Part shown: positions 1 through 64,000 of the stretch, piece after piece
Layout: each line of letters begins with the position of its first letter
How positions within the stretch are numbered: the first letter of the stretch is position 1
Origin: an uncultured Phycisphaerales bacterium
Lineage (GTDB): Bacteria > Planctomycetota > Phycisphaerae > Phycisphaerales > UBA1924
Direction of reading: 5' to 3'
Length of the DNA: 64,000 bases
Assembly: GCA_937995595.1 (NCBI GenBank)
Contig: CALKJW010000014.1
Location: 4,876 to 68,875, forward strand
Position numbers and translations under genes: made by a program
Notes under the pieces: generated by a model
Database searches by the model: none
Seen by the model: the letters and a program-made list of their open reading frames with translations, nothing else
What the model was told of the DNA's origin: nothing

Positions 1-196
1 GAGAGGGAAGAGGGCAGGGAGCCGTCGGGGGGCGGTCTCGCCCACCGAGGCTCGATGGTCAAGGGTGCGCAAAGTCGGGACCTGTTCCGGCAAACCCGCG
101 GGGCGGCGAGTACACTCCTACCGCGTTGATTCCCGCGGCTTCGGCGGGTTGAGTTCGGGGCTCTGACACCCGCGGCAGGGCCGCCGCGGGCATGGT

Positions 197-595
197 TTGG
201 GAGATGCCGGCACGATGAAAGCCAAGCCGTGGCAGATCGCGCTGATCGTGATCGGGCTGGTCGTGGGCATCGGCTCCGCTGCGTGGACGATCTTCGGCGG
301 CGATCGTGTCGAACTGGCGAACGTGGTCCTGATGGTGGACGTCGAGAGCGGGCAGATCTACGAAGTGAACCTGAATCGCACCCGGATCACGAACCCAGCG
401 CTGCACCCGACGACCGGCAAACTGCAACTGGTGCGGCTTGACAGGGCGGACGATGGGACGCTGTTCGTGAACCCGCGCGACATGCAGTTGCTGCAGTACC
501 TCGACAAGGACGTGACCAACAAGGCGGTGGACCCGAAGACGGGCGAGTTGCTCATCGCGCCGGGCAAGCCGGTGCGCTACCCGGGCAACAGATGA
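197..595 (+). CDS. hypothetical small membrane-anchored protein (single N-terminal TM helix)
   Basis: ORF track 197..595 (TTG start). An in-frame ATG at 215 gives [27 protein letters not shown]... Composition is ordinary (K/N/Y/D present), unlike the Arg/Ala-rich antisense ORF 59..655. Its TGA overlaps the ATG of the next gene (ATGA at 592-595). No family recognised. Confidence 0.55.
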
Positions 596-1650
596 CCCCG
601 CGGCGATCGAAGGACGGCACCATGAGCACACAGACCCAGCGACGAGGCCCGGCACGCAACGCGTTCACGCTCATCGAGTTGCTGATCGTCATCGCGATCA
701 TCGCGTTGCTGGTGGGCATCCTGCTGCCCTCGCTGAGCAAGGCCCGCGAGGCGGCGCGGCAGATGGTGTGCAAGAGTTCGGCCCGGCAACTGGCCGTCGG
801 ACAGTTGACCTACGGCAACGACTGGAAGGACTACTTCGCGGGCGTGAACACCTCGGGCATGGGCGGGCAGATCGACAACGGGGCCGGCTACCTCGGCGAC
901 ACGCGGAGCGACATGCCGACCACGACCTACGACTGGATCAGCCCGACCATGGGCGACATCGCGCGGATGTCCACGAACAGGGCGCGGCGCTCGAAGGAGA
1001 TCTTCGAGCGTTACGGGTGCGCAGCCACCAAGTTCGAACAGGTGCACTGGGGCGGCGCGGGCGACCTGTCGGACTTTGTCTCGATGATCCAGGAAGTCGG
1101 CATCAAGCAGGTGAGTTACCTCTCTCCGGCCGCGTTCCATCTCTATCCCAACGCCACGCAGGCGGCGCGGTTCCGCCCGCTTGGGCCCAACGGCCAGCCC
1201 TTGTCGATCATCCCGCGGTATGGATTCACAACGCCGGTGTCGGTCGTGTCCACGTACGCGCCGCGGTTTGACAAGGTGGGCACTCAACTGTCGAACAAGG
1301 TGCTCGTCGCCGACGGCACACGATACCTCACGAGCCAGCAGGTCTTGGACTTCGACATCACGCCCAACCCGCAGTGGTACAGTTCGTTCACCGATCCGGG
1401 GCCGATCTTCCGTGGGTCGCAGGCGTATGGCCGCGGCGGCGATGGCGCGCCGAACAACCACAAACTCTCTTTCCGGCACCCGAGCGAGAAGATGAACGTG
1501 GTGTACTTCGACGGGCACGCCGGCGACATGGGCGTCAATCAGGCCCGTCGGGACGCGACCCCGTGGTACCCCAGCGGGAGCATCTTCACGGGCGGTCAGG
1601 CGAGCGAGGAGGCCCAGGCGTTCCACACCGCCGGCCAGGTCCTGCCCTGA
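592..1650 (+). CDS. prepilin-type N-terminal cleavage/methylation domain protein, DUF1559 / H-X9-DG-like family
   Basis: N-terminus ...[39 protein letters not shown] is a class III signal / pseudopilin motif with Glu at +5. The C-terminal ...[20 protein letters not shown] resembles the H-X9-DG motif (10 residues between H and DG here). Start is either ATG 592 (ATGA-coupled to the upstream gene) or ATG 622. Confidence 0.9.
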
Positions 1651-2168
1651 CCTTCGCACCCGTGAGGGAATGCCCGGCATCGGGTCGCTGCCCCTGCGGC
1701 CCATTGGGCTGGCCGTTGCACCCCTCTTGACCATACTTTGACCGCAAATCAGGCTGTCTGAGAGCCCGGTGCCTTGCTCCGTCCCGGCCTTGGGCTATCC
1801 TCTGTCTCGGCAACGGGGAGAGAGGTTCCCCGACCTGCCACAGCACAGGGCCTTGAGTTCGGACTGAAAAGAGCACGGAATCGCTCGCGGCCATGATTCT
1901 GCGCCCGGTCCGAGACGCGCAGACCTTGCCGCCCCCCCTCCCCCCCGCCCCCTCAACTCCCCGCCATTCCCATCTCACCCCCCCCACCGCCCCTGCTTCT
2001 TCGCCCTGCTGCCCTCCGGCTCACTCTCTTTGCCCTCGCGGCAAGCGCCACCACGAGTCGAGAACCGGGCCATGACCGACCCGGCACGAAACGAATCCAA
2101 CGACCCGGCACGGGTCGGACGCACGACGAATCCGAGACTTCCAAACACGTCCAAAGGAGAACGACGCG

Positions 2169-4397
2169 ATGAGGATCTTCAAGCAACTGGCGGGCATGCT
2201 CGCCGCGGCGATGTGTATCGCCGGAACCGGGAACGCTCAGGTGGTGATCAGCCAGGTGTACGGCGGCGGCGGGAACACCGGCGCGACGTACCGCAACGAC
2301 TTCATCGAACTGTTCAACCGCGGCGCGACGGCGGTGGACCTGACGGGGTGGTCGGTTCAGTACGCTTCGGTCACCGGCAACTTCAACGCCAAGACCGACC
2401 TGACCTCGTTCGTTCTGCAGCCCGGCCAGTACTACCTGATCCAGCAGGCCCAAGGAGCGGGCGGCACACTGGACCTTCCGACGCCCGACGCGACGGGCAC
2501 GATCGCCATGGGCGCGAGCAGCGGCAAGGTCGCGCTGGTGAGTTCGACGACGCTGATCGGCGCCAACTGCACGGACGCGAGCGTGGTGGACCTGATCGGC
2601 TACGCGTCCAACGCGTCGTGCTTCGAGGGCACGGGCCCGGCTCCGGCTCCGAGCAACACGACCGCGCTGTTCCGTCTGAACGGCGGGTGCCAGGACACGA
2701 ACGACAACAGCGCGGACTTCATCGCGCAGGCCCCTTCGCCGCGGAACTCGGCTTCGACGTTCGGCAACTGCGGCGGCACGCCGCCGACGGGCTCGGCCTC
2801 GGCCAACCCGTTCGTCGTCTGCAACACCGAGAACGTGACGATCACGGTGAGCGTGACGCCGGGCTCGATGCCGGCGAGCACGGGCATCACGGTGACCGGC
2901 AACCTCGGGCCGATCGGCGGCTCGAACAGCCAGTCGTTCACGAACATCGGCGGCAACATGTTCGAGTGGACCCAGACGGTCGGCGCGGGCATTTCGGCCG
3001 GTCTCAAGAGCATGACGATCACAGTCTCGGACGCGCAGAGCCGCACCACCACGACGCCCGTCGACGTGCTGGTTGAACGATGCTACCCGTCGGCCTCGGG
3101 GCTGATCGAGCCGCTGGCGCTATGCACCAGCGGCGGCATGGCCCGCGTGGTGGTGTTCATCAACCCCGCGAGCACGGGCAACCCGGTGTTCGCCGCGGGC
3201 TCGGTGACGGCGGACCTTTCGCTGCTGGGCGGCTCGGCGTCGCAGGCGCTGTACGACGACGGCACCAACGGCGACCGCGTGGCGTTTGACAACACCTGGA
3301 GTTTCGAGTTCGCCGTCGGCGCGTTCCCCGTCGGCGTTCGCACCATGACCTGGCAGGGCACGGACCTCGACGGCCGCACGGTCTCCGGCAGCGGGCAGGT
3401 CGAGATCATCACCTGCACGCCGTCGGCCTCGCAGGTCGTGATCAGCCAGGTGTACGGCGGCGGCGGGAACACCGGCGCGACGTACCGCAACGACTTCATC
3501 GAGATCTTCAACCGCGGCCAGACGCCGGTCGACCTGACCGGCTGGTCGGTGCAGTACGCCTCGAGCGCGGGTGCCTTCAGCGCCAAGACCGACCTGACCT
3601 CGTTTGTCCTGCAGCCGGGCCAGTACTACCTGATCCAGCAGGCGCAGGGCACGGGCGGCACGCTCGACCTGCCCACGCCGGACGCCATCGGCATGATCTC
3701 GATGAGTGCGACGGGCGGCAAGGTGGCGCTCGTCAATACGACGACGTTGATCGGCACCAACTGCTCGCACGCGAGCGTGATGGACCTCGTCGCCTACGGC
3801 ACGGGCCAGTCGTGCCAGGAGGGCCTGCACGGCGCGCCCGGCCTGACCAACACGGTGGCCAACTTCCGTCTTGACGGTGGCTGCCGGGACACCGACCAGA
3901 ACGCGCCGGACTTCTTCCCCGGCGCTCCGGCTCCGCGCAACACGGCTTCGCCGTTGAACTTGTGCCCGTTGGGCCCGGCGACCGGCGCGTGCTGCCTGCT
4001 GGACCAGACCTGCTCGGTGGTGACCGCCGCGGCGTGCGCGACGGCCGGCGGGTTCTACCTCGGTGACGGCGTTGCCTGCAACCAGACGACCTGCAACGGC
4101 CAGAGCGTGGCGTGCTGCCTGAACGGCTCGTGCACGGTGCTGGCGCTGGGCGGGTGCGTGTTCTCCGGCGGCACGCCGGACTCGTTCGCGACCAACTGCA
4201 CCGGCGTGTCGTGCCCCAACCCGTGCCCGGCCGACTGGGACGGGAACACGATCGTCGAGGTCGCGGATATCTTCGCGTTCCTCTCCGACTGGTTCGCGGG
4301 GAACGCCGCCGCGACGAACTTTGGCGGCACGCCCGGCGTGCCGGCGATCTTCGCCTTCCTCGGCGCGTGGTTCGCTCATGGCGTCGGCCCGTGCTGA
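2169..4397 (+). CDS. secreted protein with two lamin-tail (LTD) domains, Ig-like middle region, Cys-rich repeats and a dockerin-like C-terminal module
   Basis: Signal peptide MRIFKQLAGMLAAAMCIAGTGNAQ. The LTD signature VVISQVYGGGGNTGATYRNDFIE(L/I)FNRG...VDLTGWSVQYAS...GQYYLIQQ occurs twice. Two ACCL..C..V....C...GG repeats follow. The C-terminus is CPADWDGNTIVEVADIFAFLSDWFAGN...IFAFLGAWFAHGVGPC. RBS-like aaaggaga lies upstream of ATG 2169. Confidence 0.85.
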   Translation: MRIFKQLAGMLAAAMCIAGTGNAQVVISQVYGGGGNTGATYRNDFIELFNRGATAVDLTGWSVQYASVTGNFNAKTDLTSFVLQPGQYYLIQQAQGAGGTLDLPTPDATGTIAMGASSGKVALVSSTTLIGANCTDASVVDLIGYASNASCFEGTGPAPAPSNTTALFRLNGGCQDTNDNSADFIAQAPSPRNSASTFGNCGGTPPTGSASANPFVVCNTENVTITVSVTPGSMPASTGITVTGNLGPIGGSNSQSFTNIGGNMFEWTQTVGAGISAGLKSMTITVSDAQSRTTTTPVDVLVERCYPSASGLIEPLALCTSGGMARVVVFINPASTGNPVFAAGSVTADLSLLGGSASQALYDDGTNGDRVAFDNTWSFEFAVGAFPVGVRTMTWQGTDLDGRTVSGSGQVEIITCTPSASQVVISQVYGGGGNTGATYRNDFIEIFNRGQTPVDLTGWSVQYASSAGAFSAKTDLTSFVLQPGQYYLIQQAQGTGGTLDLPTPDAIGMISMSATGGKVALVNTTTLIGTNCSHASVMDLVAYGTGQSCQEGLHGAPGLTNTVANFRLDGGCRDTDQNAPDFFPGAPAPRNTASPLNLCPLGPATGACCLLDQTCSVVTAAACATAGGFYLGDGVACNQTTCNGQSVACCLNGSCTVLALGGCVFSGGTPDSFATNCTGVSCPNPCPADWDGNTIVEVADIFAFLSDWFAGNAAATNFGGTPGVPAIFAFLGAWFAHGVGPC
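2238..2756 (+). repeat. LTD module copy 1 (internal gene duplication, 173 codons)
   Basis: Residues Q24-S196. Collinear, with no indels, with residues Q422-S594. The first ~70 nt are almost identical at DNA level (caggt[g/c]gtgatcagccaggtgtacggcggcggcgggaacaccggcgcgacgtaccgcaacgacttcatcga). Confidence 0.8.
3432..3950 (+). repeat. LTD module copy 2 (internal gene duplication, 173 codons)
   Basis: Offset of exactly 1194 nt (398 codons) from copy 1, same length. High protein and DNA similarity by eye; exact identity not computed. Confidence 0.8.
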
Positions 4398-4429
4398 TCT
4401 GACACGGGATTGATCGACAGTGCACCACA

Positions 4430-4458
4430 GGCCCCCGCCCTCGGGCGGGGGCCTTTTT
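4430..4458 (+). terminator. intrinsic terminator downstream of the LTD gene
   Basis: Perfect GC stem GGCCCCCGCCC / GGGCGGGGGCC (4430-4440 / 4443-4453) followed directly by TTTTT (4454-4458), 33 nt after the stop codon. Confidence 0.75.
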
Positions 4459-4515
4459 GCTGCGCGCACCGATCGGGCGCGGTGTCCGTACACTTGCCGA
4501 CCCAGGGAGCACCGC

Positions 4516-5949
4516 ATGCCCGGCATCAACGACGTTCTGGCGTGGCTGGAGACCAACGAGAAGCAGTCGGTCTCGCGACTGATCGACTGGCTCAAGATCC
4601 CGAGCATCAGCACGGACCCGGCGTACAAGGCCGATGTGCGCCGCGCGGCGGAGTGGGCCGCGGCGCACCTGCGCGAGAGCGGTCTGCACGCCGAGATCCA
4701 CGAGACCGGCGACCCCGCGGGGAGCGGGCACCCGATCGTGCTGGCGACCACGCCGGGCGTCGAGGCTGGGCCGGGCCCGCACGTGCTGTTCTACGGGCAC
4801 TACGACGTGCAGCCGGTCGACCCGGTGGACCTGTGGGAGTCCGGTCCGTTCGAGCCGGTCGTCAAGCCCGCGACACCGGGCGGGCCGGGCGAACGCGTCG
4901 TGGCGCGCGGCGCGTGCGACGACAAGGGTCAGGTGATGATGTTCCTCGAAGCGCTGCGCGCGTGGAAGCAGGCCGGCGGCGAGGTCGCGGGCGGGGCGCG
5001 CTTCACCGTGCTGCTCGAGGGCGAGGAGGAGTCGGGATCGGTGAACCTCGAACGCTACCTGCGGCAGAACGCCGAGCGGTTCCGCAAGTGCGACGTGTGC
5101 CTGATCTCGGACACGGGCATGCTCTCGCGCGAGCAGCCGGCGATCACGTACGGCGTGCGCGGCCTGACCTACACCGAGATCAAACTGCACGGCCCGAACC
5201 AGGACCTGCACTCGGGCCTGTGGGGCGGTCGGTGCCCGAACCCCAACAACGAACTGGTCAAGGTGCTCTCGCAGTTGTGGGACGCGGACCGGCGGGTGAC
5301 GATCCCCGGGTTCTACGACTCGGTGCGCCCGCTGGGGGCCGACGAGCGGGCGGCGTGGGCGAAACTCAACGTCGACGCCGCGGGCGCGCTGAAGAAGATC
5401 GGCCTGCCGCCCGAGGCGGACGTGGGCGAGGCGGGGTACACGTCCGTGGAACGCGAGTGGGCGCGGCCGACGGCGGAGATCAACGGCATCTACGGCGGCT
5501 ACACGGGCGCAGGGGCCAAGACGGTGATCCCCGCGTGGGCGGCGGCGAAGGTGAGTTTCCGGCTCGTCGCCGACCAGCAACCGCAGAAGATCGCCGAGGC
5601 GTTCTTCGCGTGGTGCCGCGAGCGCACGCCGCCGGGCTGCCGGTGGGAGTTCCACCTGCACTCGGGCGGCGACCCGGCGACGGTGAAGACGGACTCGCCG
5701 CTGCTGCGTGCCGCGGCGTCGGCGGTCGAGAAGGCGACGGGCCGCGCGCCGGCGATGATCAAGAGCGGCGGGTCGATCCCGGTCGCGGGGCAACTCAAGG
5801 CGGTCTGCGGGCTGGAGACGGTGTTCATGGGCTTCGGGCTCGACGACGACCGCGTGCACTCGCCGAACGAGAAGTTCGAACTGGCGTGCTACCGGATGGG
5901 CGCGCGGTCGCACGCGTGGTACATTGAGCACCTGCGCGGCATGCGGTGA
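4516..5949 (+). CDS. M20 family metallopeptidase (dipeptidase / ArgE-DapE-CPG2-like)
   Basis: MPGINDVLAWLETNEKQSVSRLIDWLKIPSIS..., HVLFYGHYDVQPVDP, GACDDKGQVMMFLEAL, VLLEGEEESGS and ...DDRVHSPNEKF are hallmark M20 motifs. ATG 4516 is preceded by agggag. The ORF-track GTG at 4420 would overlap the terminator. Confidence 0.9.
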   Translation: MPGINDVLAWLETNEKQSVSRLIDWLKIPSISTDPAYKADVRRAAEWAAAHLRESGLHAEIHETGDPAGSGHPIVLATTPGVEAGPGPHVLFYGHYDVQPVDPVDLWESGPFEPVVKPATPGGPGERVVARGACDDKGQVMMFLEALRAWKQAGGEVAGGARFTVLLEGEEESGSVNLERYLRQNAERFRKCDVCLISDTGMLSREQPAITYGVRGLTYTEIKLHGPNQDLHSGLWGGRCPNPNNELVKVLSQLWDADRRVTIPGFYDSVRPLGADERAAWAKLNVDAAGALKKIGLPPEADVGEAGYTSVEREWARPTAEINGIYGGYTGAGAKTVIPAWAAAKVSFRLVADQQPQKIAEAFFAWCRERTPPGCRWEFHLHSGGDPATVKTDSPLLRAAASAVEKATGRAPAMIKSGGSIPVAGQLKAVCGLETVFMGFGLDDDRVHSPNEKFELACYRMGARSHAWYIEHLRGMR

Positions 5950-6000
5950 AGCCCGGCGCGGCGCCGGGCGCGGTGCGTGCGGGAGCGCGACTGTGCGAGC

Positions 6001-9000
6001 ATGACGTATCCCCCCGTGCCGCCATCCTCGCCCGACGACACGCCGACGGCGATGCCCGCCGCGTCATCGGGCGCGGCTTCGCACGCGGCGGGCGACGATG
6101 CGCCGAACGCGCCGCCGCGTGCGGCGCAGACCGCGCAGGGCGGAACCGGCGCGGATGATGCACCGACCGCCGCCCCGGCGCGACCGGCGGCCCCGCCGCC
6201 CGCGACCGGCAGCGGGGACGATCAGCCGACGGTCATGTCGGCCCGCGCGCCGGGTTTCCGCATCGGGCCGTACGAGGTCGAGGCCGAACTCGGGCGCGGC
6301 GGGATGGGCGTGGTGTATCTGGCGCGCGACCCGAGATTGGACCGGCGCGTCGCGCTCAAGGGCATCACCGAGTCGTTCGCGGCGGACGCGGAATCGATGG
6401 CCCGCTTCCAGCGCGAGGCGCGGACACTGGCGTCTCTGAACCACCCGAACATCGCGGCGATCTACGGCCTTGAGGAGCACCAGGGCGCGACGTACCTGGT
6501 GCTGGAACTGGTCGAAGGCCTGACGCTGGCGGACAAACTCAGGCAGGGCAGACTGGGGTGGGAGGAGTCGTGCAGGGTCGGCGTGCAGATCGCCCAAGCG
6601 CTGGAGGCTGCGCACCAGCGCGGCATCATCCACCGCGACCTCAAGCCCGCGAACATCAAGTTCACCAGCGAGGGCGTGCTGAAGATCCTGGACTTCGGCC
6701 TGGCAAAGCAGGCGCCCGCGGGCGGCGCGCCCCAGAGCGTCGAGCACTCGATCACCGTCCGCACCGAGGCGGGCGCGATCATGGGCACGCCGGGCTACAT
6801 GAGCCCGGAGCAGGCGCGCGGGCAGCCGGTCGACCGGCGCTGCGACATCTGGGCCTTCGGGTGCATTCTCTACGAGTGCCTGACCGGCCGGCGCACCTAC
6901 AGCGGGCCGACCGCGACCGACGCCATCGCCGCGACGCTGATGCTGGACCCGGACTGGTCGAGCTTGCCCGACGGGACGCCCGCGCGGCTGGACGAACTGA
7001 TCCGCCGGTGCCTGAAGAAGAAACTCGACGACCGGCTGAAGGACGCGGGCGAAGCGCGGCTGGAACTGGCGGGCCTGCTCGCCAGCGCGCAGACGCCGCT
7101 GCCGACGCGCGTGCGCACCACGATTCTCAAGCCCGCGGCGGAGGCGCAGGCCGTCGCGGGCAACCTGCCGCGGCAGGTGACGAGTTTCGTCGGGCGCGAC
7201 CGCGAACTGGGGCAGGTCGCGCAGATGCTCGCCGAGCCTGGGTTGGTGACGCTGGCGGGCGCGGGCGGGTGCGGCAAGACGCGGCTGGCGATCGAGTCGG
7301 CCCGTGCCGCGGCGGCGCAACTCGACGGCGGGGCGTGGCTGGTGGAACTGGCGCCGCTGACCGACCCGGGGCTGGTGGTGCAGGCGTGCGCCGAGGCGAT
7401 GGGCGTGCGCGAGGAGGGCGGCAGGCCGCTGCTCAAGTTGCTGCTGGCGGCGATCGGCCAGCGCATGTGCCTGATCGTGCTGGACAACTGCGAGCACGTG
7501 CTGGAGTCGGCGGCGCGGCTGGCGGACGCGATCCTCCGCGCGTGCCCGAACGTGCGCGTGCTGGCGACCAGCCGCGAGGCGCTGGGCATCCCCGGCGAGC
7601 ACACGTTCCGCGTGCCGTCGCTGGCGACGCCGGACCCGAAGAACGTGCGCGGCGCGGCGGACCTGGAGCCGTTCGGCGCGGTGCAGTTGCTGCTTGAGCG
7701 GGTGAAGGCGGTCGCGCCGCAGTTTGCGCTCAACGACGCGAACGCCGGCGCGGTGGCGCGCATCTGCCACCGGCTGGACGGCATCCCGCTGGCGATCGAA
7801 CTCGTGGCCGCGCGGTTCAAGGCGATGACGCCGGTCCAGATCGCCCAGCGTCTGGGCGAGGCCTTCCGCCTGTTGACGGGCGGGAGCCGCACGGCCCTGC
7901 CGCGGCAGCAGACGCTGCGCGCACTGATCGACTGGAGTTACGGCCTGTTGAGCGAGCAGGAGAGGACGCTGCTCCGCCGGCTGTCGGTGTTCGCGGGCGG
8001 GTGGCGTCTGGAGGCGGCCGAGCGCGTGTGTTCGGGCGAGGGCATCGACGAGTTCGAGGTCGTGGACCTGCTCACGCATCTGGTGGACAAGTCGCTGGTG
8101 GTGTTCGAGCACGAGCACGACGCCGCGGCGACCGACGCGGCCCGGTACCGCATGTTGGAAACGGTCCGCCAGTACAGCCGCGACAAACTGCTGGAGACCG
8201 GCGAAGGGCCCGCGCTGCGGACGGCGCACCTGGACTACTACCTGGAGTTCGCGACCGAGTGCGACAAGCACCTGCGCGGGGCCGAGCAGGGCGTGTGGAT
8301 CCACCGACTGGAGTCGGAGCACGACAACATGCGCGCCGCCAGCGAGTGGTGCACGGCCGAGGGCGGCGACGGGGCAAAGGCCCTGCGGCTTGGCGCGGCG
8401 CTGTTCCGGTACTGGTGGTCGCGCGGGCACCTGTCCGAGGGGCGTGCGCACATGACCGGCGCGCTGGAGGCCGACACCGCCGGCGCGCCGACGCGCGACC
8501 GCGCGACGGTCCTGCACGCCGCGGGATGGCTGGCCAAGATGCAGGGCGATCTCGACGTCGCGGCGGACTTCCTGAGCCGGTCGATCGAGGTGCGGCGCAC
8601 GATCAACGACAACGTCGGGCTGGCGGGGACGCTCAACATCCTCGGCCTTGTGACGCAGGCACGCGGCGACCTTGACGGGGCGGAGAAACTCTACAACGAG
8701 AGTTTGGCGATCCAGCGCGAACTGAACAACAAACGCGGCGTCGCGGGCGTGCTGCTGAACATGGGCGTGCTCGCGCTGACGCAGGGCAAGGTCGAGGACG
8801 CCGAGAAGCACTGGCAGGAGTGTCTGGGCGTGTTCCGCGCGGCGGGCGACAGGCTGTACACCGCGGGCGTGCTGTGCAACCTCGGCAACGCGGCGATGCG
8901 CCGCAAGGACCTCGCCGCGGCGCGGGAGCGGTACACCGAGAGTCTGAAACTGTTCCGCGAGTACGGCAGCCCGGGCGACGTCGCGCTGCTGGTCGATGGC

Positions 9001-9255
9001 TTCGCGGGGCTGGCGATGGCGTCGGGGTTCCCGAAACGCGCCGCGCGGCTCTACGGGGCCGCCGCGGCGATGCGCGACCGAACCGGCGCGGCGATCGCCG
9101 TCGAGGACAAGGCCGACCACGAGAAGGCGGTGGCCGAGGTGCGTGCCGCGCTGGGGCCGGAGGCGTTTGACGCGGCGATGAACGCGGGGCGCGCCGTGGG
9201 CGAGGCCGCGGCGGTCAAGGAGTCGCTGGAGCAGTGGGCGGAGGACGTGGCGTAG
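6001..9255 (+). CDS. Ser/Thr protein kinase fused to a STAND (NB-ARC-like) NTPase and TPR repeats
   Basis: Kinase motifs: [42 protein letters not shown]. Then [11 protein letters not shown]...[13 protein letters not shown] (Walker A), [10 protein letters not shown] (Walker B), [26 protein letters not shown]-like repeats occupy the last ~350 aa. Alternative GTG start at 5977. Confidence 0.9.
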
Positions 9256-9349
9256 CGCGGCGGCGCGTGCCGCGCCGGCGTGCGCCGATCGAATCTCGCT
9301 GACCCCCAACCACCCGCCCCCAGACGTCCCCGGACAAACAGCAAGGCAA

Positions 9350-9423
9350 CACGGGCGAAAGGACTCGAACCTTTAACCTCCTGATCCGTAGTCAGGTGCT
9401 CTATCCAATTGAGCTACGCCCGC
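9350..9423 (-). tRNA. tRNA-Arg (anticodon ACG)
   Basis: The reverse complement GCGGGCGTAGCTCAATTGGATAGAGCACCTGACTACGGATCAGGAGGTTAAAGGTTCGAGTCCTTTCGCCCGTG folds as a cloverleaf. Acceptor GCGGGCG/CGCCCGT (G1-U72), D stem GCTC/GAGC, anticodon stem CCTGA/TCAGG with loop CTACGGA, T arm AAAGG-TTCGAGT-CCTTT. CCA is not encoded. Confidence 0.93.
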
Positions 9424-9577
9424 TCAGGGGCCGCATGGTAGGAAAGGGGAAATCGGGCGGCAAGGGAAGGTCGGAAAATGGGCGGGTCAGTCGCGGCGCG
9501 GGCCGCGGTTGGGGCGGGTATTTGAGGGCCGCGCCGGGGTTGGCGCAGCCGGGAGCGGCCTGCACGGCGCGGCAGCC

Positions 9578-9606
9578 TTGATCGGCAGGTGCGGGCGGCC
9601 AATACT
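9578..9606 (+). promoter_or_regulatory. candidate sigma70-type promoter for rpsT
   Basis: TTGATC (9578-9583), 17-nt spacer, AATACT (9601-9606), about 50 nt upstream of the rpsT ATG. Based on motif resemblance only. Confidence 0.3.
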
Positions 9607-9654
9607 TGCCCTCGCACGTCGAATCCCCGTTGCAAACAGGACCCGAAGGCTCAT

Positions 9655-9927
9655 ATGGCTCACTCGCTCTCGGCCAAGAAGCGCATCCGTCAGAACGCCA
9701 AACGTCGCGCCCGCAACCGCTGGCGGCTCCGCACCATGCGGGACGCGATCCGCGATTTCCTGAACAAGTTGACGCACGGGCAGGTGGCCGAGGCCAAGAC
9801 CTCGTTCCAGAGCCTGCAGAAACTCATCGACCGCACCGCGGCCAAGGGCGTGATTCACAAGAATCAGGCCGCCCGCCGCAAGAGCCGGCTGAACAAGCGG
9901 CTCAAGGAACGCGCCGGCGCCAAGTAA
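9655..9927 (+). CDS. rpsT: 30S ribosomal protein S20
   Basis: MAHSLSAKKRIRQNAKRRARNRWRLRTMRDAIRDF...AAKGVIHKNQAARRKSRLNKRLKE is typical S20. Start is ATG 9655, within the longer ORF-track frame 9589..9927. Confidence 0.93.
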   Translation: MAHSLSAKKRIRQNAKRRARNRWRLRTMRDAIRDFLNKLTHGQVAEAKTSFQSLQKLIDRTAAKGVIHKNQAARRKSRLNKRLKERAGAK

Positions 9928-9975
9928 GGCACGCCGCGCCGAAGCCGCTTCGAGCGGCAGCAGAGCAACACCCCA

Positions 9976-10016
9976 CGGCCCGCGCCCCGGATGGAGCGCG
10001 GGCCGCTGTGCTTTCG
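9976..10016 (+). terminator. possible terminator hairpin after rpsT
   Basis: CGGCCCGCGC (9976-9985) / GCGCGGGCCG (9996-10005), 10-nt loop, followed by ctgtgctttc. The U-tract is weak. Confidence 0.35.
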
Positions 10017-10067
10017 GGCGGGCCCGCGCCGCGCAGGGCGTGCGGCGATCCGCTACGCTCATTGGCG

Positions 10068-10964
10068 GTGGCGAGAGCAGGCGCGAAGAGCACGGGCGGG
10101 AGCGAGCGGCGCGACGAACCGCGCGCGGGCGACCGCGCGCCCTCGACGCGCGACAAACTCGACAGTTACTGGTGGGCGTCGACGCGTCCGCTGCCGGTGC
10201 TGGTGTTCCTGCTGCCGCTGGTGCTGCTGTACGAACTCGGCTCGGCGGTGTACCTGACCAACCCCGAGGCGGGCACGCGCAAGACGATCGAGGCGCAGAA
10301 ACTCTTCGGCGACTTCTTCCAGGCCCTCGGCGTGGTCGGCCTGTTCGTGCCGGGCGTCGCGCTGGTGACGGTGCTGCTGGTATGGCACGTCATGTCGCGC
10401 GACCCGTGGCGGGTGCGGAGCGCGACGCTGCTGGGCATGCTGGCCGAGTCGATCGCGTGGGCCCTGCCGCTGCTGGTGCTGTCGGCGCTGTACAGCCGCA
10501 TGAGCGCGATGGCGGGTCTGGGGCCGGATGTCGCGCTCGCGTCGGGCGTGTCGGCGGGGGCCGGGGGCGGGGCAGGCGGGGTGGGCGGGGGGTGCGGGGG
10601 GGGCGGGTTGATGGCCGAGTCGTGGCAGGCGCGGCTGACGATCTCGATCGGCGCGGGGCTGTACGAGGAGATGCTCTTCCGACTGGTGGGCATCGCGCTG
10701 GTGCACATGGTCGTGCGCGACCTGCTGGGCGCGAAGAACTGGATCGCCTGCACCGTCGCGGTGCTCGGCACGGCGGTGGCGTTCGCCCTCTACCACGACC
10801 CGCGGCTGCCCTCGGGCGCGCCGGACGTGCACCGGCTGGTGTTCATCACCATCGCGGGGGCGTACCTGGGCAACGTGTACGTGCTGCGGGGCTTCGGGGT
10901 GGTGGTCGGCGCGCACGCGATCTACGACGCGATGGTGCTGGTGTTCCTCGCGGCGCGGCCGTGA
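10068..10964 (+). CDS. CPBP family intramembrane glutamic endopeptidase (CAAX protease/Abi-like)
   Basis: Multi-TM protein with GAGLYEEMLFRLVG (EExxxR), FALYHD and HAIYDAMV motifs. The 5' part of ORF 9606..10964 overlaps rpsT and is not coding. No in-frame ATG is available, so the start is taken as GTG 10068 (or TTG 10062). The boundary is uncertain. Confidence 0.75.
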   Translation: MARAGAKSTGGSERRDEPRAGDRAPSTRDKLDSYWWASTRPLPVLVFLLPLVLLYELGSAVYLTNPEAGTRKTIEAQKLFGDFFQALGVVGLFVPGVALVTVLLVWHVMSRDPWRVRSATLLGMLAESIAWALPLLVLSALYSRMSAMAGLGPDVALASGVSAGAGGGAGGVGGGCGGGGLMAESWQARLTISIGAGLYEEMLFRLVGIALVHMVVRDLLGAKNWIACTVAVLGTAVAFALYHDPRLPSGAPDVHRLVFITIAGAYLGNVYVLRGFGVVVGAHAIYDAMVLVFLAARP

Positions 10965-10976
10965 GATTTCCCGCGC

Positions 10977-12053
10977 CTACAGCAACCCGGCGGTCTCGTC
11001 GAGGCCGAGCATCAGGTTGGCGTTCTGCACCGCCTGACCCGACGCGCCCTTGACGAGGTTGTCCTCGGCCGCGACGAGCACGACGCGCCCGTTCACGACG
11101 CGGCCGTTGACGTGCACCATGTTCGTGCGCTGCACGTCGCGCAGCGTGGGCGCGTCGTCGCGCACGACGATGAACGGCTCGCGCTCGTACGCGGCCTTGA
11201 GGCACGACTGCGCCGCGCCCGTGTCGAGCCCCGGCGCGGCGGGCGCGGCGTAGATGGTCTCCAGAATCCCGCGCTCCAGCGGCAGCAGGTGCGGCACGAA
11301 CAGCGGCTCGCCGGCGAGCGCCGCGCCCGACTCGCCGCCCCGGAGGCGGAGCGTCTGGGCGATCTCGGGCTGGTGCCGGTGCACGCCGATGCCGTAGGCC
11401 GAGTAGTTCTCGTTGGCCTCGGGGTAGTGCAGGTTGGGCTTGGGCGCGCGGCCCGCGCCGCTCACGCCCGAGGCCGCGTTGACGATGATCGACGACGGGT
11501 CGATCAGCCCCGCGCGCAGGAGCGGCAGGAGCGCGACCGCCGCGGCGGTCGGGTAGCAGCCGGGGTTGGCGCACAGGTCGCACCCGCGGACGTCGTCGCG
11601 GAACCACTCGGTGAGTCCGTAGACGGCGCGCGGCAGACGGGCGGCGTCGGTGTGGGCGTGGCCGTAGGCGCGCTCGTAGGTCGCCGCGTCGCGCAGGCGG
11701 TAGGCCGCGGAGAGGTCCACGACCTTCACGCCGCGGGCGAGCAGCGCGGGCGTGTGCTCCATCGCGGCCTCGTGCGGCAGGCAGAGGAAGGCGAGGCGGC
11801 AGCGCGCGGCGATCTTCGCCGCGTCGATCGGCTCGCACTCGCCCGTCGGGTGGCCCGCGAGGCGGTGGGCCAGTCGCGGGAACTCCTGGTCGATGCGCGG
11901 CGTCGGCACGCGGGCCGAGGCGAGGTAGTCGATGCGCATGGTGGGGTGCCGACCGAGAATCTCGATGAGTTCGAGACCGGTATACCCCGTCGGGCCGACC
12001 ACGGCGACGGGGATGCGGTCGCTGCTGCGCCAGTTTGCCGAAGGCTTGCTCAT
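10977..12053 (-). CDS. argC: N-acetyl-gamma-glutamyl-phosphate reductase
   Basis: VAVVGPTGYTGLELIEIL, ANPGCYPTAAAVALLPL (active-site Cys), NAASGVSGAGR, HRHQPEI, EDNLVKGASGQAVQNANLMLG. Confidence 0.95.
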   Translation of the reverse strand: MSKPSANWRSSDRIPVAVVGPTGYTGLELIEILGRHPTMRIDYLASARVPTPRIDQEFPRLAHRLAGHPTGECEPIDAAKIAARCRLAFLCLPHEAAMEHTPALLARGVKVVDLSAAYRLRDAATYERAYGHAHTDAARLPRAVYGLTEWFRDDVRGCDLCANPGCYPTAAAVALLPLLRAGLIDPSSIIVNAASGVSGAGRAPKPNLHYPEANENYSAYGIGVHRHQPEIAQTLRLRGGESGAALAGEPLFVPHLLPLERGILETIYAAPAAPGLDTGAAQSCLKAAYEREPFIVVRDDAPTLRDVQRTNMVHVNGRVVNGRVVLVAAEDNLVKGASGQAVQNANLMLGLDETAGLL

Positions 12054-12168
12054 GCGGCGATTGTTGCACGCCCGGCGGGCAACGACCGATCAACCCGTCC
12101 GGCGGGCGGGCGCGAGGGACGTTCTCCCTCCGTCCCTTCCCCCCTGTGCTGCCCATAGGATCCCGTGC

Positions 12169-14289
12169 ATGTCCTCGCTCACGTCGTTCTTCACGTCTCT
12201 GCCCGACCTGTTGCTGGTCATCGTGGGCTTCACGATGATCATCGTGGTGCACGAACTGGGGCACTTTCTCGCGGCCCGGTGGGCGGGCGTGCGGGTGCTG
12301 GCGTTCGCGGTCGGGTTCGGGCCGTCGGTGGTCTCGTACCGCAAGGGGCTGGGCGTGCGCCGCGGCAGCAGCGAGGCGGAGTATCTTCGCCTTGCCGAAC
12401 GCGGTCAGGACAAGGGCATCAGCCCGACGGAGTACCGCTTCAACGCGCTGCCGTTCGGCGGCTACGTGAAGATGCTCGGGCAGGACGACGCGAACCCCGC
12501 GGCGACGAGCGATGCACCGGACTCGTTCCAGAACTGCGTGGTGTGGAAGCGGATGGTCATCATCTCGGCGGGCGTGGTGATGAACGTCATCCTCTCCGCG
12601 GTGCTGTTCATCGTGGTGTTCATGGTCGGGCTGAAGGTCACGCCGCCGATCATCGGGCTGGTGGGGCCGGGGACCCCCGCCGCGAACGCGGTGCCGGTGA
12701 ACGGCGATTCGGCAGGGGTGAGCGAGCCGGGGCTGCGCGCCGGCGACCGCATCGTGCGCATCAACGGCAGGGAGCCGGGGAAGTTCGAGGACCTGATCAC
12801 GGCGACGGCGATGGCCCGGCGCGGGTCGTCGGTCTCGGTGGAGATCGAGCGGCCGGGGGTGGCAACGCCGCTGCGGTTCGAGGTCGTGCCGCGGGTGGAC
12901 GAAGGGACGCGCCTGCAGATGATCGGCGTCGGCCCCGCGATGTCGGCGCGTCTGCCCGAGGCCCGCACGCCCGCGGCGCGCCGGCAATGGGAGACCTTCC
13001 GCGAGGCGGTCGGCGTGCCGGAACTGGAGCCGGGCATGACGCTGGTGCGCATCGACGGGCGCGAGGTGACGACGGCGCACGATCTCTCGCAGGCCGCGGC
13101 GAAATCGGACGGGAGGCCGATGCGGGCCGTCTTCCGCGCCACGGACGGGCGCGAGATCGAGGCGAACCTGACGCCCACGCCGGCGATGCAGACGACTGCG
13201 TTCCGGGTCGAAGAAGGCGCGAACTGGGCTATCGACCACCTGCTGGGGCTGACGCCGGTGCTGCGTGTCGCGGCGACCAACGATCGCGGCGAGGCGGCGG
13301 GCCTTCGCCGCGGCGACGTGTTCGCCCTGCTGGGCTGGCTGGAATGGCCGAGCATGGCGGACGGGGTCGCGGCGATCCGTGCCGCACGGGGGAAGAGCAT
13401 CCGGGCGGTCGTCATGCGGCCGCGGGCGGGCGGCGGGTGGGACGAGGTGGACCTGGGCGAGTTGCCTGTGAGCCGCGAGGGGCAGGTGGGCTTCACGCCG
13501 CGGGACTCGGCGGGGGTGGGCTCGTGGGTCGCGGGCTGGCCGACTTCGCCGCGGAGCGACGGGGGCGCGGCGCCGAGCGGCGCGATGCTGAACCTGCTGC
13601 CGGGTTCGCGGATCGTCGAGGTGCAGGGCCGGCCGGTGCGCACGCTGTACGACGTTGCCGCCGCGCTGGGCGAGTTCGCCGCCGGCGTGCCGCCGGGAGA
13701 GGCTGCGACGGTCGAGCTGCTGGTGGAGCTGCCGCGAACAGCGGGAGCGGCGGCGGGGAGCGAACCGCTGACCGAGCGTGTCGCGTGGACTCTGCACGCC
13801 GACGAGTTGCGCTGGCTCCGCGCGCGGGAGTGGCGCAGCCCGATCTCGGAGGCGGAGTTCGTGCCGGCCGAGGGGGTGTTGCGTGCGGCCGGGCCGCTGG
13901 AGGCGGTGGGCATGGGGCTGCGCGAGACGCACAGCGTGATGCTGACGACGTACCTGACGTTTGCGCGGCTGTTCCAGGGGACGGTGAAGGTGACGCACCT
14001 GAAGGGGCCGGTGGGGATTGCGCACGTCGGCACGCTGCTGGCGGGGCGGGGCGTCGTGTGGCTGCTGTTCTTCATGGCGCTGATCAGCGTGAACCTGGCG
14101 GTGATCAACTTCCTGCCGATCCCGATCGCGGACGGGGGGCACATGGTGTTCCTGATCTGGGAGCAGGCGACGGGGCGGCCGGTCTCGCCGATGGTGCAGA
14201 ACATCGCCGCGCTGGCGGGGCTGGCGCTGCTGGCGTCGGTGTTCGTCATCGTGACCTTCAACGACCTGCGCAACCTGTTCACGGGTTGA
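12169..14289 (+). CDS. rseP: RIP (site-2) zinc metalloprotease RseP, long form with extended PDZ region
   Basis: MIIVVHELGHFLAARWAGVRV (HExxH), FGGYVKMLGQDD, a ~450-aa central region with PDZ-like segments (GLRAGDRIVRING..., GLRRGDVF...), and C-terminal NLAVINFLPIPIADGGHMVF. Start is ATG 12169, inside ORF-track frame 11932. Confidence 0.92.
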   Translation: MSSLTSFFTSLPDLLLVIVGFTMIIVVHELGHFLAARWAGVRVLAFAVGFGPSVVSYRKGLGVRRGSSEAEYLRLAERGQDKGISPTEYRFNALPFGGYVKMLGQDDANPAATSDAPDSFQNCVVWKRMVIISAGVVMNVILSAVLFIVVFMVGLKVTPPIIGLVGPGTPAANAVPVNGDSAGVSEPGLRAGDRIVRINGREPGKFEDLITATAMARRGSSVSVEIERPGVATPLRFEVVPRVDEGTRLQMIGVGPAMSARLPEARTPAARRQWETFREAVGVPELEPGMTLVRIDGREVTTAHDLSQAAAKSDGRPMRAVFRATDGREIEANLTPTPAMQTTAFRVEEGANWAIDHLLGLTPVLRVAATNDRGEAAGLRRGDVFALLGWLEWPSMADGVAAIRAARGKSIRAVVMRPRAGGGWDEVDLGELPVSREGQVGFTPRDSAGVGSWVAGWPTSPRSDGGAAPSGAMLNLLPGSRIVEVQGRPVRTLYDVAAALGEFAAGVPPGEAATVELLVELPRTAGAAAGSEPLTERVAWTLHADELRWLRAREWRSPISEAEFVPAEGVLRAAGPLEAVGMGLRETHSVMLTTYLTFARLFQGTVKVTHLKGPVGIAHVGTLLAGRGVVWLLFFMALISVNLAVINFLPIPIADGGHMVFLIWEQATGRPVSPMVQNIAALAGLALLASVFVIVTFNDLRNLFTG

Positions 14290-14322
14290 CGCTTTATAAC
14301 TTATATAGAGTATCGAGCGACC

Positions 14323-15291
14323 ATGGACCTTCTCGGACTGCTTCTTCTGCTGGCGGCCGGGCTGGGCGTGTTCGCGCTGGCGGTGGTCGCGTTCACGCTG
14401 CGCACGCTGACGCGCCCGCCGCGGCGGACGTACTCGTGGGCTGTTGCGCGCGGGGTTCCGGGAGAGCCGCCGGAGGTCCGCGTGCCGTGGGGACGGGTCG
14501 AGTATTCGTCGTGGTCGTTCGCGTCGCGCGGGCGCGACCTGCCGGTGTGGGACATCTGCGGGGCGCGGGCCGACGGGCCGACGGCGGTGCTGACGCACGG
14601 CTGGGGCGACTCGCGCGTGGTCGCGCTGTCGCGTCTGCCCGCGCTGCTGGCGTGCTGCGCGCGGGTGGTGATGTGGGACCTGCCGGGGCACGGCGACGCG
14701 CCGGGGTCGTGCACGCTCGGCACGCGCGAGTGCGACGATCTGGTCGCGCTGCTGGAGCGGCTCGGCTCGACCGAACCGATCGTGCTGTACGGCTCGTCGC
14801 TGGGCGCGGGCGTGTCGATCGTCGTCGCGGCGAAGGACGCGGCGCGGCTGGGCGTCGTCGGCGTGATCGCCGAGGCCCCCTACCGCGTGCCGCGGGTGCC
14901 GGCGCAGCGGGTGATGCAGATTCGCGGCCTGCCGTGGCGATGGAACCTGCCGGTGGTGATGGCCGTGGTCGGCGCGCGACAGGGCTACGGGCTGTCGTGG
15001 GTGGCGGGCGCGGACGCCGGCGGGTTCGACCGTGCGGCGCACGCGGCGAGCCTGCGGGTGCCGCTGCTGGTGATCCACGGGACCGAGGACGAGGTGTGCC
15101 CGGTCGAGGACGGGCGCGCCATCGCCGCGGCCGCGCCGGACGGGGAGACCGTCGAGGTCGAGGGCGCCGGGCACAACAACCTGTGGACGGACGACCGGTT
15201 CATCCCGGTGTGCGCCGGGGCGGTGGCGGGGTTTGTCGGGCGCTTCGCGGCGCGGCGTGGGGCGGCGGACGCGACGCGGGCCGCGGGTTGA
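14323..15291 (+). CDS. alpha/beta hydrolase with N-terminal TM anchor
   Basis: LTHGWGDS, nucleophile elbow YGSSLGAG, LLVIHGTEDEVCP, GAGHNNLW. Confidence 0.8.
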   Translation: MDLLGLLLLLAAGLGVFALAVVAFTLRTLTRPPRRTYSWAVARGVPGEPPEVRVPWGRVEYSSWSFASRGRDLPVWDICGARADGPTAVLTHGWGDSRVVALSRLPALLACCARVVMWDLPGHGDAPGSCTLGTRECDDLVALLERLGSTEPIVLYGSSLGAGVSIVVAAKDAARLGVVGVIAEAPYRVPRVPAQRVMQIRGLPWRWNLPVVMAVVGARQGYGLSWVAGADAGGFDRAAHAASLRVPLLVIHGTEDEVCPVEDGRAIAAAAPDGETVEVEGAGHNNLWTDDRFIPVCAGAVAGFVGRFAARRGAADATRAAG

Positions 15292-15355
15292 GGTCTCCCG
15301 CGGCCCGTGCCGGTGTGCCTGAGGTTGACGGCGGCGCGGCGTGGGCCGGCGCGGA

Positions 15356-16495
15356 TCATTCGTCGCCGGGGTTACCCTCGTCCTCGTCGCCGCTGACGGG
15401 CACCGCGGCGGGCGGGTTGCTGGCCCGCGCGGCGAGCACGGCGCGGCGGACCTCTTCGAAGAGTTCCGGGTTCTCCTTCAGGAAGCGCTTGGCGTTCTCT
15501 CGCCCCTGGCCGACGCGGACCTCGCCGTAGTTGAACCACGCGCCGCTCTTGTCGATGACCTTGGCGTCGACGGCCATGTCGAGCAGGTCGCCGGAGGTCG
15601 AGATGCCCTCGTTGAACATGATGTCGAACTCGGACTCGCGGAAGGGCGGGGCGACCTTGTTCTTCACCACGCGGGCGCGGACGCGGTTGCCGACCGCCAC
15701 ATCGCCCTCCTTGATGGAACTGATGCGGCGGATGTCGATGCGGACGGAGGCGTAGAACTTGAGGGCGCGGCCGCCGGGGGTGGTCTCGGGGCTGCCGAAC
15801 ATGACGCCGATCTTCTCGCGCAACTGGTTGATGAAGATGACGGTGCAGTTGCTGCGGGCGATGACGCCGGTGAGTTTGCGCATGGCCTGCGACATGAGGC
15901 GGGCCTGCAGGCCGACAACGGCGTCGCCCATCTCGCCCTCGATCTCGGCGCGGGGGATGAGCGCGGCGACCGAGTCGACGACGATCACGTCGACGGCGTT
16001 GGAGCGGACGAGGAGTTCGCAGATCTCCAGCGCCTGCTCGCCGGTGTCGGGCTGGGAGACGAGCATGTCGTCGATGTTGACGCCCAGGCGGCGGGCCCAG
16101 GTGGGGTCGAGCGCGTGCTCGGCGTCGATGAACGCCGCGACGCCGCCGGTCTTCTGGGCCTGCGCGGCGACGGTGAGGGCGAGGGTGGTCTTGCCGGAGG
16201 ACTCGGGGCCGAAGATCTCGATGATGCGGCCGCGCGGGATGCCCTTGCCGCCCAGCGCCAGGTCGAGCGAGATCGCGCCCGTCGAGATGCCGGGGATGTT
16301 GGCGTAGGCGTGCTCGTCGAGTTTCATGATCGAGCCCTTGCCGAAGGTCTTCTCGATCTGACCAACGGCCATGTCCAGCGCCTTGGCCTTCTCCTTGGAG
16401 ATGGCCGGGGGCTGGGCCGCGGCGGCCTGCGGGGCCTTGGCGGGCTTGGACTCGACTTCGACGGCGGTGTGATTGGACGACGATGCGCGGGCCAT
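15356..16495 (-). CDS. recA: recombinase RecA
   Basis: [39 protein letters not shown] (Walker A), [45 protein letters not shown] 16495 is preceded by AAAGGAGGG. The remaining 5' part of ORF 15356..16708 is rejected. N-terminal extension of ~30 aa, acidic C-tail. Confidence 0.97.
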
Positions 16496-16656
16496 GAAGG
16501 CCCTCCTTTCTGCTGCCGGGCGTGGCTGGGCTCCGCTTGCCCCGAGGGGTGCGGGCCAGGCGCTCCGGGTCCCCGTGCACGGCCGGGGCCCCGACATCCA
16601 TGAGGGGGCACGGTCCGGGTCGGGGGCGGCACAGGTCGCGAGCCCGACTGCGGAGG

Positions 16657-16684
16657 AGTTTACCAAGTACCGAACAGTTGTCAA
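16657..16684 (-). promoter_or_regulatory. candidate recA promoter (TTGACA-N16-TAAACT on the minus strand)
   Basis: On the minus strand: TTGACA (16684..16679), 16-nt spacer, TAAACT (16662..16657). Lies in an AT-richer island ~160 nt upstream of the recA ATG. Confidence 0.4.
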
Positions 16685-16692
16685 TGTTCGGT
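16669..16692. promoter_or_regulatory. perfect inverted repeat ACCGAACA-N8-TGTTCGGT overlapping the candidate recA promoter (candidate LexA/repressor operator)
   Basis: Arms at 16669-16676 and 16685-16692 are exact reverse complements. One arm lies between the -35 and -10 hexamers, and the -35 lies in the spacer. Confidence 0.45.
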
Positions 16693-16929
16693 CTGTGAAA
16701 GGTTGCAAGTTGTGGAAAAGTTCGGAAGTTGGTGCGGCAACGGCGCTTGCGGGCCCGCAAATGGCTGCGCGTCCAACCAGATGTCCGAACCCGGCACGGA
16801 GGCCCGCATGCGAAACGGTTCAGGCTGGACCGACGCGCGCATGTGCGCGCAAGAGGCGCGACGTCGCCGCACACCCGCGAGCCTGACGCGGCGGGCAGGG
16901 TTGCCGAGAGCATCGGTTAGGATGGCCGC

Positions 16930-17703
16930 GTGAGCGTGACATGCCCGTGCGGGCAGGACATCCCGATCGCGGACATCAACGTCGGGGAGGGCGTGGCCCT
17001 CTGCCGCGGATGCGGGAAGCTCTCGCGCCTGATGGACCTCGCCACGCCGCTGGAAGATGCCGCGGCGATCGAAGCGGCCAATGCGCCGCCGCCGAAAGGG
17101 TGCCGCATTGATGACTTTGGCGGTCAGGCGGTGCTGGTCGCTTCGGCGCGATCGCTGACGACGGCCGGTCCGCTGCTGTTCTTCGCGGCGTTCTGGAACA
17201 GCATCGTGAGCGTGTTCGTGCTGATCGCGACCGCGGGGTTGTGGACGAACTTAGTTGGGCCGATCCCCGCGTGGTTCCCCGCGCCCAGCGCAACCAACGG
17301 CCCGGGAGGATCCAACAACAGCATCGGCATCGGCATGCCTCTGGGCATGGCGTTGTTTCTGTGCGTGTTCCTGATCCCGTTTGTCGCGATCGGGCTGGGC
17401 GTGCTGTGCGCCGCGCTGGTGGCGATGGCGGGTCGCGTCGTGGTGCGCCTGCGCGGGCCCGAGGGCGTGGTGTTCACGGGCATCGGGCCGATCGGCTGGA
17501 GGCGGCGGTTCGACGCTTCGCGCGTGAAGGCGGTGAAGTTCGTGGAGTCTGCCGCGGAGCGGAACGGGCAGCGGCGGAAACTCATCGGCATCGAGACCGA
17601 GCAGAGGACCATCAAGTTCGGATCGGTGCTGACGGACCAGCGCCGTGCGTGGCTGGCCGGCGCGCTCAAGAAGGTGCTGACGCAGGCCAAGCGCGGGCGG
17701 TAG
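16930..17703 (+). CDS. hypothetical membrane protein with N-terminal zinc-ribbon-like CxC...CxxC
   Basis: GTG start. (M)SVTCPCGQDIPIADINVGEGVALCRGCGKL, then ~4 predicted TM helices and a basic C-terminal domain. Composition is coding-like. No family recognised. Confidence 0.6.
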   Translation: MSVTCPCGQDIPIADINVGEGVALCRGCGKLSRLMDLATPLEDAAAIEAANAPPPKGCRIDDFGGQAVLVASARSLTTAGPLLFFAAFWNSIVSVFVLIATAGLWTNLVGPIPAWFPAPSATNGPGGSNNSIGIGMPLGMALFLCVFLIPFVAIGLGVLCAALVAMAGRVVVRLRGPEGVVFTGIGPIGWRRRFDASRVKAVKFVESAAERNGQRRKLIGIETEQRTIKFGSVLTDQRRAWLAGALKKVLTQAKRGR

Positions 17704-17768
17704 CCGGCCGCGTCGGCGACTACGCTTGACCCGCGTTTTGCGGCCATGCCGTGCCCCTTGGAGGCCCG

Positions 17769-19514
17769 ATGTCGAACACTCCGCCGACTCCCCCCTCCCC
17801 CCCCGCTCCCGAGCCCGCGGCCAAGGCCGCCGCGGCTGCGCCGCCGACGCTGCGCGAACTGACCGAGGCGTACGTCCGGATCGAGGCGAAGATCCGCCAG
17901 GGCGGCGGAGCGAAGGCGATCGAGCGGCAGCACGAGAAGGGGCGGCTGACCGCGCGGGAGCGGATCGAGCGGTTGATCGACAAGCCCGGATCGGTTGGCG
18001 CCGCCAAGGACGCGCCGAGCGTCAACGTGCACGCGGCGGAGATCCCCGGCTTTGCGGAACTGGGGTTGTGGGCCGCGTGGGGCATGTATGAAGAGCACGG
18101 GGGCGCGCCCGCGGCGGGGGTCGTGACGGGCGTGGGGTGCGTGCAGGGCCGTCGGTGCATGATCATCGCGAACGACGCGACGGTGAAGGCCGGCGCGTTC
18201 TTCCCGATGACGTGCAAGAAGATCATCCGGGCGCAGATGATGGCGCAGATGGCGCGGATGCCGCTGATCTACCTGGTTGATTCGGCGGGCGTGTTCCTGC
18301 CGCTGCAGGAGGACGTGTTCCCCGACACCGACGATTTCGGCCGCATCTTCCGCAACAACGCGGTGCTCAGCGCCGAGGGCATCCCGCAGATCGCGGCGAT
18401 CATGGGGTATTGCGTGGCGGGCGGCGGGTACCTGCCGGTGCTGTGCGACACGCTGCTGATGACCGAGGGGAGCGGGCTGTACCTCGCCGGGCCGGCGCTG
18501 GTGAAGGCGGCGATCGGTCAGTCGGTGACGGACGAGGAACTCGGCGGGGCGACGATGCACGCGGAGATCAGCGGGACCATCGACTTCAAGGAAAGAGACG
18601 ACGAGTCGTGCATCCGTCGGCTGCGCGAGTTGATGGGCAAGTACGGCCCCGCGGCCGGGCCGCGCGCGCGGTGCGCGCCGTCGTATCACGGCGGCGACCG
18701 GCTGTACGACTTCTTCACCGACAGGCCGGGGGCGCAGTACGAGGTGCGCGACCTGATCGCGGCGATCGTCGATTCGCGCAACGACCGCGGCACGCTCGCG
18801 CCCGACTTTGACGAGTACAAGGCGGACTACGGCCCGTCGATCGTCTGCGGGTACGCGAGGATCGGCGGCGCGGCGTGCGGCATCGTCGCGAACCAGAAGA
18901 AGGTCACGCGGACGGGCGCGGGCGCGGTGCAGTTGCCGGGCGTGATCTACCACGACTCGGCGGACAAGGCCGCGCGGTTCATCATGGACTGCAACCAGCG
19001 GAGGATCCCGCTGGTGTTCCTGCACGACACGACGGGGTTCATGGTGGGCAAGGAGAGCGAGCAGCACGGGATCATCCGCGCGGGCGCGAAGATGGTCAAC
19101 GCGATGAGCAACTGCGTGGTGCCGAAGATCGTGGTGATCGTGGGCGGGTCGTACGGCGCGGGGAACTACGCCATGTGCGGGCGCGGGTTCGACCCGTTTG
19201 TCACGCTCGCGTGGCCGAGCGGCAAGTGCGCCGTGATGGGCGCCAACCAGGCGACGGGCGTGCTGACCACCATCGAGGAGGCGAGCCGCAAGCGCAAGGG
19301 CGAGACCATCGACGAAGAGACGCACCGGGCGATCTACGCCGCGATCCACGCCGGCTACACCGAGCAGGCGGACATCCGGCACGGCGCGGCCCGCGGGTGG
19401 CTCGACCGCATCATCCAGCCCCACCGCACGCGCGAGGAACTCGTCGGCGCGCTGGCGATGACCGAGAACTGGGACTACTCGCGGCCGTTCAGGACGGGCG
19501 TGCTGCAGACCTGA
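17769..19514 (+). CDS. acyl-CoA carboxylase carboxyltransferase (beta) subunit, MccB/PccB family
   Basis: AIERQHEKGRLTARERIERLID, IIANDATVKAGAFFPMTCKKIIRAQ, PLIYLVDSAGVFLP, IMGYCVAGGGYLP, GGATMH, second half VIYHDSADKAARFI..., GSYGAGNYAMCGR. ATG 17769 is preceded by GGAGG. Confidence 0.9.
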   Translation: MSNTPPTPPSPPAPEPAAKAAAAAPPTLRELTEAYVRIEAKIRQGGGAKAIERQHEKGRLTARERIERLIDKPGSVGAAKDAPSVNVHAAEIPGFAELGLWAAWGMYEEHGGAPAAGVVTGVGCVQGRRCMIIANDATVKAGAFFPMTCKKIIRAQMMAQMARMPLIYLVDSAGVFLPLQEDVFPDTDDFGRIFRNNAVLSAEGIPQIAAIMGYCVAGGGYLPVLCDTLLMTEGSGLYLAGPALVKAAIGQSVTDEELGGATMHAEISGTIDFKERDDESCIRRLRELMGKYGPAAGPRARCAPSYHGGDRLYDFFTDRPGAQYEVRDLIAAIVDSRNDRGTLAPDFDEYKADYGPSIVCGYARIGGAACGIVANQKKVTRTGAGAVQLPGVIYHDSADKAARFIMDCNQRRIPLVFLHDTTGFMVGKESEQHGIIRAGAKMVNAMSNCVVPKIVVIVGGSYGAGNYAMCGRGFDPFVTLAWPSGKCAVMGANQATGVLTTIEEASRKRKGETIDEETHRAIYAAIHAGYTEQADIRHGAARGWLDRIIQPHRTREELVGALAMTENWDYSRPFRTGVLQT

Positions 19515-19560
19515 GGCGACTCTCGGCCGTCACGGAGTGCCGGCCCACCCGACACACGTC

Positions 19561-20148
19561 ATGTCCGTCGCTCCGTCATTCCGCCGCATCGACTTTGACG
19601 AGATCGACTCGACGAGCCTGCACGCGCGCCGGCTGGTCGAGGCGGGCGCGCCCGAGGTTGCGTCACCGGATCCGCTGGTCATCGTCGCGGCGACGCAGAC
19701 CGCGGGCGTGGGGCGGCTCGGGCGGGCGTGGAGCAGCCCGCGCGGCGGGCTGTGGTGCACGTTCGTGCTGCGGCCTTCGCGGCCGTACGCGGAGGTGAGC
19801 GACGGGCTGGGCATGCGCATCGGCGCGGCGGTGACGGAGGCCCTGCGTGCCGCGGTCGGTCCGGCGCACGCGGCGCGACTGCAGACCAAGTGGCCCAACG
19901 ACGTGCTGCTCGACGGGCGGAAGGTGTGCGGGGTGCTGACCGAGACCGCGGGCGCGGGCGACGGACTGCGGGTGCTGGTGGGCGTGGGCGTGAACGTCGA
20001 GTGTTCGACCTCGGATGCGCCGGAAGACCTGCGCGAGCGCATCACGACCATGCGCGACGCGCTCGGCGCCGGGCACGCGCCGACGCGTGAGCGCGTGCTG
20101 GCGGAACTGGCGCCGCGCGTGATCGCGGCGGTGGTCGGATGCGAGTGA
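19561..20148 (+). CDS. birA: biotin--[acetyl-CoA-carboxylase] ligase (no N-terminal HTH, group I type)
   Basis: IDSTSLHARR, ATQTAGVGRLGRAWSSPRGGLWCTFVLRP (GRGRxW-type biotin-binding loop), KWPNDVLLDGRKVCGVLTE. Alternative GTG start at 19537. Confidence 0.88.
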   Translation: MSVAPSFRRIDFDEIDSTSLHARRLVEAGAPEVASPDPLVIVAATQTAGVGRLGRAWSSPRGGLWCTFVLRPSRPYAEVSDGLGMRIGAAVTEALRAAVGPAHAARLQTKWPNDVLLDGRKVCGVLTETAGAGDGLRVLVGVGVNVECSTSDAPEDLRERITTMRDALGAGHAPTRERVLAELAPRVIAAVVGCE

Positions 20149-20162
20149 AGGCAGTTGCGGCG

Positions 20163-20203
20163 GCACAAAAGCAACACCGCCGACGGGTGCGCCGTCGGCG
20201 GTG
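20163..20203 (-). terminator. intrinsic terminator for the HU gene (hairpin shared with convergent birA)
   Basis: 12-bp stem CACCGCCGACGG / CCGTCGGCGGTG (20175-20186 / 20192-20203), 5-nt loop. On the minus strand it is followed by TTGCTTTTGTG. On the plus strand it is followed by cgaggttctttg (weaker). Confidence 0.6.
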
Positions 20204-20262
20204 CGAGGTTCTTTGATGCGCTGACCCGATGGCACCGACCCGAAGGTCAGCGGCACGATGGA

Positions 20263-20637
20263 TCAGACCATGTCCTTCAGGCCCTTGAGGGGGCGGACCT
20301 TGATGACGGTGCGGGCCGGCTTGGCCTTCACGGTCATCATCTCGCCGGGGTTGAAGGGGTTGGGCTTGGTCGTGGCCTTGGTGGCGGGCTTGTAGATCGA
20401 CTGGACCTTCATCATGCCGGGCACGACGAAGATGCGGGGCTTGCCGTCGCTGGGCTTGGCGAGGTCGACGGCCATGACCTTGCCGAGGGCCTCGAACACG
20501 CCGGCGACCTGCTTGCGGGTCAGGTCGGTGTGCTCGGCGAGGATGTTGTACAACTCGCTCTTCTTGCGGGGCTTGCTGGCCTGCGTGAGTTTCGCGGGCT
20601 TCTTGGCAGCGGGCTTGGCAGCGGTCTTCTTCGCCAT
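20263..20637 (-). CDS. HU family DNA-binding protein with Lys/Ala-rich N-terminal tail
   Basis: MAKKTAAKPAAKKPAKLTQASKPRKKSELYNILAEHTDLTRKQVAGVFEALGKVMA...FVVPGMMKVQSIYKPATKATTKPNPFNPGEMMTVKAKPARTVIKVRPLKGLKDMV. ATG 20637 is preceded by GGAGAAG; an alternative ATG lies at 20649. The ORF-track ATG at 20706 falls inside the candidate promoter spacer. Confidence 0.88.
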   Translation of the reverse strand: MAKKTAAKPAAKKPAKLTQASKPRKKSELYNILAEHTDLTRKQVAGVFEALGKVMAVDLAKPSDGKPRIFVVPGMMKVQSIYKPATKATTKPNPFNPGEMMTVKAKPARTVIKVRPLKGLKDMV

Positions 20638-20694
20638 CGTCTTCTCCATGGAAAAAGGGACTTTGTGGCCGGTTGCTCCATCAACCGGGGCGTT

Positions 20695-20723
20695 GTTGTA
20701 CACCATTTGCCGGTAATCTTCAA
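20695..20723 (-). promoter_or_regulatory. candidate promoter of the HU gene
   Basis: On the minus strand: TTGAAG (20723..20718), 17-nt spacer, TACAAC (20700..20695). Based on motif resemblance only. Confidence 0.3.
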
Positions 20724-20751
20724 CTCCGCGGGTGTGGAAAACCTCGGTTTT

Positions 20752-21522
20752 CTACGGGCGCAAGGCCCGTTTCCGACCGCGCGGACGCGAGCGGCCGGTA
20801 GCCTCAGTCCGGCCGACCTCCTCCAGCGCCTCGGCCAGAGACGAGACAATCGCGGCCTGCACGGCCTTCCACCGCGCCCCGGAACGCACCAGTCGCTGGT
20901 TGATCTCGAGTTCGATTCCCACGTAGCGATCGGGCTGAAACCGGCCTCGGAGGCTGGTTGTATGGCCATCCGAGGTTCCGAGATAGGGGTAGTTCATGCG
21001 GACGCGCAGGGCGGGCGCGTGACGGGCGAGCGCGGCTCTCCAAGCCGCGGCCAGCGACCGTTCACCCGCTCGGCGCGGGTCGTACAGCAGGCCGATGTCC
21101 GCGTTCCGTCGCACCCTCTCAAGCACGGGCGCGAAACTGTGGACCGACACGTGCACCGCTCGATTTCCGGCCCGAATCGTGCCGGAAACCCGCTCGGCGA
21201 CGCGTCGGCGGAAGGGGCGGTAGTAGCGTTCGAGGAGCCGCTCGCGCTGGTCGGGCAGGAGCGCGGCCGTCCATCGCGACACGATGCGAGGGTGAGTCTC
21301 GGAGCGGTTCAGGTCGACCACGAGGCGCGAGACAGTGGAGAAATCGAGCGAAGCGCCGAGCACGCTGGCCATGCGGCGGGCCAGCGGCAGCGCGCCGGGG
21401 TCCCACCCGCGGTGCGTGCGCAGCGTGCCCGCGGCGCGTGCGAACAGCGAGCGGTGCCGCGCGGGCACGCGGTTGCCGCCGTGCTCGCAGGTGACGATCA
21501 ACCGGTCAGCGCGGCGATTCAC
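20752..21522 (-). CDS. N-formylglutamate amidohydrolase family protein
   Basis: LIVTCEHGGNRVP, HRGWDPGA, VVDLNRS, VHVSVHSFAP, DIGLLYDP, NYPYLGTSDGHTT, IELEINQ. The GTG start at 21522 overlaps the upstream gene by 17 nt; an alternative TTG lies at 21501. Confidence 0.85.
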   Translation of the reverse strand: MNRRADRLIVTCEHGGNRVPARHRSLFARAAGTLRTHRGWDPGALPLARRMASVLGASLDFSTVSRLVVDLNRSETHPRIVSRWTAALLPDQRERLLERYYRPFRRRVAERVSGTIRAGNRAVHVSVHSFAPVLERVRRNADIGLLYDPRRAGERSLAAAWRAALARHAPALRVRMNYPYLGTSDGHTTSLRGRFQPDRYVGIELEINQRLVRSGARWKAVQAAIVSSLAEALEEVGRTEATGRSRPRGRKRALRP

Positions 21523-22762
21523 CGAGCATCCTTCCGCTTGCGGCGCAGTCGCACAACTCGCCGTAGACCCTGGTCAGATCGGAGCGCGGGATCTGGGCGC
21601 GCCGGCCGCCGAGAGCGTGCGCGATGCGCTGCGCCAGCGTGCCGCGGTCGAGGATGAGGCGCAGGGGCGCGAGGGTCTCGTCGTCGCGCCACGGCAGGCC
21701 CGCGCGGTCGAGCAGGTGCGCCCAGAGATGGTCGGCGCGGCAGCGCGGCGCGGCGGTGAAGCCCAGCGCGCGGAGGTAGTCCGCGTCGGCGATCTCCGCC
21801 GCGCCCGCGTCGCGGATGCACGGGTCGAGCACGCGGACCAGCGGGTCGATCCCCCACTGCCGCTGCGCGGCCAGCGGGCACGGCCCCTCGGCCGCGAGCC
21901 ACCGCAGCACGCCGACGACGGCGCGGACGATCGCGAGGTCGGCGCGCGGGCACTCCTGCACGTCCATGACGCGGATCTCGACCGAGCCGCGGTCGAACCG
22001 TGCGATTGCGCCGCGCGAGTTCATCCACTCGGGCTTCATGAGGCCCGAGCCGTCGAGCCGCGCCACGTCGCGCGCGATCGGGTCCATGATGACGCGCTGG
22101 TAGTCGTCGCGCGTGAAGACCGGCTCGGGGATCACGCGCCCCGAGAGCGACGGCACCGCGGACTGGTTGGCACGGTAGACCTCGAGCCTGTTGCAGGCGA
22201 CGCCGGTCAGGCGGCCGTCCATCACCGGGCTGGCGGCGCACAGCGCGGGCAGCAGCGGCAGCACGATCCGCACCGCCGCGTGCAGGCGTGCGAACTCCTC
22301 GTCGCCGTCGAACGGCAGGTTCAGGTGCACGCTCTGCAGGTTGGCCCAGCCGTGCCGGCGGCAGTCGAACAGGCGGTGGAAGTTGGCGTAGACGTCGTGG
22401 TACTCGTGCGGCCAGAGGACGGTTTCGCGGCGCGGGTCCATCCACGGGTGCATCGCGCCGGGCATGATGCGCACCGGCGGGGCCAGCGCGCGGCCCAGGC
22501 GGTGGATCTCGCCGATGTTGGCCGCGAAGTCGGCCGCGGCGGAGGAGAGGTCCGGGCGGGGCTCGGTGGTCTTGATCTCGACGACGTGCGCGACAAGTTC
22601 GTTGGACCACGACACGGCGCGGAGGGCCTCGATCTCGCTGTGGGGTTCGCCGGCGCGCGCGGCGATGACGCGGTCGACGACGGGCGCGACGTCGAGCGTC
22701 GCCGCGTCGACGAGCATGTATTCGAGTTCGACCCCGAAGGCTTCAAACAGTCGCAGCGGCAC
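21506..22762 (-). CDS. carboxylate-amine ligase, glutamate-cysteine ligase family 2 (GCS2/YbdK-like)
   Basis: FGVELEYMLVD, SNELVAHVVEIKT, MHPWMDP, NLQSVHLNLPF, VIPEPVFT. GTG start 12 nt after the RimK-like stop, preceded by GGAGAG. Confidence 0.85.
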   Translation of the reverse strand: MPLRLFEAFGVELEYMLVDAATLDVAPVVDRVIAARAGEPHSEIEALRAVSWSNELVAHVVEIKTTEPRPDLSSAAADFAANIGEIHRLGRALAPPVRIMPGAMHPWMDPRRETVLWPHEYHDVYANFHRLFDCRRHGWANLQSVHLNLPFDGDEEFARLHAAVRIVLPLLPALCAASPVMDGRLTGVACNRLEVYRANQSAVPSLSGRVIPEPVFTRDDYQRVIMDPIARDVARLDGSGLMKPEWMNSRGAIARFDRGSVEIRVMDVQECPRADLAIVRAVVGVLRWLAAEGPCPLAAQRQWGIDPLVRVLDPCIRDAGAAEIADADYLRALGFTAAPRCRADHLWAHLLDRAGLPWRDDETLAPLRLILDRGTLAQRIAHALGGRRAQIPRSDLTRVYGELCDCAASGRMLGESPR

Positions 22763-22774
22763 GTCGGCTCTCCG

Positions 22775-24250
22775 TCAGACCTTTGCGCGGCCCTCGCGGC
22801 GCGCCTCCATGCGCGACAGGAAGACCTGCATCACGCGCAGGTACAGGTCCTTGCCGAGCACCTTGTCCTCGTACCCCGAGTCGATGTTGGGGTTGTCGTT
22901 GACCTCGATCACGTAGACCTTGCCGTCGACCTGCTTGACGTCGACGCCGTAGAGCCCGTCGCCGACATGGCCGGCCGCGCGGACCGCGGCGGACACGACC
23001 CTGCGCGGGGCCTCTTCGACGGGCACCGCCTCGACCTTGCCGAACTCCTTCTCGCCCGAGCGGGTGGTCGTGACGATCTGCCAGTGGCCTTTGGCCATGT
23101 GGTACTTGCAGACAAACAGCGGCTTGCCGTCGAGCACGCCGACGCGCCAGTCGTACTCGGACGGGACGAACTCCTGCGCGATCACGAGGTCGGAGCCCTC
23201 GAGCAGTTGGCGGGTCTGCCGCTCGAGCATCGCCGGGTCGGTCGCCTTGAGCACGCCCTGGCTGAAGGCCGAGTCGGGCTGCTTGAGCACGCAGGGAAAG
23301 CCGACGTAGAGCGGGATGTCCTCGATGTTGTCCTTGTGCGCGATGAAGGTGCGCGGGTGGCCGATGTCGTGGCGTTCGAGCATCTCGGCGAGGAAGACCT
23401 TGTTCGAGCAGCGCACGATGGACTCGGGGTCGTCGATGACGACCAGCCCCTCGGCCGCGGCCCGGCGCGAGAAGCGGTAGGTGTGGTGGTTGACGCGGGT
23501 GGTCTCGCGGATGAACAGGCCGTCGAACTCGGCGAGGCGCGCGTAGTCGTCGCGGGTGATGAGGTCGGCCTCGATGCCCAGTTCGCGCGCGGCGCGGACG
23601 AACTTCTCGATCGCCCCGTCGTTGGAGGGCCTCGCGTCCTCCTCGGGGTTGTGGAGGATGGCCAGGTCGAATCGCGACGCGCCGCGGCCGACGCCCGCGC
23701 CGGCGCGTCGGCGGCCGGCGAAGTACTCCTGCGCCACCTCGAGCAGGAACGGTCGGTGGTCGGCGGGCACGTCGCCGACGGGGATGGGCGCGATGCTGCT
23801 GAGCGTCCAGGTCTTCTCGCGGACGAACTCGGCACGCAGCAGCGGCGCGGGGAAGAGGTTGAAGAGTTTGAGCGCCAGGCGGTCGTACTTCCGCGCCAGG
23901 TTGCGACCGAAGTAGACCGAGAGCGTGAAGGCGTCGGACCCCAGGTGCGCCAGGTGGTCCTCGATGGCCTCCTCGAGGTCGTCGGCCGCGAGGCGGAGCA
24001 TGGTCGGGCTCTTGAGGTCCTGGATGGTCGTGATGCTGGGCATGGGCCGGTGCCCGCGCGCCTCGGCGAGGAGCGAGACGTAGTAGCCCAGCGACTGGTA
24101 GCGGTACGACTTGCAGAGGTTGAAGACCTTGACGCCGCGGAGGTCGCTGAAGCGCGCCTCGGAGACGTACCCGCGGGCCGACACCACCTCGACGCCGGGC
24201 ACGTGCAGCGGCCACTTGTCGGGCGAGTTGACGACGATCAGGATCGACAC
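22775..24250 (-). CDS. RimK-type ATP-grasp ligase with N-terminal RLAN-like domain
   Basis: N-terminal ...NLCKSYRYQSLGYYVSLLAEARGHRP... ATP-grasp half: SNKVFLAEML, GFPCVLKQPDSAFSQGV, LVIAQEFVPSEYDWRVGVLDGKPLFVCKY, YGVDVKQVDGKVYVIEVNDNP. GTG start 4 nt after the upstream stop. Confidence 0.9.
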   Translation of the reverse strand: MSILIVVNSPDKWPLHVPGVEVVSARGYVSEARFSDLRGVKVFNLCKSYRYQSLGYYVSLLAEARGHRPMPSITTIQDLKSPTMLRLAADDLEEAIEDHLAHLGSDAFTLSVYFGRNLARKYDRLALKLFNLFPAPLLRAEFVREKTWTLSSIAPIPVGDVPADHRPFLLEVAQEYFAGRRRAGAGVGRGASRFDLAILHNPEEDARPSNDGAIEKFVRAARELGIEADLITRDDYARLAEFDGLFIRETTRVNHHTYRFSRRAAAEGLVVIDDPESIVRCSNKVFLAEMLERHDIGHPRTFIAHKDNIEDIPLYVGFPCVLKQPDSAFSQGVLKATDPAMLERQTRQLLEGSDLVIAQEFVPSEYDWRVGVLDGKPLFVCKYHMAKGHWQIVTTTRSGEKEFGKVEAVPVEEAPRRVVSAAVRAAGHVGDGLYGVDVKQVDGKVYVIEVNDNPNIDSGYEDKVLGKDLYLRVMQVFLSRMEARREGRAKV

Positions 24251-24254
24251 GTGG

Positions 24255-25016
24255 TCACGCCTTGCCCTTGTGCCTGTCGGGTCGGACCCGGCCGCGGCGG
24301 GAATCGCCGTCCTCCGAGCGCGGCTCGATGACGAGCATGTCCGCGTCGTGCGTCAGGATGCCCAGCAGGATGGAGCACACCAGTCTGTCGATATCCACGA
24401 CGTACTGCAGACCCTGGAACGCCGGGTTGGGGTGCATGGGGTCGGCGACGAGGACTGTGCGGTCTTCTTTGTCGTACCCGCACAGGACGACGAAGTGCCC
24501 CTGCGGGTCGCCGCGGATGTCGTCGTCGCGCAGGTCGTGGCCCAACTCGCGCATGGTCTGGTAGAGGTAGGTGGAGGAGAGGCCGGAGATGATGGGCGTG
24601 CCGCGGTTGAGGAACTTGCGGATCATCCGCGTGGTCAGGTCCTCGAAGGCGACCTCGCCGCCTGCGCGGAGCAGGTCGAGGTAGGCCTGGTGGGCGCGTC
24701 GGAGGTGGGCGTGGGACTTGAGCTTGGAGCGGGCTTCGAGCCGCGCGGCCATGTCGCGGGGCGAGAGGTCGGCCCAGGTGGGGTCGAAGACCTGCAGGTT
24801 CCACGTGTAGAGCGTGGCGTCGTAGCCGCGGCGGAGCGCGTGCAGGGCGAGGTACGCGGCGTAGGTCCCGCCGTGTTCGAGGCGCTCGACCTCGCGGACG
24901 ACCTTCTCCAACGGGAGACGGTCGTCGTAGTAGCGGTAGACCGCGTGCAGGCAGGTGGGCCCGCAGGTGGTGTCGTCGGGCTGCGGGAGGATGTCGAGTT
25001 CGAGGCGCTGCTTCAT
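24255..25016 (-). CDS. papain-fold (C39-like) cysteine peptidase-like protein, first gene of the ligase operon
   Basis: QPDDTTCGPTCLHAVY (candidate catalytic Cys), ...PQGHFVVLCGYDKEDRTVLVADP (candidate His/Asp). The coding call is solid. The family call is from motif pattern only. Confidence 0.7.
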   Translation of the reverse strand: MKQRLELDILPQPDDTTCGPTCLHAVYRYYDDRLPLEKVVREVERLEHGGTYAAYLALHALRRGYDATLYTWNLQVFDPTWADLSPRDMAARLEARSKLKSHAHLRRAHQAYLDLLRAGGEVAFEDLTTRMIRKFLNRGTPIISGLSSTYLYQTMRELGHDLRDDDIRGDPQGHFVVLCGYDKEDRTVLVADPMHPNPAFQGLQYVVDIDRLVCSILLGILTHDADMLVIEPRSEDGDSRRGRVRPDRHKGKA

Positions 25017-25138
25017 CGGGGTGCGCCCGGGGACTCCGGGGCGCCTCGTACGTGCGGAGCGCGGGCCGCGGCTGACGGGCGGGCCCGGGCGTGTCGCGAG
25101 TATAGTCTGCCGCGCACCGTGTCAGGAGTCGATGCCCG

Positions 25139-26293
25139 ATGAGCCCGTCCCCTCTGGACAGAGCCGAAGCGACGAGCCAAACGGGCACACCTTCAATCGC
25201 CCCCGGCGCGGGTCGGTGCGTGCTGCTGCACGCGTTCGACGTGGCGCACGGGGTCGATCTTGACGAGGCGGAGCGGCTGATCAGCGGGGCGACGGAGCGC
25301 GTCGCCGTGCGGCACACGCGCAAGGCGCCGCCGTACTTTGAGTACAGCCCCGCGCCGCTGCGTGTGACGCGGGCCGCGCCGGCGCTGCAACTGGGCGCGT
25401 TCCGCACCGCGCCCGCGGTCGAGATGGTCGTGTTCGACTTCGGCGCCATCTCGGTGCGTTTCCGCATCGACTTTGACGGCCCGGCGCAGGCCCTGCTGGA
25501 CCTTGCCGAGGCGGTGTTCGACAGCGCGGCGGTGCGCGAGGAAGCGCGCCGGCAGGCCGAGTCGCTGCTGGCGCTGCTGGGCCGGGCTGCGCGCCAGCCG
25601 CGGATGGACCACACGACCGAGGACTACACCGTGTTCCACGTGGGCGCGCTGGCCGACGGGCGCGCCCCCGCCACGCTGCTGCACGAGCGTCCCGCGCTGC
25701 TGGCGCAGGTGCTCCGCTGCGAGCGGCAGGAGATGTCCGACGACGAACTGCGCGACGCGCTGGCGTGCCGGCTGTCGTACGGGCGCGGCGATGCGATGCT
25801 CGTCGACTGGAACGCGGCGCTGGTGCTCGACCCCGAGGCCGAGGAAGCGGTGACGGTGCTCGAGTTCGCCAACGTCGAACTGCTGGAGTTGCGCATCCTC
25901 GACGACCGGCTCGACGCGCAACTCGAAGAGGCGTACCGCACGCTGACGGAGCAGGAGGGCCGCCGGCGTTGGTGGATCCTGCCGCCGCGCGCCGGCGCGC
26001 TCACGCGGATCGGCCGGCTGCAGGTGGACAGCGCGCTGCTGTTCGAGAACGTGAACAACGCGCTGAAACTGATCGGCGACCAGTACCTGGCGCGGCTGTA
26101 CCGGATGACGGCGACGCGTTTCCACCTGCCGGAGCGCGACGAGACCATCGGCCGCAAACTCAGGGCGCTCGAGAGCATCTACGAGAAACTCAGCGACCAT
26201 CAGGCGGGCGTGCGCGCCGACCTGCTGGAGTGGATCATCATCCTGCTGATCGCGCTGTCGATCGTGCTGCCGTTCCTGGGCGTCGGCAAGTAG
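25139..26293 (+). CDS. DUF155 / RMND1-like protein with C-terminal TM helix
   Basis: ...RIGRLQVDSALLFENVNNALKLIGDQYLARLYRM...LRALESIYEKLSDHQAGVRADLLEWIIILLIALSIVLPFLG matches the remembered DUF155 C-terminal pattern (RLEWIII.LI). Transcribed divergently from the ligase operon. Confidence 0.7.
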   Translation: MSPSPLDRAEATSQTGTPSIAPGAGRCVLLHAFDVAHGVDLDEAERLISGATERVAVRHTRKAPPYFEYSPAPLRVTRAAPALQLGAFRTAPAVEMVVFDFGAISVRFRIDFDGPAQALLDLAEAVFDSAAVREEARRQAESLLALLGRAARQPRMDHTTEDYTVFHVGALADGRAPATLLHERPALLAQVLRCERQEMSDDELRDALACRLSYGRGDAMLVDWNAALVLDPEAEEAVTVLEFANVELLELRILDDRLDAQLEEAYRTLTEQEGRRRWWILPPRAGALTRIGRLQVDSALLFENVNNALKLIGDQYLARLYRMTATRFHLPERDETIGRKLRALESIYEKLSDHQAGVRADLLEWIIILLIALSIVLPFLGVGK

Positions 26294-26300
26294 AAACACA

Positions 26301-26327
26301 CGGACCCGGGCGGGTGGCCCGGGTCCG
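26301..26327. terminator. bidirectional terminator hairpin between convergent genes
   Basis: CGGACCCGGGC / GCCCGGGTCCG (26301-26311 / 26317-26327), 5-nt loop. The minus-strand tail is TGTGTTTCTA; the plus-strand tail is tgggggtgcttgc. Confidence 0.55.
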
Positions 26328-26369
26328 TGGGGGTGCTTGCGAGATTCGCTGCGCGGGTGCGCGCCGCGG

Positions 26370-27107
26370 TCATTCCTTCTTGGCCGGCTCGGGCTTGGCG
26401 TCGGCGACCTTCCGGCCCTCCTCCTCGGTCATGCGCGTGACCTTCTCGATCACGACGTTCTTGACGGGGGCGTCGCCCATCTGCTGCCGGTTGGCGAAGA
26501 GTTTGGTCGAGGTCTGCACGCTCTTGATCTTGTCGACGGTGTCCATGCCGGAGATGACGCGGCCGAAGACGGCGTAGGCCGCGCCGCCGGAGATGGGCTC
26601 GTCGAGGCGCGCGTTGTCGACGACGTTGATGAAGAACTGGGCGGTGGCCGAGTCGGGGTCGTTGGTGCGGGCCATCGCGATGGTGCCGCGCTTGTTCTTC
26701 AGGCCGTTGCGCCACTCGTTCTTGATGGGCTTGTCGGTGTCCTTCTGCTTGAGGTCCTCGGTGAACCCGCCGCCCTGGATCATGAACCCGTCGATGACGC
26801 GGTGGAAGATCGTGTTGTCGTAGAACCCCTTGTCCACGTAGTTCAGGAAGTTCTTGACCGTGATCGGGGCCTTCTCGTGGTTGAGTTCGAGGACGATGTC
26901 GCCCATCGAGGTCTTCATCTTGACGTACACGAGTTTGGCCTCCTCTTTGGGTTTGTCCTCGGTCTTCTCGTCGGTCTTGGGCTTGTCGCCCTCGGGCTGC
27001 TTGGCCGGCGCGGGCGTGGCGCCCGTGTCCTGCGCGGGAGCGAACGAAACGGGCAGGCACAGGGCCGCGGCGGCGATCAGCGAGAGCACGGAGAGTCGGG
27101 TCTTCAT
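26370..27107 (-). CDS. secreted cyclophilin-type peptidyl-prolyl cis-trans isomerase
   Basis: Signal peptide [27 protein letters not shown], Lys/Glu/Pro linker, then [72 protein letters not shown]. Confidence 0.93.
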
Positions 27108-27203
27108 GGCGGTGGGTCCTGCTGAAAAGTGCGTGCTTGGGTGCGGATGGTAGGCCGCGGGGTTGTACCGGCGACCTGCGCGTGCGCGGCACGTCGGGCG
27201 GGT

Positions 27204-29318
<2,115 letters not shown>

Positions 29319-29391
29319 GCCGGGCCTCCTGGGCTACAGCATAATCGCGTCGCCGCCGGGGCGCGCATCGATCGGGCGAGGTCGGGGCCGT

Positions 29392-30657
29392 TCACACGCC
29401 GAGCATCAGGCGCGCGGGGTCCTCGATGCAGTTCTTGACCGTGACGAGGAACTGCACGGCCTCGGCGCCGTCGACCAGCCGGTGGTCGTAGGACAGGGCG
29501 AGGTACATCATCGGGCGGATGGCGACCTGGCCGGGGTGCTTCGGGTCCTCGACGGCGCGGTTCTTGATCGCGTGCATGCCGAGGATGCCGCACTGGGGCG
29601 GGTTGAGGATCGGCGTGCTCATCAGCGAGCCGTAGATGCCGCCGTTGGTGATCGTGAACGTGCCGCCCTGCATGTCGGCGAGCGTGAGTTTGCCGTCGCG
29701 CGCCTTGACCGCCAGGTCCTTGATGCCCTGCTCGATCTGGGCGAAGGACAGACTCTCGCAGTTGCGCAGCACCGGGACGACCAGGCCCCTGGGCGTGCCG
29801 ACGGCGACCGCGACGTGCACGCCGTCGTGGTGCTCGATCTCGAGTTCGCCGGTCGCCGCGTTCTGCACGATCGACGCGTTCACGAGCGGGAACGCGCGGA
29901 CCGCGTTGACCACGGCCTTGACGAAGAACGACATGAAACCCAGGCCGATGCCGTGCTTCTTCTCGAACGATTCCTTGTACTGCTTCCGCAGGTCCATGAC
30001 CGCGGACATGTCGCACTCGTTGAAGGTCGTGAGCATCGCCGCCGTGTGCTGGGCCTCGACGAGGCGCGCCGCAATCCGCTGGCGCAACTGCGACATCTTC
30101 TCGCGCCGCACCCCGCCCTCGGGCGCGGCCGTTGTCGGCCGAGCGGCGGCGGGCGCGGCGGCGACCGCCGTTGAACCCTTGCCGCGCGACTCCACGGCCT
30201 CGCGCACGTCGCGCTCGCTGACACGCCCGCCCGGCCCGGTGCCGACGATGCCCGACAGGTCGATGCCGTGCTCCTCGGCGAGTTTGCGGGCCACCGGCGT
30301 GGCGCGTGCATCGGCGTGCGGGGCGTGACCGTTGGCCGCGGCGGGTGCGGCGGCCTTGGCGGGCGCGGCGGGAGCGGGCGCGGCGGGAGCGGGCGCGGCG
30401 GCCGCGCCGCCCGCGGGTTCCGCGGCTTCGTCGATGCGGCCGACGATCGCGCCGACCTTGACGGTGTCGCCTTCCTTGGCGCCCGGCTGCAGCACGCCCG
30501 ATGCCGGCGCGGGGATCTCGGCGGTGATCTTGTCCGTCTCCAGTTCGAGGACCGTCTCGTCGCGCCGGACGAACTCGCCCGGCTTCTTGCGCCACGCGGC
30601 GATCACGCCCTGGGTCACGGATTCGCCCATCTCCGGGATCACGATGTTGGTCGGCAT
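29392..30657 (-). CDS. sucB: 2-oxoglutarate dehydrogenase E2, dihydrolipoyllysine-residue succinyltransferase
   Basis: Lipoyl domain ...[21 protein letters not shown], Ala/Pro linker, E3-binding [26 protein letters not shown], catalytic ...[19 protein letters not shown]. Confidence 0.95.
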
Positions 30658-30717
30658 AGGTGTGGGTCGCGGGTGGTCTTCGTGTGCTGGTCGAATCGCG
30701 TGCGGTCAGGAACCGCG

Positions 30718-33630
30718 TCAGGCCTTGGCCCTTGCGGGCTTGGCGGCGGGCTTGTTCGCGGCGGACGGGGACGCCGCGCCGTTGCCCGCGTGCGTCGCGT
30801 GCGGGGCGGCCTTGGCGCCGACGGGGCCGAAGGCCTCGGCGAGCACGGCCTCCTGCTGGTCCTTGTGCGCGTGCTTGGAGCCGGTCGCGGGCGTCGCGGA
30901 GGCGGCGCGGCCGATGTAGCGCAGGTCGATGCCCAGAAGCGTCTTGAACAGGTCGGCCATGAACAGGTACGCGCCGGCGTTGCGGGGCTCTTCCTGCACC
31001 CAGGTCACGCTCTGAGCGCCCGGGTACTGCGAGAAGATTCGCTTGGCCAGCGCGGCGTCGAACGGGTAGAACTGCTCGACGCGGACCAGCGCGGTGTCGA
31101 ACCGGCCGGTCGCCTCGCGCCGGGCCGCGAGTTCGTGGTAGAACTTGCCGGCGCAGACGTAGACCTTCTTGACGCGGGCGCGATCGACCCTGCCCGTGGC
31201 CGCGGCGGGGTCGTCCAGCAGGTGCTGGAAGTGGCCGGAGGTGAGTTCCTCGATGCGGCTGGTCGGGACGCGGAGCAGGCTCTTGGGCGTGGCGACGATC
31301 AGCGGCTTGCGGAACCTGGCCTTCACCTGGCGGCGGAGCATGTGGAACGCCTGCGCGGCGGTGGACGGGTAGCAGACCTGCATGTTGTCGTTGGCGCACA
31401 GTTGCAGGAAGCGCTCGATGCGGCAGGAGGAGTGCTCGGGCCCCGCGCCCTCGTACCCGTGCGGGAGCAGGAGCGTCAGGCCCGACCAGCGCTCCCACTT
31501 CATCTCGCCGCTGGCGAGGTACTGGTCGATGATGACCTGCGCGCCGTTGGCGAAGTCGCCGAACTGCGCCTCCCACATCACGAGGATGTTCGGGTCCGTC
31601 AGGCTGTAGCCGTAGTCGTAGGCCATGACCGCGGCCTCGGACAGCGGCGAGTCGTAGACGTGCAGGCGGGCCTGCGTGCGGCCGTCGGCACGCGGGGGCT
31701 GGCCGTCGAGCCCGTCGGCCTGCGGCAGGATGTTGTTCAGCGGGACGTACGCGGCCTCGGTCACCATGTCGCGCAGCACGGCGTGGCGGTGGGAGAAGGT
31801 GCCGCGCCGGCAGTCCTGCCCGGAGAGGCGCACGTCGTGGCCCTGCATCAGGAGCGTACCGAAGGCGAGGCTCTCGGCGTCGGCGTAACTGACCTCGCCG
31901 GTCCGGGGCAGGGCGGCGCGGTCGGCGAGCAGCTGCTTGAGTTTGGGGTTGACGTGGAAGCCCTCGGGCACGCGGCCCAGCGCGGCGCAGACCTGCTCGA
32001 TCTCGGCCATGGTCGCGCCGGTCGGGACCGGCTCGAAGGAGTACGCGCCGCCGAAGCCGGACCAGCGCTTGGAGCCGGGGTCGATCGTGGGGTCGTAGGG
32101 CTTCTTCTTGGCGGCCTGCTGGGCCTGCTCGAGCGCCTCGTCGAGCCGGCGGCGGATGGCCTCCATGTCGGCCTCGTTGATCACGCCCTCGGCGAGCAAC
32201 TTGCGCGAGTAGGTGTGCAGCACGCCGGGCTGGGCCTTGACCAGCGAGGTCAGGATCGGCTGGGTGAAACTCGCCTCGTCCTGCTCGTTGTGGCCGTAGC
32301 GCCGGAAGCAGTACATGTCGATGAAGACGTCTTTCCGGAACTTCTGGCGGTACTCGACGGCGATCTGCGCGCAGGCGATGCAGGCCTCGGGGTCCTCGCC
32401 GTTGACGTGGAACACCGGCGACTCGAGCATGAGCGCAATGTCGGTGCAGTAGCGCGTCGAGCGCGCGTCCTCGGGCCCGGTCGTGAAGCCGATCAGGTTG
32501 TTGAGCACCACGTGCACCGTCCCGCCGACGGTGTACCCCTCCAGGCGCGAGAGGTTGAGCGCCTCGGCGACTGTGCCCTGACCGATGAACGCCGCGTCGC
32601 CGTGCAGCAGCATGGGGATGACGCGCGTCCGCGCCTCGTCGCCGCGGGTGCGCTGCTTGCCGCGGCAGCGGCCCATGACCACGCCGTTGACCGACTCGAG
32701 GTGGCTGGGGTTGCTGGCCATCGCGAGGTGGATCGAGCGGCCGTTGCGGAGCGTGCGCTCGCCGGAGTAGCCGCGGTGGTACTTGACGTCGCCCCCGCCC
32801 CCGCCGCCCTCGTCGGCCCAGGTGTCCTCGAACTCGGTGAAGATCTGCTCGTAACTCTTGCCGAGGATGTTGTTCAGAACGTTCAGGCGGCCGCGGTGCG
32901 GCATGCCGAGGACCATCTCCTCGACGCCCAGTTCGCTCGCGGCGTCGATGACGCGGTCCATGAGGGGGATGAGCGCCTCGCCGCCCTCGAGGCTGAAGCG
33001 CTTGTCGCCGGGGTAGCGCTTCTGCAGGAACTTCTCGAACTGCTCGGCGCGGACGATGCGCTCGAGGATGTGCGCCTTGTCGCCGCGGTCGAGCGGGATC
33101 CGCCCGCCGTGCTGCTCGAAGCGCTGCTGGAGCCAGGTGCGCTCCTCGGCGTCGACGATGTGCCCCCACTGCACGCCGATGCTGGCGCAGTAGGTCCGCT
33201 CGAGAAACGCGACGATGTCGCGGAGCGTCGCCTCGGCCGGCAGGGGCAGCGTGCCGTGGTTCACGGGCCGGTCCAGGTCGCGCTCGCTCAGACCGTGGTA
33301 CTCAAGGCTCAGGACGCGCGGCGGCTGCGGCGCGCGGCCGAAGGGGTCGAGTTTGGCCGCCAGGTGGCCCATCGAGCGGTAGGCCTCGATGAGGTCCGCC
33401 ACGGCCGACTGGAACCGCAGCGCCTCGGCGGTGACCGAATCGGTCGGCGCGCCGCCCGCGGCGCGGCCCGCGCCCGGGCGTGCCGCGGCGAGGTCGAAGC
33501 CCTGGAAGAACGACCGCAGGTCCGCCGGGACGGAGTCCGGATCGGCCTTGAAACGGGCGTACTCCGCGTCGAGATACTCGGCGCTCCAACTGTTCACCGA
33601 TGGCGGGACGCCGCGCAGCGCGTCACTCAT
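30718..33630 (-). CDS. sucA: 2-oxoglutarate dehydrogenase E1 component
   Basis: SWSAEYLDAEYARFKADPDSV, GMPHRGRLNVL, GDVKYHRGYS, LLHGDAAFIGQG, HVNGEDPEA, LLLPHGYEGAGPEHSS. Start ATG 33630 (ORF-track GTG at 33657). Confidence 0.96.
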   Translation of the reverse strand: MSDALRGVPPSVNSWSAEYLDAEYARFKADPDSVPADLRSFFQGFDLAAARPGAGRAAGGAPTDSVTAEALRFQSAVADLIEAYRSMGHLAAKLDPFGRAPQPPRVLSLEYHGLSERDLDRPVNHGTLPLPAEATLRDIVAFLERTYCASIGVQWGHIVDAEERTWLQQRFEQHGGRIPLDRGDKAHILERIVRAEQFEKFLQKRYPGDKRFSLEGGEALIPLMDRVIDAASELGVEEMVLGMPHRGRLNVLNNILGKSYEQIFTEFEDTWADEGGGGGGDVKYHRGYSGERTLRNGRSIHLAMASNPSHLESVNGVVMGRCRGKQRTRGDEARTRVIPMLLHGDAAFIGQGTVAEALNLSRLEGYTVGGTVHVVLNNLIGFTTGPEDARSTRYCTDIALMLESPVFHVNGEDPEACIACAQIAVEYRQKFRKDVFIDMYCFRRYGHNEQDEASFTQPILTSLVKAQPGVLHTYSRKLLAEGVINEADMEAIRRRLDEALEQAQQAAKKKPYDPTIDPGSKRWSGFGGAYSFEPVPTGATMAEIEQVCAALGRVPEGFHVNPKLKQLLADRAALPRTGEVSYADAESLAFGTLLMQGHDVRLSGQDCRRGTFSHRHAVLRDMVTEAAYVPLNNILPQADGLDGQPPRADGRTQARLHVYDSPLSEAAVMAYDYGYSLTDPNILVMWEAQFGDFANGAQVIIDQYLASGEMKWERWSGLTLLLPHGYEGAGPEHSSCRIERFLQLCANDNMQVCYPSTAAQAFHMLRRQVKARFRKPLIVATPKSLLRVPTSRIEELTSGHFQHLLDDPAAATGRVDRARVKKVYVCAGKFYHELAARREATGRFDTALVRVEQFYPFDAALAKRIFSQYPGAQSVTWVQEEPRNAGAYLFMADLFKTLLGIDLRYIGRAASATPATGSKHAHKDQQEAVLAEAFGPVGAKAAPHATHAGNGAASPSAANKPAAKPARAKA

Positions 33631-33871
33631 TGGAAGACCCCGCAGGGGAAGAACCACTCTGGAACCGGGATGTGGTTATCAGACCGGCCCGGCCCACGCC
33701 CGCCGCTCGCCGCCGAGGACGGGATGGGACCGACATCGTAGGCTGTAGGATCGGCGCGATCGGGGCCCGGAGTGACCATTTCCGGAGACTCGGACGGGTT
33801 CCGAACGCTGAGGACCGCCCTTGGGGCGTCGGCTCACTCGGCCCGGCGCGGCGTGCCCGGCGGGAGCGGGT

Positions 33872-34834
33872 TCAGCCGAACCGCCCGGTCACGTACTGCT
33901 CGGTCTCGGGCAGGGCGGGGTTCTGGAAGATGCGGTCGGTGGGGCTGAACTCGACCAGCCTGCCGAGGTACATGAACGCGGTGTAGTCGCTCACGCGCGA
34001 GGCCTGCTGCATGTTGTGCGTCACGATGATGACGGTGTAGCGCTCGGCGATGTCGTGGATCAGTTCCTCGATCTTGAGCGTGGCCAGCGGGTCCAGCGCC
34101 GAGCAGGGCTCGTCCATCAGCAGGACCTCGGGCTCGGCGGCGATCGCTCGGGCGATGCACAGTCGCTGCTGCTGGCCGCCGGAAAGGCCGAGGGCCGACT
34201 CCTTCAGGCGGTCCTTGACCTCGTCCCACAGCGCGGCCCAGCGGAGGCTGCGTTCGCACGCCTCCATCAGCACGTTCCTGCGGCGTTCGCCGTCGATGCG
34301 GAGCGAGTAGACCACGTTCTCGAAGATCGACATCGGGAACGGGTTGGACTTCTGGAACACCATCCCGATGCGCTTGCGGAGGTCGATCACGTCGACGTCG
34401 GGCGCGTACACCGGCTCGCCGTTGAGGAGGATCTCGCCGCGAGTCGAGACGCCGTCGACCAGGTCGTTCAGGCGGTTGATCGACCGCAGCAGCGTGGACT
34501 TGCCGCAGCCCGAGGGGCCGATGAGCGCGGTGACGTGGTTGCGCGGGATGTTCATCGTGATCGAGTGCAGGGCCTTGGTCTGGCCGTAGAACAACTCGAA
34601 GCCGCGCGTCTGCACGATCGGGTCCAGCGCATCGATCTCGGGGTGGATCACGGGCTCGAACGCCGCGCCGGTGCGCACGGCGTCCATGACGCTCGGCCGA
34701 TCGCCCGTGCTGTGTGTCGCTGCGCCGGCCAAGGCGGTCTCCCGGTGGTGCGGCGATGGTACGTCGATGCCGACGGGCCGGATCGGCCGGAGGTTCGTCT
34801 GGGGTTGTCCGCCGCGGGTGTTCATCGCCACCAT
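33872..34834 (-). CDS. pstB: phosphate ABC transporter ATP-binding protein
   Basis: [84 protein letters not shown] 34834 is preceded by TAGGAGAGGG, which overlaps the pstA stop. N-terminal extension of ~50 aa; alternative ATG at 34687. Confidence 0.96.
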
Positions 34835-34843
34835 GACCCTCTC

Positions 34844-37189
34844 CTAGAACGCCCCGCCCACGAAGCGGCGCCGCAGCCGCGAGCGCAGGCGGATCGCGCT
34901 GAGGTTCAACATCAGCACCACGACCACGAGCACCAGCGTCGTCGTCCACACCAGCGGCCGTGCCGCCTCGGAGTCGGGGCTCTGGAAGCCCACGTCGTAG
35001 ATGTGGAACCCCAGGTGCATGAAACTCCGCTCAAGGTGCACGAAGGGGAAGTGCCCGTCGACGGGCAGTTCGGGCGCGAGTTTCACGACGCCGACGAGCA
35101 TCAGCGGGGCCACCTCGCCCGCGCCGCGCGCCATGGCGAGGATCATGCCCGTCATGATGCCGGGCATGGCGCGGGGCAGCACGATCCGCCGGACGGTCTG
35201 CCACTTGCTGGCGCCGCAGCCGTAGGAGCCCTCGCGCATCGTCCGCGGCACGGCGGCGATCGCCTCCTCGGTCGCCACGATCACGACCGGCAGGGTGAGC
35301 AGCGCGAGCGTGAGCGCGGACCAGAGCAGGCCGCGCGAGCGGAAGACCGAGTTGGGCAGGTTCGCCTCGTACAGGCCGTTGAAGTACGGCGTGGTGAGCA
35401 GCAGCCAGACCGCGCCGCCCGCCGCGCCGACCCACAGCGCGGCGGCGCACCAGCCCAGCGCACGCTGGTTGCCGGTTGCGGCGGTGCCGGGTTTGGGCCG
35501 GGCGAAGAGGCCCAGCCACGCCGCGCCGACGCCCGTGCCCACCAGCGCCAGCACGCCGACCCACCACGACGAGCGTGCCGCGACGTGCGCGGGCGCGGGG
35601 CCGGTGTCGACGTACTCGCCGACGAAGTAGCAGAAGAACCCCAGCCCGAACACGCCGTAGACGATGCTCGGCACGCCGGCGAGGTTGTTCACGGCGATGC
35701 GGACGATCGAGATGAGCAGGCCCTGCCGGGCGTACTCGCGCATGTAGAGCGCGGCGACCACGCCCAGCGGCACGACGATCACGCTCAGCAGGATGGTGAG
35801 CGAGACGGTGCCGAAGATGACGGGGAAGATGCCGCCGGCGGTGTTGGTGTCGCGCGGCTCGTCGAGCAGGAACTCGCGCCAGCGTTCGAGATAGACGCCC
35901 ACCTTGCCCCGGAAACTCAGCGTGTTGGCCTGCACGCCGAGCACGACCTGCGAGAGGCGCAGGGGCTCGTCGGGCTCGGTCTGCCGGAGGGGCGCGAAGC
36001 GGCCGCCGGTGATCTCGCGCACGACGATGCGGGTGGCGGCGTCCTCGAAGTCGACGGCCCGGATGCGCCGCAGGATCTCCTCGTACTCGGCGTTGAGCCG
36101 GGCGGTCGTCGCCTCGTACTCGCGGCGGACCTCCGCCAGTTTCTCGGGGGTCATGTCGGGCGCGGCCCACGGGCGTTCGAGCCACGCGCCCAGCAGCGCG
36201 CCGAGCCCGACGCACCACGCGACGGCGGACACCATGCGCCGGCCCACGCGGTCGGGCCTGCCGGCGCGCAGGGCGCGCGAGCGGGACGCCGACAGCGACA
36301 GGCCCAGACCGACGGCGCCGAGCCCCAGCCCGGCGATCGAGAGCCACGCAGGCAGCGAGATCGGCGCGTGCCGGCCGCTCTGGGTCCGCGCCAGCGCGAG
36401 TTCGGCCTCGCGCATCTTCAGGCGGGCCGACTCGAGCCGGAAGTTCACTTCGCCCACGTCGTGCTTCTGCATCGAGCGCACCTTCGCGGCGGTGGCGCGG
36501 GACAGCGGGTGCACGAGTTTGAACTGGTCCCACGTCGAATCGCCCTCGGCCAAGTACGTGCGGCGCAGCACGCGCACCGCGCCGCCGGGGCCCTCCTCGC
36601 CGGTCACGCGCTGCTCGTAGCGCAGGCCGTCGGGGGTCCGGCCCTCGGCGGGCGGCTCGGACCCGGCGGGCAAGTCGATCGTCTCCTGCCGCACGATCGC
36701 TTCGGGGATGCCGATCCACACGCCCCAGTCGAGGCGTTCGAGCAGGACGGCGCGGGGTTCGGTCGATCGCTCGGCGATGGTGTAGAGCGGCACCCAGCGG
36801 AACGGTTCGCCGAACTCGCGGTTGCCGACGCGGTAGAGCCGGCGCTTCGGCCGGCCCTCACGGTCGAGCGTCGCCGGGTCGAGTTGCCCGGCCTGCCGCA
36901 GCGCGGCGATCGCGGCGGCGTCCTGAGCGCCCGGGTCGTAGGCCTCGTCGCGCACGGGGACGCCCAGCAGGGCCTCGCCGGTTCGGAGCGTGACGCGCTC
37001 GATGGGCCGGGGCCAGAATGTCAGCGAGCCCATGACCAGCGCCAGGCCGAGCAGGACCAGGATCATGACCATGCAGACGACCATCGCCATGCCCGTGATC
37101 CAGACGATCGGCTCGCCGCGGGCCGAGAGCGGCGTGGGCCGGCGGTGGAGGCGGCGTGCGGGGGCGGGGTTGTCGGCGGTCACAGCCAT
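34844..37189 (-). CDS. pstA: phosphate ABC transporter permease PstA, long form (781 aa)
   Basis: The C-terminal ~330 aa are canonical PstA (IFPVIFGTV, NNLAGVPSIVYG, EEAIAAVPRTMREGSYGCGASKWQT, ARGAGEVAPLM). They are preceded by a ~450-aa region with extra TM segments and soluble domains. Confidence 0.9.
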   Translation of the reverse strand: MAVTADNPAPARRLHRRPTPLSARGEPIVWITGMAMVVCMVMILVLLGLALVMGSLTFWPRPIERVTLRTGEALLGVPVRDEAYDPGAQDAAAIAALRQAGQLDPATLDREGRPKRRLYRVGNREFGEPFRWVPLYTIAERSTEPRAVLLERLDWGVWIGIPEAIVRQETIDLPAGSEPPAEGRTPDGLRYEQRVTGEEGPGGAVRVLRRTYLAEGDSTWDQFKLVHPLSRATAAKVRSMQKHDVGEVNFRLESARLKMREAELALARTQSGRHAPISLPAWLSIAGLGLGAVGLGLSLSASRSRALRAGRPDRVGRRMVSAVAWCVGLGALLGAWLERPWAAPDMTPEKLAEVRREYEATTARLNAEYEEILRRIRAVDFEDAATRIVVREITGGRFAPLRQTEPDEPLRLSQVVLGVQANTLSFRGKVGVYLERWREFLLDEPRDTNTAGGIFPVIFGTVSLTILLSVIVVPLGVVAALYMREYARQGLLISIVRIAVNNLAGVPSIVYGVFGLGFFCYFVGEYVDTGPAPAHVAARSSWWVGVLALVGTGVGAAWLGLFARPKPGTAATGNQRALGWCAAALWVGAAGGAVWLLLTTPYFNGLYEANLPNSVFRSRGLLWSALTLALLTLPVVIVATEEAIAAVPRTMREGSYGCGASKWQTVRRIVLPRAMPGIMTGMILAMARGAGEVAPLMLVGVVKLAPELPVDGHFPFVHLERSFMHLGFHIYDVGFQSPDSEAARPLVWTTTLVLVVVVLMLNLSAIRLRSRLRRRFVGGAF

Positions 37190-37218
37190 TGTTTCTTACA
37201 TTTGTTCTTATATTCTAC

Positions 37219-40101
37219 TTACAATCCGGCGGCCCGCCTGCGGAACCGCTGCCGCACCAGTTCGGCCGCGGTGTTCACCACCGCCGTCATCGCGAACAGT
37301 GCCAGCCCGCACAGGAAGAGCACGCGGTAGTGCGTCCCGCCGACGGGGGCCTCGGGCAGTTCGGTGGCGATGTTGGCCGACAGCGTGCGGAACCCGCTGA
37401 ACATGTTCCAGTTCATCTCCGGCGTGTTGCCGGTGGCCATCAGGACGATCATGGTCTCGCCGGCGGCGCGGCCCAGGCCGATCATGACCGCCGAGAAGAT
37501 GCCCGACGCGGCGACCGGCATGACCACGCGGACGGCGGTCTGCCAGCGCGTCGCCCCCGCGCCCAGCGAGGCCGACCGCAGCGCGGGCGAGACGCTGCTC
37601 AGCGCGTCCTCGCTGACGGTGAAGATGATCGGGATGACCGCAAAGCCCATGATGATGCCGACGATCAGGCTGTTGCGCTGGTTGAACGGCCCGAACACCG
37701 AGTCGCGCGCGTCCAGCCCCAGCCCGGTCAGACCGCCCGCCAGCACGGCCGCGACCGCGAGCGTCAGGGCCCCCACCGCCAGGAGCATCGCCATCTCCGC
37801 CGCGGCGGCGGGGAAGCCGAACCGAAGCGACTCGCGACGGTGCACGAGCGGCTCGACCAGTCGGGACTTGAGCAGGAAGGCGACGACCGCCGCGGGAGGG
37901 ATCATCAGGACGAACCAGCCGGGGAAGGCGCGGCCGATGACCCCGTCGAGCCAGAGGCGCAGGTCGGCGCGGTCGAGGCGGTTGGCCGAAACGACGGCCG
38001 CGACGGCCGGGTCGCGCAGGTCGCCCTTGGGCCGCACGACCTGTCCGTTGCGGAAGTACAGGCCCTCGTTTCGCAGACGGCGGTTGAGTTGATCGTCGAG
38101 GATCGCGCGGTTACCGATCCACGCGGGGCGGTCGGACTCGGCCACCGGCTCGAACGAGCCGGCCAGGACCAGCACGTCGGCCGTGCTGGGCGCAAAGAGC
38201 ACGCGCTCGGCCGCGGCGCCGATGGGCAGCGCCACCACCCCGCCGAGTCCGACGGCCGCGGCGACCAGCAGCAGGTGCTGGAAACTGGTCAGGCGGCTGG
38301 TGACGCGGACGGGCAGCATCTGCCACGCGTGCGCGGCAATGAGCACGGCGAAGGGCACGACGATGAACGCCGCGAGGATGGTGTCGAGCCAGTCGCGCGC
38401 AAAGGGCGCGACGACCATCGCGGCGATGAAACCGAGCACGACCGATGGCAGCGAGGCCATCGCCTCGACAACGGGCTTGACGCGGTTGCGCACCGTCGGG
38501 TGCAGCATCTCGCTGGTGAAGACCGCCGCGAGCACGGCGAGCGGCACGGCGAAGAGCATCGCGTAGACCGTGGCCTTGAGGGTTCCGAAGATGAGCGGGG
38601 TGACGCTGAGTTTGGGCTCGGCGGCGTCGTCGCCCGAGGACGACTGGTAGAAGAACGTCGGCTCGGCGTCGCCCTCGTACCAGACCCTGCCGAACAGCGC
38701 GGTCCAGCCGGCCTCGGAGTGCTTGGGGTCCATGTCCCATGCGCGGAAGGCGCCGTCGGCGTGGACGACGAGAAGCCCGTCGTTCTTGGGCGTGATGTCG
38801 GCGACGGCGACGGGCGAGGGCGCGGCGTCGTCGAGGTCGATGATCGCCTTGCCGGTGGTCATGTTGCGGACGAACAGGCGCCCGCGCGCGTCGGCGGCGA
38901 CAAACGATCGGTCGCGCTGGCCGATGCCCAGCGCGTGAACGGCTTCGCGCCCGGCGTCGCTGAGCACGTAGTCGTGCGCGACGACCAGTCGCCGGCGGTC
39001 GGGCGTGAACGCGGCTTCGTCGCGCGCGACGAACAGGCCGAGTGCGCGGCCGTCGTCGGTGCCGGCGACGAGCGTCTTGGAGCCCAGCAGCATCGTCGCC
39101 GAGACGACGCGCGCGCCGCGCCCGGGCGACGAACCGGGGATGGTGATCGTGTCGGCGATCCGCGCGGTGTAGTCGCCCTCGTCGTTGCGCACGACGGCGT
39201 AGCGCTGGCAGAAGCCGTCGGGCCAGAGCATGAGCACGTGCGCGCCGTCGCCGGTGAGGAACGTCCACCGCGGCTCGTCGCGCCCGTCGGGCAGCGCGAG
39301 CGTGAAGGGGTAGGAACTGAACCGCATGCGCGGCTTGCCGCCGCCCAGCGGCGTGGTGACCCGCACGAGGTTGAAGACCGCGCTGCCGTCCTCGCGCGTG
39401 GCCACGAGCCACTGCGACGCGCTCGACACGCGGTAGTCCAGCGCGACGACCGCGCCCGAGCCGTGGTCGAGCGCGACCGGGTCGCGCATCTCCACAACCG
39501 GCGCGACCGCCCGGTACTGCTCGCCCTGCACGCGCTCGACAAAGCCGCGCCCCCGGGCCTTCCGCGAACCGACGGGCATGGCGCGGAGGTCCGGCGTCAA
39601 CTCGTCGGGCGCGAGAAACTCGGCGGCAAAGCCGATGCGCCCGGTCTGCACGCGCCCGTCGGCGTAGCCGAGCGCGACGGACCCATCGCCCCGGTAGAAC
39701 GCCCACGCGGTCGGTGTTGCGCCCTCGGGTCCGAGGTACTGGCGCGCGGTGACCGAGCCGTCGGCCAGCGAGAAGGTCACCGCCTCGCCCGTCCGCAGGA
39801 CCGCGGTGCACAGGCCGATGTACTCGTCGGTCAGCCCGAAGACCGGCTCGCCGCCAAGGTCGGCACGACCGCTGGCGCGGGGTGTCGCATCGCCGCGCCC
39901 GAACAGCGGCACGACCTCCGCGGCGAGGAACACGAGCATGCCGAGCACGGCGACGATAACGCCCAGACCGCCGACGGTAATCGACATCGCCGCCACGCGG
40001 TCGGCGACGCGCACGCGGTGCAGCGTGCCGCGACGCCGCGCGGCCTTCGCGGCCGCGGCCGAGTCCGTGGCGTGTGCGGCGTGTCGGGCGGCGTCGCTCA
40101 A
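37219..40101 (-). CDS. pstC: phosphate ABC transporter permease PstC, long form (up to 960 aa) with large N-terminal periplasmic domain
   Basis: The C-terminal half is canonical PstC (LIFGTLKATVYAMLFAVPL, ASLPSVVLGF, SEDALSSVSPALRSASLGAGATRWQT, GRAAGETMIV). The N-terminal ~470 aa lie after one TM helix and look beta-repeat rich. The TTG start at 40101 is uncertain. Confidence 0.9.
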   Translation of the reverse strand: MSDAARHAAHATDSAAAAKAARRRGTLHRVRVADRVAAMSITVGGLGVIVAVLGMLVFLAAEVVPLFGRGDATPRASGRADLGGEPVFGLTDEYIGLCTAVLRTGEAVTFSLADGSVTARQYLGPEGATPTAWAFYRGDGSVALGYADGRVQTGRIGFAAEFLAPDELTPDLRAMPVGSRKARGRGFVERVQGEQYRAVAPVVEMRDPVALDHGSGAVVALDYRVSSASQWLVATREDGSAVFNLVRVTTPLGGGKPRMRFSSYPFTLALPDGRDEPRWTFLTGDGAHVLMLWPDGFCQRYAVVRNDEGDYTARIADTITIPGSSPGRGARVVSATMLLGSKTLVAGTDDGRALGLFVARDEAAFTPDRRRLVVAHDYVLSDAGREAVHALGIGQRDRSFVAADARGRLFVRNMTTGKAIIDLDDAAPSPVAVADITPKNDGLLVVHADGAFRAWDMDPKHSEAGWTALFGRVWYEGDAEPTFFYQSSSGDDAAEPKLSVTPLIFGTLKATVYAMLFAVPLAVLAAVFTSEMLHPTVRNRVKPVVEAMASLPSVVLGFIAAMVVAPFARDWLDTILAAFIVVPFAVLIAAHAWQMLPVRVTSRLTSFQHLLLVAAAVGLGGVVALPIGAAAERVLFAPSTADVLVLAGSFEPVAESDRPAWIGNRAILDDQLNRRLRNEGLYFRNGQVVRPKGDLRDPAVAAVVSANRLDRADLRLWLDGVIGRAFPGWFVLMIPPAAVVAFLLKSRLVEPLVHRRESLRFGFPAAAAEMAMLLAVGALTLAVAAVLAGGLTGLGLDARDSVFGPFNQRNSLIVGIIMGFAVIPIIFTVSEDALSSVSPALRSASLGAGATRWQTAVRVVMPVAASGIFSAVMIGLGRAAGETMIVLMATGNTPEMNWNMFSGFRTLSANIATELPEAPVGGTHYRVLFLCGLALFAMTAVVNTAAELVRQRFRRRAAGL

Positions 40102-40134
40102 CGTGTGTTCCGGCCGGGTGGTGGGGGTCGCGGT

Positions 40135-40175
40135 GGAGGAAGAAAGAGAGCGGCCCGCGTTTCCGAAGGCCGCTC
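40135..40175 (-). terminator. candidate intercistronic attenuator/terminator between pstS and pstC
   Basis: On the minus strand: GAGCGGCC (40175..40168), 12-nt loop, GGCCGCTC (40155..40148), followed by TCTTTCTTCCTCC. Confidence 0.45.
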
Positions 40176-40204
40176 CGGGATGTTGTCAGCGTATCAGTAC
40201 CGGA

Positions 40205-41167
40205 TCAGAAGCGGACGGGCAGGCCGGCCTTCTTCAGGTCCTCGCGGGCGATGTCGGCGGTGACGGGGAAGTAGCCGTCCTTGACGACCGACTCCTGGCC
40301 CTGGCGGGAGTAGATCATCTTGATGAACTCGGCGCGGAGCGGGTCCATCGTGCTGCCGGGCTTGTGGTTGACGTAGACGTAGAGGAAGCGGGCCAGCGGG
40401 TAGACGCCCTCGTAGGAGTTCTCGGGGTTGGCCTCGTAGGCCTTCTCGCCGTCCTTGGCCGAGATCTTCAGGGCCTTGACGTCGGCGGTCTTGTAGCCCA
40501 GTCCCGAATAGCCCATGGCGAACTTGTCGGTGGCGCACGCCTGCACGACGGCGGAGGAGCCGGGCTGCTCCTTGACCGAGGGCTTGTAGTCCTTCTTGTT
40601 GAGCGCGTGCTCCTTGAAGAAGCCGTAGGTGCCCGAGGCGGAGTTGCGGCCGTAGAGGCTGATGGGCTTGGTGGCCCACGCCGGGTCCTTCACGCCGACG
40701 TCGCCCCAGGTCATCTCGGGGCCGTCAACCGAGAAGATCTTGCGGACCTGGTCGAGCGAGAGTTCGTTGAGCGGGCAGTCCTTGTGCACGTAGACGGCCA
40801 GCGCGTCGACCGCGGTGCGGAGTTCGAGGGGCTTGTAGCCGTACTTCTTCTCGAACGAGTCGATCTCCGCGCCCTTCATGGGGCGGCTCATCGGGCCGAA
40901 CTGCGCCTGGCCCTCGATCAGCGCCGGGGGCGCGGTCGAGGAACCCTTGCCCTCGATCTCGATCTTGACGTTGGGGTACAACTTCTTGAAGTCCTCGGCC
41001 CAGTAGGTCATCAGGTTGTTGAGGGTGTCGGAGCCGATGCTCTTGAGGCTGCCCGACACGCCCTGGGCCGGGGTGTACGTCGGAAGGGCCGAGTCGACCT
41101 GAACCTGGGCCGCGGCGCCGGCGACCATCGCGCCGACGGCGACAAACGCTGCGAAGATCGATTTCAT
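40205..41167 (-). CDS. pstS: phosphate ABC transporter substrate-binding protein
   Basis: Signal peptide MKSIFAAFVAVGAMVAGAAAQ, then GSDTLNNLMTYWAEDFKKLYPNVKIEIEGKGSSTAPPALIEGQAQFGPMSRPMK. ATG 41167 is preceded by AGGAGAA. The 5' extension to 41296 in the ORF track is rejected. Confidence 0.93.
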   Translation of the reverse strand: MKSIFAAFVAVGAMVAGAAAQVQVDSALPTYTPAQGVSGSLKSIGSDTLNNLMTYWAEDFKKLYPNVKIEIEGKGSSTAPPALIEGQAQFGPMSRPMKGAEIDSFEKKYGYKPLELRTAVDALAVYVHKDCPLNELSLDQVRKIFSVDGPEMTWGDVGVKDPAWATKPISLYGRNSASGTYGFFKEHALNKKDYKPSVKEQPGSSAVVQACATDKFAMGYSGLGYKTADVKALKISAKDGEKAYEANPENSYEGVYPLARFLYVYVNHKPGSTMDPLRAEFIKMIYSRQGQESVVKDGYFPVTADIAREDLKKAGLPVRF

Positions 41168-41342
41168 GTTCCGGTTCTCCTGCGTGAAGGCGTGTCCCCC
41201 GTGTGCGAAGAAGTATCCCCCGCGCGGCGAGATCGCACCCCTCCGGATTGTTAAGATCGCGCCAATCCTCGGTGCGCAACCAGCACACAAATGCATGCCA
41301 GCACTGGTTTTATGGGATCGGCGGCACCAAACGAACCGGACC

Positions 41343-41876
41343 CTACCGGATCTGGCCGATGGTCACACGGATCGGCCCGCGCGAACGGATCGGTTCGCCC
41401 TCGGCGGGCTCAAACCGGCAGTGCAACTGCACGTCCTGCGTGGGGAGACGGTCGGTGCCGTGCTCGAGGATCGAGAACCGGAAGCGGTACCCCGGGCCGG
41501 GCAGCAGCCGCTCGACCGCGCGGGCCGAGGCGTCGCGGTCGAACGTCCAGACGCCCATGCGCTCGCCTGAGAGATTCTCGATCTCGAACCGGAACGCGCC
41601 CGGCACGGTCACCGGGACATCGCGCGGCGGCGCGAAGAGGAACGCGGTGACGACGATCTCGTCGGCAAAGCCGTTCTTGTCGCTGTCGTTGGCGTAGCGG
41701 GCCGCGGCGACCTCCAGCACCGTCGGCACCACCCCGGCGGGTTGCGCCGGGACCGGCCGCGGGGGCGGTTTGCCCTGCGGGCCGTCGGCCACGCAGCCGG
41801 CGACGAACACCGCGGCGCCGAGCAACGCCGCGCGGGAGAGGCTCGCAAGGCGGTGCGAGGGGGCGAACGGTCGCAT
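41343..41876 (-). CDS. lipoprotein of unknown function, translationally coupled to the secretin gene
   Basis: MRPFAPSHRLASLSRAALLGAAVFVAGC (lipobox VAGC), Pro-rich linker, then a beta-rich domain. Its ATG (41876..41874) shares one nucleotide with the secretin TGA (TGATG). Only the last 534 nt of ORF 41343..42689 are taken as coding. Confidence 0.7.
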   Translation of the reverse strand: MRPFAPSHRLASLSRAALLGAAVFVAGCVADGPQGKPPPRPVPAQPAGVVPTVLEVAAARYANDSDKNGFADEIVVTAFLFAPPRDVPVTVPGAFRFEIENLSGERMGVWTFDRDASARAVERLLPGPGYRFRFSILEHGTDRLPTQDVQLHCRFEPAEGEPIRSRGPIRVTIGQIR

Positions 41877-44800
41877 CAGGGCTCCGATCTCGGGCCGCGC
41901 CCGGTGCCGGTGGGCGGCATGGGCTCGGGCTCGGGCTGTTCGTCCAGGGGCCGCATGTAGTTGAGGATCCGCGCTGGCTGGCGCAGGCGGCCGACCTCGC
42001 GTTCGCTCAGGACGCGCATGCTCGACACTTCGTCCTCGCCGCCGCCGCGGATCACGCGCGGCGTGAGCAGCACGAGCAGTTCGGTGCGGGCCTGTGTGCG
42101 CTTGGTGGATCGGAACGCCTCGCCGACGAAGGGGATGTCGCCCAGCAGGGGGACCTTGGTGCGGCGTTCCTCCTCGGTGGTCTGGAGCAGGCCGCCGATG
42201 ACGACGGTCTCGCCGTCGCGGACGCGGACGTTGGTCTCGATCTCTCGCTTGGTGATGATCGGGGCCTGGAAGTCCTCGGTGACCTGCGTGGTGCGGGCCG
42301 AGAGGCTGGAGATGACGGGCACGATGTCCATGCGGACGAACCCGTCGGAACTGATCGTGGGCGTGACGTTGAGGATGATGCCCACGTCCTCGCGTTTCAC
42401 GTTGGCGAGCGTGTTGCCGTTGTCGCGGCGCTCGACGGACTCGACGATGCCGACGTTCTCGCCGACCTGGATGCGAGCCGCCTCGTTGTTGTTGACGAGG
42501 ATCTGCGGGCGGCTGAGGACTTCGAGCCGGCCCTGGGCCTCCAGCGCGCGGATGAGCAGCTCGAAGTCCGAACTCGACACCGAGAGGTTCGGCACGCCCA
42601 GCGCGGTGACGACGCTCGCGCCCGCGGCGAGCGTCCGCACGCCGTACATCTCGCCCCCGAAGGGACCCACGGAGATGTCCATGCCCCACGACTGCTCGGC
42701 GTCGATCGTCACCTCGGCCAGCAGGACCTGGATCATCACCTGCGGGGGCGTGGAATCGAGTTCGCGCACGAGGCGCTCGACGGTCTCGCGGTAGTGCGGC
42801 GACACGCCGACCACCAGCCGGTTGCTCGGGGTGTCGCCCTGCACCGTCACCTCGCGCTCCAGCATGCGGGCCAGCGAGCCGGCGCGGTCGGCCCCCAGCA
42901 CGCTGCGGATGGTGCTGGCCTGCTCGGTGAAGTACTGCCGGAGCGTCGCGGCGACCTCGGCCGCCTTGGCGTTGCGGAGCTCGAAGACCAGTTGGTCGCG
43001 CTCGTTGGCCTCGATGCTGTCCAGTTCGCTGACGACCTCCTCGACTCGGCGCAGGTACTCGGGCGTGCCGGAGACCAGCAGCGAGTTGGTCCGCGCGTCG
43101 ATGGTGATGGCCAGTTGCTGGCGCTCGTCGAGCGACGGGTACAGTGCGTCCTCGCCCAGCGCGGGCGGGACGCCCGCGGCGTCGTCGGCGCGACCGGGCA
43201 CGAGCACGAGGGTCGCGCCGTTCTGGCGCAGGTTGAACAGTTCGCGCAGGACCTCGGCCATCGCACGGGCGTCGGCGTTGGTCAGTCGGAAGACCTTGAT
43301 CTCGCGCGCACCGGCGACGGTCGAGTCGAGATCGCCCACCAGCGCCTCGATCAGCACCATCAGGCGCGCCGGGGCGACGGCGACGATCGAGTTGGTGCGC
43401 AGTTCGGCCGTGAGCGTCACCTGCTCCTGGATCGCGCCGCTGATCTCGGCCTCGGTGGGCTCGCGGTGGGCGCCCGCGGCGAGTTCGGCGGCCGTCTGCC
43501 CGCGCACGAAGCGGAGCAGTTGGGCCTTCCGCGCGCCGACGACGCCCGGCCCGGCGATCGGCCGCCCGGCCAGCACGTTCTGCAGCAGGCGCACGACCTC
43601 GGCGGCGTCGGCCTTGGTCAGTTCGATGCGCTTGATCTCGGCCACCGCGGCGACGCCGGTGCCGTCGAGCCGCTCGACGAGCGTGCGCACCGCCTGGATG
43701 TCAGCCGGCGTGCCGCGGACGATCAGCGCGTTGAGGCGGAGGTCGAGCGAGACGCGCACCGCGTCGGGGCCGCGGTCGCGGACCTGCCGGTCGACGTACA
43801 GCGTCTGCACGGCCTGCAGGACCTCCTCGACCCGCGCGGATCGGACGGGCACCACGTCGACCGATTCGAGCCCGGCCACGGCCTCGCCGCCGCGCGTGAG
43901 TTCCTCGACCAGCCCGCGGATGATCTCGACGTTCTCGCTGCTGGCGGCGACGATGAGCGAACGGCTGGCGGTGTCGGGCTGGATGGAGAGGGTGTCGCTG
44001 GGCCCGGCGATGCCGCCGGCGCGGCGCGCGGCCTCCATGCGGTCGCGCATCAGCCGTTCGATGCGCGGGGCCAGTTGGGTCACGTCGCCGCTGGGCACGG
44101 GGATGACCGTCAGGCCGACGGTCGGCCCGCCGGCGTCGGCGTCGAGCTGCGCGATCAACCGTTCGACGATCGCGAACGAGCGGGCGCTGGTCGAGATGAC
44201 CAGCGCGTTGGTGCGCACGTCGGAGGAGATCACCAGATCGTCCTGCGGGAGCAGCGCGCCGCTCTGCACCTGCCCGCGGAAGACGTCGCGCAGGATCGCC
44301 GCGACGCGGTCCACCGCGGCGACCTTGAGCGCGAAGATGCGCACGGTGTTCTCCGCCGCGGCGGCGGGGACGTCGAGGAGTTTGACGATCTCGGCGACGG
44401 CCTGGGCGTTGGCGCGGCTGCCGACGACAATGACCGCGCGGAGGGTCGGCTCGGGAAGGATCACCAGCGTTGAGATCGGCGCGAAGCGGTCGGCCTGGAT
44501 CATGCCCTGCACGTCGGCGGGGTCGCCGCCCTCGGCGAGGATGCGGTAGCGCGCGACCTGTCGCTGCAGCGCCTCGGCCTCGGGCGAGGGCGGCACGTTC
44601 TCGAGCAGCACCTGGCGCACCGTCGAGGCGAGCCGGACGGGGTCGGCGTGCTCGACCCGGATGACGCGGGGCTCGATCCAACTGGTGGTGCGCTCGCTGT
44701 CGAGTTGCTTGACCAGCACCTCGACCAGCGCGACGGCCTCCTCGCGTCCCGCGACGATCATGGCGTTGGTGCGCTCGTCGACGCTGACGGCGACCTGCCC

Positions 44801-47800
44801 GGTCAGGGCCTTGCCCGTCTCGCTGGTGGGCTGCGAGCGGATGGTCGTGCCGGGGTTGGTGCGCAGGCGGTCGCCCTGGTCGAAGATGCCGCGGATCACC
44901 CCCGCCAGTCGCGTGGCCGAGGCGTTCTGGAGCGGGAAGATGCGGACCAGCACGGCCTCGCCGACGGGCAGGGCGTCGAGCATCTCGACAACCTGCGAGA
45001 GCGCGAGCACGTTGCCCTCGGTCGAGGCGATGACGACGGCGTTGGTCTGCGGCTCGGCCGAGACGCTGATCGGGCGCGACAGGTCGACCTGCAGGTTGGC
45101 CTTGTCGGCCTCGCTGCGGTGGATGGTGAGCCGGCGGACCTGCTCGGCCAGCGCGGCGGCGAGCTCGACCTGCGAGTCCTGCGTGCGCGGCCTGAGCATG
45201 GCCTCGACCGCCGCGGCGACGTTGGCCGCGGGCGCGGTCTTGAGGCGGATGAAGGCGACGTGCTGGTCGGCGAAGGCGGGCTGGCGGTCGAGCGAGCGGA
45301 CCAGCGACTGCACCGCCGCGCCGTCCTGCGGGCCGGCGATGACGGCGATGGCGCGCCGGCTGGTGAGCGGGACGATGGTGACCGGCTCGGCGACGATGCC
45401 GGGGCGGTCGGCCGGCTGCGGCCGCGTCAGGCCCATCTGCTCGAGCGTAGCGCGCATCTGCTCGGGCGTGTGGTGCTCCAGGTCGATCAGGAGCATGCCC
45501 TGGTTCAGGCCGGGGACGGTCCCGTCGGCGGGCGCGCCGCCGCGCGGCGCGGCCAGCGCGTCGAGTTCGACGACCAGCGCGCGGATCTGCTCGTAGAGGC
45601 GCTCGCTGCTGGCGACGACGAGGTTGTTGCCCGTGCGGTCGATCTCGACGGTGAGCGACTCGTTGGCCTGCTGCGCGACGGGCTGGAAGGTCGTGCGGAC
45701 GGTCTGCAGGACGCGCGCGACGGGGAAGTTGGTCACGCGGATGACCCGCACGCTGACCTGCGAGCGGTCGCCCTCCTGCTGGAGCGAGTCGGCCATGACC
45801 TTGATCTGCGCGAACTGCGCGTCGTCGGCGCGGACGACGATGACGTTGCTCCGGTCGTCGCCGACGATGAGGACCGATCGCGCCGTGATCGTGTTTGCGC
45901 GGCCGCGACCGGCCTCGGCGGTGTCGACGAACAACTGCCGCAGCGTCGCGGCGACCTGTGTCGCGGGCCCCCGCTTGAGCGCGATGATCCGCGGCTCGGG
46001 GAGTTGCGAGTAGGCGGGCACGTCGAGTTGCTGCGCGACGGCGCGGATGCGTTCGGTCTGGTCGCGCGGGCCGGCGATGACCAGCGAGTTGGTCAGCGGC
46101 TCGGCGGTGACGCTCACGACCTCCTTGCTCGACAGCACGACGGTGGGGAACTCGGGGAACTGGTCGTCGGCGCGGCGCGGCTGCTGGGGCTGGCGGCGGG
46201 CGCGCTCGCGCTCGATCTCGGCGCGGAGCGGCGCGCTGAACGCCTCGGACAGCGCGCGGGAGAGGCTCTCGGCGTCGGCGTGCTTGAGCGCGACGATCTC
46301 CAGCCGGCGCGAGGTGTCGTACTCCTCGGAGTCGAGTTTCTCGAGCAGCGCGCGGATGCCGGGCCACTCGGCCTCGCCCGCGGCGATCACGAGGCTCTTG
46401 CTGGCGGGGTTGGCCAGGATGCTCACCGCGCGGGCGCCGGGCGTCTGCGCCTCGCGCGCGAACTGGCCGTAGAAGACCTCCAGCGCGCGGGCCGTCGCCT
46501 CGGGGTCGGCGAACCGGAGCGGGATGAACTCGGTGGCGCGCTTGCCGGCGCGGGCGACGTCGAGTTCCTTCACGACCGCGAGGATCTCCTCCATCTGGTC
46601 GGGCGTGGCCGAGACCAGCAGCGTGGTGCCGGGCGAGAGCGTGCTGATCGCCGGGGCGGGTTCGTTGGGCCCCAGTTGGCGTCGCGACAGCAGCGAGCGC
46701 AGCGTCGAGGCGATGTCGTACCCGTCCTGGTGCGCAAGGTCGATCCGGCGGAACTCGGTCTGCGGCCTGGGCGGCGTCGCGTCGAGTTCGGCGATCTGCG
46801 ACATCACCAGCCGCACCGCCTCGTCGGAGCCGGTCAGCAGCAGCGTGTTGGTCCGGCGGACGGGCGTGACCTTGACCTTCACGCTCCGCGGCAGCGCGGC
46901 GGTGAGCGACTGGGCCACGTCCTCGGCGCGTGACTGGCCGAGTTGCACCGTCACGATGCGCGACATCTCGGCCTCGGGCGGCGCGTCGAGGCTGTTGACC
47001 AGCGCGTCGACCTTCTCGAACAACTCGCGCGGCGCGGAGACGATCACCGAGTTGGTCCCCGGCTGGGGCGTGACGATCACCAGCCCCTCGCGCGAGGCGA
47101 GCGTGCGCGGGAACTGCTCGCGCAGGATGCTGGCCAGTTCGCCCGCCTCGGCGTTGCGCAGGCGGTAGAGTTCGCGGACGCGCCCCTCGGTCTCCTCGGG
47201 CTGGTCCATCTGCGTGACGAACGCTCGGACCTGCGCCATGTCCTCGCGCGAGGCGGCGACGATCAGCACGTTGCCCTCGGTCGAGCCGATCACGCTGACG
47301 ACGCTGCGTTCCAGCCCCGCGCCGCGGTCGCGCCCCTCGAAGAAGCGCGACAGATTGGCCGCGATGCGCTCGGCGCCGGCGTAGGTCAGGCGGATGGTCT
47401 CGACCTCGCGGTCGGCGATGCCCGAGGCCGAGTCGAGGTCCCTGGCGTAGCGCTCGGCCTGCGCGACGCGGTCCTCGCGGCCGATCATGAGCAGCACGCC
47501 GGCGCGCCGGTCGACCTCGACGCGCACGCCGTCGGGGTCGTTGCCGCGCCACCACGGCCAGCCGGGCGTGCTCATGGCCGACTGGATGGCCGGGCCGACC
47601 GACTGCGGGCTGGCGTTGACGAGTTTGACGGCGCGGACGACGAGCCGCGCGCCCTCGGGCTGGGGCGTGTCCAGCGCCTGGATGATCTTCTCGATGGTGT
47701 CGAACGCCTCGCCCTGGCCGAAGAGCACGACGCTGTTGGCGCGGTCGTTGAACTGCGCGCTGAGCGTGTCCTCCTGCGCGGCGCGGCGGTTGCCGGACCA

Positions 47801-50800
47801 CCAGTTGGACGGGTACTTCACCTCCTCCACCACGCCCTCGACGGTCTGGCGGATCTCGGCGACCCGCGCGTGCCGCAGCGCGATGACGCGGAACTGCATG
47901 TCCTGGCGCGCCGACGGCGCGTCGAAGGTCGCGACCAGCGACTGCACCTGCGCGAAGTCCTCCTCGCTCGCGGCGACGACCAGCGAGCCGCTGCGGCGGT
48001 CGCCGATCACCGCCACCTGGCGCTGGCGCGCCGGCTGGTTGGGCCGGCTCGACGCCCTCGCGCGGTCGTCGTAGAACCGCTGCAGCGCGGCCGCGACGGC
48101 CTCGGCGTCGGCCCGCTCGAGTTTCAGGCTGCGCACGGGCAGGCCGGCGACGTCGGACGAATCGATCTGCGCGACGATGCGCCGGGCCTCGTCGATCATC
48201 TCGCGCGGGGCGCGGACGACCAGCACGCTGGTCTCGTCGGCCGCGGTGAGCCTGAGCCGCTCGCGCCGCGCGGGGTCGTTGCCGACGATCGCCGCTTCGA
48301 CGATGCGCTGCGCGGTGCTGGGGCGCGTCGAGCGCAGCGCGATGATGTCGGTCTCCGAACCGTCGGCCTCGGCGGGCAGGTCGATCTGCGCCAGCAGGCG
48401 CTCGGACTCGCGGTGGTGGCTCTCGGTGCCGGTCACGAGCACGGCGTTGGTGCGGGCGTCGACGATCAGCGAGGGGCGCGGCGACTCGGGCGCGGCCTGT
48501 CGCGCGGCCTCGAACGCCTGCTGCAGCATCGGCACGGCCTGCTCGGCCCGCGCGTTGCTCAGTGCGAACCGGCGCAGCGCGAACTGGTCCTGCATCGGCG
48601 CCTGGTCGAGCAGCGAGATGAAGCGGTCCAGCAGCGGGATCGCGTCGGCGGGCGCGGCGATGATGAGCGAGCGGCCCGCGGGGTCGGCGGTGGCCCGCAC
48701 CGTGGCCGGGTCGATGCGCAGCGCGCGGCCGTCGGGCCCCGCGCCGCCGTCGAAGGCCAGTTGCAGCACGCGCTGGGCCTGCCGCCCGCGCGGCACGGGG
48801 CTGAACAGGTCGAACACCGCGCGCACCACGCGCGGCGCGCTCGTGTTCGTCAGCGGGTACACCTTGATCGTGAGCGTCGAGCCGGGCAGCGGCTTGCTGA
48901 CCGCGCCGATCAGTTCGCCCAGCACGGCGAAGTCCGTGTCGTTGGCCGAGACGATGACCGCGCCGCCCTGCGGGTCGGCCTGCACCGAGACGCGCGCCGT
49001 GAACCCGCCGGGGTTCTGCGCCGTGGCCTGGCCGATCTGCGCGGCCGTCTGGTTCACGATGCTCGCGATCACGTTGGCGTCGACGCCCTCGGGCAGCGTC
49101 ACGATTCGCAGACGCAGCGGCTCGGCGGGCATCTGACGCTGGAGTTCGGCCGCGAGCGCGGCGGCGCGGTCCACCGCGCGGCTGCTGCCGGAGATGATCA
49201 GCGAGTTGGTCGCGGGGTCGACCGCGATGGTCACGCCGTCTTCGGGCTGCGCGGCCTGTTCGTCCAGCGCGCCGATGACCGCCGCCGCGAGCCACGCCGC
49301 CACGGCGTGCGCCCCCGACGCGGCGGGAGCGTCGGGGCCGGGGCGCAGCGGCGCGGCGTTGCTGCCCTGCTTCTTGTCGTCTCGCGCCGGGGCGAGCAGT
49401 TCCTCGACGCTGATCACCTCGACCTTGGTCGCGGCGCGCTGTTCGAGCAGCCGGCGCAGCGCCTCGGCCAGCATCTGCGCATCGGCCTTGGAGCGGTCGA
49501 CGTTGATGAGGCGCATGTCGCGGCTGGCCGCGCTGGTGGCCTTGTCCAGACCTTTCACGAGGTCCTCGATCGAGGCGATCTGCCGCTCGGTGCCGCGGAC
49601 GACCAGCGAGTTGCTGGCGCGGTCGACGCGCACGACGGGGGCCGGCTCGGCCGCGATGCCCGCGCCGTCGTCCTGGAAGACCGCCTGCACGCTCTGCGCG
49701 GCGTCGTCGGCCGCGGCGTTCTGCAGCGTGAGCACGCGGACGACGCGCGCGGCGCCCTGCGGCGTCTGGGCCATGTCGATGTCGAGGTCGGCGATCACCT
49801 GTTTGGCGACCTCGACCGACTCGCGCGGTCCGCTGACGACGACGACGTTGAGCCGACGGTCCGCCGCGACCTTCACCGGCACGAGCGTGCGGGCCTGCTC
49901 GGCCGCGGCGACGGGGACGCGCGTGCCGGGGCGGAACTGCTGGAACTGGGGCGCCGGGTCGCGGTGCAGGAGCTGCTGCACGATCGGGGCGATGGCCTCG
50001 GCGCGGGCGTGCTTCATCTGCACGGTGGCGACGGAGACGGCGCCGGGCTTGTTGCCCTCCAGGTCGAGCGAGCGGGCGATGTCCTCGACCATCTGGACGT
50101 CGGCCGCGCTGCCGCTGATGACCAGCGCGTTGGAGCCCTCGGCCGACGAGACGCTGACGCGACCGCCCGCGGGCCCGAAGCCGCCGAGCGGCGCGAGCGA
50201 CTGGTTGATCGCCTGCGCGGTGGGGCCGGACTCGACGAACTTGAGTTCGAGCACCCTGACGACGGGCTTGGCGGCCAGGCGCGACAGTTCGTCCACGATC
50301 CGCGCGTAGCGCGCGACGGCCTCGGCGTCGCCGCTGACGAGCAGCGCGCCGCGCTCCCTGTCCTCCTGCACGTCGACGCGCGCCGCGCCCGGGACCATCG
50401 CCACCTGCTCGCGCTCGATCTCCGCGGCGCGGGTGCGCACCGCGGCGAGAGAATCGGACGGCACGAGCAGCACGCGGAAGACCGCGTCGCGCGCCGTCGC
50501 GCCGTCGATCGACGCCGCGAGCGACTCGATCGCGGCAAGGTCCTCGGGCCGCGCGCGGACGATGAGCGAGCGCGTCTCGTCGACGGCGTCGAACCGCGGC
50601 TCGACGTACGCCGAGCCGTCGCCCGGCTCCAGCAGCGTGCGGGCCAGCTGCGCCATGCGTCCGACGATCTGGCTCGGGCGCGCGTGCCTGAGCGTCAGCG
50701 TGCGCGTCTCGCGCTCGACCACGATGCCCGACTCGACCGAACGCAGCAGGTCGGTGAACGCGGCGATCGCGACCGAACTGCCGACGAGCGTGACGGTGCG

Positions 50801-52390
50801 GCTCTCGCCCTCGAGCGACGCCGCGACCGGCTCGGTCTCGGCGCGCGAGGACTGCCTGTACAACTGCTCGGCCCGCGCGACGACCTTCGCCGGGTCGCCC
50901 TGCGCGATGCGGACCTGCCGCGCCTCGCGGTCGCGCTCGGCGGGGACGTCGAGGCCCTTGACGAGGCGCTCGAGGGCCTCCACGTCGGCCACGGGACCGG
51001 AGACGACGAGGCTGCGGTCGTCGACGCCCTGGGCGTAGCGCAGCACGGCGGTCTGGCGCGGCGAGAGCAGGCGCGACACGAGATTCAGCGCGGCCTGCGC
51101 GGTGAGGTGGCGCGTTCGCAGCACCGCCACGCGCGACTCGGGCGCGGCGCGGCGCGGCGCGCCGTCGGCCTCGGGCGTGGTCGGCGTCGCTTCGGGGTCG
51201 ATCTCGGCGATGAGCGCGGCGCACAGGGCGAGCTGCTCGGCGGTGCCGACGATGGTGAGTTTGCCCTGCTGCGGGAGCGGGAGGATGGTCGGGCGCGAGC
51301 CGGGCTCCGGCGGCCCTCCGCCGCCCCCCCCACCGCCTCGCTCGCCGCGCTGCTGGAACAGGCGTGTGACGTGCCCCGCGGCGTCGTCGGCGTTCACGCC
51401 GCCGAGCACGAAGGTGAGCATCTCGCGCCCCGTGCCCGCGCCGTCGGGCTGGTCGAGCAGCGCGACCAGTTCGCCCACGACTTCGAGCCGCGGCTTGGGG
51501 CCGACGGCGATGATGCTGTTGGTGCGCGGGTCGGGCTGGATGCTCAAGCCCTCGATCTGGTCGTCCTGCACGGTGGTCTTGCGGCCCTGCTGGTCGACGA
51601 AGGTGATCTGCTTGCGCTCGGCGATGAGGCCCTTGAGCGCGGCGTGGACGCGTTCGGCCTGCGCGTGCCTGAGCGGGAAGAGTTTGAACTGCGCGTCGCG
51701 CGGGCGGTCGGCGTCGAGTTGCTCGATCACGCCGCGGAGCCGGCGGCACTGGGCCGCGGTGTCGACGATGATCAGCGCGTTCTGCTGCGGCAGGGCGGTG
51801 ATGCCGCCGAACCTGCTCACCATGCCCTTGAGTTGCTCGGCCAGCGGCGCGGCGACGGCGTTGTTCAGCGGCACGACGGTCGTGATGACCTCCGCCGAGC
51901 CGATCTCGTCGGGGATCTTGCCGACCACCTGCCCGAAGGCGCGCATCTCCTCGGCCTTGGTCAGCAGCAGGTAGCGGCCCTCGCGGCGCAGTTGCACGCC
52001 GTGCATGAACAGCAGGCGGTTGAGCACGTCGAGCGCCTCGTCGAGCGTGTACTTGGTCGCGCCGATGAACGTCAGGCCGCTCTTGGGCGCCTCGGCCTCG
52101 CGGATCACCGGCAGGCCGGTCTGGCGCGCCATGAAGTCCAGCACCTGCTCGAACGGGACGTCCTTGAAGTTGAACTCGATGCGCTCGTCACGCGCGGCGG
52201 GCGCTGGCGCGACCGGCTCCGGCTGCGCGGCAACCGGCGCAACCTCCGGCGCGGCCACGACGGGCGCGCCCTCCGGCGCGCCCGCCGCGGGTTCGGCGCC
52301 CTCGGCCTGTGCGAACACCGACACCGGTTGACCCGCGGCCAGCACAATCAGCGCGGGAACAAGCAAACGACGGGCTGGGCGGGTTCTCAC
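41876..52390 (-). CDS. gspD: giant GspD-type secretin (~3,504 aa): N0-like domain + ~36 secretin N-domain modules + secretin C-domain
   Basis: GTG 52390 is preceded by AAGGAGGGACGGAGAC. Signal peptide VRTRPARRLLVPALIVLAAGQPVSVFA. N0-like RIEFNFKDVPFEQVLDFMARQTGLPVI...YTLDEALDVLNRLLFMHGVQL. Repeated ...D.RTNS(L/I)(I/V)V.G......(V/L)..L(V/I)..LD modules follow. C-terminal LEVLSRPQILVNNNEAARIQVGENV...ITKREIETNVRVRDGETVVIGGL...VPLLGDIPFVGEAFRS...ELLVLLTPRVI. Confidence 0.9.
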   Translation of the reverse strand: MRTRPARRLLVPALIVLAAGQPVSVFAQAEGAEPAAGAPEGAPVVAAPEVAPVAAQPEPVAPAPAARDERIEFNFKDVPFEQVLDFMARQTGLPVIREAEAPKSGLTFIGATKYTLDEALDVLNRLLFMHGVQLRREGRYLLLTKAEEMRAFGQVVGKIPDEIGSAEVITTVVPLNNAVAAPLAEQLKGMVSRFGGITALPQQNALIIVDTAAQCRRLRGVIEQLDADRPRDAQFKLFPLRHAQAERVHAALKGLIAERKQITFVDQQGRKTTVQDDQIEGLSIQPDPRTNSIIAVGPKPRLEVVGELVALLDQPDGAGTGREMLTFVLGGVNADDAAGHVTRLFQQRGERGGGGGGGGPPEPGSRPTILPLPQQGKLTIVGTAEQLALCAALIAEIDPEATPTTPEADGAPRRAAPESRVAVLRTRHLTAQAALNLVSRLLSPRQTAVLRYAQGVDDRSLVVSGPVADVEALERLVKGLDVPAERDREARQVRIAQGDPAKVVARAEQLYRQSSRAETEPVAASLEGESRTVTLVGSSVAIAAFTDLLRSVESGIVVERETRTLTLRHARPSQIVGRMAQLARTLLEPGDGSAYVEPRFDAVDETRSLIVRARPEDLAAIESLAASIDGATARDAVFRVLLVPSDSLAAVRTRAAEIEREQVAMVPGAARVDVQEDRERGALLVSGDAEAVARYARIVDELSRLAAKPVVRVLELKFVESGPTAQAINQSLAPLGGFGPAGGRVSVSSAEGSNALVISGSAADVQMVEDIARSLDLEGNKPGAVSVATVQMKHARAEAIAPIVQQLLHRDPAPQFQQFRPGTRVPVAAAEQARTLVPVKVAADRRLNVVVVSGPRESVEVAKQVIADLDIDMAQTPQGAARVVRVLTLQNAAADDAAQSVQAVFQDDGAGIAAEPAPVVRVDRASNSLVVRGTERQIASIEDLVKGLDKATSAASRDMRLINVDRSKADAQMLAEALRRLLEQRAATKVEVISVEELLAPARDDKKQGSNAAPLRPGPDAPAASGAHAVAAWLAAAVIGALDEQAAQPEDGVTIAVDPATNSLIISGSSRAVDRAAALAAELQRQMPAEPLRLRIVTLPEGVDANVIASIVNQTAAQIGQATAQNPGGFTARVSVQADPQGGAVIVSANDTDFAVLGELIGAVSKPLPGSTLTIKVYPLTNTSAPRVVRAVFDLFSPVPRGRQAQRVLQLAFDGGAGPDGRALRIDPATVRATADPAGRSLIIAAPADAIPLLDRFISLLDQAPMQDQFALRRFALSNARAEQAVPMLQQAFEAARQAAPESPRPSLIVDARTNAVLVTGTESHHRESERLLAQIDLPAEADGSETDIIALRSTRPSTAQRIVEAAIVGNDPARRERLRLTAADETSVLVVRAPREMIDEARRIVAQIDSSDVAGLPVRSLKLERADAEAVAAALQRFYDDRARASSRPNQPARQRQVAVIGDRRSGSLVVAASEEDFAQVQSLVATFDAPSARQDMQFRVIALRHARVAEIRQTVEGVVEEVKYPSNWWSGNRRAAQEDTLSAQFNDRANSVVLFGQGEAFDTIEKIIQALDTPQPEGARLVVRAVKLVNASPQSVGPAIQSAMSTPGWPWWRGNDPDGVRVEVDRRAGVLLMIGREDRVAQAERYARDLDSASGIADREVETIRLTYAGAERIAANLSRFFEGRDRGAGLERSVVSVIGSTEGNVLIVAASREDMAQVRAFVTQMDQPEETEGRVRELYRLRNAEAGELASILREQFPRTLASREGLVIVTPQPGTNSVIVSAPRELFEKVDALVNSLDAPPEAEMSRIVTVQLGQSRAEDVAQSLTAALPRSVKVKVTPVRRTNTLLLTGSDEAVRLVMSQIAELDATPPRPQTEFRRIDLAHQDGYDIASTLRSLLSRRQLGPNEPAPAISTLSPGTTLLVSATPDQMEEILAVVKELDVARAGKRATEFIPLRFADPEATARALEVFYGQFAREAQTPGARAVSILANPASKSLVIAAGEAEWPGIRALLEKLDSEEYDTSRRLEIVALKHADAESLSRALSEAFSAPLRAEIERERARRQPQQPRRADDQFPEFPTVVLSSKEVVSVTAEPLTNSLVIAGPRDQTERIRAVAQQLDVPAYSQLPEPRIIALKRGPATQVAATLRQLFVDTAEAGRGRANTITARSVLIVGDDRSNVIVVRADDAQFAQIKVMADSLQQEGDRSQVSVRVIRVTNFPVARVLQTVRTTFQPVAQQANESLTVEIDRTGNNLVVASSERLYEQIRALVVELDALAAPRGGAPADGTVPGLNQGMLLIDLEHHTPEQMRATLEQMGLTRPQPADRPGIVAEPVTIVPLTSRRAIAVIAGPQDGAAVQSLVRSLDRQPAFADQHVAFIRLKTAPAANVAAAVEAMLRPRTQDSQVELAAALAEQVRRLTIHRSEADKANLQVDLSRPISVSAEPQTNAVVIASTEGNVLALSQVVEMLDALPVGEAVLVRIFPLQNASATRLAGVIRGIFDQGDRLRTNPGTTIRSQPTSETGKALTGQVAVSVDERTNAMIVAGREEAVALVEVLVKQLDSERTTSWIEPRVIRVEHADPVRLASTVRQVLLENVPPSPEAEALQRQVARYRILAEGGDPADVQGMIQADRFAPISTLVILPEPTLRAVIVVGSRANAQAVAEIVKLLDVPAAAAENTVRIFALKVAAVDRVAAILRDVFRGQVQSGALLPQDDLVISSDVRTNALVISTSARSFAIVERLIAQLDADAGGPTVGLTVIPVPSGDVTQLAPRIERLMRDRMEAARRAGGIAGPSDTLSIQPDTASRSLIVAASSENVEIIRGLVEELTRGGEAVAGLESVDVVPVRSARVEEVLQAVQTLYVDRQVRDRGPDAVRVSLDLRLNALIVRGTPADIQAVRTLVERLDGTGVAAVAEIKRIELTKADAAEVVRLLQNVLAGRPIAGPGVVGARKAQLLRFVRGQTAAELAAGAHREPTEAEISGAIQEQVTLTAELRTNSIVAVAPARLMVLIEALVGDLDSTVAGAREIKVFRLTNADARAMAEVLRELFNLRQNGATLVLVPGRADDAAGVPPALGEDALYPSLDERQQLAITIDARTNSLLVSGTPEYLRRVEEVVSELDSIEANERDQLVFELRNAKAAEVAATLRQYFTEQASTIRSVLGADRAGSLARMLEREVTVQGDTPSNRLVVGVSPHYRETVERLVRELDSTPPQVMIQVLLAEVTIDAEQSWGMDISVGPFGGEMYGVRTLAAGASVVTALGVPNLSVSSSDFELLIRALEAQGRLEVLSRPQILVNNNEAARIQVGENVGIVESVERRDNGNTLANVKREDVGIILNVTPTISSDGFVRMDIVPVISSLSARTTQVTEDFQAPIITKREIETNVRVRDGETVVIGGLLQTTEEERRTKVPLLGDIPFVGEAFRSTKRTQARTELLVLLTPRVIRGGGEDEVSSMRVLSEREVGRLRQPARILNYMRPLDEQPEPEPMPPTGTGRGPRSEP
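42749..51889 (-). repeat. protein-level tandem array of ~36 secretin-N (N1-like) modules, ~85 aa each
   Basis: Manual parsing gives 36 consecutive units. Each starts with a hydrophobic beta strand plus L(K/R)(H/N)A.A helix and ends with ...D.R(T/S)N.hhh.G/A...h..hh..LD. The units are divergent at DNA level, with no long identical repeats seen by eye. Confidence 0.75.
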
Positions 52391-52536
52391 GTCTCCGTCC
52401 CTCCTTGAACACCCCCACCCCCTACCCCCCCGCCCCTTCGACCCTCCCCCGACCCACCGGCCACGCACGCGATTGCCGGTGGAGACGGCGTGTGCGCCGG
52501 CCAGTCTCCGCTCGCCGCGCGACGCCAGTGTACCGA

Positions 52537-53526
52537 TTACGACACCGACTTGCGTTCCGCGAGGGTTGACCCTAGGCGAACTTCAAAGACGTCCTCCCCG
52601 ATTCGGATGCGAGCAACTTCCCCGGAACCGGTCACGAATGTGGCGCCGAACACCTCTGCACCCGGTGCGAGCGTTCGCGTCTCGCCCGACCGCGTGTTGA
52701 CGATCCACAACTCCGGCCCGGAGGGAGACTGCACGACCGCGGTGATTCGCCAATCGGCAAGGCTGGGCGCGGCCGGGGGCGGAGGGGGCGGCGGCGCCTC
52801 CACTACCGGGCGCTCGCGGTCGGGCGGGCGCGGCGGGGCGGGCGGCTCGCGGAACACGTTCTTGGCGACGATCGCCCGCCAGGGGTCGATGGCCGCGTCG
52901 TCGATGGGGCTCCAGATGCGCGCGGCGGACTCGTCGGTCGAGCGCGACCTCCCGCCGCGCACGAAGACGCCGGTGATGGTGACCGACAGGTCGACGCTCT
53001 CGCGTTCGCGCCCGAGCACGCGCAGGCCGACGCCGTCGATGCGGCAGACCCACGGCTGGGCGTTGAGCAGCGCGATGGTGCGCACGGCCTGCTCGAGCGA
53101 GCACTCGCCGGTGAGCGTGGCCGACAGCGCGTGGAAGTCGGGCCGCTCGCGCACTTCGCGGGCGCGGAACTCGCGGAGGCGCGAGCGCGTCGCGGGGTTG
53201 ACCTGCGGGCGCGAGGTCGAGGTCGAGACCTGTGCGCGCCGGAGGCCGACGTGCGCGGCCATCTCGTTCAGCGCCCGTCGCAGCACGGCGTTGGCCTCCT
53301 CCTCGCTTGCGCCCAGCGAGATGTCCGCCAGTTCGTCGAACCGTTTTCGCAGGCGCGGCGCGTCGGCCAGTTCGACCTCGCGCGAGTCGAGCCCCTCGCG
53401 GTAGCGGACGATCTCCGCGTCGAGCGCGCGGCGTCGGCCGCTGTAGGTGCTCCAGCCCCACCAGCAGCCGATGCCGACCGCCGCGGCGGCGGCCACGCTC
53501 AACGCCTGTCGCGTGCGCCTGTTCAT
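52537..53526 (-). CDS. bitopic T2SS assembly protein, GspM-like N-terminal half with PilP/GspC-HR-like C-terminal beta domain
   Basis: MNRRTRQALSVAAAAAVGIGCWWGW (TM), then a helical region, a poly-Pro linker (PPAPPRPPDRERPVVEAPPPPPPPAAP), and WRITAVVQSPSGPELWIVNTRSGETRTLAPGAEVFGATFVTGSGEVARIRIGEDVFEVRLG. Its ATG overlaps the upstream TGA (ATGA at 53523-53526). Only the 3' 990 nt of ORF 52537..55647 are taken. Confidence 0.6.
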   Translation of the reverse strand: MNRRTRQALSVAAAAAVGIGCWWGWSTYSGRRRALDAEIVRYREGLDSREVELADAPRLRKRFDELADISLGASEEEANAVLRRALNEMAAHVGLRRAQVSTSTSRPQVNPATRSRLREFRAREVRERPDFHALSATLTGECSLEQAVRTIALLNAQPWVCRIDGVGLRVLGRERESVDLSVTITGVFVRGGRSRSTDESAARIWSPIDDAAIDPWRAIVAKNVFREPPAPPRPPDRERPVVEAPPPPPPPAAPSLADWRITAVVQSPSGPELWIVNTRSGETRTLAPGAEVFGATFVTGSGEVARIRIGEDVFEVRLGSTLAERKSVS

Positions 53527-55244
53527 CCGCCGCCTCCCCCGCCGCGGGTCGGGCGCGGCCGCTGGTTGCGCGGCTGGTCGGTCCGCGGCGTGTTGGCGGG
53601 CGCGGCGGCGGGCTGCTGCGCGGGCTGCGCTTCGGTTCGCGGCGCGGGCGTCGCGCTCTCGGGCTGTCGCGGCGCGGGCTCGGGGTCGTTCCGCGCGGCC
53701 GCGGGCGGCGTGGCGATGTCCGACGCGCGCGGGCCGGGTGCGTCGTCGGGAGTCCGGAAGCGCGTGGTGAGCGTCCACTCGAAGCGGTCGGGCAGGTCCG
53801 AGCCGCGGGTCTGCACGCTGTAGCGCTGGTCGGCGACGAGCCGGGCGCGGAGGGCGTCGGCCACCTCGCGGCGCTTCATCGAGCCGGCGATGGACATCGA
53901 CCCGTCGTGCCGCACCGCCCACGCCGCGGGCGTGTAGACGCTCTGATCGCGCGTCGGCGCGTACACGACCTCGACGTCGCTCTTGGCGGTGACGCTGTCG
54001 AGCACGGCCTCGCGCGGGTCGGGCATCTGCGCGCAGAGCATGTTCAGGTGCGCCAGCCAGTCGATCTCGTTGTCGCGGAAACGCCGGAGGTGCTCGAGCC
54101 GCGCCTGCATGCGGACGAACTCGGCGTACTGCTCGGACTGCAGGCCCCACTCCTCCTTCAGGCCGGCCAGGGTCCGCTCGCGGCGCTGCAGGTCGAGGCG
54201 CGCGGCGGTGAACGCGCTGCCGCCGACGACGATCGCCGCGAGCGCGCCCAGCAGCACCAGCCGCCGGCGCTGCCCGGCAAGGTCCGGCGCGCGGCGCGGC
54301 GAGGCGAAGTCCAGCGTGGCCCTGCCGATCGCCGGCTCGGCGAGCAGGCCGATGAGCGGCGCGACGGCCGAGCGGTCGGCCTCGGGCATGTCGGCGGCGA
54401 TCTCGACGTAGCGCGGGAACCCGGCGGCGTCGCTCGGCAGGTCGAGCGTCTCGGTGCACCGCTGGGCGACAAGGCGGCTGAGCGGGTCGGAGCCGAGCAC
54501 GGTCACGGCCTCGATCGACGGCGCGTCGGGCGCGGCGCGGTACGACATCCACGTGCGCTTGGCCTCGACGGCGACCTTCTGCGCAAAGGCGTCGGCCTCG
54601 TCGGTGCTCGCGGGCCGCACCAGATCGGTGGCCCGGGCGAAGACCAGTTGCCCGCCCTCGACGATGACGAACTCGGTCGATTCCGCGCCCAGCGCGACGC
54701 CGAGCGTACCGCCGCTGCGGCCCTGCGCCACCTCGGCGAGCAGCGCGGCCGCGCCGGCCGACTGCAGCGCGACGCGCCCGAGCCGCAGCCCCGCCGCGCG
54801 GCAGACGGCCCGACGCCACTCCAGCCGGTCGCCCTGGAGCGCCGCGGCCAGCACCGCCGCGCCGCTCTCGCCGTCGTCGATCGGCACGTAGTCGATCGCG
54901 GCGTTCTCGGGCGAGACCGTCAACTGGCGGACCAGTTGCAGGCGCACCATGCCGGGCAGTTCGTCCGGATCGGTGCCGGGCGGGAAGGCGATGCGCTTCA
55001 TCACGACTTCGCCGCGCGACACCGCGAACACGACGCGGGCCCGGCGCGCCGCGCTCCAGAGTTTGGCGCTCTTGAGTTCGGACGAGACCCAGCGGCCCGC
55101 CGCGGCGGCGTCGTTGAAATCGAGCGCCGGCGGCCGCGGCACGCTGAGCCATGCGCGGACGGTGACGCGCCCGGACTGCACGCCCGCGGCGACCGCCACG
55201 AGGCGGTTGCTCTCCAAGTTGATGGCGACCTGGTTCCGCTCCAT
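53523..55244 (-). CDS. GspL-like protein (PilM-type actin-like ATPase-fold domain + TM + PilN-like periplasmic domain)
   Basis: N-terminal ~330 aa match the PilM/GspL-cyto pattern (VAINLESNRLVAV..., LGVALGAESTEFVIVEGGQLVFAR). TM helix LVLLGALAAIVVGGSAFTAA, a coiled region, and a Pro/Ala/Gln-rich tail ending GGGGGG. ATG 55244 is preceded by GAGGG; alternative TTG at 55292. Confidence 0.7.
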   Translation of the reverse strand: MERNQVAINLESNRLVAVAAGVQSGRVTVRAWLSVPRPPALDFNDAAAAGRWVSSELKSAKLWSAARRARVVFAVSRGEVVMKRIAFPPGTDPDELPGMVRLQLVRQLTVSPENAAIDYVPIDDGESGAAVLAAALQGDRLEWRRAVCRAAGLRLGRVALQSAGAAALLAEVAQGRSGGTLGVALGAESTEFVIVEGGQLVFARATDLVRPASTDEADAFAQKVAVEAKRTWMSYRAAPDAPSIEAVTVLGSDPLSRLVAQRCTETLDLPSDAAGFPRYVEIAADMPEADRSAVAPLIGLLAEPAIGRATLDFASPRRAPDLAGQRRRLVLLGALAAIVVGGSAFTAARLDLQRRERTLAGLKEEWGLQSEQYAEFVRMQARLEHLRRFRDNEIDWLAHLNMLCAQMPDPREAVLDSVTAKSDVEVVYAPTRDQSVYTPAAWAVRHDGSMSIAGSMKRREVADALRARLVADQRYSVQTRGSDLPDRFEWTLTTRFRTPDDAPGPRASDIATPPAAARNDPEPAPRQPESATPAPRTEAQPAQQPAAAPANTPRTDQPRNQRPRPTRGGGGGG

Positions 55245-55267
55245 CGAAACCCTCGTGCAAGCCTCGC

Positions 55268-56737
55268 TCACCCTCGCCCGCCGGCGGTCCAACGGCCCAC
55301 CCTCGGGTCCGAGTCCGACGCGGGCGCGTCGCCGGCATCGGCCGGAGCGGCCGGGCGCGGGCTCTCCGTGCCGCGCGTCGGCCGCCTCGGAGACGAGGAT
55401 ACCGCCGAACCGGGGTCAGCGGATGCAGGGGGCGGCGCAAGTTCGAAGTTGGCCGGGGGCTGGTCGGGGCCGGGACGGGGCCCGGCCAAGCCCAACGCGC
55501 CGACCCGCCGGGCCGCTTCGGCAGCGCTGATGTCGCGCAGGTACGCGACGCGCGGCCGCTCGGACGCGACGTCAACGACCGCCTCCAGCACGACGCGGTC
55601 CTGCAGCGGCGGGCGGTCGTCGCCCTCGTCGGTGTCGGCGGGGACAAACCCCGCCTCGACGACGATGCGCCACTGCATCGAGCGCGCGCACACGTGCTCG
55701 AAGGCCTGCTCGAACCTGTCCGGGGTCAGGATGTTCTCGGTGACCAGCCAGCACACGCTCAACCGTTGCTCGGGCGCGAGTTTGTCGCGCAGCGCGACGG
55801 CCTGTTCCGCCGCGGCCGCGTCGAACCCCGGCACGCACGCCAGCACCGCGGCGGGCGCGGCGAGCACGTCAACCCGTCCGACGCGGAAGGGCGCGGGGTC
55901 GGCGCAGAACACGTCGACGACCTCGGCCCAGTCGGCAGGCGGGCTGTTGTAGCGCCGCAGCACGCGGACGAGGTCGGAATCGCGCTCGAAGCGCGAGCCC
56001 TGCTCCATGACCGCCTTGACGATGTTCGCGGTCGCCTCGTCGTAGCGCTCGCGGATGGCCTCGCCCAGCGCGTCGGACCACTGGCCGCGAAGCGAGATGC
56101 GCCGCGCACCCGAGTGCGACTCGGCCCCGCGCCCCATGCCCGCCTGCACGTTGGGATCGAACGCGAAGACCGTCAGCAGGTCCTCGAGCGGGCGGGGCGG
56201 CGCGACATCGACCGGCGGGACGAACGCGTCCGTGCTCGCGGGTGGCTCGGCGTCGTCGCGCGGGCCGAAGGCGTTGCGCAGCCCCTCGATCAACGCCAGG
56301 TCGCGCACGCTGCCGAACTTGCCCGCGCCGCGCGCCGCGACGATCCGCGCAGCGACCTCGGCGTCGAGCCCCGGCACCAGCGCGAGCATCTCGGCGGTCG
56401 CGGCGTTGATGTCGATCTTGCCGGACTCGCTGACCGCGGCCCGCCCGTCGATCGGGACGAGGCGCGCCACGGCGCGCCGGCCGTCGCCGTCGACAAACAG
56501 CGGCCACTCGTCGCTCAGGACCGGCCGCCTGCCCAGAAGCAGGTCGGCGCGCTGGGCGCGGAGTTCCTCCTGCGCCGCCTGCACGCCGCTCCACGCCAGC
56601 GCGCGGCTCTGCACGCGCCGCGCCGCCGCGTCGGCCGCCACACGCTGCGCCTGCGCCGAGTACACCACGCTCGCGGCGACGAGCGCGCCGATGGTGACGG
56701 TGATCAGCACGGCGTAGAGGGCGAATGCGCGGCTCAC
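55268..56737 (-). CDS. gspK: GspK-like minor pseudopilin
   Basis: The GTG start overlaps the upstream TGA (GTGA at 56734-56737). N-terminal hydrophobic segment SRAFALYAVLITVTIGALVAASVVY. Two helix-hairpin-helix-like segments (KIDINAATAEMLALVPGLDAEVAARIVAAR... and VDVLAAPAAVLACVPGFDAAAAEQAVALR), as in GspK. Pro-rich C-tail. Confidence 0.7.
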   Translation of the reverse strand: MSRAFALYAVLITVTIGALVAASVVYSAQAQRVAADAAARRVQSRALAWSGVQAAQEELRAQRADLLLGRRPVLSDEWPLFVDGDGRRAVARLVPIDGRAAVSESGKIDINAATAEMLALVPGLDAEVAARIVAARGAGKFGSVRDLALIEGLRNAFGPRDDAEPPASTDAFVPPVDVAPPRPLEDLLTVFAFDPNVQAGMGRGAESHSGARRISLRGQWSDALGEAIRERYDEATANIVKAVMEQGSRFERDSDLVRVLRRYNSPPADWAEVVDVFCADPAPFRVGRVDVLAAPAAVLACVPGFDAAAAEQAVALRDKLAPEQRLSVCWLVTENILTPDRFEQAFEHVCARSMQWRIVVEAGFVPADTDEGDDRPPLQDRVVLEAVVDVASERPRVAYLRDISAAEAARRVGALGLAGPRPGPDQPPANFELAPPPASADPGSAVSSSPRRPTRGTESPRPAAPADAGDAPASDSDPRVGRWTAGGRG

Positions 56738-57372
56738 GGCGCACCCCCCTGCGGCGCATCGGCCCGTGTGCGCAGCGACCACGCCGCCTCCGGCGCATCG
56801 GGAATGACCAGCACGCGCACCCGGTCGGGCTCGGGCCAGCGTTCGGGCGCCCCCGCCCGCTCCCCGACGGGCTCGAACCAGAGCGCGACCTCGACGGCGG
56901 CGGGCAGGCGGCCCGCGGCCGCGCTGTCGAAGGACGCGGACCACGACCGCCCGTCGAAGTACCGGAACCGGGCGCGCATGGCGCGCTCGGAGAGGGCGTG
57001 CCGCTCGCCCGGCGCGCCCGCCGGCCCTCGCGCCAGCCACAGCATCGGCCCGATGAACTCGTACACCGCCTCGTGCAGGTCGCTCGCGCCCGCGTCGGAC
57101 AGATCGACGCCGCGCGTCAGCACGCGCAGGCGCGTCGAACTCCCCTGCACGCCGGCGCCGCGGCGGGCGTCGCCCGCGATCGCGCCCAGCAGGTCGGACT
57201 CCAGTCGGTCCAGCAGCGCGTCGGCGCCCTGCGCGTCGCTCGCGGCCAGTCCCAGCGCCCGCTGCGAGGACGCCGTGCGCCACGCGAAGGCCGTCACCGC
57301 CGCGGCGAGCATCGCGCCAAGGCCCAGCGCCAGCAGCACCTCCATCACGGTGAACCCGCGTCGAACGCTCAT
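56734..57372 (-). CDS. minor pseudopilin, GspJ-like by position
   Basis: MSVRRGFTVMEVLLALGLGAMLAAAV (G|FTVME prepilin motif). Its ATG overlaps the upstream TGA (ATGA at 57369-57372). Confidence 0.65.
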   Translation of the reverse strand: MSVRRGFTVMEVLLALGLGAMLAAAVTAFAWRTASSQRALGLAASDAQGADALLDRLESDLLGAIAGDARRGAGVQGSSTRLRVLTRGVDLSDAGASDLHEAVYEFIGPMLWLARGPAGAPGERHALSERAMRARFRYFDGRSWSASFDSAAAGRLPAAVEVALWFEPVGERAGAPERWPEPDRVRVLVIPDAPEAAWSLRTRADAPQGGAP

Positions 57373-57938
57373 CGTACGCCCCCTCTGGCGCCGCTCCGGG
57401 CACGCTCGGCGGCGCGGCCGATGTCGTCCAGATCGCCCACGCGGTCCTCGGCCTCGGCCCCGAGCCGGACGAGTTGGCGCAGCGTGACCGCGACCGACGG
57501 CGCGGCCCGGCCCGGCTCGCGCCGCAGCGCGGTCACCTCGATCAGCGTCAGGCCGCCGCCGGGGCCCGCCGCGCCCCGGCCCGCCCCGCCGTAGGGCGTC
57601 GAGCGGATCGACAGTTCCCATCCCGTCGGCGCCGGCGGCGTCTCGGCGAACTCGGAGGTCGATTCCTCGTCCTGCCACTCGGGAACGGGGCCGTTGAGTG
57701 TCTCGGCGGTGTCGATGCCGGCCTCGATGCGCGACAGCGCGCTGCGTGCAAGGTCCATGGCTCGCTGCCGCTCCTTCGCCGCCGCCAGCGACGAGGCCGA
57801 CTGCCCGATGGCCGAGAGAATCGCCAGCGCCGCGCCGAGAAAGACCGCCAGCGCGAGCATCATCTCCATGAGCAGCGCGCCGCGCGGCCTGCGCCGGCCG
57901 CGCACGCACGAGCGCGAGGCCGCGGCCCGGGCGGTCAT
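57369..57938 (-). CDS. minor pseudopilin, GspI-like by position (degenerate prepilin motif)
   Basis: ...RRRPRGALLMEMMLALAVFLGAALAILSAI (G|ALLME with Glu at +5). Its ATG overlaps the upstream TGA (ATGA at 57935-57938). Confidence 0.55.
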   Translation of the reverse strand: MTARAAASRSCVRGRRRPRGALLMEMMLALAVFLGAALAILSAIGQSASSLAAAKERQRAMDLARSALSRIEAGIDTAETLNGPVPEWQDEESTSEFAETPPAPTGWELSIRSTPYGGAGRGAAGPGGGLTLIEVTALRREPGRAAPSVAVTLRQLVRLGAEAEDRVGDLDDIGRAAERARSGARGGVR

Positions 57939-58576
57939 GGCGTAGCCCCCTGTCCGCCGGCGGCACGCGGCGGAGGTGGCTCGCCCTCGGCACGCACGTA
58001 CGGCGTGAACGACGCCTCGCCCGTCCAGCGGTTCAACCGGACCCGCGCCTCGCGCCGGTCGCCCGCGTCGAACACCATCAACAGGTCACGCGGCATCAGC
58101 ACGCTGCCGTCGGGCAGCAGCACGCACAGCGTCCCGCCGCCCGTTCCCTCGACGAACTCCGGCTCGTTGTCGTCGCGCTCGGCGTCGCGATCGTTGCGCT
58201 CGGCGTCCGCGGCTTGGTCGTCCTCGGCGGGCATGAGAGCGAACCGCACGCCGCGGGGCAGGTCGAGCACGAACTCGCTGCGCGCCGGGCGTGAGCGTTC
58301 GCCGCGGCGCTGTTCACCGGAGCCGACGGTCTCCGCCTCCTCGCTCCACAGCGTCGCGCCGCGCTCGTCCTGCCGGACGGTCAGCCGAACGATCACGCCG
58401 CGGCGTTGCGCATCGGCCCGGGCGATGATCACGGCGGACGCCAGTTGCCGCTGGGCCTGATCGAAACGGTCGGCCGCGAGGCGAGAGACCCCGACGGGCA
58501 GCACGATTCCCGCGACCATCGCGACCAGCGCGACGGCGATGAGCAGTTCCAAGAGCGTGAAGGCCGAGCGGCACAT
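57935..58576 (-). CDS. minor pseudopilin, GspH-like by position
   Basis: MCRSAFTLLELLIAVALVAMVAGIVLP (A|FTLLE). ATG 58576 is preceded by GGAG at an 8-nt spacing. An acidic insert (AEDDQAADAERNDRDAERDDNEPE) is present. Confidence 0.65.
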   Translation of the reverse strand: MCRSAFTLLELLIAVALVAMVAGIVLPVGVSRLAADRFDQAQRQLASAVIIARADAQRRGVIVRLTVRQDERGATLWSEEAETVGSGEQRRGERSRPARSEFVLDLPRGVRFALMPAEDDQAADAERNDRDAERDDNEPEFVEGTGGGTLCVLLPDGSVLMPRDLLMVFDAGDRREARVRLNRWTGEASFTPYVRAEGEPPPPRAAGGQGATP

Positions 58577-58638
58577 ACAAACGCTCCGAGTGCGCCGGAC
58601 GACCCGGCGAGACGGCGGCCCGGCGCGGCGAAGGCGAC

Positions 58639-59163
58639 TCAGGGCCGGGCGGGCGGCGGCGGCGCCGAACTGCCGCCGGACGACCGGCTCCCATCGATCC
58701 CCTCGAGCGCGGACTTGGGCCAGACGTTGATGTCGTCTTCGGTCCCTTCCTGCTTGTCCGGACCGGCCGAGAGCAGGTCGAACTTGCCCTCGGGCGCGCG
58801 CTCGCCGACCTGCAGGTAGATCCACTCGGTTCCCCACGCGTCGGTCGGGATCGGCTCTTCGACAAAGCGCCGCCACTTGGCCTGGTCCGCGTCCTCGGAC
58901 AGTCTGGACTTGTCCCACAGCACCGCGAGCCCCTCGTCGTCGGTCGGGTAGCGGTTGAACTCGAGGCTGAACTGGTTGAGCGCGTCGCGCAGGCTCTTGA
59001 GTTGGATCTGCACGTTGCCCTCGGTCGCGCGGTCGCGAGAGCCCATCAGGTTCACCGTGACCAGCCCCGCGATGGCGAGGATGATGACGATCACGATCAT
59101 CACTTCCAGCAGCGTGAACGCGCGGGACACCGCCGCGCGCACGGTCGATTCGGTCCTGTTCAT
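58639..59163 (-). CDS. gspG: type II secretion major pseudopilin GspG
   Basis: ...VSRAFTLLEVMIVIVIILAIAGLV..., NRYPTDDEGLAVLW, PTDAWGTEWIY, GKFDLLSAGPDKQEGTEDDI (GspG calcium-loop region). ATG 59163 is preceded by GAGGAGG. Confidence 0.92.
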   Translation of the reverse strand: MNRTESTVRAAVSRAFTLLEVMIVIVIILAIAGLVTVNLMGSRDRATEGNVQIQLKSLRDALNQFSLEFNRYPTDDEGLAVLWDKSRLSEDADQAKWRRFVEEPIPTDAWGTEWIYLQVGERAPEGKFDLLSAGPDKQEGTEDDINVWPKSALEGIDGSRSSGGSSAPPPPARP

Positions 59164-59307
59164 CCGTTCAGCCTCCTCTGCCCTCCGCCCCGGCCGTCCG
59201 TGCCCGCCCGACCCGCCACCGCATGAGTTTACCGCCGCGACGCCCGCGCGGCTTCGCCCGCGCCTGTCAGGGATTCCCATTGTCACGAGCGGGTATCGCG
59301 CCGGCGT

Positions 59308-60507
59308 TCATCGGATCGCCGAGCCCATCTGCGAGATCGGCAGCACCAGGCCCATCGCGACCAGCCCGATCACGCCCGCCAGCAGGAGCAGGAGCAGGGG
59401 CTCGACGAGTTTGAGCGCCACGCCGAGCATGCGCTCGATCCGGCTCTCCAGCGTCTCGGCGACGGTGATCAGCACGCCGTCGAGGTTGTTGGCCTGTTCA
59501 CCGACGGTGATCATCTCGACCACGTCGGGCTGGATCAGCCCGCTCTCGGCCAGCGGCGGGGCGAGCGGCTGGCCCTGCCGCACCGCCTCGGCGGCGTTGC
59601 CGATGGCGTCCTCGAGCAGCACGCTGCCCGCGGCGTCGCGGGCGATCTGCATCGCGGTCAGCAGCGGGATGCCGTTGCCGAGCATGGTGCCGAGGATGCG
59701 GCAGAACCGGGCGACGGCCATCGCGCCCAGCAGCGGGCCGAGCACGGGCAGGCGCAGTTTCACGGTTTCGATCCGGCGCGAGACATCGGGCCGCCGGGCC
59801 AACCGCCACAGCACGAACACCGTCGCCGCGCACACGGGCACCAGCACCACGCCCCAGGTGGAGACAAAGTCGCCCAGTCCGAGCACGATCTTCGTCACGC
59901 GCGGCAGGCCCGCCTGCTGGTCGATCTTCGCGAAGATGGGCTTGAACCTAGGCACGAAGACCCCGAAGACGATCCCGAGGATCGCCCCGCCGACGACCAC
60001 CAGCACGATCGGGTAGATGAGCGCGCCGACGACCCGCGCCCGCATGTCGGCCTGGCTCTGCAGGAACGCCCCCAGCCGCGCCAGCACCTGCTCGAGGAAC
60101 CCGCCCTTCTCGCCCGCGCGCACCATCGCGACGTGCACCTTGGGAAAGACCTCCGGCCGCGCGGCCATCGCCTCGGCCAGTTCGACGCCCTCGGCGACCG
60201 AGTCGGCGACCTCGCCGAAGGTCTGCGCCAGCCGGGCCGACGACTTCCGCGCCGCCAGCAGCCGAAGGCCGCGCATCAGCGGTACGCCGGCGCGGAGCAG
60301 GTCGGCCAGTTGGGTGTAACTCGCGGCCAGTTCGCGCGTCGAGACGCCCATCCGGAGCCCGCCGCGTTCGGCCTCCTCGTTGACGTTCACGGGCGTGAGC
60401 CGTCGCGCTTCGAGTTCGGCGAGCACGGCCTGCTCGCTCGCGCCGGCGAGCACGCCGACCACGCGCTCGCCGCCGGGCGTCAAGGCGATGTAGCGGTAGT
60501 TGCCCAT
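59308..60507 (-). CDS. gspF: type II secretion system F family platform protein
   Basis: 399 aa with the duplicated GspF/PilC architecture: ...ELAASYTQLADLLRAGVPLMRGL..., three TM segments, ...RFCRILGTMLGNGIPLLTAMQIA... Confidence 0.93.
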   Translation of the reverse strand: MGNYRYIALTPGGERVVGVLAGASEQAVLAELEARRLTPVNVNEEAERGGLRMGVSTRELAASYTQLADLLRAGVPLMRGLRLLAARKSSARLAQTFGEVADSVAEGVELAEAMAARPEVFPKVHVAMVRAGEKGGFLEQVLARLGAFLQSQADMRARVVGALIYPIVLVVVGGAILGIVFGVFVPRFKPIFAKIDQQAGLPRVTKIVLGLGDFVSTWGVVLVPVCAATVFVLWRLARRPDVSRRIETVKLRLPVLGPLLGAMAVARFCRILGTMLGNGIPLLTAMQIARDAAGSVLLEDAIGNAAEAVRQGQPLAPPLAESGLIQPDVVEMITVGEQANNLDGVLITVAETLESRIERMLGVALKLVEPLLLLLLAGVIGLVAMGLVLPISQMGSAIR

Positions 60508-60541
60508 GCGGAGTCGGCCGCCGCCGCGCCGGGGCGCGGGG

Positions 60542-61291
60542 TCAGTTCTTCTCTTCGGCCTTCGGCTTGGCGGCCAGCAGTTGCTCGACCTTCTTCACCA
60601 GTCCCTGTTCGAGGTTCTTGGTGCGGACGTTCGCCCGATCGGCGTCGAAGCGCGCGACGACCTTGCCGTCGCGGTCGATCACGAACTTGGTGAAGTTCCA
60701 CTTCGGCTCGCCGCCGAGGGGCTTCGGCTGCGCGGCCAGCGCCTTGTAGAGCGGGTGCGCGTCCTCGCCCTTCACGCTGATCTTCTCGAACATCGGGAAC
60801 TCGACGCCGTAGGTGCCGGTGCAGAACGAGGCGATGTCCTTGTTCTCGCCCGGCTCCTGGTTGCCGAAGTTGTTGGCGGGGAAGCCCAGCACGACCAGCC
60901 CCTCGTCCTTGTGCCTGGCGTACAGCGCCTGCAGCCCCTCGTACTGGCTCGTGAAGCCGCACCTGCTCGCGACGTTGACGATCACCACGACCTTGCCCTT
61001 GTACTTGGACAGGTCCTCCTCGGTCCCGTCGATGCGCCTGACCTTGAACGACAGCACGTCGGCGGGCTTGACGTCCTTGTGCTCGCCGTCGGCGGGCTTG
61101 GGCTTCTCGGGCTGTTGGGCGGGCTGGGCGCCCGTCGGCGGGTCGCCGCCGCGGGGATGGCCCATGGCCACGACGCTCGCCACCGCGGCCCCGGTGACCA
61201 GCACCGCCGCCAACGCCCACACCGCCTTGGCGCTGCCGCCGCCATCGCCGCACCCGCCGTCGCCGCATCCGCCACCGTGGCAACAGGACAT
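60542..61291 (-). CDS. glutathione peroxidase (Cys-type) with Cys/Gly-rich N-terminus and TM anchor
   Basis: VVVIVNVASRCGFTSQYEGLQALY, LVVLGFPANNFGNQEPG, FPMFEKISVKG, KWNFTKFVIDRDG. N-terminus MSCCHGGGCGDGGCGDGGGSAKAVWALAAVLVTGAAVASVVAM. ATG 61291 is preceded by AAGGAGG. Confidence 0.92.
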   Translation of the reverse strand: MSCCHGGGCGDGGCGDGGGSAKAVWALAAVLVTGAAVASVVAMGHPRGGDPPTGAQPAQQPEKPKPADGEHKDVKPADVLSFKVRRIDGTEEDLSKYKGKVVVIVNVASRCGFTSQYEGLQALYARHKDEGLVVLGFPANNFGNQEPGENKDIASFCTGTYGVEFPMFEKISVKGEDAHPLYKALAAQPKPLGGEPKWNFTKFVIDRDGKVVARFDADRANVRTKNLEQGLVKKVEQLLAAKPKAEEKN

Positions 61292-61405
61292 GATCGCCTC
61301 CTTGGCGGGCCGGTCTTGCGGCCCGCGGAGCAATCGTACCGCGCACGCACGCGAAAGGTCGCGGGCGAATCCGCAACGCGCTGCATCCTCGAACTACCAT
61401 CGGTC

Positions 61406-62221
61406 ATGGTCGGCCTGACGCGCACGGTCCGGTTCAGCGTCAACAGCGGCTCCGCCGCCGCTCCGCCCGGTGCGCCCGCGCACAACTCCTTCGCGGCCCA
61501 CCCGCCGATGGCGGGCATCGGTCGGCACTACGAACTCGATATCCGCTGCCGCGGCGACGTGGACCCGCGCACCGGGTATTTCATCAACATCAAGGACATC
61601 GACCGCGCGGCGCGGGCGACGGCGATCCCGGCGATCGCTGACGCGTGCGCGGCCGATCCCGGTGCGAGCCCCGCGTCCGTGCTCGGCGGCGTGCTGCCGG
61701 CGCTGGACCGCGCGATCCGCAACGGCGGCGCGGTCGAGTCGGTGCGCTGGAGGCTCAGCCCGTACTATTCCGTCGAGATGAGCCCCCGCACGCCCACGGT
61801 CGCGCTGCTGCGCCAGCAGTTCGAGTTCGCCGCGGCCCACCGGCTGCACGTCCACACGCTGAGCGACGAGGAGAACCGGCGCATCTTCGGCAAGTGCAAC
61901 AACCCGCGCGGGCACGGGCACAACTACCGCGTCGAGCCGTGCGTCGAGGTGCCGGTGGGCGGCGCACCGTCCTTCACCCTCGACGCGCTGGAGCGCATCA
62001 CCGCCGAGCGCGTCATCGCCCGGTTCGACCACACGCACCTCAACGAGGACACGGCCGAGTTCGACACCGCGCGCGGCGGCGTCAACCCCTCGGTCGAGAA
62101 CATCGCCAAGGTCTGCTACGACCTGCTCGCGCCCGCCATCGCCGCGGCCTCGCCCGGCGTGCGGCTGCGCTCGGTCACGGTGTGGGAGACCGACAAGACC
62201 AGCGCGACGTACCCGGCGTGA
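61406..62221 (+). CDS. 6-pyruvoyl-tetrahydropterin synthase / QueD family protein, two-domain form
   Basis: C-terminal half: FEFAAAHRL, GKCNNPRGHGHNYRVE, FDHTHLNED, ENIAKVCYD, VTVWETDKTSATY. The N-terminal ~120 aa look like a degenerate second T-fold module (GRHYELDIRCRGDVDPRTGYFINIKDID). Confidence 0.8.
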   Translation: MVGLTRTVRFSVNSGSAAAPPGAPAHNSFAAHPPMAGIGRHYELDIRCRGDVDPRTGYFINIKDIDRAARATAIPAIADACAADPGASPASVLGGVLPALDRAIRNGGAVESVRWRLSPYYSVEMSPRTPTVALLRQQFEFAAAHRLHVHTLSDEENRRIFGKCNNPRGHGHNYRVEPCVEVPVGGAPSFTLDALERITAERVIARFDHTHLNEDTAEFDTARGGVNPSVENIAKVCYDLLAPAIAAASPGVRLRSVTVWETDKTSATYPA

Positions 62222-62230
62222 TCGAGCCGG

Positions 62231-62788
62231 TCAGCGCGGCTCGAAGGTGAACTTCTGACCGCCGATGGACGCCTCGAACATCAGGCCGGCCTTGGTCGCC
62301 GTGAAGACCGCGACGCCCTGCTCGTAACTGGCCGTCTCGGACGCGCCGGCGCGGACAGCGACCGCCGACGCCTGCCCGGAAAACTCGAACGTGCCAGTCT
62401 TGAACCGCTCCAGCGCCTCGACGGTCCGGAAGACGATCAGCTCCATGTACTCCTGACCGCCGAGTTGCAGGCCGATGGTGCCCTGCCGGAGGTCGCAGTA
62501 GCCGATCATCCGGCCGTTCTCGTAGACCTCGCCGCGCCCGTAGGCCCCGCCGATGCCGACCGCGCCCTTCCCGACCGACGGGAAGACCGCGTAGCCGCGG
62601 GCCTCGCGCAGGGTGCGCTCCAGCGACGGGTCGGCACGCTTGAAGGCGTCCAGCGCCTCGCGCGAGCGGATGCTCAGCACCTGCCGGTCGGAGTCGGACC
62701 TGGGCGCGGTCTCGCAGCCCGCCGCGGCCAATGCGCAGGCCACCAGCGCGGCGAGCGTGATCGTCGCAACGGTGCGCGTGGCGTTCAT
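62231..62788 (-). CDS. lipoprotein with SYLF (Ysc84/DUF500) domain
   Basis: MNATRTVATITLAALVACALAAAGC, then GYAVFPSVGKGAVGIGGAYGRGEVY, GLQLGGQEY, FEASIGGQKF. Confidence 0.75.
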   Translation of the reverse strand: MNATRTVATITLAALVACALAAAGCETAPRSDSDRQVLSIRSREALDAFKRADPSLERTLREARGYAVFPSVGKGAVGIGGAYGRGEVYENGRMIGYCDLRQGTIGLQLGGQEYMELIVFRTVEALERFKTGTFEFSGQASAVAVRAGASETASYEQGVAVFTATKAGLMFEASIGGQKFTFEPR

Positions 62789-62825
62789 ACTCGGCTCCTT
62801 GCACGGCGCGAGCGGTCGCGCCGCG

Positions 62826-64000
62826 TCAGACGTGGAACGGGAACATCAGCGGCGACAGCGTCACCGTCGCGGCAAGCATAAGCAGGTTCATCGGGACGCC
62901 GATGCGCAGGAAGTCGGCCAGGGTGTAGCCGCCGGGGCCGTACACCATCAGGTTCGTCTGGTAGCCCAGCGGGGTGGCGAAACTGGCCGAGCCCGACATC
63001 ATGATCCCGATCACGAACGGCGTGAAGTCCACGCCGAGCCGGTCGGCGGCGGCGTGCGCGATGGGGAAGACCAGCGCGACCGCGGCGTTGTTGGTGATGA
63101 CCTCGGTGAGCAGCGACGTGACGGCGCACACCGCCAGCAACGCGAGCCACGGGTGCTGGCCCGCCATGTCGAGGACCGAGTCGGCGATCAGCCTCGCCGC
63201 GCCCGAACTGTCCATCGCGCGGCCGAAGCCCAGCATCCCCGCGATGACGACCAGCGTCGGCCAGCGCACGCTGCGCCGCGCCTCGCGGACGGTGCAGCAG
63301 CGCGTGACGATCATCGCGCCGGCGGCGAGCATCGCGGCGACCAGCATCGGGTACACCTCGAACGCCGCGAGCGCGACCATCGCGACCAGGATGACCGCGG
63401 CGACCGGCGCGCGGGTGTGCTGGCGCGGCGTGGAATCCTCCAGCGCGCTGACCAGCAGGAAGTCCGACGAGTCGCGGTGGCGGTCGGCAAAGCCGGGCGG
63501 GGCCTCGATGAGCAGCACGTCGCCGGGGCGCAGTTCAATGTCGCCGATCTTGCCGCGGACTCTCTCGCCGCTGCGCGCCACGGCGATCACCGCGCCGTTG
63601 TAGCGGTTGCGGAAGCGGCCCTCGCGGATGGTCAGCCCGGCGATCGGGCAGTTGGCCGACACGACGGCCTCGAAGAGCCTGCGGCGGTAGCGCGGGGAGT
63701 CGAGTTTGAAGATCTGGTCGGTCGCGGGCACCAGGCCGCGGGCGCGGGCCAGTTCGCGGATGGCGTCGACCACGCCCGCGAACAGCAGCCGGTCGCCCGC
63801 GCGCAGCACGTGCTCGGGCCCCACGGCCTCGAGCACCTCGTCGCCCCGGCTGATCTCGACCAGGAAGCACCCCGGCAGGTTGCGGAAGCCGACCTGCTCG
63901 ATCGTCCTGCCGGCGATCGCGCTGCCCTCGGGCACCAGCAGTTCGAGTGTGTACTCGCGCGGGTCGGAGAGGATGGTCTTGGGCGAGCGGCGGTCGGGCA
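62826..64000 (-). CDS. SLC13/DASS-type permease with TrkA-C (RCK_C) domains; partial, N-terminus lies beyond the window
   Basis: TrkA-C-like LVPEGSAIAGRTIEQVGFRNLPGCFLVEISRGDEVL...LRAGDRLLFAG and a second copy. The C-terminal transporter half is ...LLTEVITNNAAVALVFPIA...SGSASFATPLGYQTNLMVYGPGGY. The frame stays open from 63935 to position 64000. Confidence 0.85.
   Translation of the reverse strand, partial: PDRRSPKTILSDPREYTLELLVPEGSAIAGRTIEQVGFRNLPGCFLVEISRGDEVLEAVGPEHVLRAGDRLLFAGVVDAIRELARARGLVPATDQIFKLDSPRYRRRLFEAVVSANCPIAGLTIREGRFRNRYNGAVIAVARSGERVRGKIGDIELRPGDVLLIEAPPGFADRHRDSSDFLLVSALEDSTPRQHTRAPVAAVILVAMVALAAFEVYPMLVAAMLAAGAMIVTRCCTVREARRSVRWPTLVVIAGMLGFGRAMDSSGAARLIADSVLDMAGQHPWLALLAVCAVTSLLTEVITNNAAVALVFPIAHAAADRLGVDFTPFVIGIMMSGSASFATPLGYQTNLMVYGPGGYTLADFLRIGVPMNLLMLAATVTLSPLMFPFHV

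Follow-up and report, generated by a model that had tools for sequence, protein, structure and literature searches.

Secretins rank among the best-studied outer-membrane machines of bacteria. The mean size of the family has been given as 555 ± 151 aa (PMC4827864) and, to our knowledge, every solved secretin has between two and six periplasmic rings, with three to six ring-building N-domains in those that have been characterised. The best sequence and fold matches to the protein described here are the GspD proteins of type II secretion systems (T2SS) from E. coli, V. cholerae, K. pneumoniae (PulD) and P. aeruginosa (XcpQ) (PDB 5wq7, 5wq8, 6hcg and 5wln), which are about 650 aa long. The only characterised precedent for extra N-domain rings is the 757-aa PilQ of Thermus thermophilus, a T4P and DNA-uptake secretin that is not GspD-like, in which six stacked rings (N0-N5), described as exceptional, extend the periplasmic tube of a 350 Å complex across a wide periplasm (PMC5745081).

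Three further systems bear comparison. Deinococcus radiodurans DR_0774 (PDB 8co1; PMC10828601), also among the sequence and fold matches, is the secretin of an atypical thick envelope, but its size is ordinary (740 aa) and its elaboration comes from accessory proteins (belt and cap) rather than from multiplied N-domains. The PilQ/GspD secretin ‘nozzles’ that export non-protein polymers (PMC12475490) offer an alternative idea of cargo, although they come from other phyla and that report gives no hint of an expanded set of N-domains. Finally, planctomycetes possess crateriform structures (Boedeker et al. 2017, PMC5394234), PVC-specific complexes of the outer membrane that bear fibres and touch the inner membrane, and whose proteins were not named there. 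Only their morphology is known, and only in Planctomycetia; they keep the two membranes near each other, and nothing ties them to the secretin reported here. No description of a multi-module or giant secretin was found in the open-access literature searched, although such an absence is not proof.

The window, which is the whole 64-kb stretch of DNA analysed, contains an intact gene for a giant secretin belonging to a type II secretion-like machine (type IV filament superfamily) of a Phycisphaeraceae bacterium (Table 1). The open reading frame extends over 41876..52468 on the minus strand and would encode 3,530 aa if counted from its first GTG; the GTG at 52390, preceded 9 nt upstream by AAGGAGG, gives 3,504 aa, and this exact product is already held in public collections. 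Codon composition provides a strong coding signal (GC3 0.96 versus GC2 0.48). The precursor has a mass of 375.6 kDa, such that a 15-mer, if formed, would reach ∼5.6 MDa. The protein shares with GspD a signal peptide, an N0 domain, ring domains of the N1 type (beta-alpha-beta-beta-alpha) and a C-terminal double-barrel secretin domain, and it is encoded alongside gspF-K-like genes, the gspI-like one assigned by position. It differs in having 36 N1-like modules in place of the canonical three (N1-N3) and in standing at the end of its operon beside PilM/N/O/P-like genes.

Table 1. Coordinates of the giant secretin, its parts and the neighbouring genes of the operon, numbered from the first letter of the window.
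Feature	Position	Strand	Evidence and remarks
Giant secretin CDS	41876..52390	(-)	3,504 aa + stop; ORF call, translation
C-terminal tail, aa 3449-3504 (two predicted helices, then Pro-rich end)	41879..42046	(-)	AF2
Secretin pore domain, aa 3282-3448	42047..42547	(-)	PF00263, E 3.8e-50
36 Secretin_N modules (N1/N2/N3-type), aa 170-3215	42746..51883	(-)	Pfam PF03958, self-HMM
Long insertion in module 11, ~aa 1005-1060	49211..49378	(-)	Hydrophobicity scan, junction sequences of L036/L040/L041
N0 domain, ~aa 60-165	51896..52213	(-)	phmmer vs PDB
Signal peptide, ~aa 1-27 (MRTRPARRLLVPALIVLAAGQPVSVFA/QA)	52310..52390	(-)	Judged by eye, no predictor
PilO/P-like partner gene, 329 aa	52537..53526	(-)	Directly upstream of secretin; sequence, AF2, Foldseek
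PilM-like actin-fold domain + TM + periplasmic part (PilM-PilN or GspL-like)	53523..55292	(-)	PilM_2 E 7e-7; start uncertain
GspK-like minor pseudopilin	55268..56701	(-)	T2SSK E 4.8e-5, HHH_3 E 5.5e-14, frame-specific GC3; start approximate
GspJ-like minor pseudopilin	56734..57330	(-)	T2SSJ E 8e-5, below gathering score; start approximate
Probable GspI-like pseudopilin	57369..57938	(-)	Inferred from position and N-terminal hydrophobic segment; no Pfam match
GspH-like pseudopilin	57935..58600	(-)	N_methyl E 8.5e-6, GspH E 0.0012; start approximate
GspG major pseudopilin	58639..59286	(-)	T2SSG E 1.8e-21, N_methyl
GspF/PilC platform protein	59308..60507	(-)	T2SSF E 6e-49, two copies

Both ends of the protein place it within the secretin superfamily (PF00263; TC 1.B.22), by its pore domain and its periplasmic N-domains, while its assembly into a gated outer-membrane pore of 12-15 identical subunits is inferred. 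The signal peptide forms the second-highest hydrophobicity peak within the protein and contains no Cys, and thus the secretin is not a lipoprotein. Residues 62-236 align with residues 10-176, the N0-N1 region, of P. aeruginosa XcpQ (5wln; phmmer against the PDB, E 2e-10), and the N0 region also matches 4e9j, 5ngi and the N0 of M. xanthus PilQ; the Pfam STN match was weak (E 0.004). At the other end, the PF00263 match spans the full profile (1-169), and phmmer searches of the PDB with the C-terminal part returned GspD/XcpQ at 1.4e-40, PilQ at 1.6e-22 and the T3SS secretins MxiD/InvG at 1e-10, with pIV also recovered. An AF2 monomer model of the C-terminal segment (modules 34-36 plus the pore domain) had a pLDDT of 81. 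When it was submitted to Foldseek, T2SS secretins occupied ranks 1-9, with GspD topping the list (5zdh, 5wq7 and 6hcg; E 1e-27 to 1e-24). In both sequence and fold the giant secretin is therefore nearer to GspD than to PilQ or the T3SS secretins. The NCBIfam GspD model TIGR02517 scored 950 bits, but this is inflated by 16 matched stretches. No AMIN family, which marks the N-terminus of the T4aP secretin PilQ (NCBIfam TIGR02515), was found among the Pfam matches to the protein. The two helices of the tail (residues 534-549 and 554-561 of the modelled segment) were assigned from AF2 secondary structure; the tail may possibly correspond to an S-domain.

Between these ends, Pfam Secretin_N (PF03958) matched 31 separate stretches (E 8e-293), while an HMM trained on the secretin itself tiled aa 171-3215 with exactly 36 contiguous modules; for module 7 the match is confined to the second half of the HMM. 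The modules recur with a mean period of 84.7 aa (median 81 aa) and share the consensus vrvi.L..AdA..vA..l..lf...V.v..DprtNsLvV.Gs.e..a.ve.LV..LD. AF2 secondary structure of modules 34-36 shows the beta-alpha-beta-beta-alpha pattern. Linkers are mostly 5-7 aa long, and in approximately ten modules a loop is extended by an insertion of 20-50 aa. Recent tandem duplication was considered as an origin of the array and is ruled out by a mean identity between modules of 30%, by neighbouring modules being no more similar than non-neighbours, and by the low identity of the DNA copies (60-76%). No long tandem repeat was detected in the DNA of the gene.

An earlier note on this stretch, made from sequence alone, had described one uninterrupted ORF of ~3,500 aa with a signal peptide, a GspD-N0-like domain, 36 modules of ~85 aa bearing the secretin N1/N2/N3 signature and a canonical secretin C-domain, and each of these points held, the signal peptide by inspection only. 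The motifs that it quoted (RPQILVNNNEA, VPLLGDIPFVGEAFRS and ELLVLLTPRVI) are all found in the translation. Pfam, run as it had suggested, and the self-trained HMM do assign the repeats to secretin N-domains, and the consensus agrees with its signature. It had also proposed structure prediction for segments of 3-4 modules and for the C-domain multimer; for the C-domain as a monomer, AF2 and Foldseek agree with GspD.

The giant secretin is not a solitary oddity. In an exhaustive HMMER search, 112 of the 148 best-scoring cluster representatives were at least 3,000 aa long, and the largest among the 148 reached 5,532 aa with 57 modules. Length across the best-scoring representatives follows ∼328 aa plus 90 aa per module (r 0.97), and most have signal-peptide-like N-termini. 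All 148 derive from metagenome genomes of Phycisphaerae and other PVC bacteria, and some metagenome-assembled genomes (MAGs) labelled Verrucomicrobiota encode versions with at least 42 modules; these taxon labels are the depositors' own, and several are plainly wrong. None of 20 representatives looked up had a cultured host, the sources being MAGs or metagenomes only. These proteins constitute a large and conserved family, apparently not described before, that is found in metagenome genomes of Planctomycetota and Verrucomicrobiota.

Relatives have anywhere from ∼33 to 57 modules, the differences arising by insertion and deletion of blocks in a single zone that corresponds to modules 5-9 of the window protein. 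Reciprocal-best, colinear module orthology held for 36 of 36 modules with a member of its own cluster and for 35 of 36 with relatives at 35-40% identity, and the ∼28 C-proximal modules show strict positional orthology. Against a relative, dN/dS was 0.23 overall and lay between 0.05 and 0.41 for each of the 36 modules. The array is old, position-specific and under purifying selection. Two groups of apparently shorter relatives were rejected. Those of at most 910 aa, mostly annotated ‘partial’ and recovered by a word-indexed search with the C-terminal 520 aa, proved to be contig-truncated fragments according to their genomic loci and HMMER. Seemingly complete orthologues of 14-26 modules (L036, L040, L041, L051, L060 and L063) are the downstream halves of split genes, since the ORF directly upstream consists of the same modules. 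As some relatives are divided into two genes in this way, the array does not have to be a single covalent chain.

This survey, of the kind suggested in the earlier note for PVC genomes, corrects the impression that the protein is an outlier, as it is a mid-to-small member of its family. The worry that the array might be an assembly artefact was not borne out, with independent public assemblies agreeing on its length. The guess of a planctomycete-like host held, the neighbouring proteins and closest relatives being labelled Phycisphaeraceae or Phycisphaerales, and the statement that no functional description was known agrees with the open-access literature searched, in which no characterised homologue of similar length was found.

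The giant secretin gene closes an operon of the order gspF-G-H-(I)-J-K / PilMN-like / PilOP-like. GspF, G, H, J and K were recognised and GspI was assigned by position, accompanied by an L-like (PilM/N) and an M/C-like (PilO/P) component; the cluster names for GspF include ‘type II secretion system F family protein [Phycisphaeraceae bacterium]’. Compared with the pilMNOPQ neighbourhood of PilQ, a PilM-like gene and a gene with PilO/PilP-like folds precede the secretin, and these follow pseudopilin genes of the gspG-K type. The transmembrane segment of the PilM/N-like protein, RRRLVLLGALAAIVVGGSAF, is evident in its sequence. The start codon (ATG) of the partner gene directly upstream of the secretin overlaps the stop of the preceding gene as ATGA. 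In the partner, an N-terminal transmembrane anchor is followed by a long helix and then a PilO/GspM-like core, which a Pro-rich linker joins to a C-terminal beta domain resembling PilP/GspC-HR. Its sequence gave nothing informative against the PDB (E above 0.8) and only a weak Pfam T2SSM match (E 0.1). Its AF2 model (pLDDT 75) was matched by Foldseek to PilO (5uvr, TMt 0.69), PilP (2y4y, TMt 0.65) and GspC-HR (3oss_C, TMt 0.73, rmsd 2.3); probabilities were 0.99-1.0, yet E-values were weak (0.01-0.3). A homologue lies directly upstream of the secretin in five distant loci (L005, L016, L022, L053 and L061), and in L070 an ORF with the same layout is found upstream. Neither GspE, a prepilin peptidase nor a recognisable pilotin is encoded in the window, nor is a recognisable GspC with a PDZ domain, and PilT and PilY1 are likewise missing from it.

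The best explanation of the locus as a whole is a T2SS-like secretin whose modules form a stacked-ring conduit, although we would not place it above an even chance, and the tube, the docking and the transport are all inferred. In this model, the C-domain would assemble into a gated outer-membrane pore, multimeric as is usual for secretins, and N0 would dock onto the HR-like domain of the upstream partner, which is anchored in the inner membrane; binding of GspC-HR to GspD-N0 is established (PDB 3oss, PMC3169554). The 36 modules, with their short linkers, would oligomerise into stacked rings, giving a single continuous periplasmic tube of 37 putative rings, compared with six in Thermus PilQ. 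At 3-4 nm per ring, a figure scaled from the six-ring, 350 Å Thermus complex, the tube would have a length of ∼100-150 nm. Within it, a pseudopilus or pilus built from GspG-K may grow and push cargo, be it folded proteins, fibre or polymer, towards the outer-membrane gate across a periplasm that is unusually wide or varies in width. That all 36 modules stack is an extrapolation by analogy from proteins with three to six modules, without an oligomer model or an image. An ordinary periplasm is several-fold shorter than a 100-nm tube. The open-access literature searched gave no measured width for the periplasm of Phycisphaerae, and Verrucomicrobiota, the label on some MAGs with the longer versions, are not known to have an enlarged periplasm. 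The weak HR-like assignment counts against the tube, as do the components missing from the window (GspE, prepilin peptidase, pilotin) and the split relatives. The crateriform complexes of Planctopirus also count against it, as they keep the two membranes close rather than far apart (PMC5394234).

Could the long ORF itself be artefactual, whether through mis-assembled repeats, a spurious high-GC reading frame or a decaying pseudogene? High-GC DNA yields many long spurious ORFs, including one of 2,682 aa in another frame of this same strand, and mis-assembly is a common risk for repeat arrays. Against this, the DNA copies are only 60-76% identical, as noted above. Of eleven members of the 90%-identity cluster, drawn from NCBI/ENA, JGI and Logan assemblies (at least 27 contigs), ten independent ones are near-constant in length at 3,496-3,505 aa, the eleventh being a 42-aa fragment. 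The GC3/GC2 contrast and dN/dS values also speak against an artefact, module order is colinear with orthologues in distant relatives, and the family contains more than 100 distinct full-length clusters. An artefact can thus be all but dismissed.

Two other readings accept the gene and dispute the machine. It remains possible that, rather than lining up single file as a straight tube, the modules make a tether that can flex or extend, a periplasmic cage (helical or with several layers), or a wall-threaded scaffold, in which module number would set reach, elasticity or binding capacity rather than a fixed conduit length. The variation in module number by block indels at modules 5-9, the loop insertions, which could make other contacts, and the split-gene relatives, for which covalent continuity is dispensable, are all in keeping with this, as are 2D class averages of Thermus PilQ that indicate considerable flexibility near the N4 ring (PMC5745081). 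However, the uniform and very short linkers favour tight consecutive stacking, the strict positional orthology of the C-proximal modules points to a defined place for each in a fixed structure, and domains of this type form rings in every solved secretin. Less likely is the proposal that the system is not a protein-secreting T2SS at all but a device for extruding or taking up a pilus, fibre or polymer, with the giant secretin as its sheath. Examples would be a type IV-like pilus, a ‘nozzle’ for slime, or the crateriform structures that bear fibres in planctomycetes. The PilM-, PilO- and PilP-like components adjoining the secretin and the lack of GspE and a recognisable GspC-PDZ in the window speak for it. 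So do the cyanobacterial and myxobacterial PilQ/GspD secretins that act as exopolymer nozzles (PMC12475490), and the planctomycete crateriform outer-membrane complexes that touch the inner membrane and emit fibres, with proteins not named (PMC5394234, PMC12673574). The C-domain and N0 are nevertheless closer to GspD than to PilQ, a T2SS-typical GspK minor pseudopilin is present along with weaker GspJ- and GspH-like matches, the secretin lacks AMIN domains, PilT and PilY1 are missing from the window, and the crateriform link is purely conjectural.

Returning to the stacked tube, the earlier note had reasoned that the conduit would be an order of magnitude longer than in known systems if the modules stack; this is retained as an inference, at the length given above. 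Its ideas of an enlarged planctomycete periplasm and of a large envelope pore remain speculation, and the versions with 42 or more modules in Verrucomicrobiota-labelled MAGs weaken any explanation based purely on the planctomycete cell plan. A bolder reading, which we consider unlikely, is that secretins of 33-57 modules are rigid inner-to-outer-membrane tubes of ∼0.1 µm and represent an unrecognised class of trans-envelope conduit in PVC bacteria. On that reading they could underlie the fibre-bearing crateriform or ‘press-stud’ complexes or the passage of macromolecules through an enlarged periplasm. The number of modules would then determine the local inter-membrane distance, and the class would be specific to Planctomycetota and Verrucomicrobiota.

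Whichever architecture applies, a family of 33-57 modules under selection stretches the known range of secretins. It raises the questions of whether there is a limit on the length of a secretin conduit, how a pseudopilus could operate over 100 nm or more, how a complex of several megadaltons would be assembled and cross the periplasm, and how the envelope of PVC bacteria is organised. The positional orthology of the modules, together with the single variable zone, provides a handle for relating module number to envelope dimensions, and the giant secretins are candidate proteins for PVC-specific envelope structures of unidentified composition. Within the array, the long insertion in module 11 contains an internal hydrophobic stretch, AHAVAAWLAAAVIGAL, and is homologous to the point at which the split-gene relatives are divided into two genes; the stretch may possibly be a relic signal peptide.

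The giant secretin ORF lies on the minus strand and its GTG start at position 52390 follows an AAGGAGG motif 9 nt upstream, giving a 3,504 aa product that is recorded identically in public collections. Because the window DNA is ∼72% G+C, several frames contain long ORFs here, and a coding signature was found solely in the giant secretin frame (GC1/2/3 = 0.75/0.48/0.96). No long tandem DNA repeat was detected in the gene, and the module-derived DNA repeats are merely 60–76% identical. Eleven members, located on at least 27 contigs of NCBI/ENA, JGI and Logan assemblies, make up the protein's 90%-identity cluster, and ten of these are 3,496–3,505 aa long. Relative to L005, the closest genome relative (78% amino acid identity, 3,340 codons), dN/dS was 0.23 overall and ranged from 0.05 to 0.41 across all 36 modules. 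As far as sequence data go, an artefactual ORF is ruled out by the divergence of the DNA repeats, the same length across assemblies and the dN/dS of 0.23. The observation in the earlier note that one giant ORF (41876–52390) encodes a secretin therefore held.

Domain searches backed every part of the description. GspD (TIGR02517, 950 bits) was the top NCBIfam match, Pfam placed Secretin_N (PF03958) in 31 separate stretches (E 8e-293), and a single, full-length Secretin domain (PF00263, E 3.8e-50) covers aa 3282–3448. Residues 62–236 align to N0-N1 of Pseudomonas aeruginosa XcpQ (E 2e-10). Iterative training of an HMM on the protein's own sequence converged on 36 modules tiling aa 171–3215, with a mean period of 84.7 aa (median 81 aa), linkers of 4–8 aa at 29 of the 35 junctions, and the consensus vrvi.L..AdA..vA..l..lf…V.v..DprtNsLvV.Gs.e..a.ve.LV..LD. 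The manual count of 36 modules in the earlier note thus held exactly with this HMM, against the 31 stretches of Pfam. The AlphaFold2 model of modules 34–36 and the C-domain (mean pLDDT 81) shows beta-alpha-beta-beta-alpha modules followed by a barrel, and its best PDB matches were T2SS GspD structures (5zdh, 5wq7, 6hcg; E 1e-27 to 1e-24). The C-terminal sequence resembles GspD (1.4e-40) more than PilQ (1.6e-22) or T3SS secretins (1e-10). In sequence and predicted fold, the protein shows the hallmarks of a secretin and most of those of GspD, but it departs from the canonical N0-N1-N2-N3 architecture of GspD.

Identity among the 36 modules averages 30% and reaches at most 45%, and adjacent modules are no more alike than non-adjacent ones, indicating that the array is old. 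Reciprocal best matches with P0160, a relative from the same cluster, paired 36/36 modules in strict order, and 35/36 were paired with relatives at 35–40% identity over the queried part, with large margins (median 70–100 score units). Relatives differ in length through blocks of modules inserted in a single zone, which lies between modules 5 and 9 of the window protein and in which the relatives P0161, P0164 and P0169 carry 3, 5 and 17 additional modules; the ∼28 C-proximal modules are positionally fixed. Each module position is conserved in its own right, a pattern more in keeping with a defined architecture than with a generic spacer.

Six distant relatives (L036, L040, L041, L051, L060 and L063) encode the giant secretin as two neighbouring ORFs. 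L040 and L060 have an in-frame stop at the break, and the other four a frame change. The upstream ORF contains nothing but the same modules, and the downstream ORF begins with a signal-peptide-like segment in L036 and L041. The break interrupts a module in L036, L040 and L041, at a point homologous to a long insertion in window module 11 that retains the hydrophobic stretch AHAVAAWLAAAVIGAL. These relatives point to a gene fusion or fission, perhaps with half-module complementation between the two proteins.

A scan of GTDB species genomes with the C-domain alignment returned 80 loci, titled Phycisphaer- (37), Planctomycetota (7), Planctomycetia-type (11), Verrucomicrobiota-type (15) and other or evidently wrong (10). 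The records of L017, L020, L048, L059, L074, L075 and L080 bear the titles of Leptolyngbya, Cyanobacteria, Klebsiella, Bifidobacterium or Akkermansia muciniphila MAGs. Mislabelling, or contamination of bins that are of PVC origin, is the likely cause, and counts of taxa by record title are therefore approximate. The secretin ORF exceeds the 10-kb upstream flank in ∼55 of the 80 loci, which puts its length there at no less than 3,700 aa and its module count at no less than 33–43. The last 1,200 aa then served as the query for an exhaustive HMMER search across 1.84 billion cluster representatives, which yielded 148 new proteins among the 150 best matches, including 112 of ≥3,000 aa, 62 of ≥4,000 aa and six of ≥5,000 aa; the largest has 5,532 aa and 57 modules. 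Length follows ∼328 + 90.5 aa per module (r 0.97). Within this large family the window protein is unremarkable and on the small side. A Met start is present in 134 of the 148, and most have signal-peptide-like N-termini. A word-indexed search returned only fragments of ≤910 aa, although the collection includes the 3,504-aa representative of the query's own cluster; used alone, such a search misleads length surveys of giant proteins.

The giant secretin is the last gene of a minus-strand gsp cluster. The names carried by neighbouring proteins and relatives place the organism in Phycisphaeraceae or Phycisphaerales, phylum Planctomycetota. No GspE was found within the 64-kb window.

Coordinates of the features discussed (window positions, except for the split-gene loci)
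Feature	Coordinates	Strand
GspF	59308-60507	minus
GspG	58639-59286	minus
GspH-like	57935-58600	minus
Probable GspI	57369-57938	minus
GspJ-like	56734-57330	minus
GspK-like	55268-56701	minus
PilM-like protein + TM segment + periplasmic part	53523-55292	minus
329-aa PilO/P-like protein	52537-53526	minus
Giant secretin ORF	41876-52468	minus
Module 11 insertion	49211-49378	
PstC-like and PstA-like permeases	34844-40101	minus
Three-gene GCS2/RimK-like/Peptidase_C39-like cluster	21506-25016	minus
Ser/Thr kinase-AAA_16-TPR protein	5977-9255	plus
Lamin Tail Domain protein	2169-4397	plus
Split-gene locus L036	1-11377	
Split-gene locus L040	2-11317	
Split-gene locus L060	2-11320	

The ATG of the 329-aa gene overlaps the stop of the PilM/N-like gene as ATGA (53523–53526), suggesting translational coupling; by contrast, the giant secretin is preceded by a 146-nt gap and its own strong Shine-Dalgarno sequence. 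Sequence searches with the 329-aa protein gave no significant match. In its AlphaFold2 model (pLDDT 75), a TM anchor and a long helix are followed by a PilO-like core, which a Pro-rich linker joins to a small beta domain. Foldseek matched the model to PilO (5uvr, TM-target 0.69), PilP (2y4y, 0.65) and the GspC HR domain in the GspC-GspD complex (3oss_C, 0.73, rmsd 2.3 Å). Probabilities were 0.99–1.0 with E-values of only 0.01–0.3, so this likeness is a lead only. Homologues immediately precede the secretin in L005, L016, L022, L053 and L061, and the preceding ORF in L070 shares the TM-helix-core-Pro-linker-beta layout.

Secretin N-domains form stacked rings below the outer-membrane barrel. N0 meets the inner-membrane platform via GspC-HR or PilP (PDB 3oss; PMC3169554), and the six rings of Thermus PilQ give a 350 Å complex that bridges a broad periplasm, described as unusual by its authors (PMC5745081). 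By analogy, N0 of the giant secretin may dock to the HR-like protein encoded upstream, held near the inner membrane by its ∼30-aa Pro-rich linker, while the 36 modules would stack into a tube of ∼100–150 nm at 3–4 nm per ring; an assumed 15-mer would be ∼5.6 MDa. This remains an extrapolation from known secretins, without an oligomer model. The structural interpretation in the earlier note is supported, and its functional idea, an adaptation to an enlarged periplasm or a component of large envelope pores, remains speculation.

Several points count against the tube or limit the case for it. No measurement of periplasm width in Phycisphaerae was found in the open-access literature searched, even longer versions occur in Verrucomicrobiota-labelled MAGs, and planctomycete crateriform complexes hold membranes together, not apart (PMC5394234). 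The modules might instead be arranged non-linearly or flexibly. It is also conceivable that the cargo is a pilus, fibre or polymer rather than folded proteins, for which secretin nozzles offer a comparison (PMC12475490).

The open-access literature searched contains no description of secretins with multiplied N-domains, and the earlier claim that no functional description exists held within that scope; description elsewhere is not excluded. Secretins measured 555 ± 151 aa in a survey of outer-membrane pore families (PMC4827864), and a 2025 Planctomycetota review neither contains the word secretin nor gives a protein identity for crateriform structures. The family's sequences are already public under generic names, where given ‘type II secretion system protein D’ or ‘secretin N-terminal domain-containing protein [Phycisphaerae bacterium]’, and all 20 representatives looked up came from a MAG or metagenome. 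Specialists in secretion systems would find the architecture surprising, and cryo-ET offers a direct test of it; however, it elaborates a known machine, is widespread in existing data and has a mechanism that is still inferred.

Downstream of the giant secretin lie pstSCAB and central-metabolism genes, and the PstS homologue directly downstream is kept in many Phycisphaerales loci. The PstC-like (960 aa) and PstA-like (781 aa) permeases are unusually long. Their BPD_transp_1 domain is confined to the C-termini and GC3 is high over the whole ORFs, indicating large N-terminal extensions of unknown nature. Elsewhere in the window, genes for a GCS2 glutamate-cysteine-ligase-family protein, a RimK-like ATP-grasp protein with an RLAN domain and a Peptidase_C39-like protein may form a cassette for peptide modification or ligation. 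Two Lamin Tail Domains occur in a 742-aa protein, and a protein of 1,092 aa unites a Ser/Thr kinase with an AAA_16 domain and TPR repeats.

What the first reader, a model, noticed from the sequence alone, without database searches (positions are those of the whole stretch)
41343..60507. Complete T2SS-like operon with unusual order, tight coupling, and no ATPase or prepilin peptidase in the window
The minus-strand order is gspF, gspG, three minor pseudopilins, gspK, a GspL-like gene, a GspM/C-like gene, the secretin, and a lipoprotein.

Five junctions are start/stop overlaps:
- ATGA at 57935-57938
- ATGA at 57369-57372
- GTGA at 56734-56737
- ATGA at 53523-53526
- TGATG at 41874-41878

The secretin sits at the 3' end rather than near the 5' end as in classical gspC-O clusters. 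No GspE/PilB-type P-loop ATPase and no GspO/PilD peptidase is encoded anywhere in the 64 kb. The only P-loop proteins I saw are PstB, RecA and the STAND kinase. The gene directly upstream of gspF, 34 nt away and on the same strand, is a glutathione peroxidase.
Basis: seen in the sequence. Interest (0 to 1): 0.65.

Follow-up and report, generated by a model that had tools for sequence, protein, structure and literature searches.

The report
Type II secretion operon, giant secretin

Summary
The minus-strand order is gpx, gspF, gspG, H-, I- and J-like pseudopilins, gspK, a GspL-like gene, a GspM/GspC-like gene, the secretin and a lipoprotein. All five start/stop overlaps are present. No GspE-type ATPase or prepilin peptidase is encoded in any frame of the 64 kb.

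- **Order:** F to M, then C, then D is the known Xanthomonas Xps order. It is conserved across Phycisphaerales genomes, including the gpx-gspF linkage.
- **ATPase:** In the closest genome (94% GspF identity), gspE lies 11.5 kb upstream of gspF on the opposite strand, beyond the same genes that end this window. The metagenome that holds the window carries matching gspE contigs at the same depth.
- **Peptidase:** A prepilin peptidase encoded outside the cluster is normal for type II systems.

The real novelty is the secretin (41876-52390). It has an N0 domain, 37 abutting and highly diverged Secretin_N domains, and one C-terminal secretin domain. It is intact, confirmed by an independent assembly, and under purifying selection. 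It belongs to a large family: 112 of the top 148 clusters are 3,000 to 5,532 residues long, with up to 58 N-domains. I found no literature describing this family. If the domains stack as rings, the periplasmic conduit would be roughly 100-180 nm long. That length is inferred, not shown.

The parts
60542..61291 (-). Glutathione peroxidase with a Cys-rich, hydrophobic N-terminus, 34 nt upstream of gspF. It is conserved at this position in most relatives.
   Evidence: Pfam GSHPx, E 1e-40. Synteny in L001-L006, L008-L010 and L014. A metatranscriptome contig, X29 60311-60619, spans the gpx/gspF gap.
59308..60507 (-). gspF, the inner-membrane platform protein (399 aa).
   Evidence: Pfam T2SSF, E 6e-49. 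NCBIfam GspF 314 bits, the best-scoring model. dN/dS 0.06 against L001.
58639..59163 (-). gspG, the major pseudopilin (174 aa). Class III signal sequence ...SRA/FTLLEV.
   Evidence: Pfam T2SSG, E 1e-21. NCBIfam typeII_sec_gspG 109 bits, above the 88.85 cut-off.
57935..58576 (-). GspH-like minor pseudopilin (213 aa).
   Evidence: N_methyl plus a weak GspH match. Weak matches to Verru_Chthon cassette protein D and to GspH.
57369..57938 (-). GspI-like minor pseudopilin (189 aa from the ATG at 57938).
   Evidence: No Pfam match. Weak NCBIfam matches to ComGE and gspI. G/ALLME motif read in the sequence. Conserved in relatives.
56734..57372 (-). GspJ-like minor pseudopilin (212 aa).
   Evidence: Weak T2SSJ match plus N_methyl.
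55268..56737 (-). GspK-like minor pseudopilin (489 aa). It lacks Glu5, as GspK proteins do.
   Evidence: HHH_3 plus a weak T2SSK match. Weak NCBIfam T2SS_GspK match. N-terminus RAFALYAV read.
53523..55244 (-). GspL-like protein (573 aa): a PilM-type actin-like cytoplasmic domain fused to a hydrophobic segment and a C-terminal region presumed periplasmic. This is the architecture of a PilM-PilN fusion.
   Evidence: Pfam PilM_2. An ortholog profile against the PDB hits PilM 2ych at E 7.5e-16, plus 3jc8 PilM and 5eox.
52537..53526 (-). GspM/PilO-like domain, Pro-rich linker and GspC-HR/PilP-like beta domain in one protein (329 aa). It is the predicted connector to the secretin N0 domain.
   Evidence: NCBIfam GspM_XpsM, E 4e-5, residues 10-108. 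AF2 model with pLDDT 75. Foldseek hits: PilO 3jc8_Oa; PilP 3jc8_Pa and 2y4y (TMt 0.65); GspC HR 3oss_C (TMt 0.71, rmsd 2.6 A). Whole-model E-values are only 0.016 or weaker.
41876..52390 (-). Giant secretin (3,504 aa): signal peptide, N0 domain (about residues 68-150), 37 abutting Secretin_N domains (165-3218), secretin domain (3282-3448) and a short tail.
   Evidence: Pfam Secretin_N, 31 stretches, E 8e-293; Secretin, E 4e-50. My own iterated HMM finds 37 domains. The N-terminus hits GspD N0-N1-N2 structures (5wln, E 2.4e-10). An independent Logan contig covers 41343-52347 with 3 differences and no gaps. dN/dS 0.10 over the first 1,000 codons.
41343..41876 (-). Conserved lipoprotein (177 aa, lipobox VAG/C). 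Its start overlaps the secretin stop. It is a pilotin candidate of unknown fold.
   Evidence: Orthologs lie directly after the secretin in L082, L083 and L087, with the G-C of the lipobox invariant. No Pfam or NCBIfam match. The AF2 single-sequence model is unusable, pLDDT 45.

Best explanation
The region is the structural operon of a Phycisphaerae-type type II secretion system. It has the Xps-like gene order F, G, H, I, J, K, L-like, M/C fusion, D, followed by a small lipoprotein.

**How it most likely works.** GspF, the PilM-type GspL-like protein and the GspM/GspC-HR fusion form the inner-membrane platform. GspG, capped by the H/I/J/K-like minor pseudopilins, forms the pseudopilus. The secretin forms the outer-membrane pore.

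**The missing parts.** The motor ATPase GspE is encoded separately. By synteny with the closest genome it lies about 8 kb beyond the right end of the window, divergently oriented. The prepilin peptidase is encoded elsewhere, as in many type II systems.

**What sets the system apart.** The secretin has one N0 domain and 37 tandem N-domains in place of the usual 3. The most likely reading is that these domains stack as rings into a periplasmic conduit roughly 100-180 nm long. The N0 end would be held by the HR-like domain of the M/C fusion, and the pseudopilus would work inside or at the base of the conduit.

**Shown:** gene identities, domain count, intactness, conservation, purifying selection, and the gspE location in relatives.

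**Inferred:** ring stacking and conduit length, the HR-N0 contact, the pilotin role of the lipoprotein, and the exact gspE position in this genome.
For: - **Component identities:**
- **Conserved order:** 12 Phycisphaerales loci at 48-94% GspF identity keep the same order.
- **gspE in relatives:** It lies divergent and 2-3 kb upstream in L002, L003 and L010. In ACE_PLA19 it lies 11,534 bp upstream on the same contig.
- **gspE in this genome:** Window 62021-64000 is collinear with the start of that interval. Metagenome X1, which reproduces the window at depth about 60, also carries contigs at depth 55-70 that match that gspE at about 90% identity.
- **Secretin architecture:** 37 domains with no linkers, mean period 83 aa. 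The repeats share only 20% mean identity, at most 39%, so the array is old and not an assembly artefact.
- **Secretin orthologs:** About 3,760 codons with at least 38 domains in L081; about 3,600 aa in L082; 4,828 aa with 53 domains in L087. The flanking genes recovered at each locus match the window.
- **Family size:** 112 of the top 148 clusters at 50% identity are at least 3,000 aa, and the longest is 5,532 aa with 58 domains.
- **Selection:** dN/dS is 0.06-0.31 for every gene of the cluster.
- **Expression:** Short metatranscriptome contigs at 97-99% identity hit most genes of the cluster, from gpx to the secretin, and span two junctions.
- **Precedent:** The six N-rings of Thermus PilQ give a 350 A complex that spans a wide periplasm (PMC5745081).
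Against: - No structure or image shows that 37 N-domains stack. A conduit of 100 nm or more would be 10-25% of a coccoid cell's diameter (cell size from general knowledge).
- A 2025 review states that internal membranes appear absent in Phycisphaerae (PMC12673574). The enlarged-periplasm rationale borrowed from Planctomycetia may therefore not apply.
- gspE was not seen physically linked to this window. Its position rests on synteny and on equal-depth contigs.
- No prepilin peptidase was located at all.
- Foldseek E-values for the M/C fusion are weak (0.016 or weaker), although the hit list is coherent.
- The RNA evidence comes from assembled contigs of community libraries. These can contain DNA and carry no strand information.
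Confidence: 0.75

Rival explanations
1. The machine is a type IV pilus-like or competence-like fibre system specific to the PVC superphylum, not a protein-secreting T2SS. A long fibre would run through the long secretin conduit and emerge at the cell surface.
For: - The L-like protein is closer in sequence to PilM than to GspL.
- There are weak NCBIfam or Foldseek matches to the Akkermansia Amuc_1098, Amuc_1100 and Amuc_1101 pilus-cluster proteins and to a Verru_Chthon cassette pseudopilin.
- The best-studied long secretin, Thermus PilQ, serves pili and DNA uptake.
Against: - GspG passes the T2SS major-pseudopilin equivalog cut-off.
- The secretin's C-terminal region scores 342 bits against GspD and 202 against PilQ.
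- GspF scores better against the GspF model than against PilC models.
- The N-terminus matches GspD N0-N1-N2 best.
- The full H/I/J/K-like set is present, including a Glu5-less K.
- No PilT-type second ATPase is in the window or in the flanks of relatives.
Confidence: 0.15
2. The system is a T2SS, but the 37 N-domains do not form a straight stack of rings. They might pack several per layer, fold back, form a flexible tether, or bind substrates or cell-wall layers. The channel would then be much shorter than 100 nm.
For: - Nothing in the data fixes the quaternary arrangement.
- Phycisphaerae are reported to lack the internal membrane systems seen in other planctomycetes.
- N-domain number varies widely between orthologous loci: 36 to 38 or more in the nearest relatives and 53 in L087. 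This might argue against a tightly tuned length.
Against: - In every solved secretin the Secretin_N domains form stacked rings (PMC5745081, plus general knowledge).
- The domains abut without linkers.
- Each position is far better conserved between orthologs (about 90% with L001) than between repeats (20%), as expected if every ring has specific neighbours.
Confidence: 0.3
3. The cluster is a decaying or orphan T2SS remnant that has lost its ATPase and peptidase and is no longer functional.
For: No gspE or gspO is in the 64 kb window.
Against: - All genes are intact, with dN/dS 0.06-0.31.
- The order is conserved across the order Phycisphaerales.
- gspE is present nearby in relatives and in the source metagenome.
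- Transcript-derived contigs cover the genes.
Confidence: 0.03
4. The 10.5 kb secretin ORF is an assembly or annotation artefact, either a mis-joined repeat array or a chance open frame in GC-rich DNA.
For: High-GC DNA yields long spurious ORFs. Gene callers split or missed the gene in relatives.
Against: - GC3 is 0.96 and GC2 is 0.48.
- Pfam domains tile the whole length.
- The repeats are only 20% identical, so they cannot be collapsed or mis-joined.
- An independent contig matches with 3 differences.
- Collinear orthologs of 3,500-4,800 aa exist.
Confidence: 0.02

Closest known systems
Xanthomonas Xps type II secretion system (xpsE, xpsF, xpsGHIJKLMCD)
   Same: The gene order is the same from F through M, then the GspC-type connector, then the secretin last. 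The prepilin peptidase is outside the cluster. xpsE and xpsF are in operons separate from xpsG-D (PMC11981180). Weak NCBIfam matches to XpsF, XpsH and GspM_XpsM.
   Different: - gspE is not adjacent here. It is divergent and 2-12 kb away in relatives.
- GspM and the GspC HR-like domain are fused in one protein.
- The L protein has a PilM-type cytoplasmic domain.
- A lipoprotein follows the secretin.
- The secretin has 37 N-domains rather than N0-N3.
Thermus thermophilus PilQ, the longest structurally characterised secretin
   Same: Extra Secretin_N-type rings lengthen the periplasmic part so that it spans a wide periplasm. It has six stacked rings N0-N5 and is 350 A long (PMC5745081).
   Different: - PilQ is 757 residues with 6 rings and serves a type IV pilus and DNA-uptake machine.
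- This protein is 3,504 residues with 38 N-type domains in a T2SS-type operon.
- Family members reach 5,532 residues and 58 domains.
Classical GspD secretins (V. cholerae EpsD, E. coli GspD, P. aeruginosa XcpQ)
   Same: The N0 domain, the KH-like N-domains and the C-terminal double-barrel secretin domain are shared. The best sequence matches in the PDB and in NCBIfam are GspD.
   Different: About 650 residues against 3,504, and three N1-N3 rings against 37. The C-terminal GspD score (342 bits) falls just below the equivalog cut-off of 351.
Legionella Lsp and Pseudomonas Xcp T2SS, with dispersed genes and a shared PilD
   Same: From general knowledge: T2SS genes can be split over several loci, and the peptidase PilD is shared with type IV pili and encoded elsewhere.
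   Different: Those systems have ordinary secretins. I did not compare their gene order here.

Membership tests
Type II secretion system | Outer-membrane secretin of GspD type | tested here: met
   Secretin domain, E 4e-50. GspD is the best NCBIfam model at 342 bits, against a cut-off of 351 and 202 bits for PilQ. N0-N1-N2 matches GspD structures.
Type II secretion system | GspE/PulE-family assembly ATPase | tested here: inconclusive
   Absent from the window. In relatives it lies 2-12 kb upstream and divergent. Equal-depth gspE contigs are present in the source metagenome X1. Physical linkage to this window was not shown.
Type II secretion system | GspF platform protein | tested here: met
   T2SSF, E 6e-49. 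GspF is the best NCBIfam model.
Type II secretion system | Major pseudopilin GspG | tested here: met
   NCBIfam equivalog typeII_sec_gspG scores 109.4 bits against a cut-off of 88.85.
Type II secretion system | Minor pseudopilins H, I, J and K | tested here: met
   Four genes, each with a hydrophobic prepilin-type N-terminus, lie in the canonical order. N_methyl reaches Pfam's threshold only for the H-like protein, and the family matches are weak. K lacks Glu5.
Type II secretion system | GspL/GspM assembly platform and a GspC HR domain that contacts secretin N0 | tested here: inconclusive
   The L-like protein has a PilM-type domain. The 329-aa protein has a GspM-like N-terminus and a PilP/GspC-HR-like C-terminal fold (TMt 0.65-0.71), but Foldseek E-values are 0.016 or weaker. 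No interaction data exist.
Type II secretion system | Prepilin peptidase GspO/PilD | tested here: not met
   No Peptidase_A24 in the window or in the fetched flanks of relatives. The rest of the genome could not be searched. The peptidase lies outside the cluster in Xps as well.
Type II secretion system | Secretion of folded periplasmic proteins across the outer membrane | not testable with these tools
   This needs a secretome comparison of mutants.
Type IVa pilus machine | Retraction ATPase PilT and a PilA-type major pilin | tested here: not met
   No second T2SSE-family ATPase is in the window or the flanks. The major subunit matches GspG rather than PilA.
Secretin family, canonical architecture | One N0 domain plus a small number (1-6) of N-domains before the secretin domain | tested here: not met
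   37 Secretin_N domains follow N0. Six was called an unusual number for Thermus PilQ.

The most novel reading that the evidence does not exclude
Phycisphaerae, and perhaps other Planctomycetota, build secretin conduits an order of magnitude longer than any described. The number of N-domain rings runs from about 12 to 58 across lineages and would act as a molecular ruler for the distance between the inner-membrane platform and the outer membrane. This would imply either an unrecognised, very wide or locally specialised periplasm in these cells, or a type II mechanism in which the pseudopilus and substrate travel 100 nm or more inside a closed protein tube.
Probability: 0.4. Interest if true: 0.85.

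Novelty: new variant of a known kind. Interest (0 to 1): 0.62.

Why it matters
Current T2SS models assume a pseudopilus a few tens of nanometres long pushing substrates through a short vestibule. A secretin with 37 to 58 rings does not fit that picture. It raises concrete, testable questions about where substrates enter, how long the pseudopilus grows, and how the N0 end finds the platform.

It also bears on the debated envelope architecture of Planctomycetota. The length of an envelope-spanning machine reports the distance it must bridge.

The family is large: more than 100 clusters at 50% identity. It is annotated only as "type II secretion system protein D". Gene callers, and at least one protein index used here, fragment or miss it. 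Neither a 2025 review of the phylum nor a 2024 genomic survey of the class mentions secretins or secretion systems.

Tried and rejected
- **Whole-secretin homology search:** It timed out.
- **C-terminal homology search:** It returned only proteins of 1,568 aa or less, mostly fragments cut at contig ends. That index was therefore useless for judging full length. The representative library gave the answer.
- **Exact look-up of the window's GspF:** Not on record.
- **Promoter and terminator scan of 41-61 kb:** No promoter-like sites, and terminator-like sites at chance level (7 against 5.7 expected). It gave no help in defining the transcription unit.
- **Run X7:** It is labelled RNA-Seq but holds the cluster as one 26 kb contig of flat depth. 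That looks like DNA carry-over or a mislabelled library, so I did not use it as evidence of a polycistronic transcript.
- **Profile of the 329-aa protein against PDB sequences:** Nothing meaningful.
- **Lipoprotein structure:** The single-sequence model had pLDDT 45 and was not searched.
- **Literature searches:** Searches on giant secretins, on crateriform structures with secretin, on Planctomycetota with GspD, on Phycisphaera with secretin, and on Secretin_N found no description of multi-N-domain secretins.
- **Rejected ideas:** recent repeat expansion or assembly collapse, because the repeats are only 20% identical; and a defunct operon, because of dN/dS and conserved synteny.

Full report
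**1. What is there**

The window is about 71% G+C. A DUF1559/N-methyl protein at 442-1650 suggests Planctomycetota. The best genomic matches do too: Phycisphaeraceae bacterium ACE_PLA19 at 94% GspF identity, then other Phycisphaerales MAGs.

Pfam and NCBIfam identify a co-directional gene row on the minus strand between 61291 and 41343:
- gpx, gspF and gspG.
- Four genes with prepilin-type hydrophobic N-termini in the canonical H, I, J, K order. The K-like one lacks Glu5, as GspK proteins do.
- A 573-aa protein whose N-terminal half is a PilM-type actin-like domain. An ortholog profile hits PilM 2ych at E 7.5e-16.
- A 329-aa protein.
- The secretin.
- A 177-aa lipoprotein.

The other gaps are 34, 144, 62, 23 and 146 nt.

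**2. The 329-aa protein**

It had no Pfam hit. NCBIfam gives a weak GspM_XpsM match for residues 10-108.

I built an AlphaFold2 model from 15 homologues, with mean pLDDT 75. It shows a long N-terminal helix, a ferredoxin-like alpha/beta domain, a disordered Pro-rich linker and a C-terminal beta domain.

Foldseek against the PDB returns PilO, PilP, Amuc_1100, PilO cores, PilP (2y4y, TMt 0.65) and the GspC HR domain from the GspC-GspD complex (3oss_C, TMt 0.71, rmsd 2.6 A). The E-values are weak, 0.016 or weaker, because two small domains are searched as one model. The hit list is coherent all the same.

I read the protein as a GspM/PilO-like plus GspC-HR/PilP-like fusion. That makes it the expected connector to the secretin N0 domain. 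This reading is moderately supported.

**3. The missing ATPase and peptidase**

Pfam scans of every ORF with coding-type GC3 found no T2SSE or Peptidase_A24. A six-frame search for the GspE Walker A found nothing. No A24-type motif occurs either. The observation therefore stands.

The ATPase is not lost, though:
- In L002, L003 and L010 a GspE gene lies 2-3 kb upstream of gspF on the opposite strand.
- In ACE_PLA19 the GspE ortholog P0083 is on the same 510 kb contig as the cluster, at 371393-373057. gspF is at 384591-385787, so gspE lies 11,534 bp upstream and divergent.
- The genes in between are PTPS, Ysc84, CitMHS, an EF-hand protein, an SDR, an FGGY kinase, an AP_endonuc_2 protein, ThyX and a 200-aa ORF.
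- The window ends with the same PTPS, Ysc84 and CitMHS genes. Window 62021-64000 aligns collinearly with the start of that interval at 84% identity.
- By extrapolation, gspE lies at about 72.0-73.7 kb on the plus strand, roughly 8 kb past the window's end.

The source metagenome supports this. Run X1 reproduces the window at contig depth of about 60. It also holds contigs of depth 55-70 that lie in order along the ACE_PLA19 interval, including two on gspE at about 90% identity. That is supporting evidence, not proof of linkage.

The peptidase was not located. In the Xps system it is also outside the cluster (PMC11981180).

**4. Is the order unusual?**

No. The Xanthomonas cluster is xpsE, xpsF and xpsGHIJKLMCD, with the GspC-type protein and the secretin last.

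tblastn of the window's proteins against L001-L014 shows the order gspF-G-H-I-J-K-L-like-M/C-secretin in 12 Phycisphaerales loci. It holds down to 48% GspF identity, and gpx lies directly upstream in most of them.

More distant loci (L081, L082, L083, L087) continue with the small lipoprotein, and three of them then with pstSCAB and sucAB, as here. A Planctomycetaceae locus (L013) has the secretin and a GspE-type gene upstream of gspF instead.

The arrangement is a trait of the lineage, not an oddity of this genome.

**5. The secretin**

Starting from the GTG at 52390, which follows AAGGAGG, the product is 3,504 aa. Its N-terminus matches that of the ortholog P0212.

Pfam finds 31 Secretin_N stretches (E 8e-293) and a single C-terminal Secretin domain. 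An HMM iterated on the protein itself converges on 37 domains between residues 165 and 3218. They abut without linkers, with periods of 62-112 residues and a mean of 83. Residues of about 68-150 form an N0 domain. The first 366 residues after the signal region match GspD N0-N1-N2 structures best (5wln, E 2.4e-10).

The repeats share only 20% identity on average and 39% at most, with no neighbour effect. The array is therefore ancient. It cannot be an assembly collapse or a recent expansion.

The ORF has GC3 0.96. An independent Logan contig covers 41343-52347 with three differences and no gaps. dN/dS against ACE_PLA19 over the first 1,000 codons is 0.10.

**6. The secretin is one of many**

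- The ortholog in L081 is an open frame of 3,758 codons with at least 38 domains. A 100-N gap interrupted its gene call.
- In L082 the gene is called in two overlapping pieces totalling about 3,600 aa.
- In L087 it is 4,828 aa with 53 domains, in the same synteny.
- An exhaustive HMMER search of 1.84 billion cluster representatives, using the C-terminal 1,200 residues, returned 148 sequences that I analysed. Of these, 112 are at least 3,000 aa, 62 at least 4,000 and 6 at least 5,000, with a maximum of 5,532 aa. N-domain counts have a median of 38 and a maximum of 58. Most begin with signal peptides.
- Intermediate forms with 12-14 domains also exist.
- Where a source names these proteins, the name is only "type II secretion system protein D".

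**7. Literature**

I found nothing that describes such secretins.
- A 2025 review of the phylum never uses the words secretin or secretion system.
- A 2024 genomic survey of the class Phycisphaerae never uses secretin, secretion, pili or periplasm.

**8. Mechanism**

In solved secretins the N-domains form stacked rings (and general knowledge). Three features fit a stack in which every ring has its own neighbours: 37 abutting domains, conservation specific to each position, and a GspC-HR-like partner encoded next door.

Scaling from known ring heights of about 3-5 nm gives roughly 100-180 nm. That figure is an inference.

It sits awkwardly with the report that Phycisphaerae lack the internal membrane systems of other planctomycetes. 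It also raises the question of how a pseudopilus and its substrates would use so long a tube. A non-stacked or multi-layer arrangement remains a serious alternative.

**9. Expression**

Short contigs of 180-660 nt from four community metatranscriptomes match at 97-99% identity. They are scattered over gpx, gspF, gspG, the H-, I- and K-like genes, the L-like and M/C genes, and many parts of the secretin. One spans the L-like/M-C junction (53440-53730) and one spans the gpx/gspF gap (60311-60619).

This is weak support for transcription and for gpx-gspF co-transcription. Contigs carry no strand information, and the libraries may contain DNA.

**10. Verdict**

The feature worth following is the giant secretin family.

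Noticed in passing
window 34844-40185 (-): The two Pst permease genes downstream of the cluster are very long, about 960-988 and 783 aa (my recollection is that PstC and PstA are usually about 300 aa). Pfam BPD_transp_1 covers only the C-terminal part. The larger one has an insert of about 450 residues after its first TM-like segment. Relatives have the same sizes: 933-953 and 747-757 aa in L083 and L087.
   Followed up: partly
window 60542-61291 (-): The glutathione peroxidase has a Cys/Gly-rich N-terminus (MSCCHGGGCGDGGCGDGGG) followed by a hydrophobic segment. Its position directly upstream of gspF is conserved in most Phycisphaerales loci, and one RNA-derived contig spans the 34-nt gap. 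I have no functional link to secretion to offer.
   Followed up: partly
window 52391-52536: This is the 146-nt non-coding gap before the secretin start. A 98%-identical relative (run X7) differs here by six small insertions, while the flanking genes show only substitutions. It could hold an internal promoter or a regulatory element.
   Followed up: no
window 5950-9255 (+): A gene of about 1,100 aa encodes a Ser/Thr protein kinase fused to a STAND-type P-loop NTPase and TPR repeats.
   Followed up: no
window 20752-25121 (-): A gene row encodes an N-formylglutamate amidohydrolase-like protein, a GCS2 glutamate-cysteine ligase-like protein, a RimK-like ATP-grasp protein with a RLAN domain, and a C39-like peptidase. 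It may be a small peptide ligation or modification module.
   Followed up: no
window 442-1650 (+) and 2076-4397 (+): One protein combines a prepilin-type N-methylation motif with DUF1559, a pairing I recall as typical of planctomycetes. Next to it is a protein of about 770 aa with two lamin-tail domains. The first is a further likely substrate for the unlocated prepilin peptidase.
   Followed up: no
L081 1853-13129; L082 1930-12781: Public gene calls break or miss the giant secretin. Shadow ORFs on the opposite strand are called in L081, and two overlapping calls are made in L082. The word-indexed protein database returned no homologue longer than 1,568 aa. Giant secretins are therefore under-represented in routine annotation.
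   Followed up: yes
run X7 laid on window 42484-61300: A run labelled TRANSCRIPTOMIC RNA-Seq, from a wastewater metagenome, holds the cluster as a single 26 kb contig at flat depth 28 and 98.2% identity. It probably reflects DNA in the library. It also shows that a close relative lives in wastewater systems, whereas the run that matches the window is labelled a marine metagenome.
   Followed up: partly
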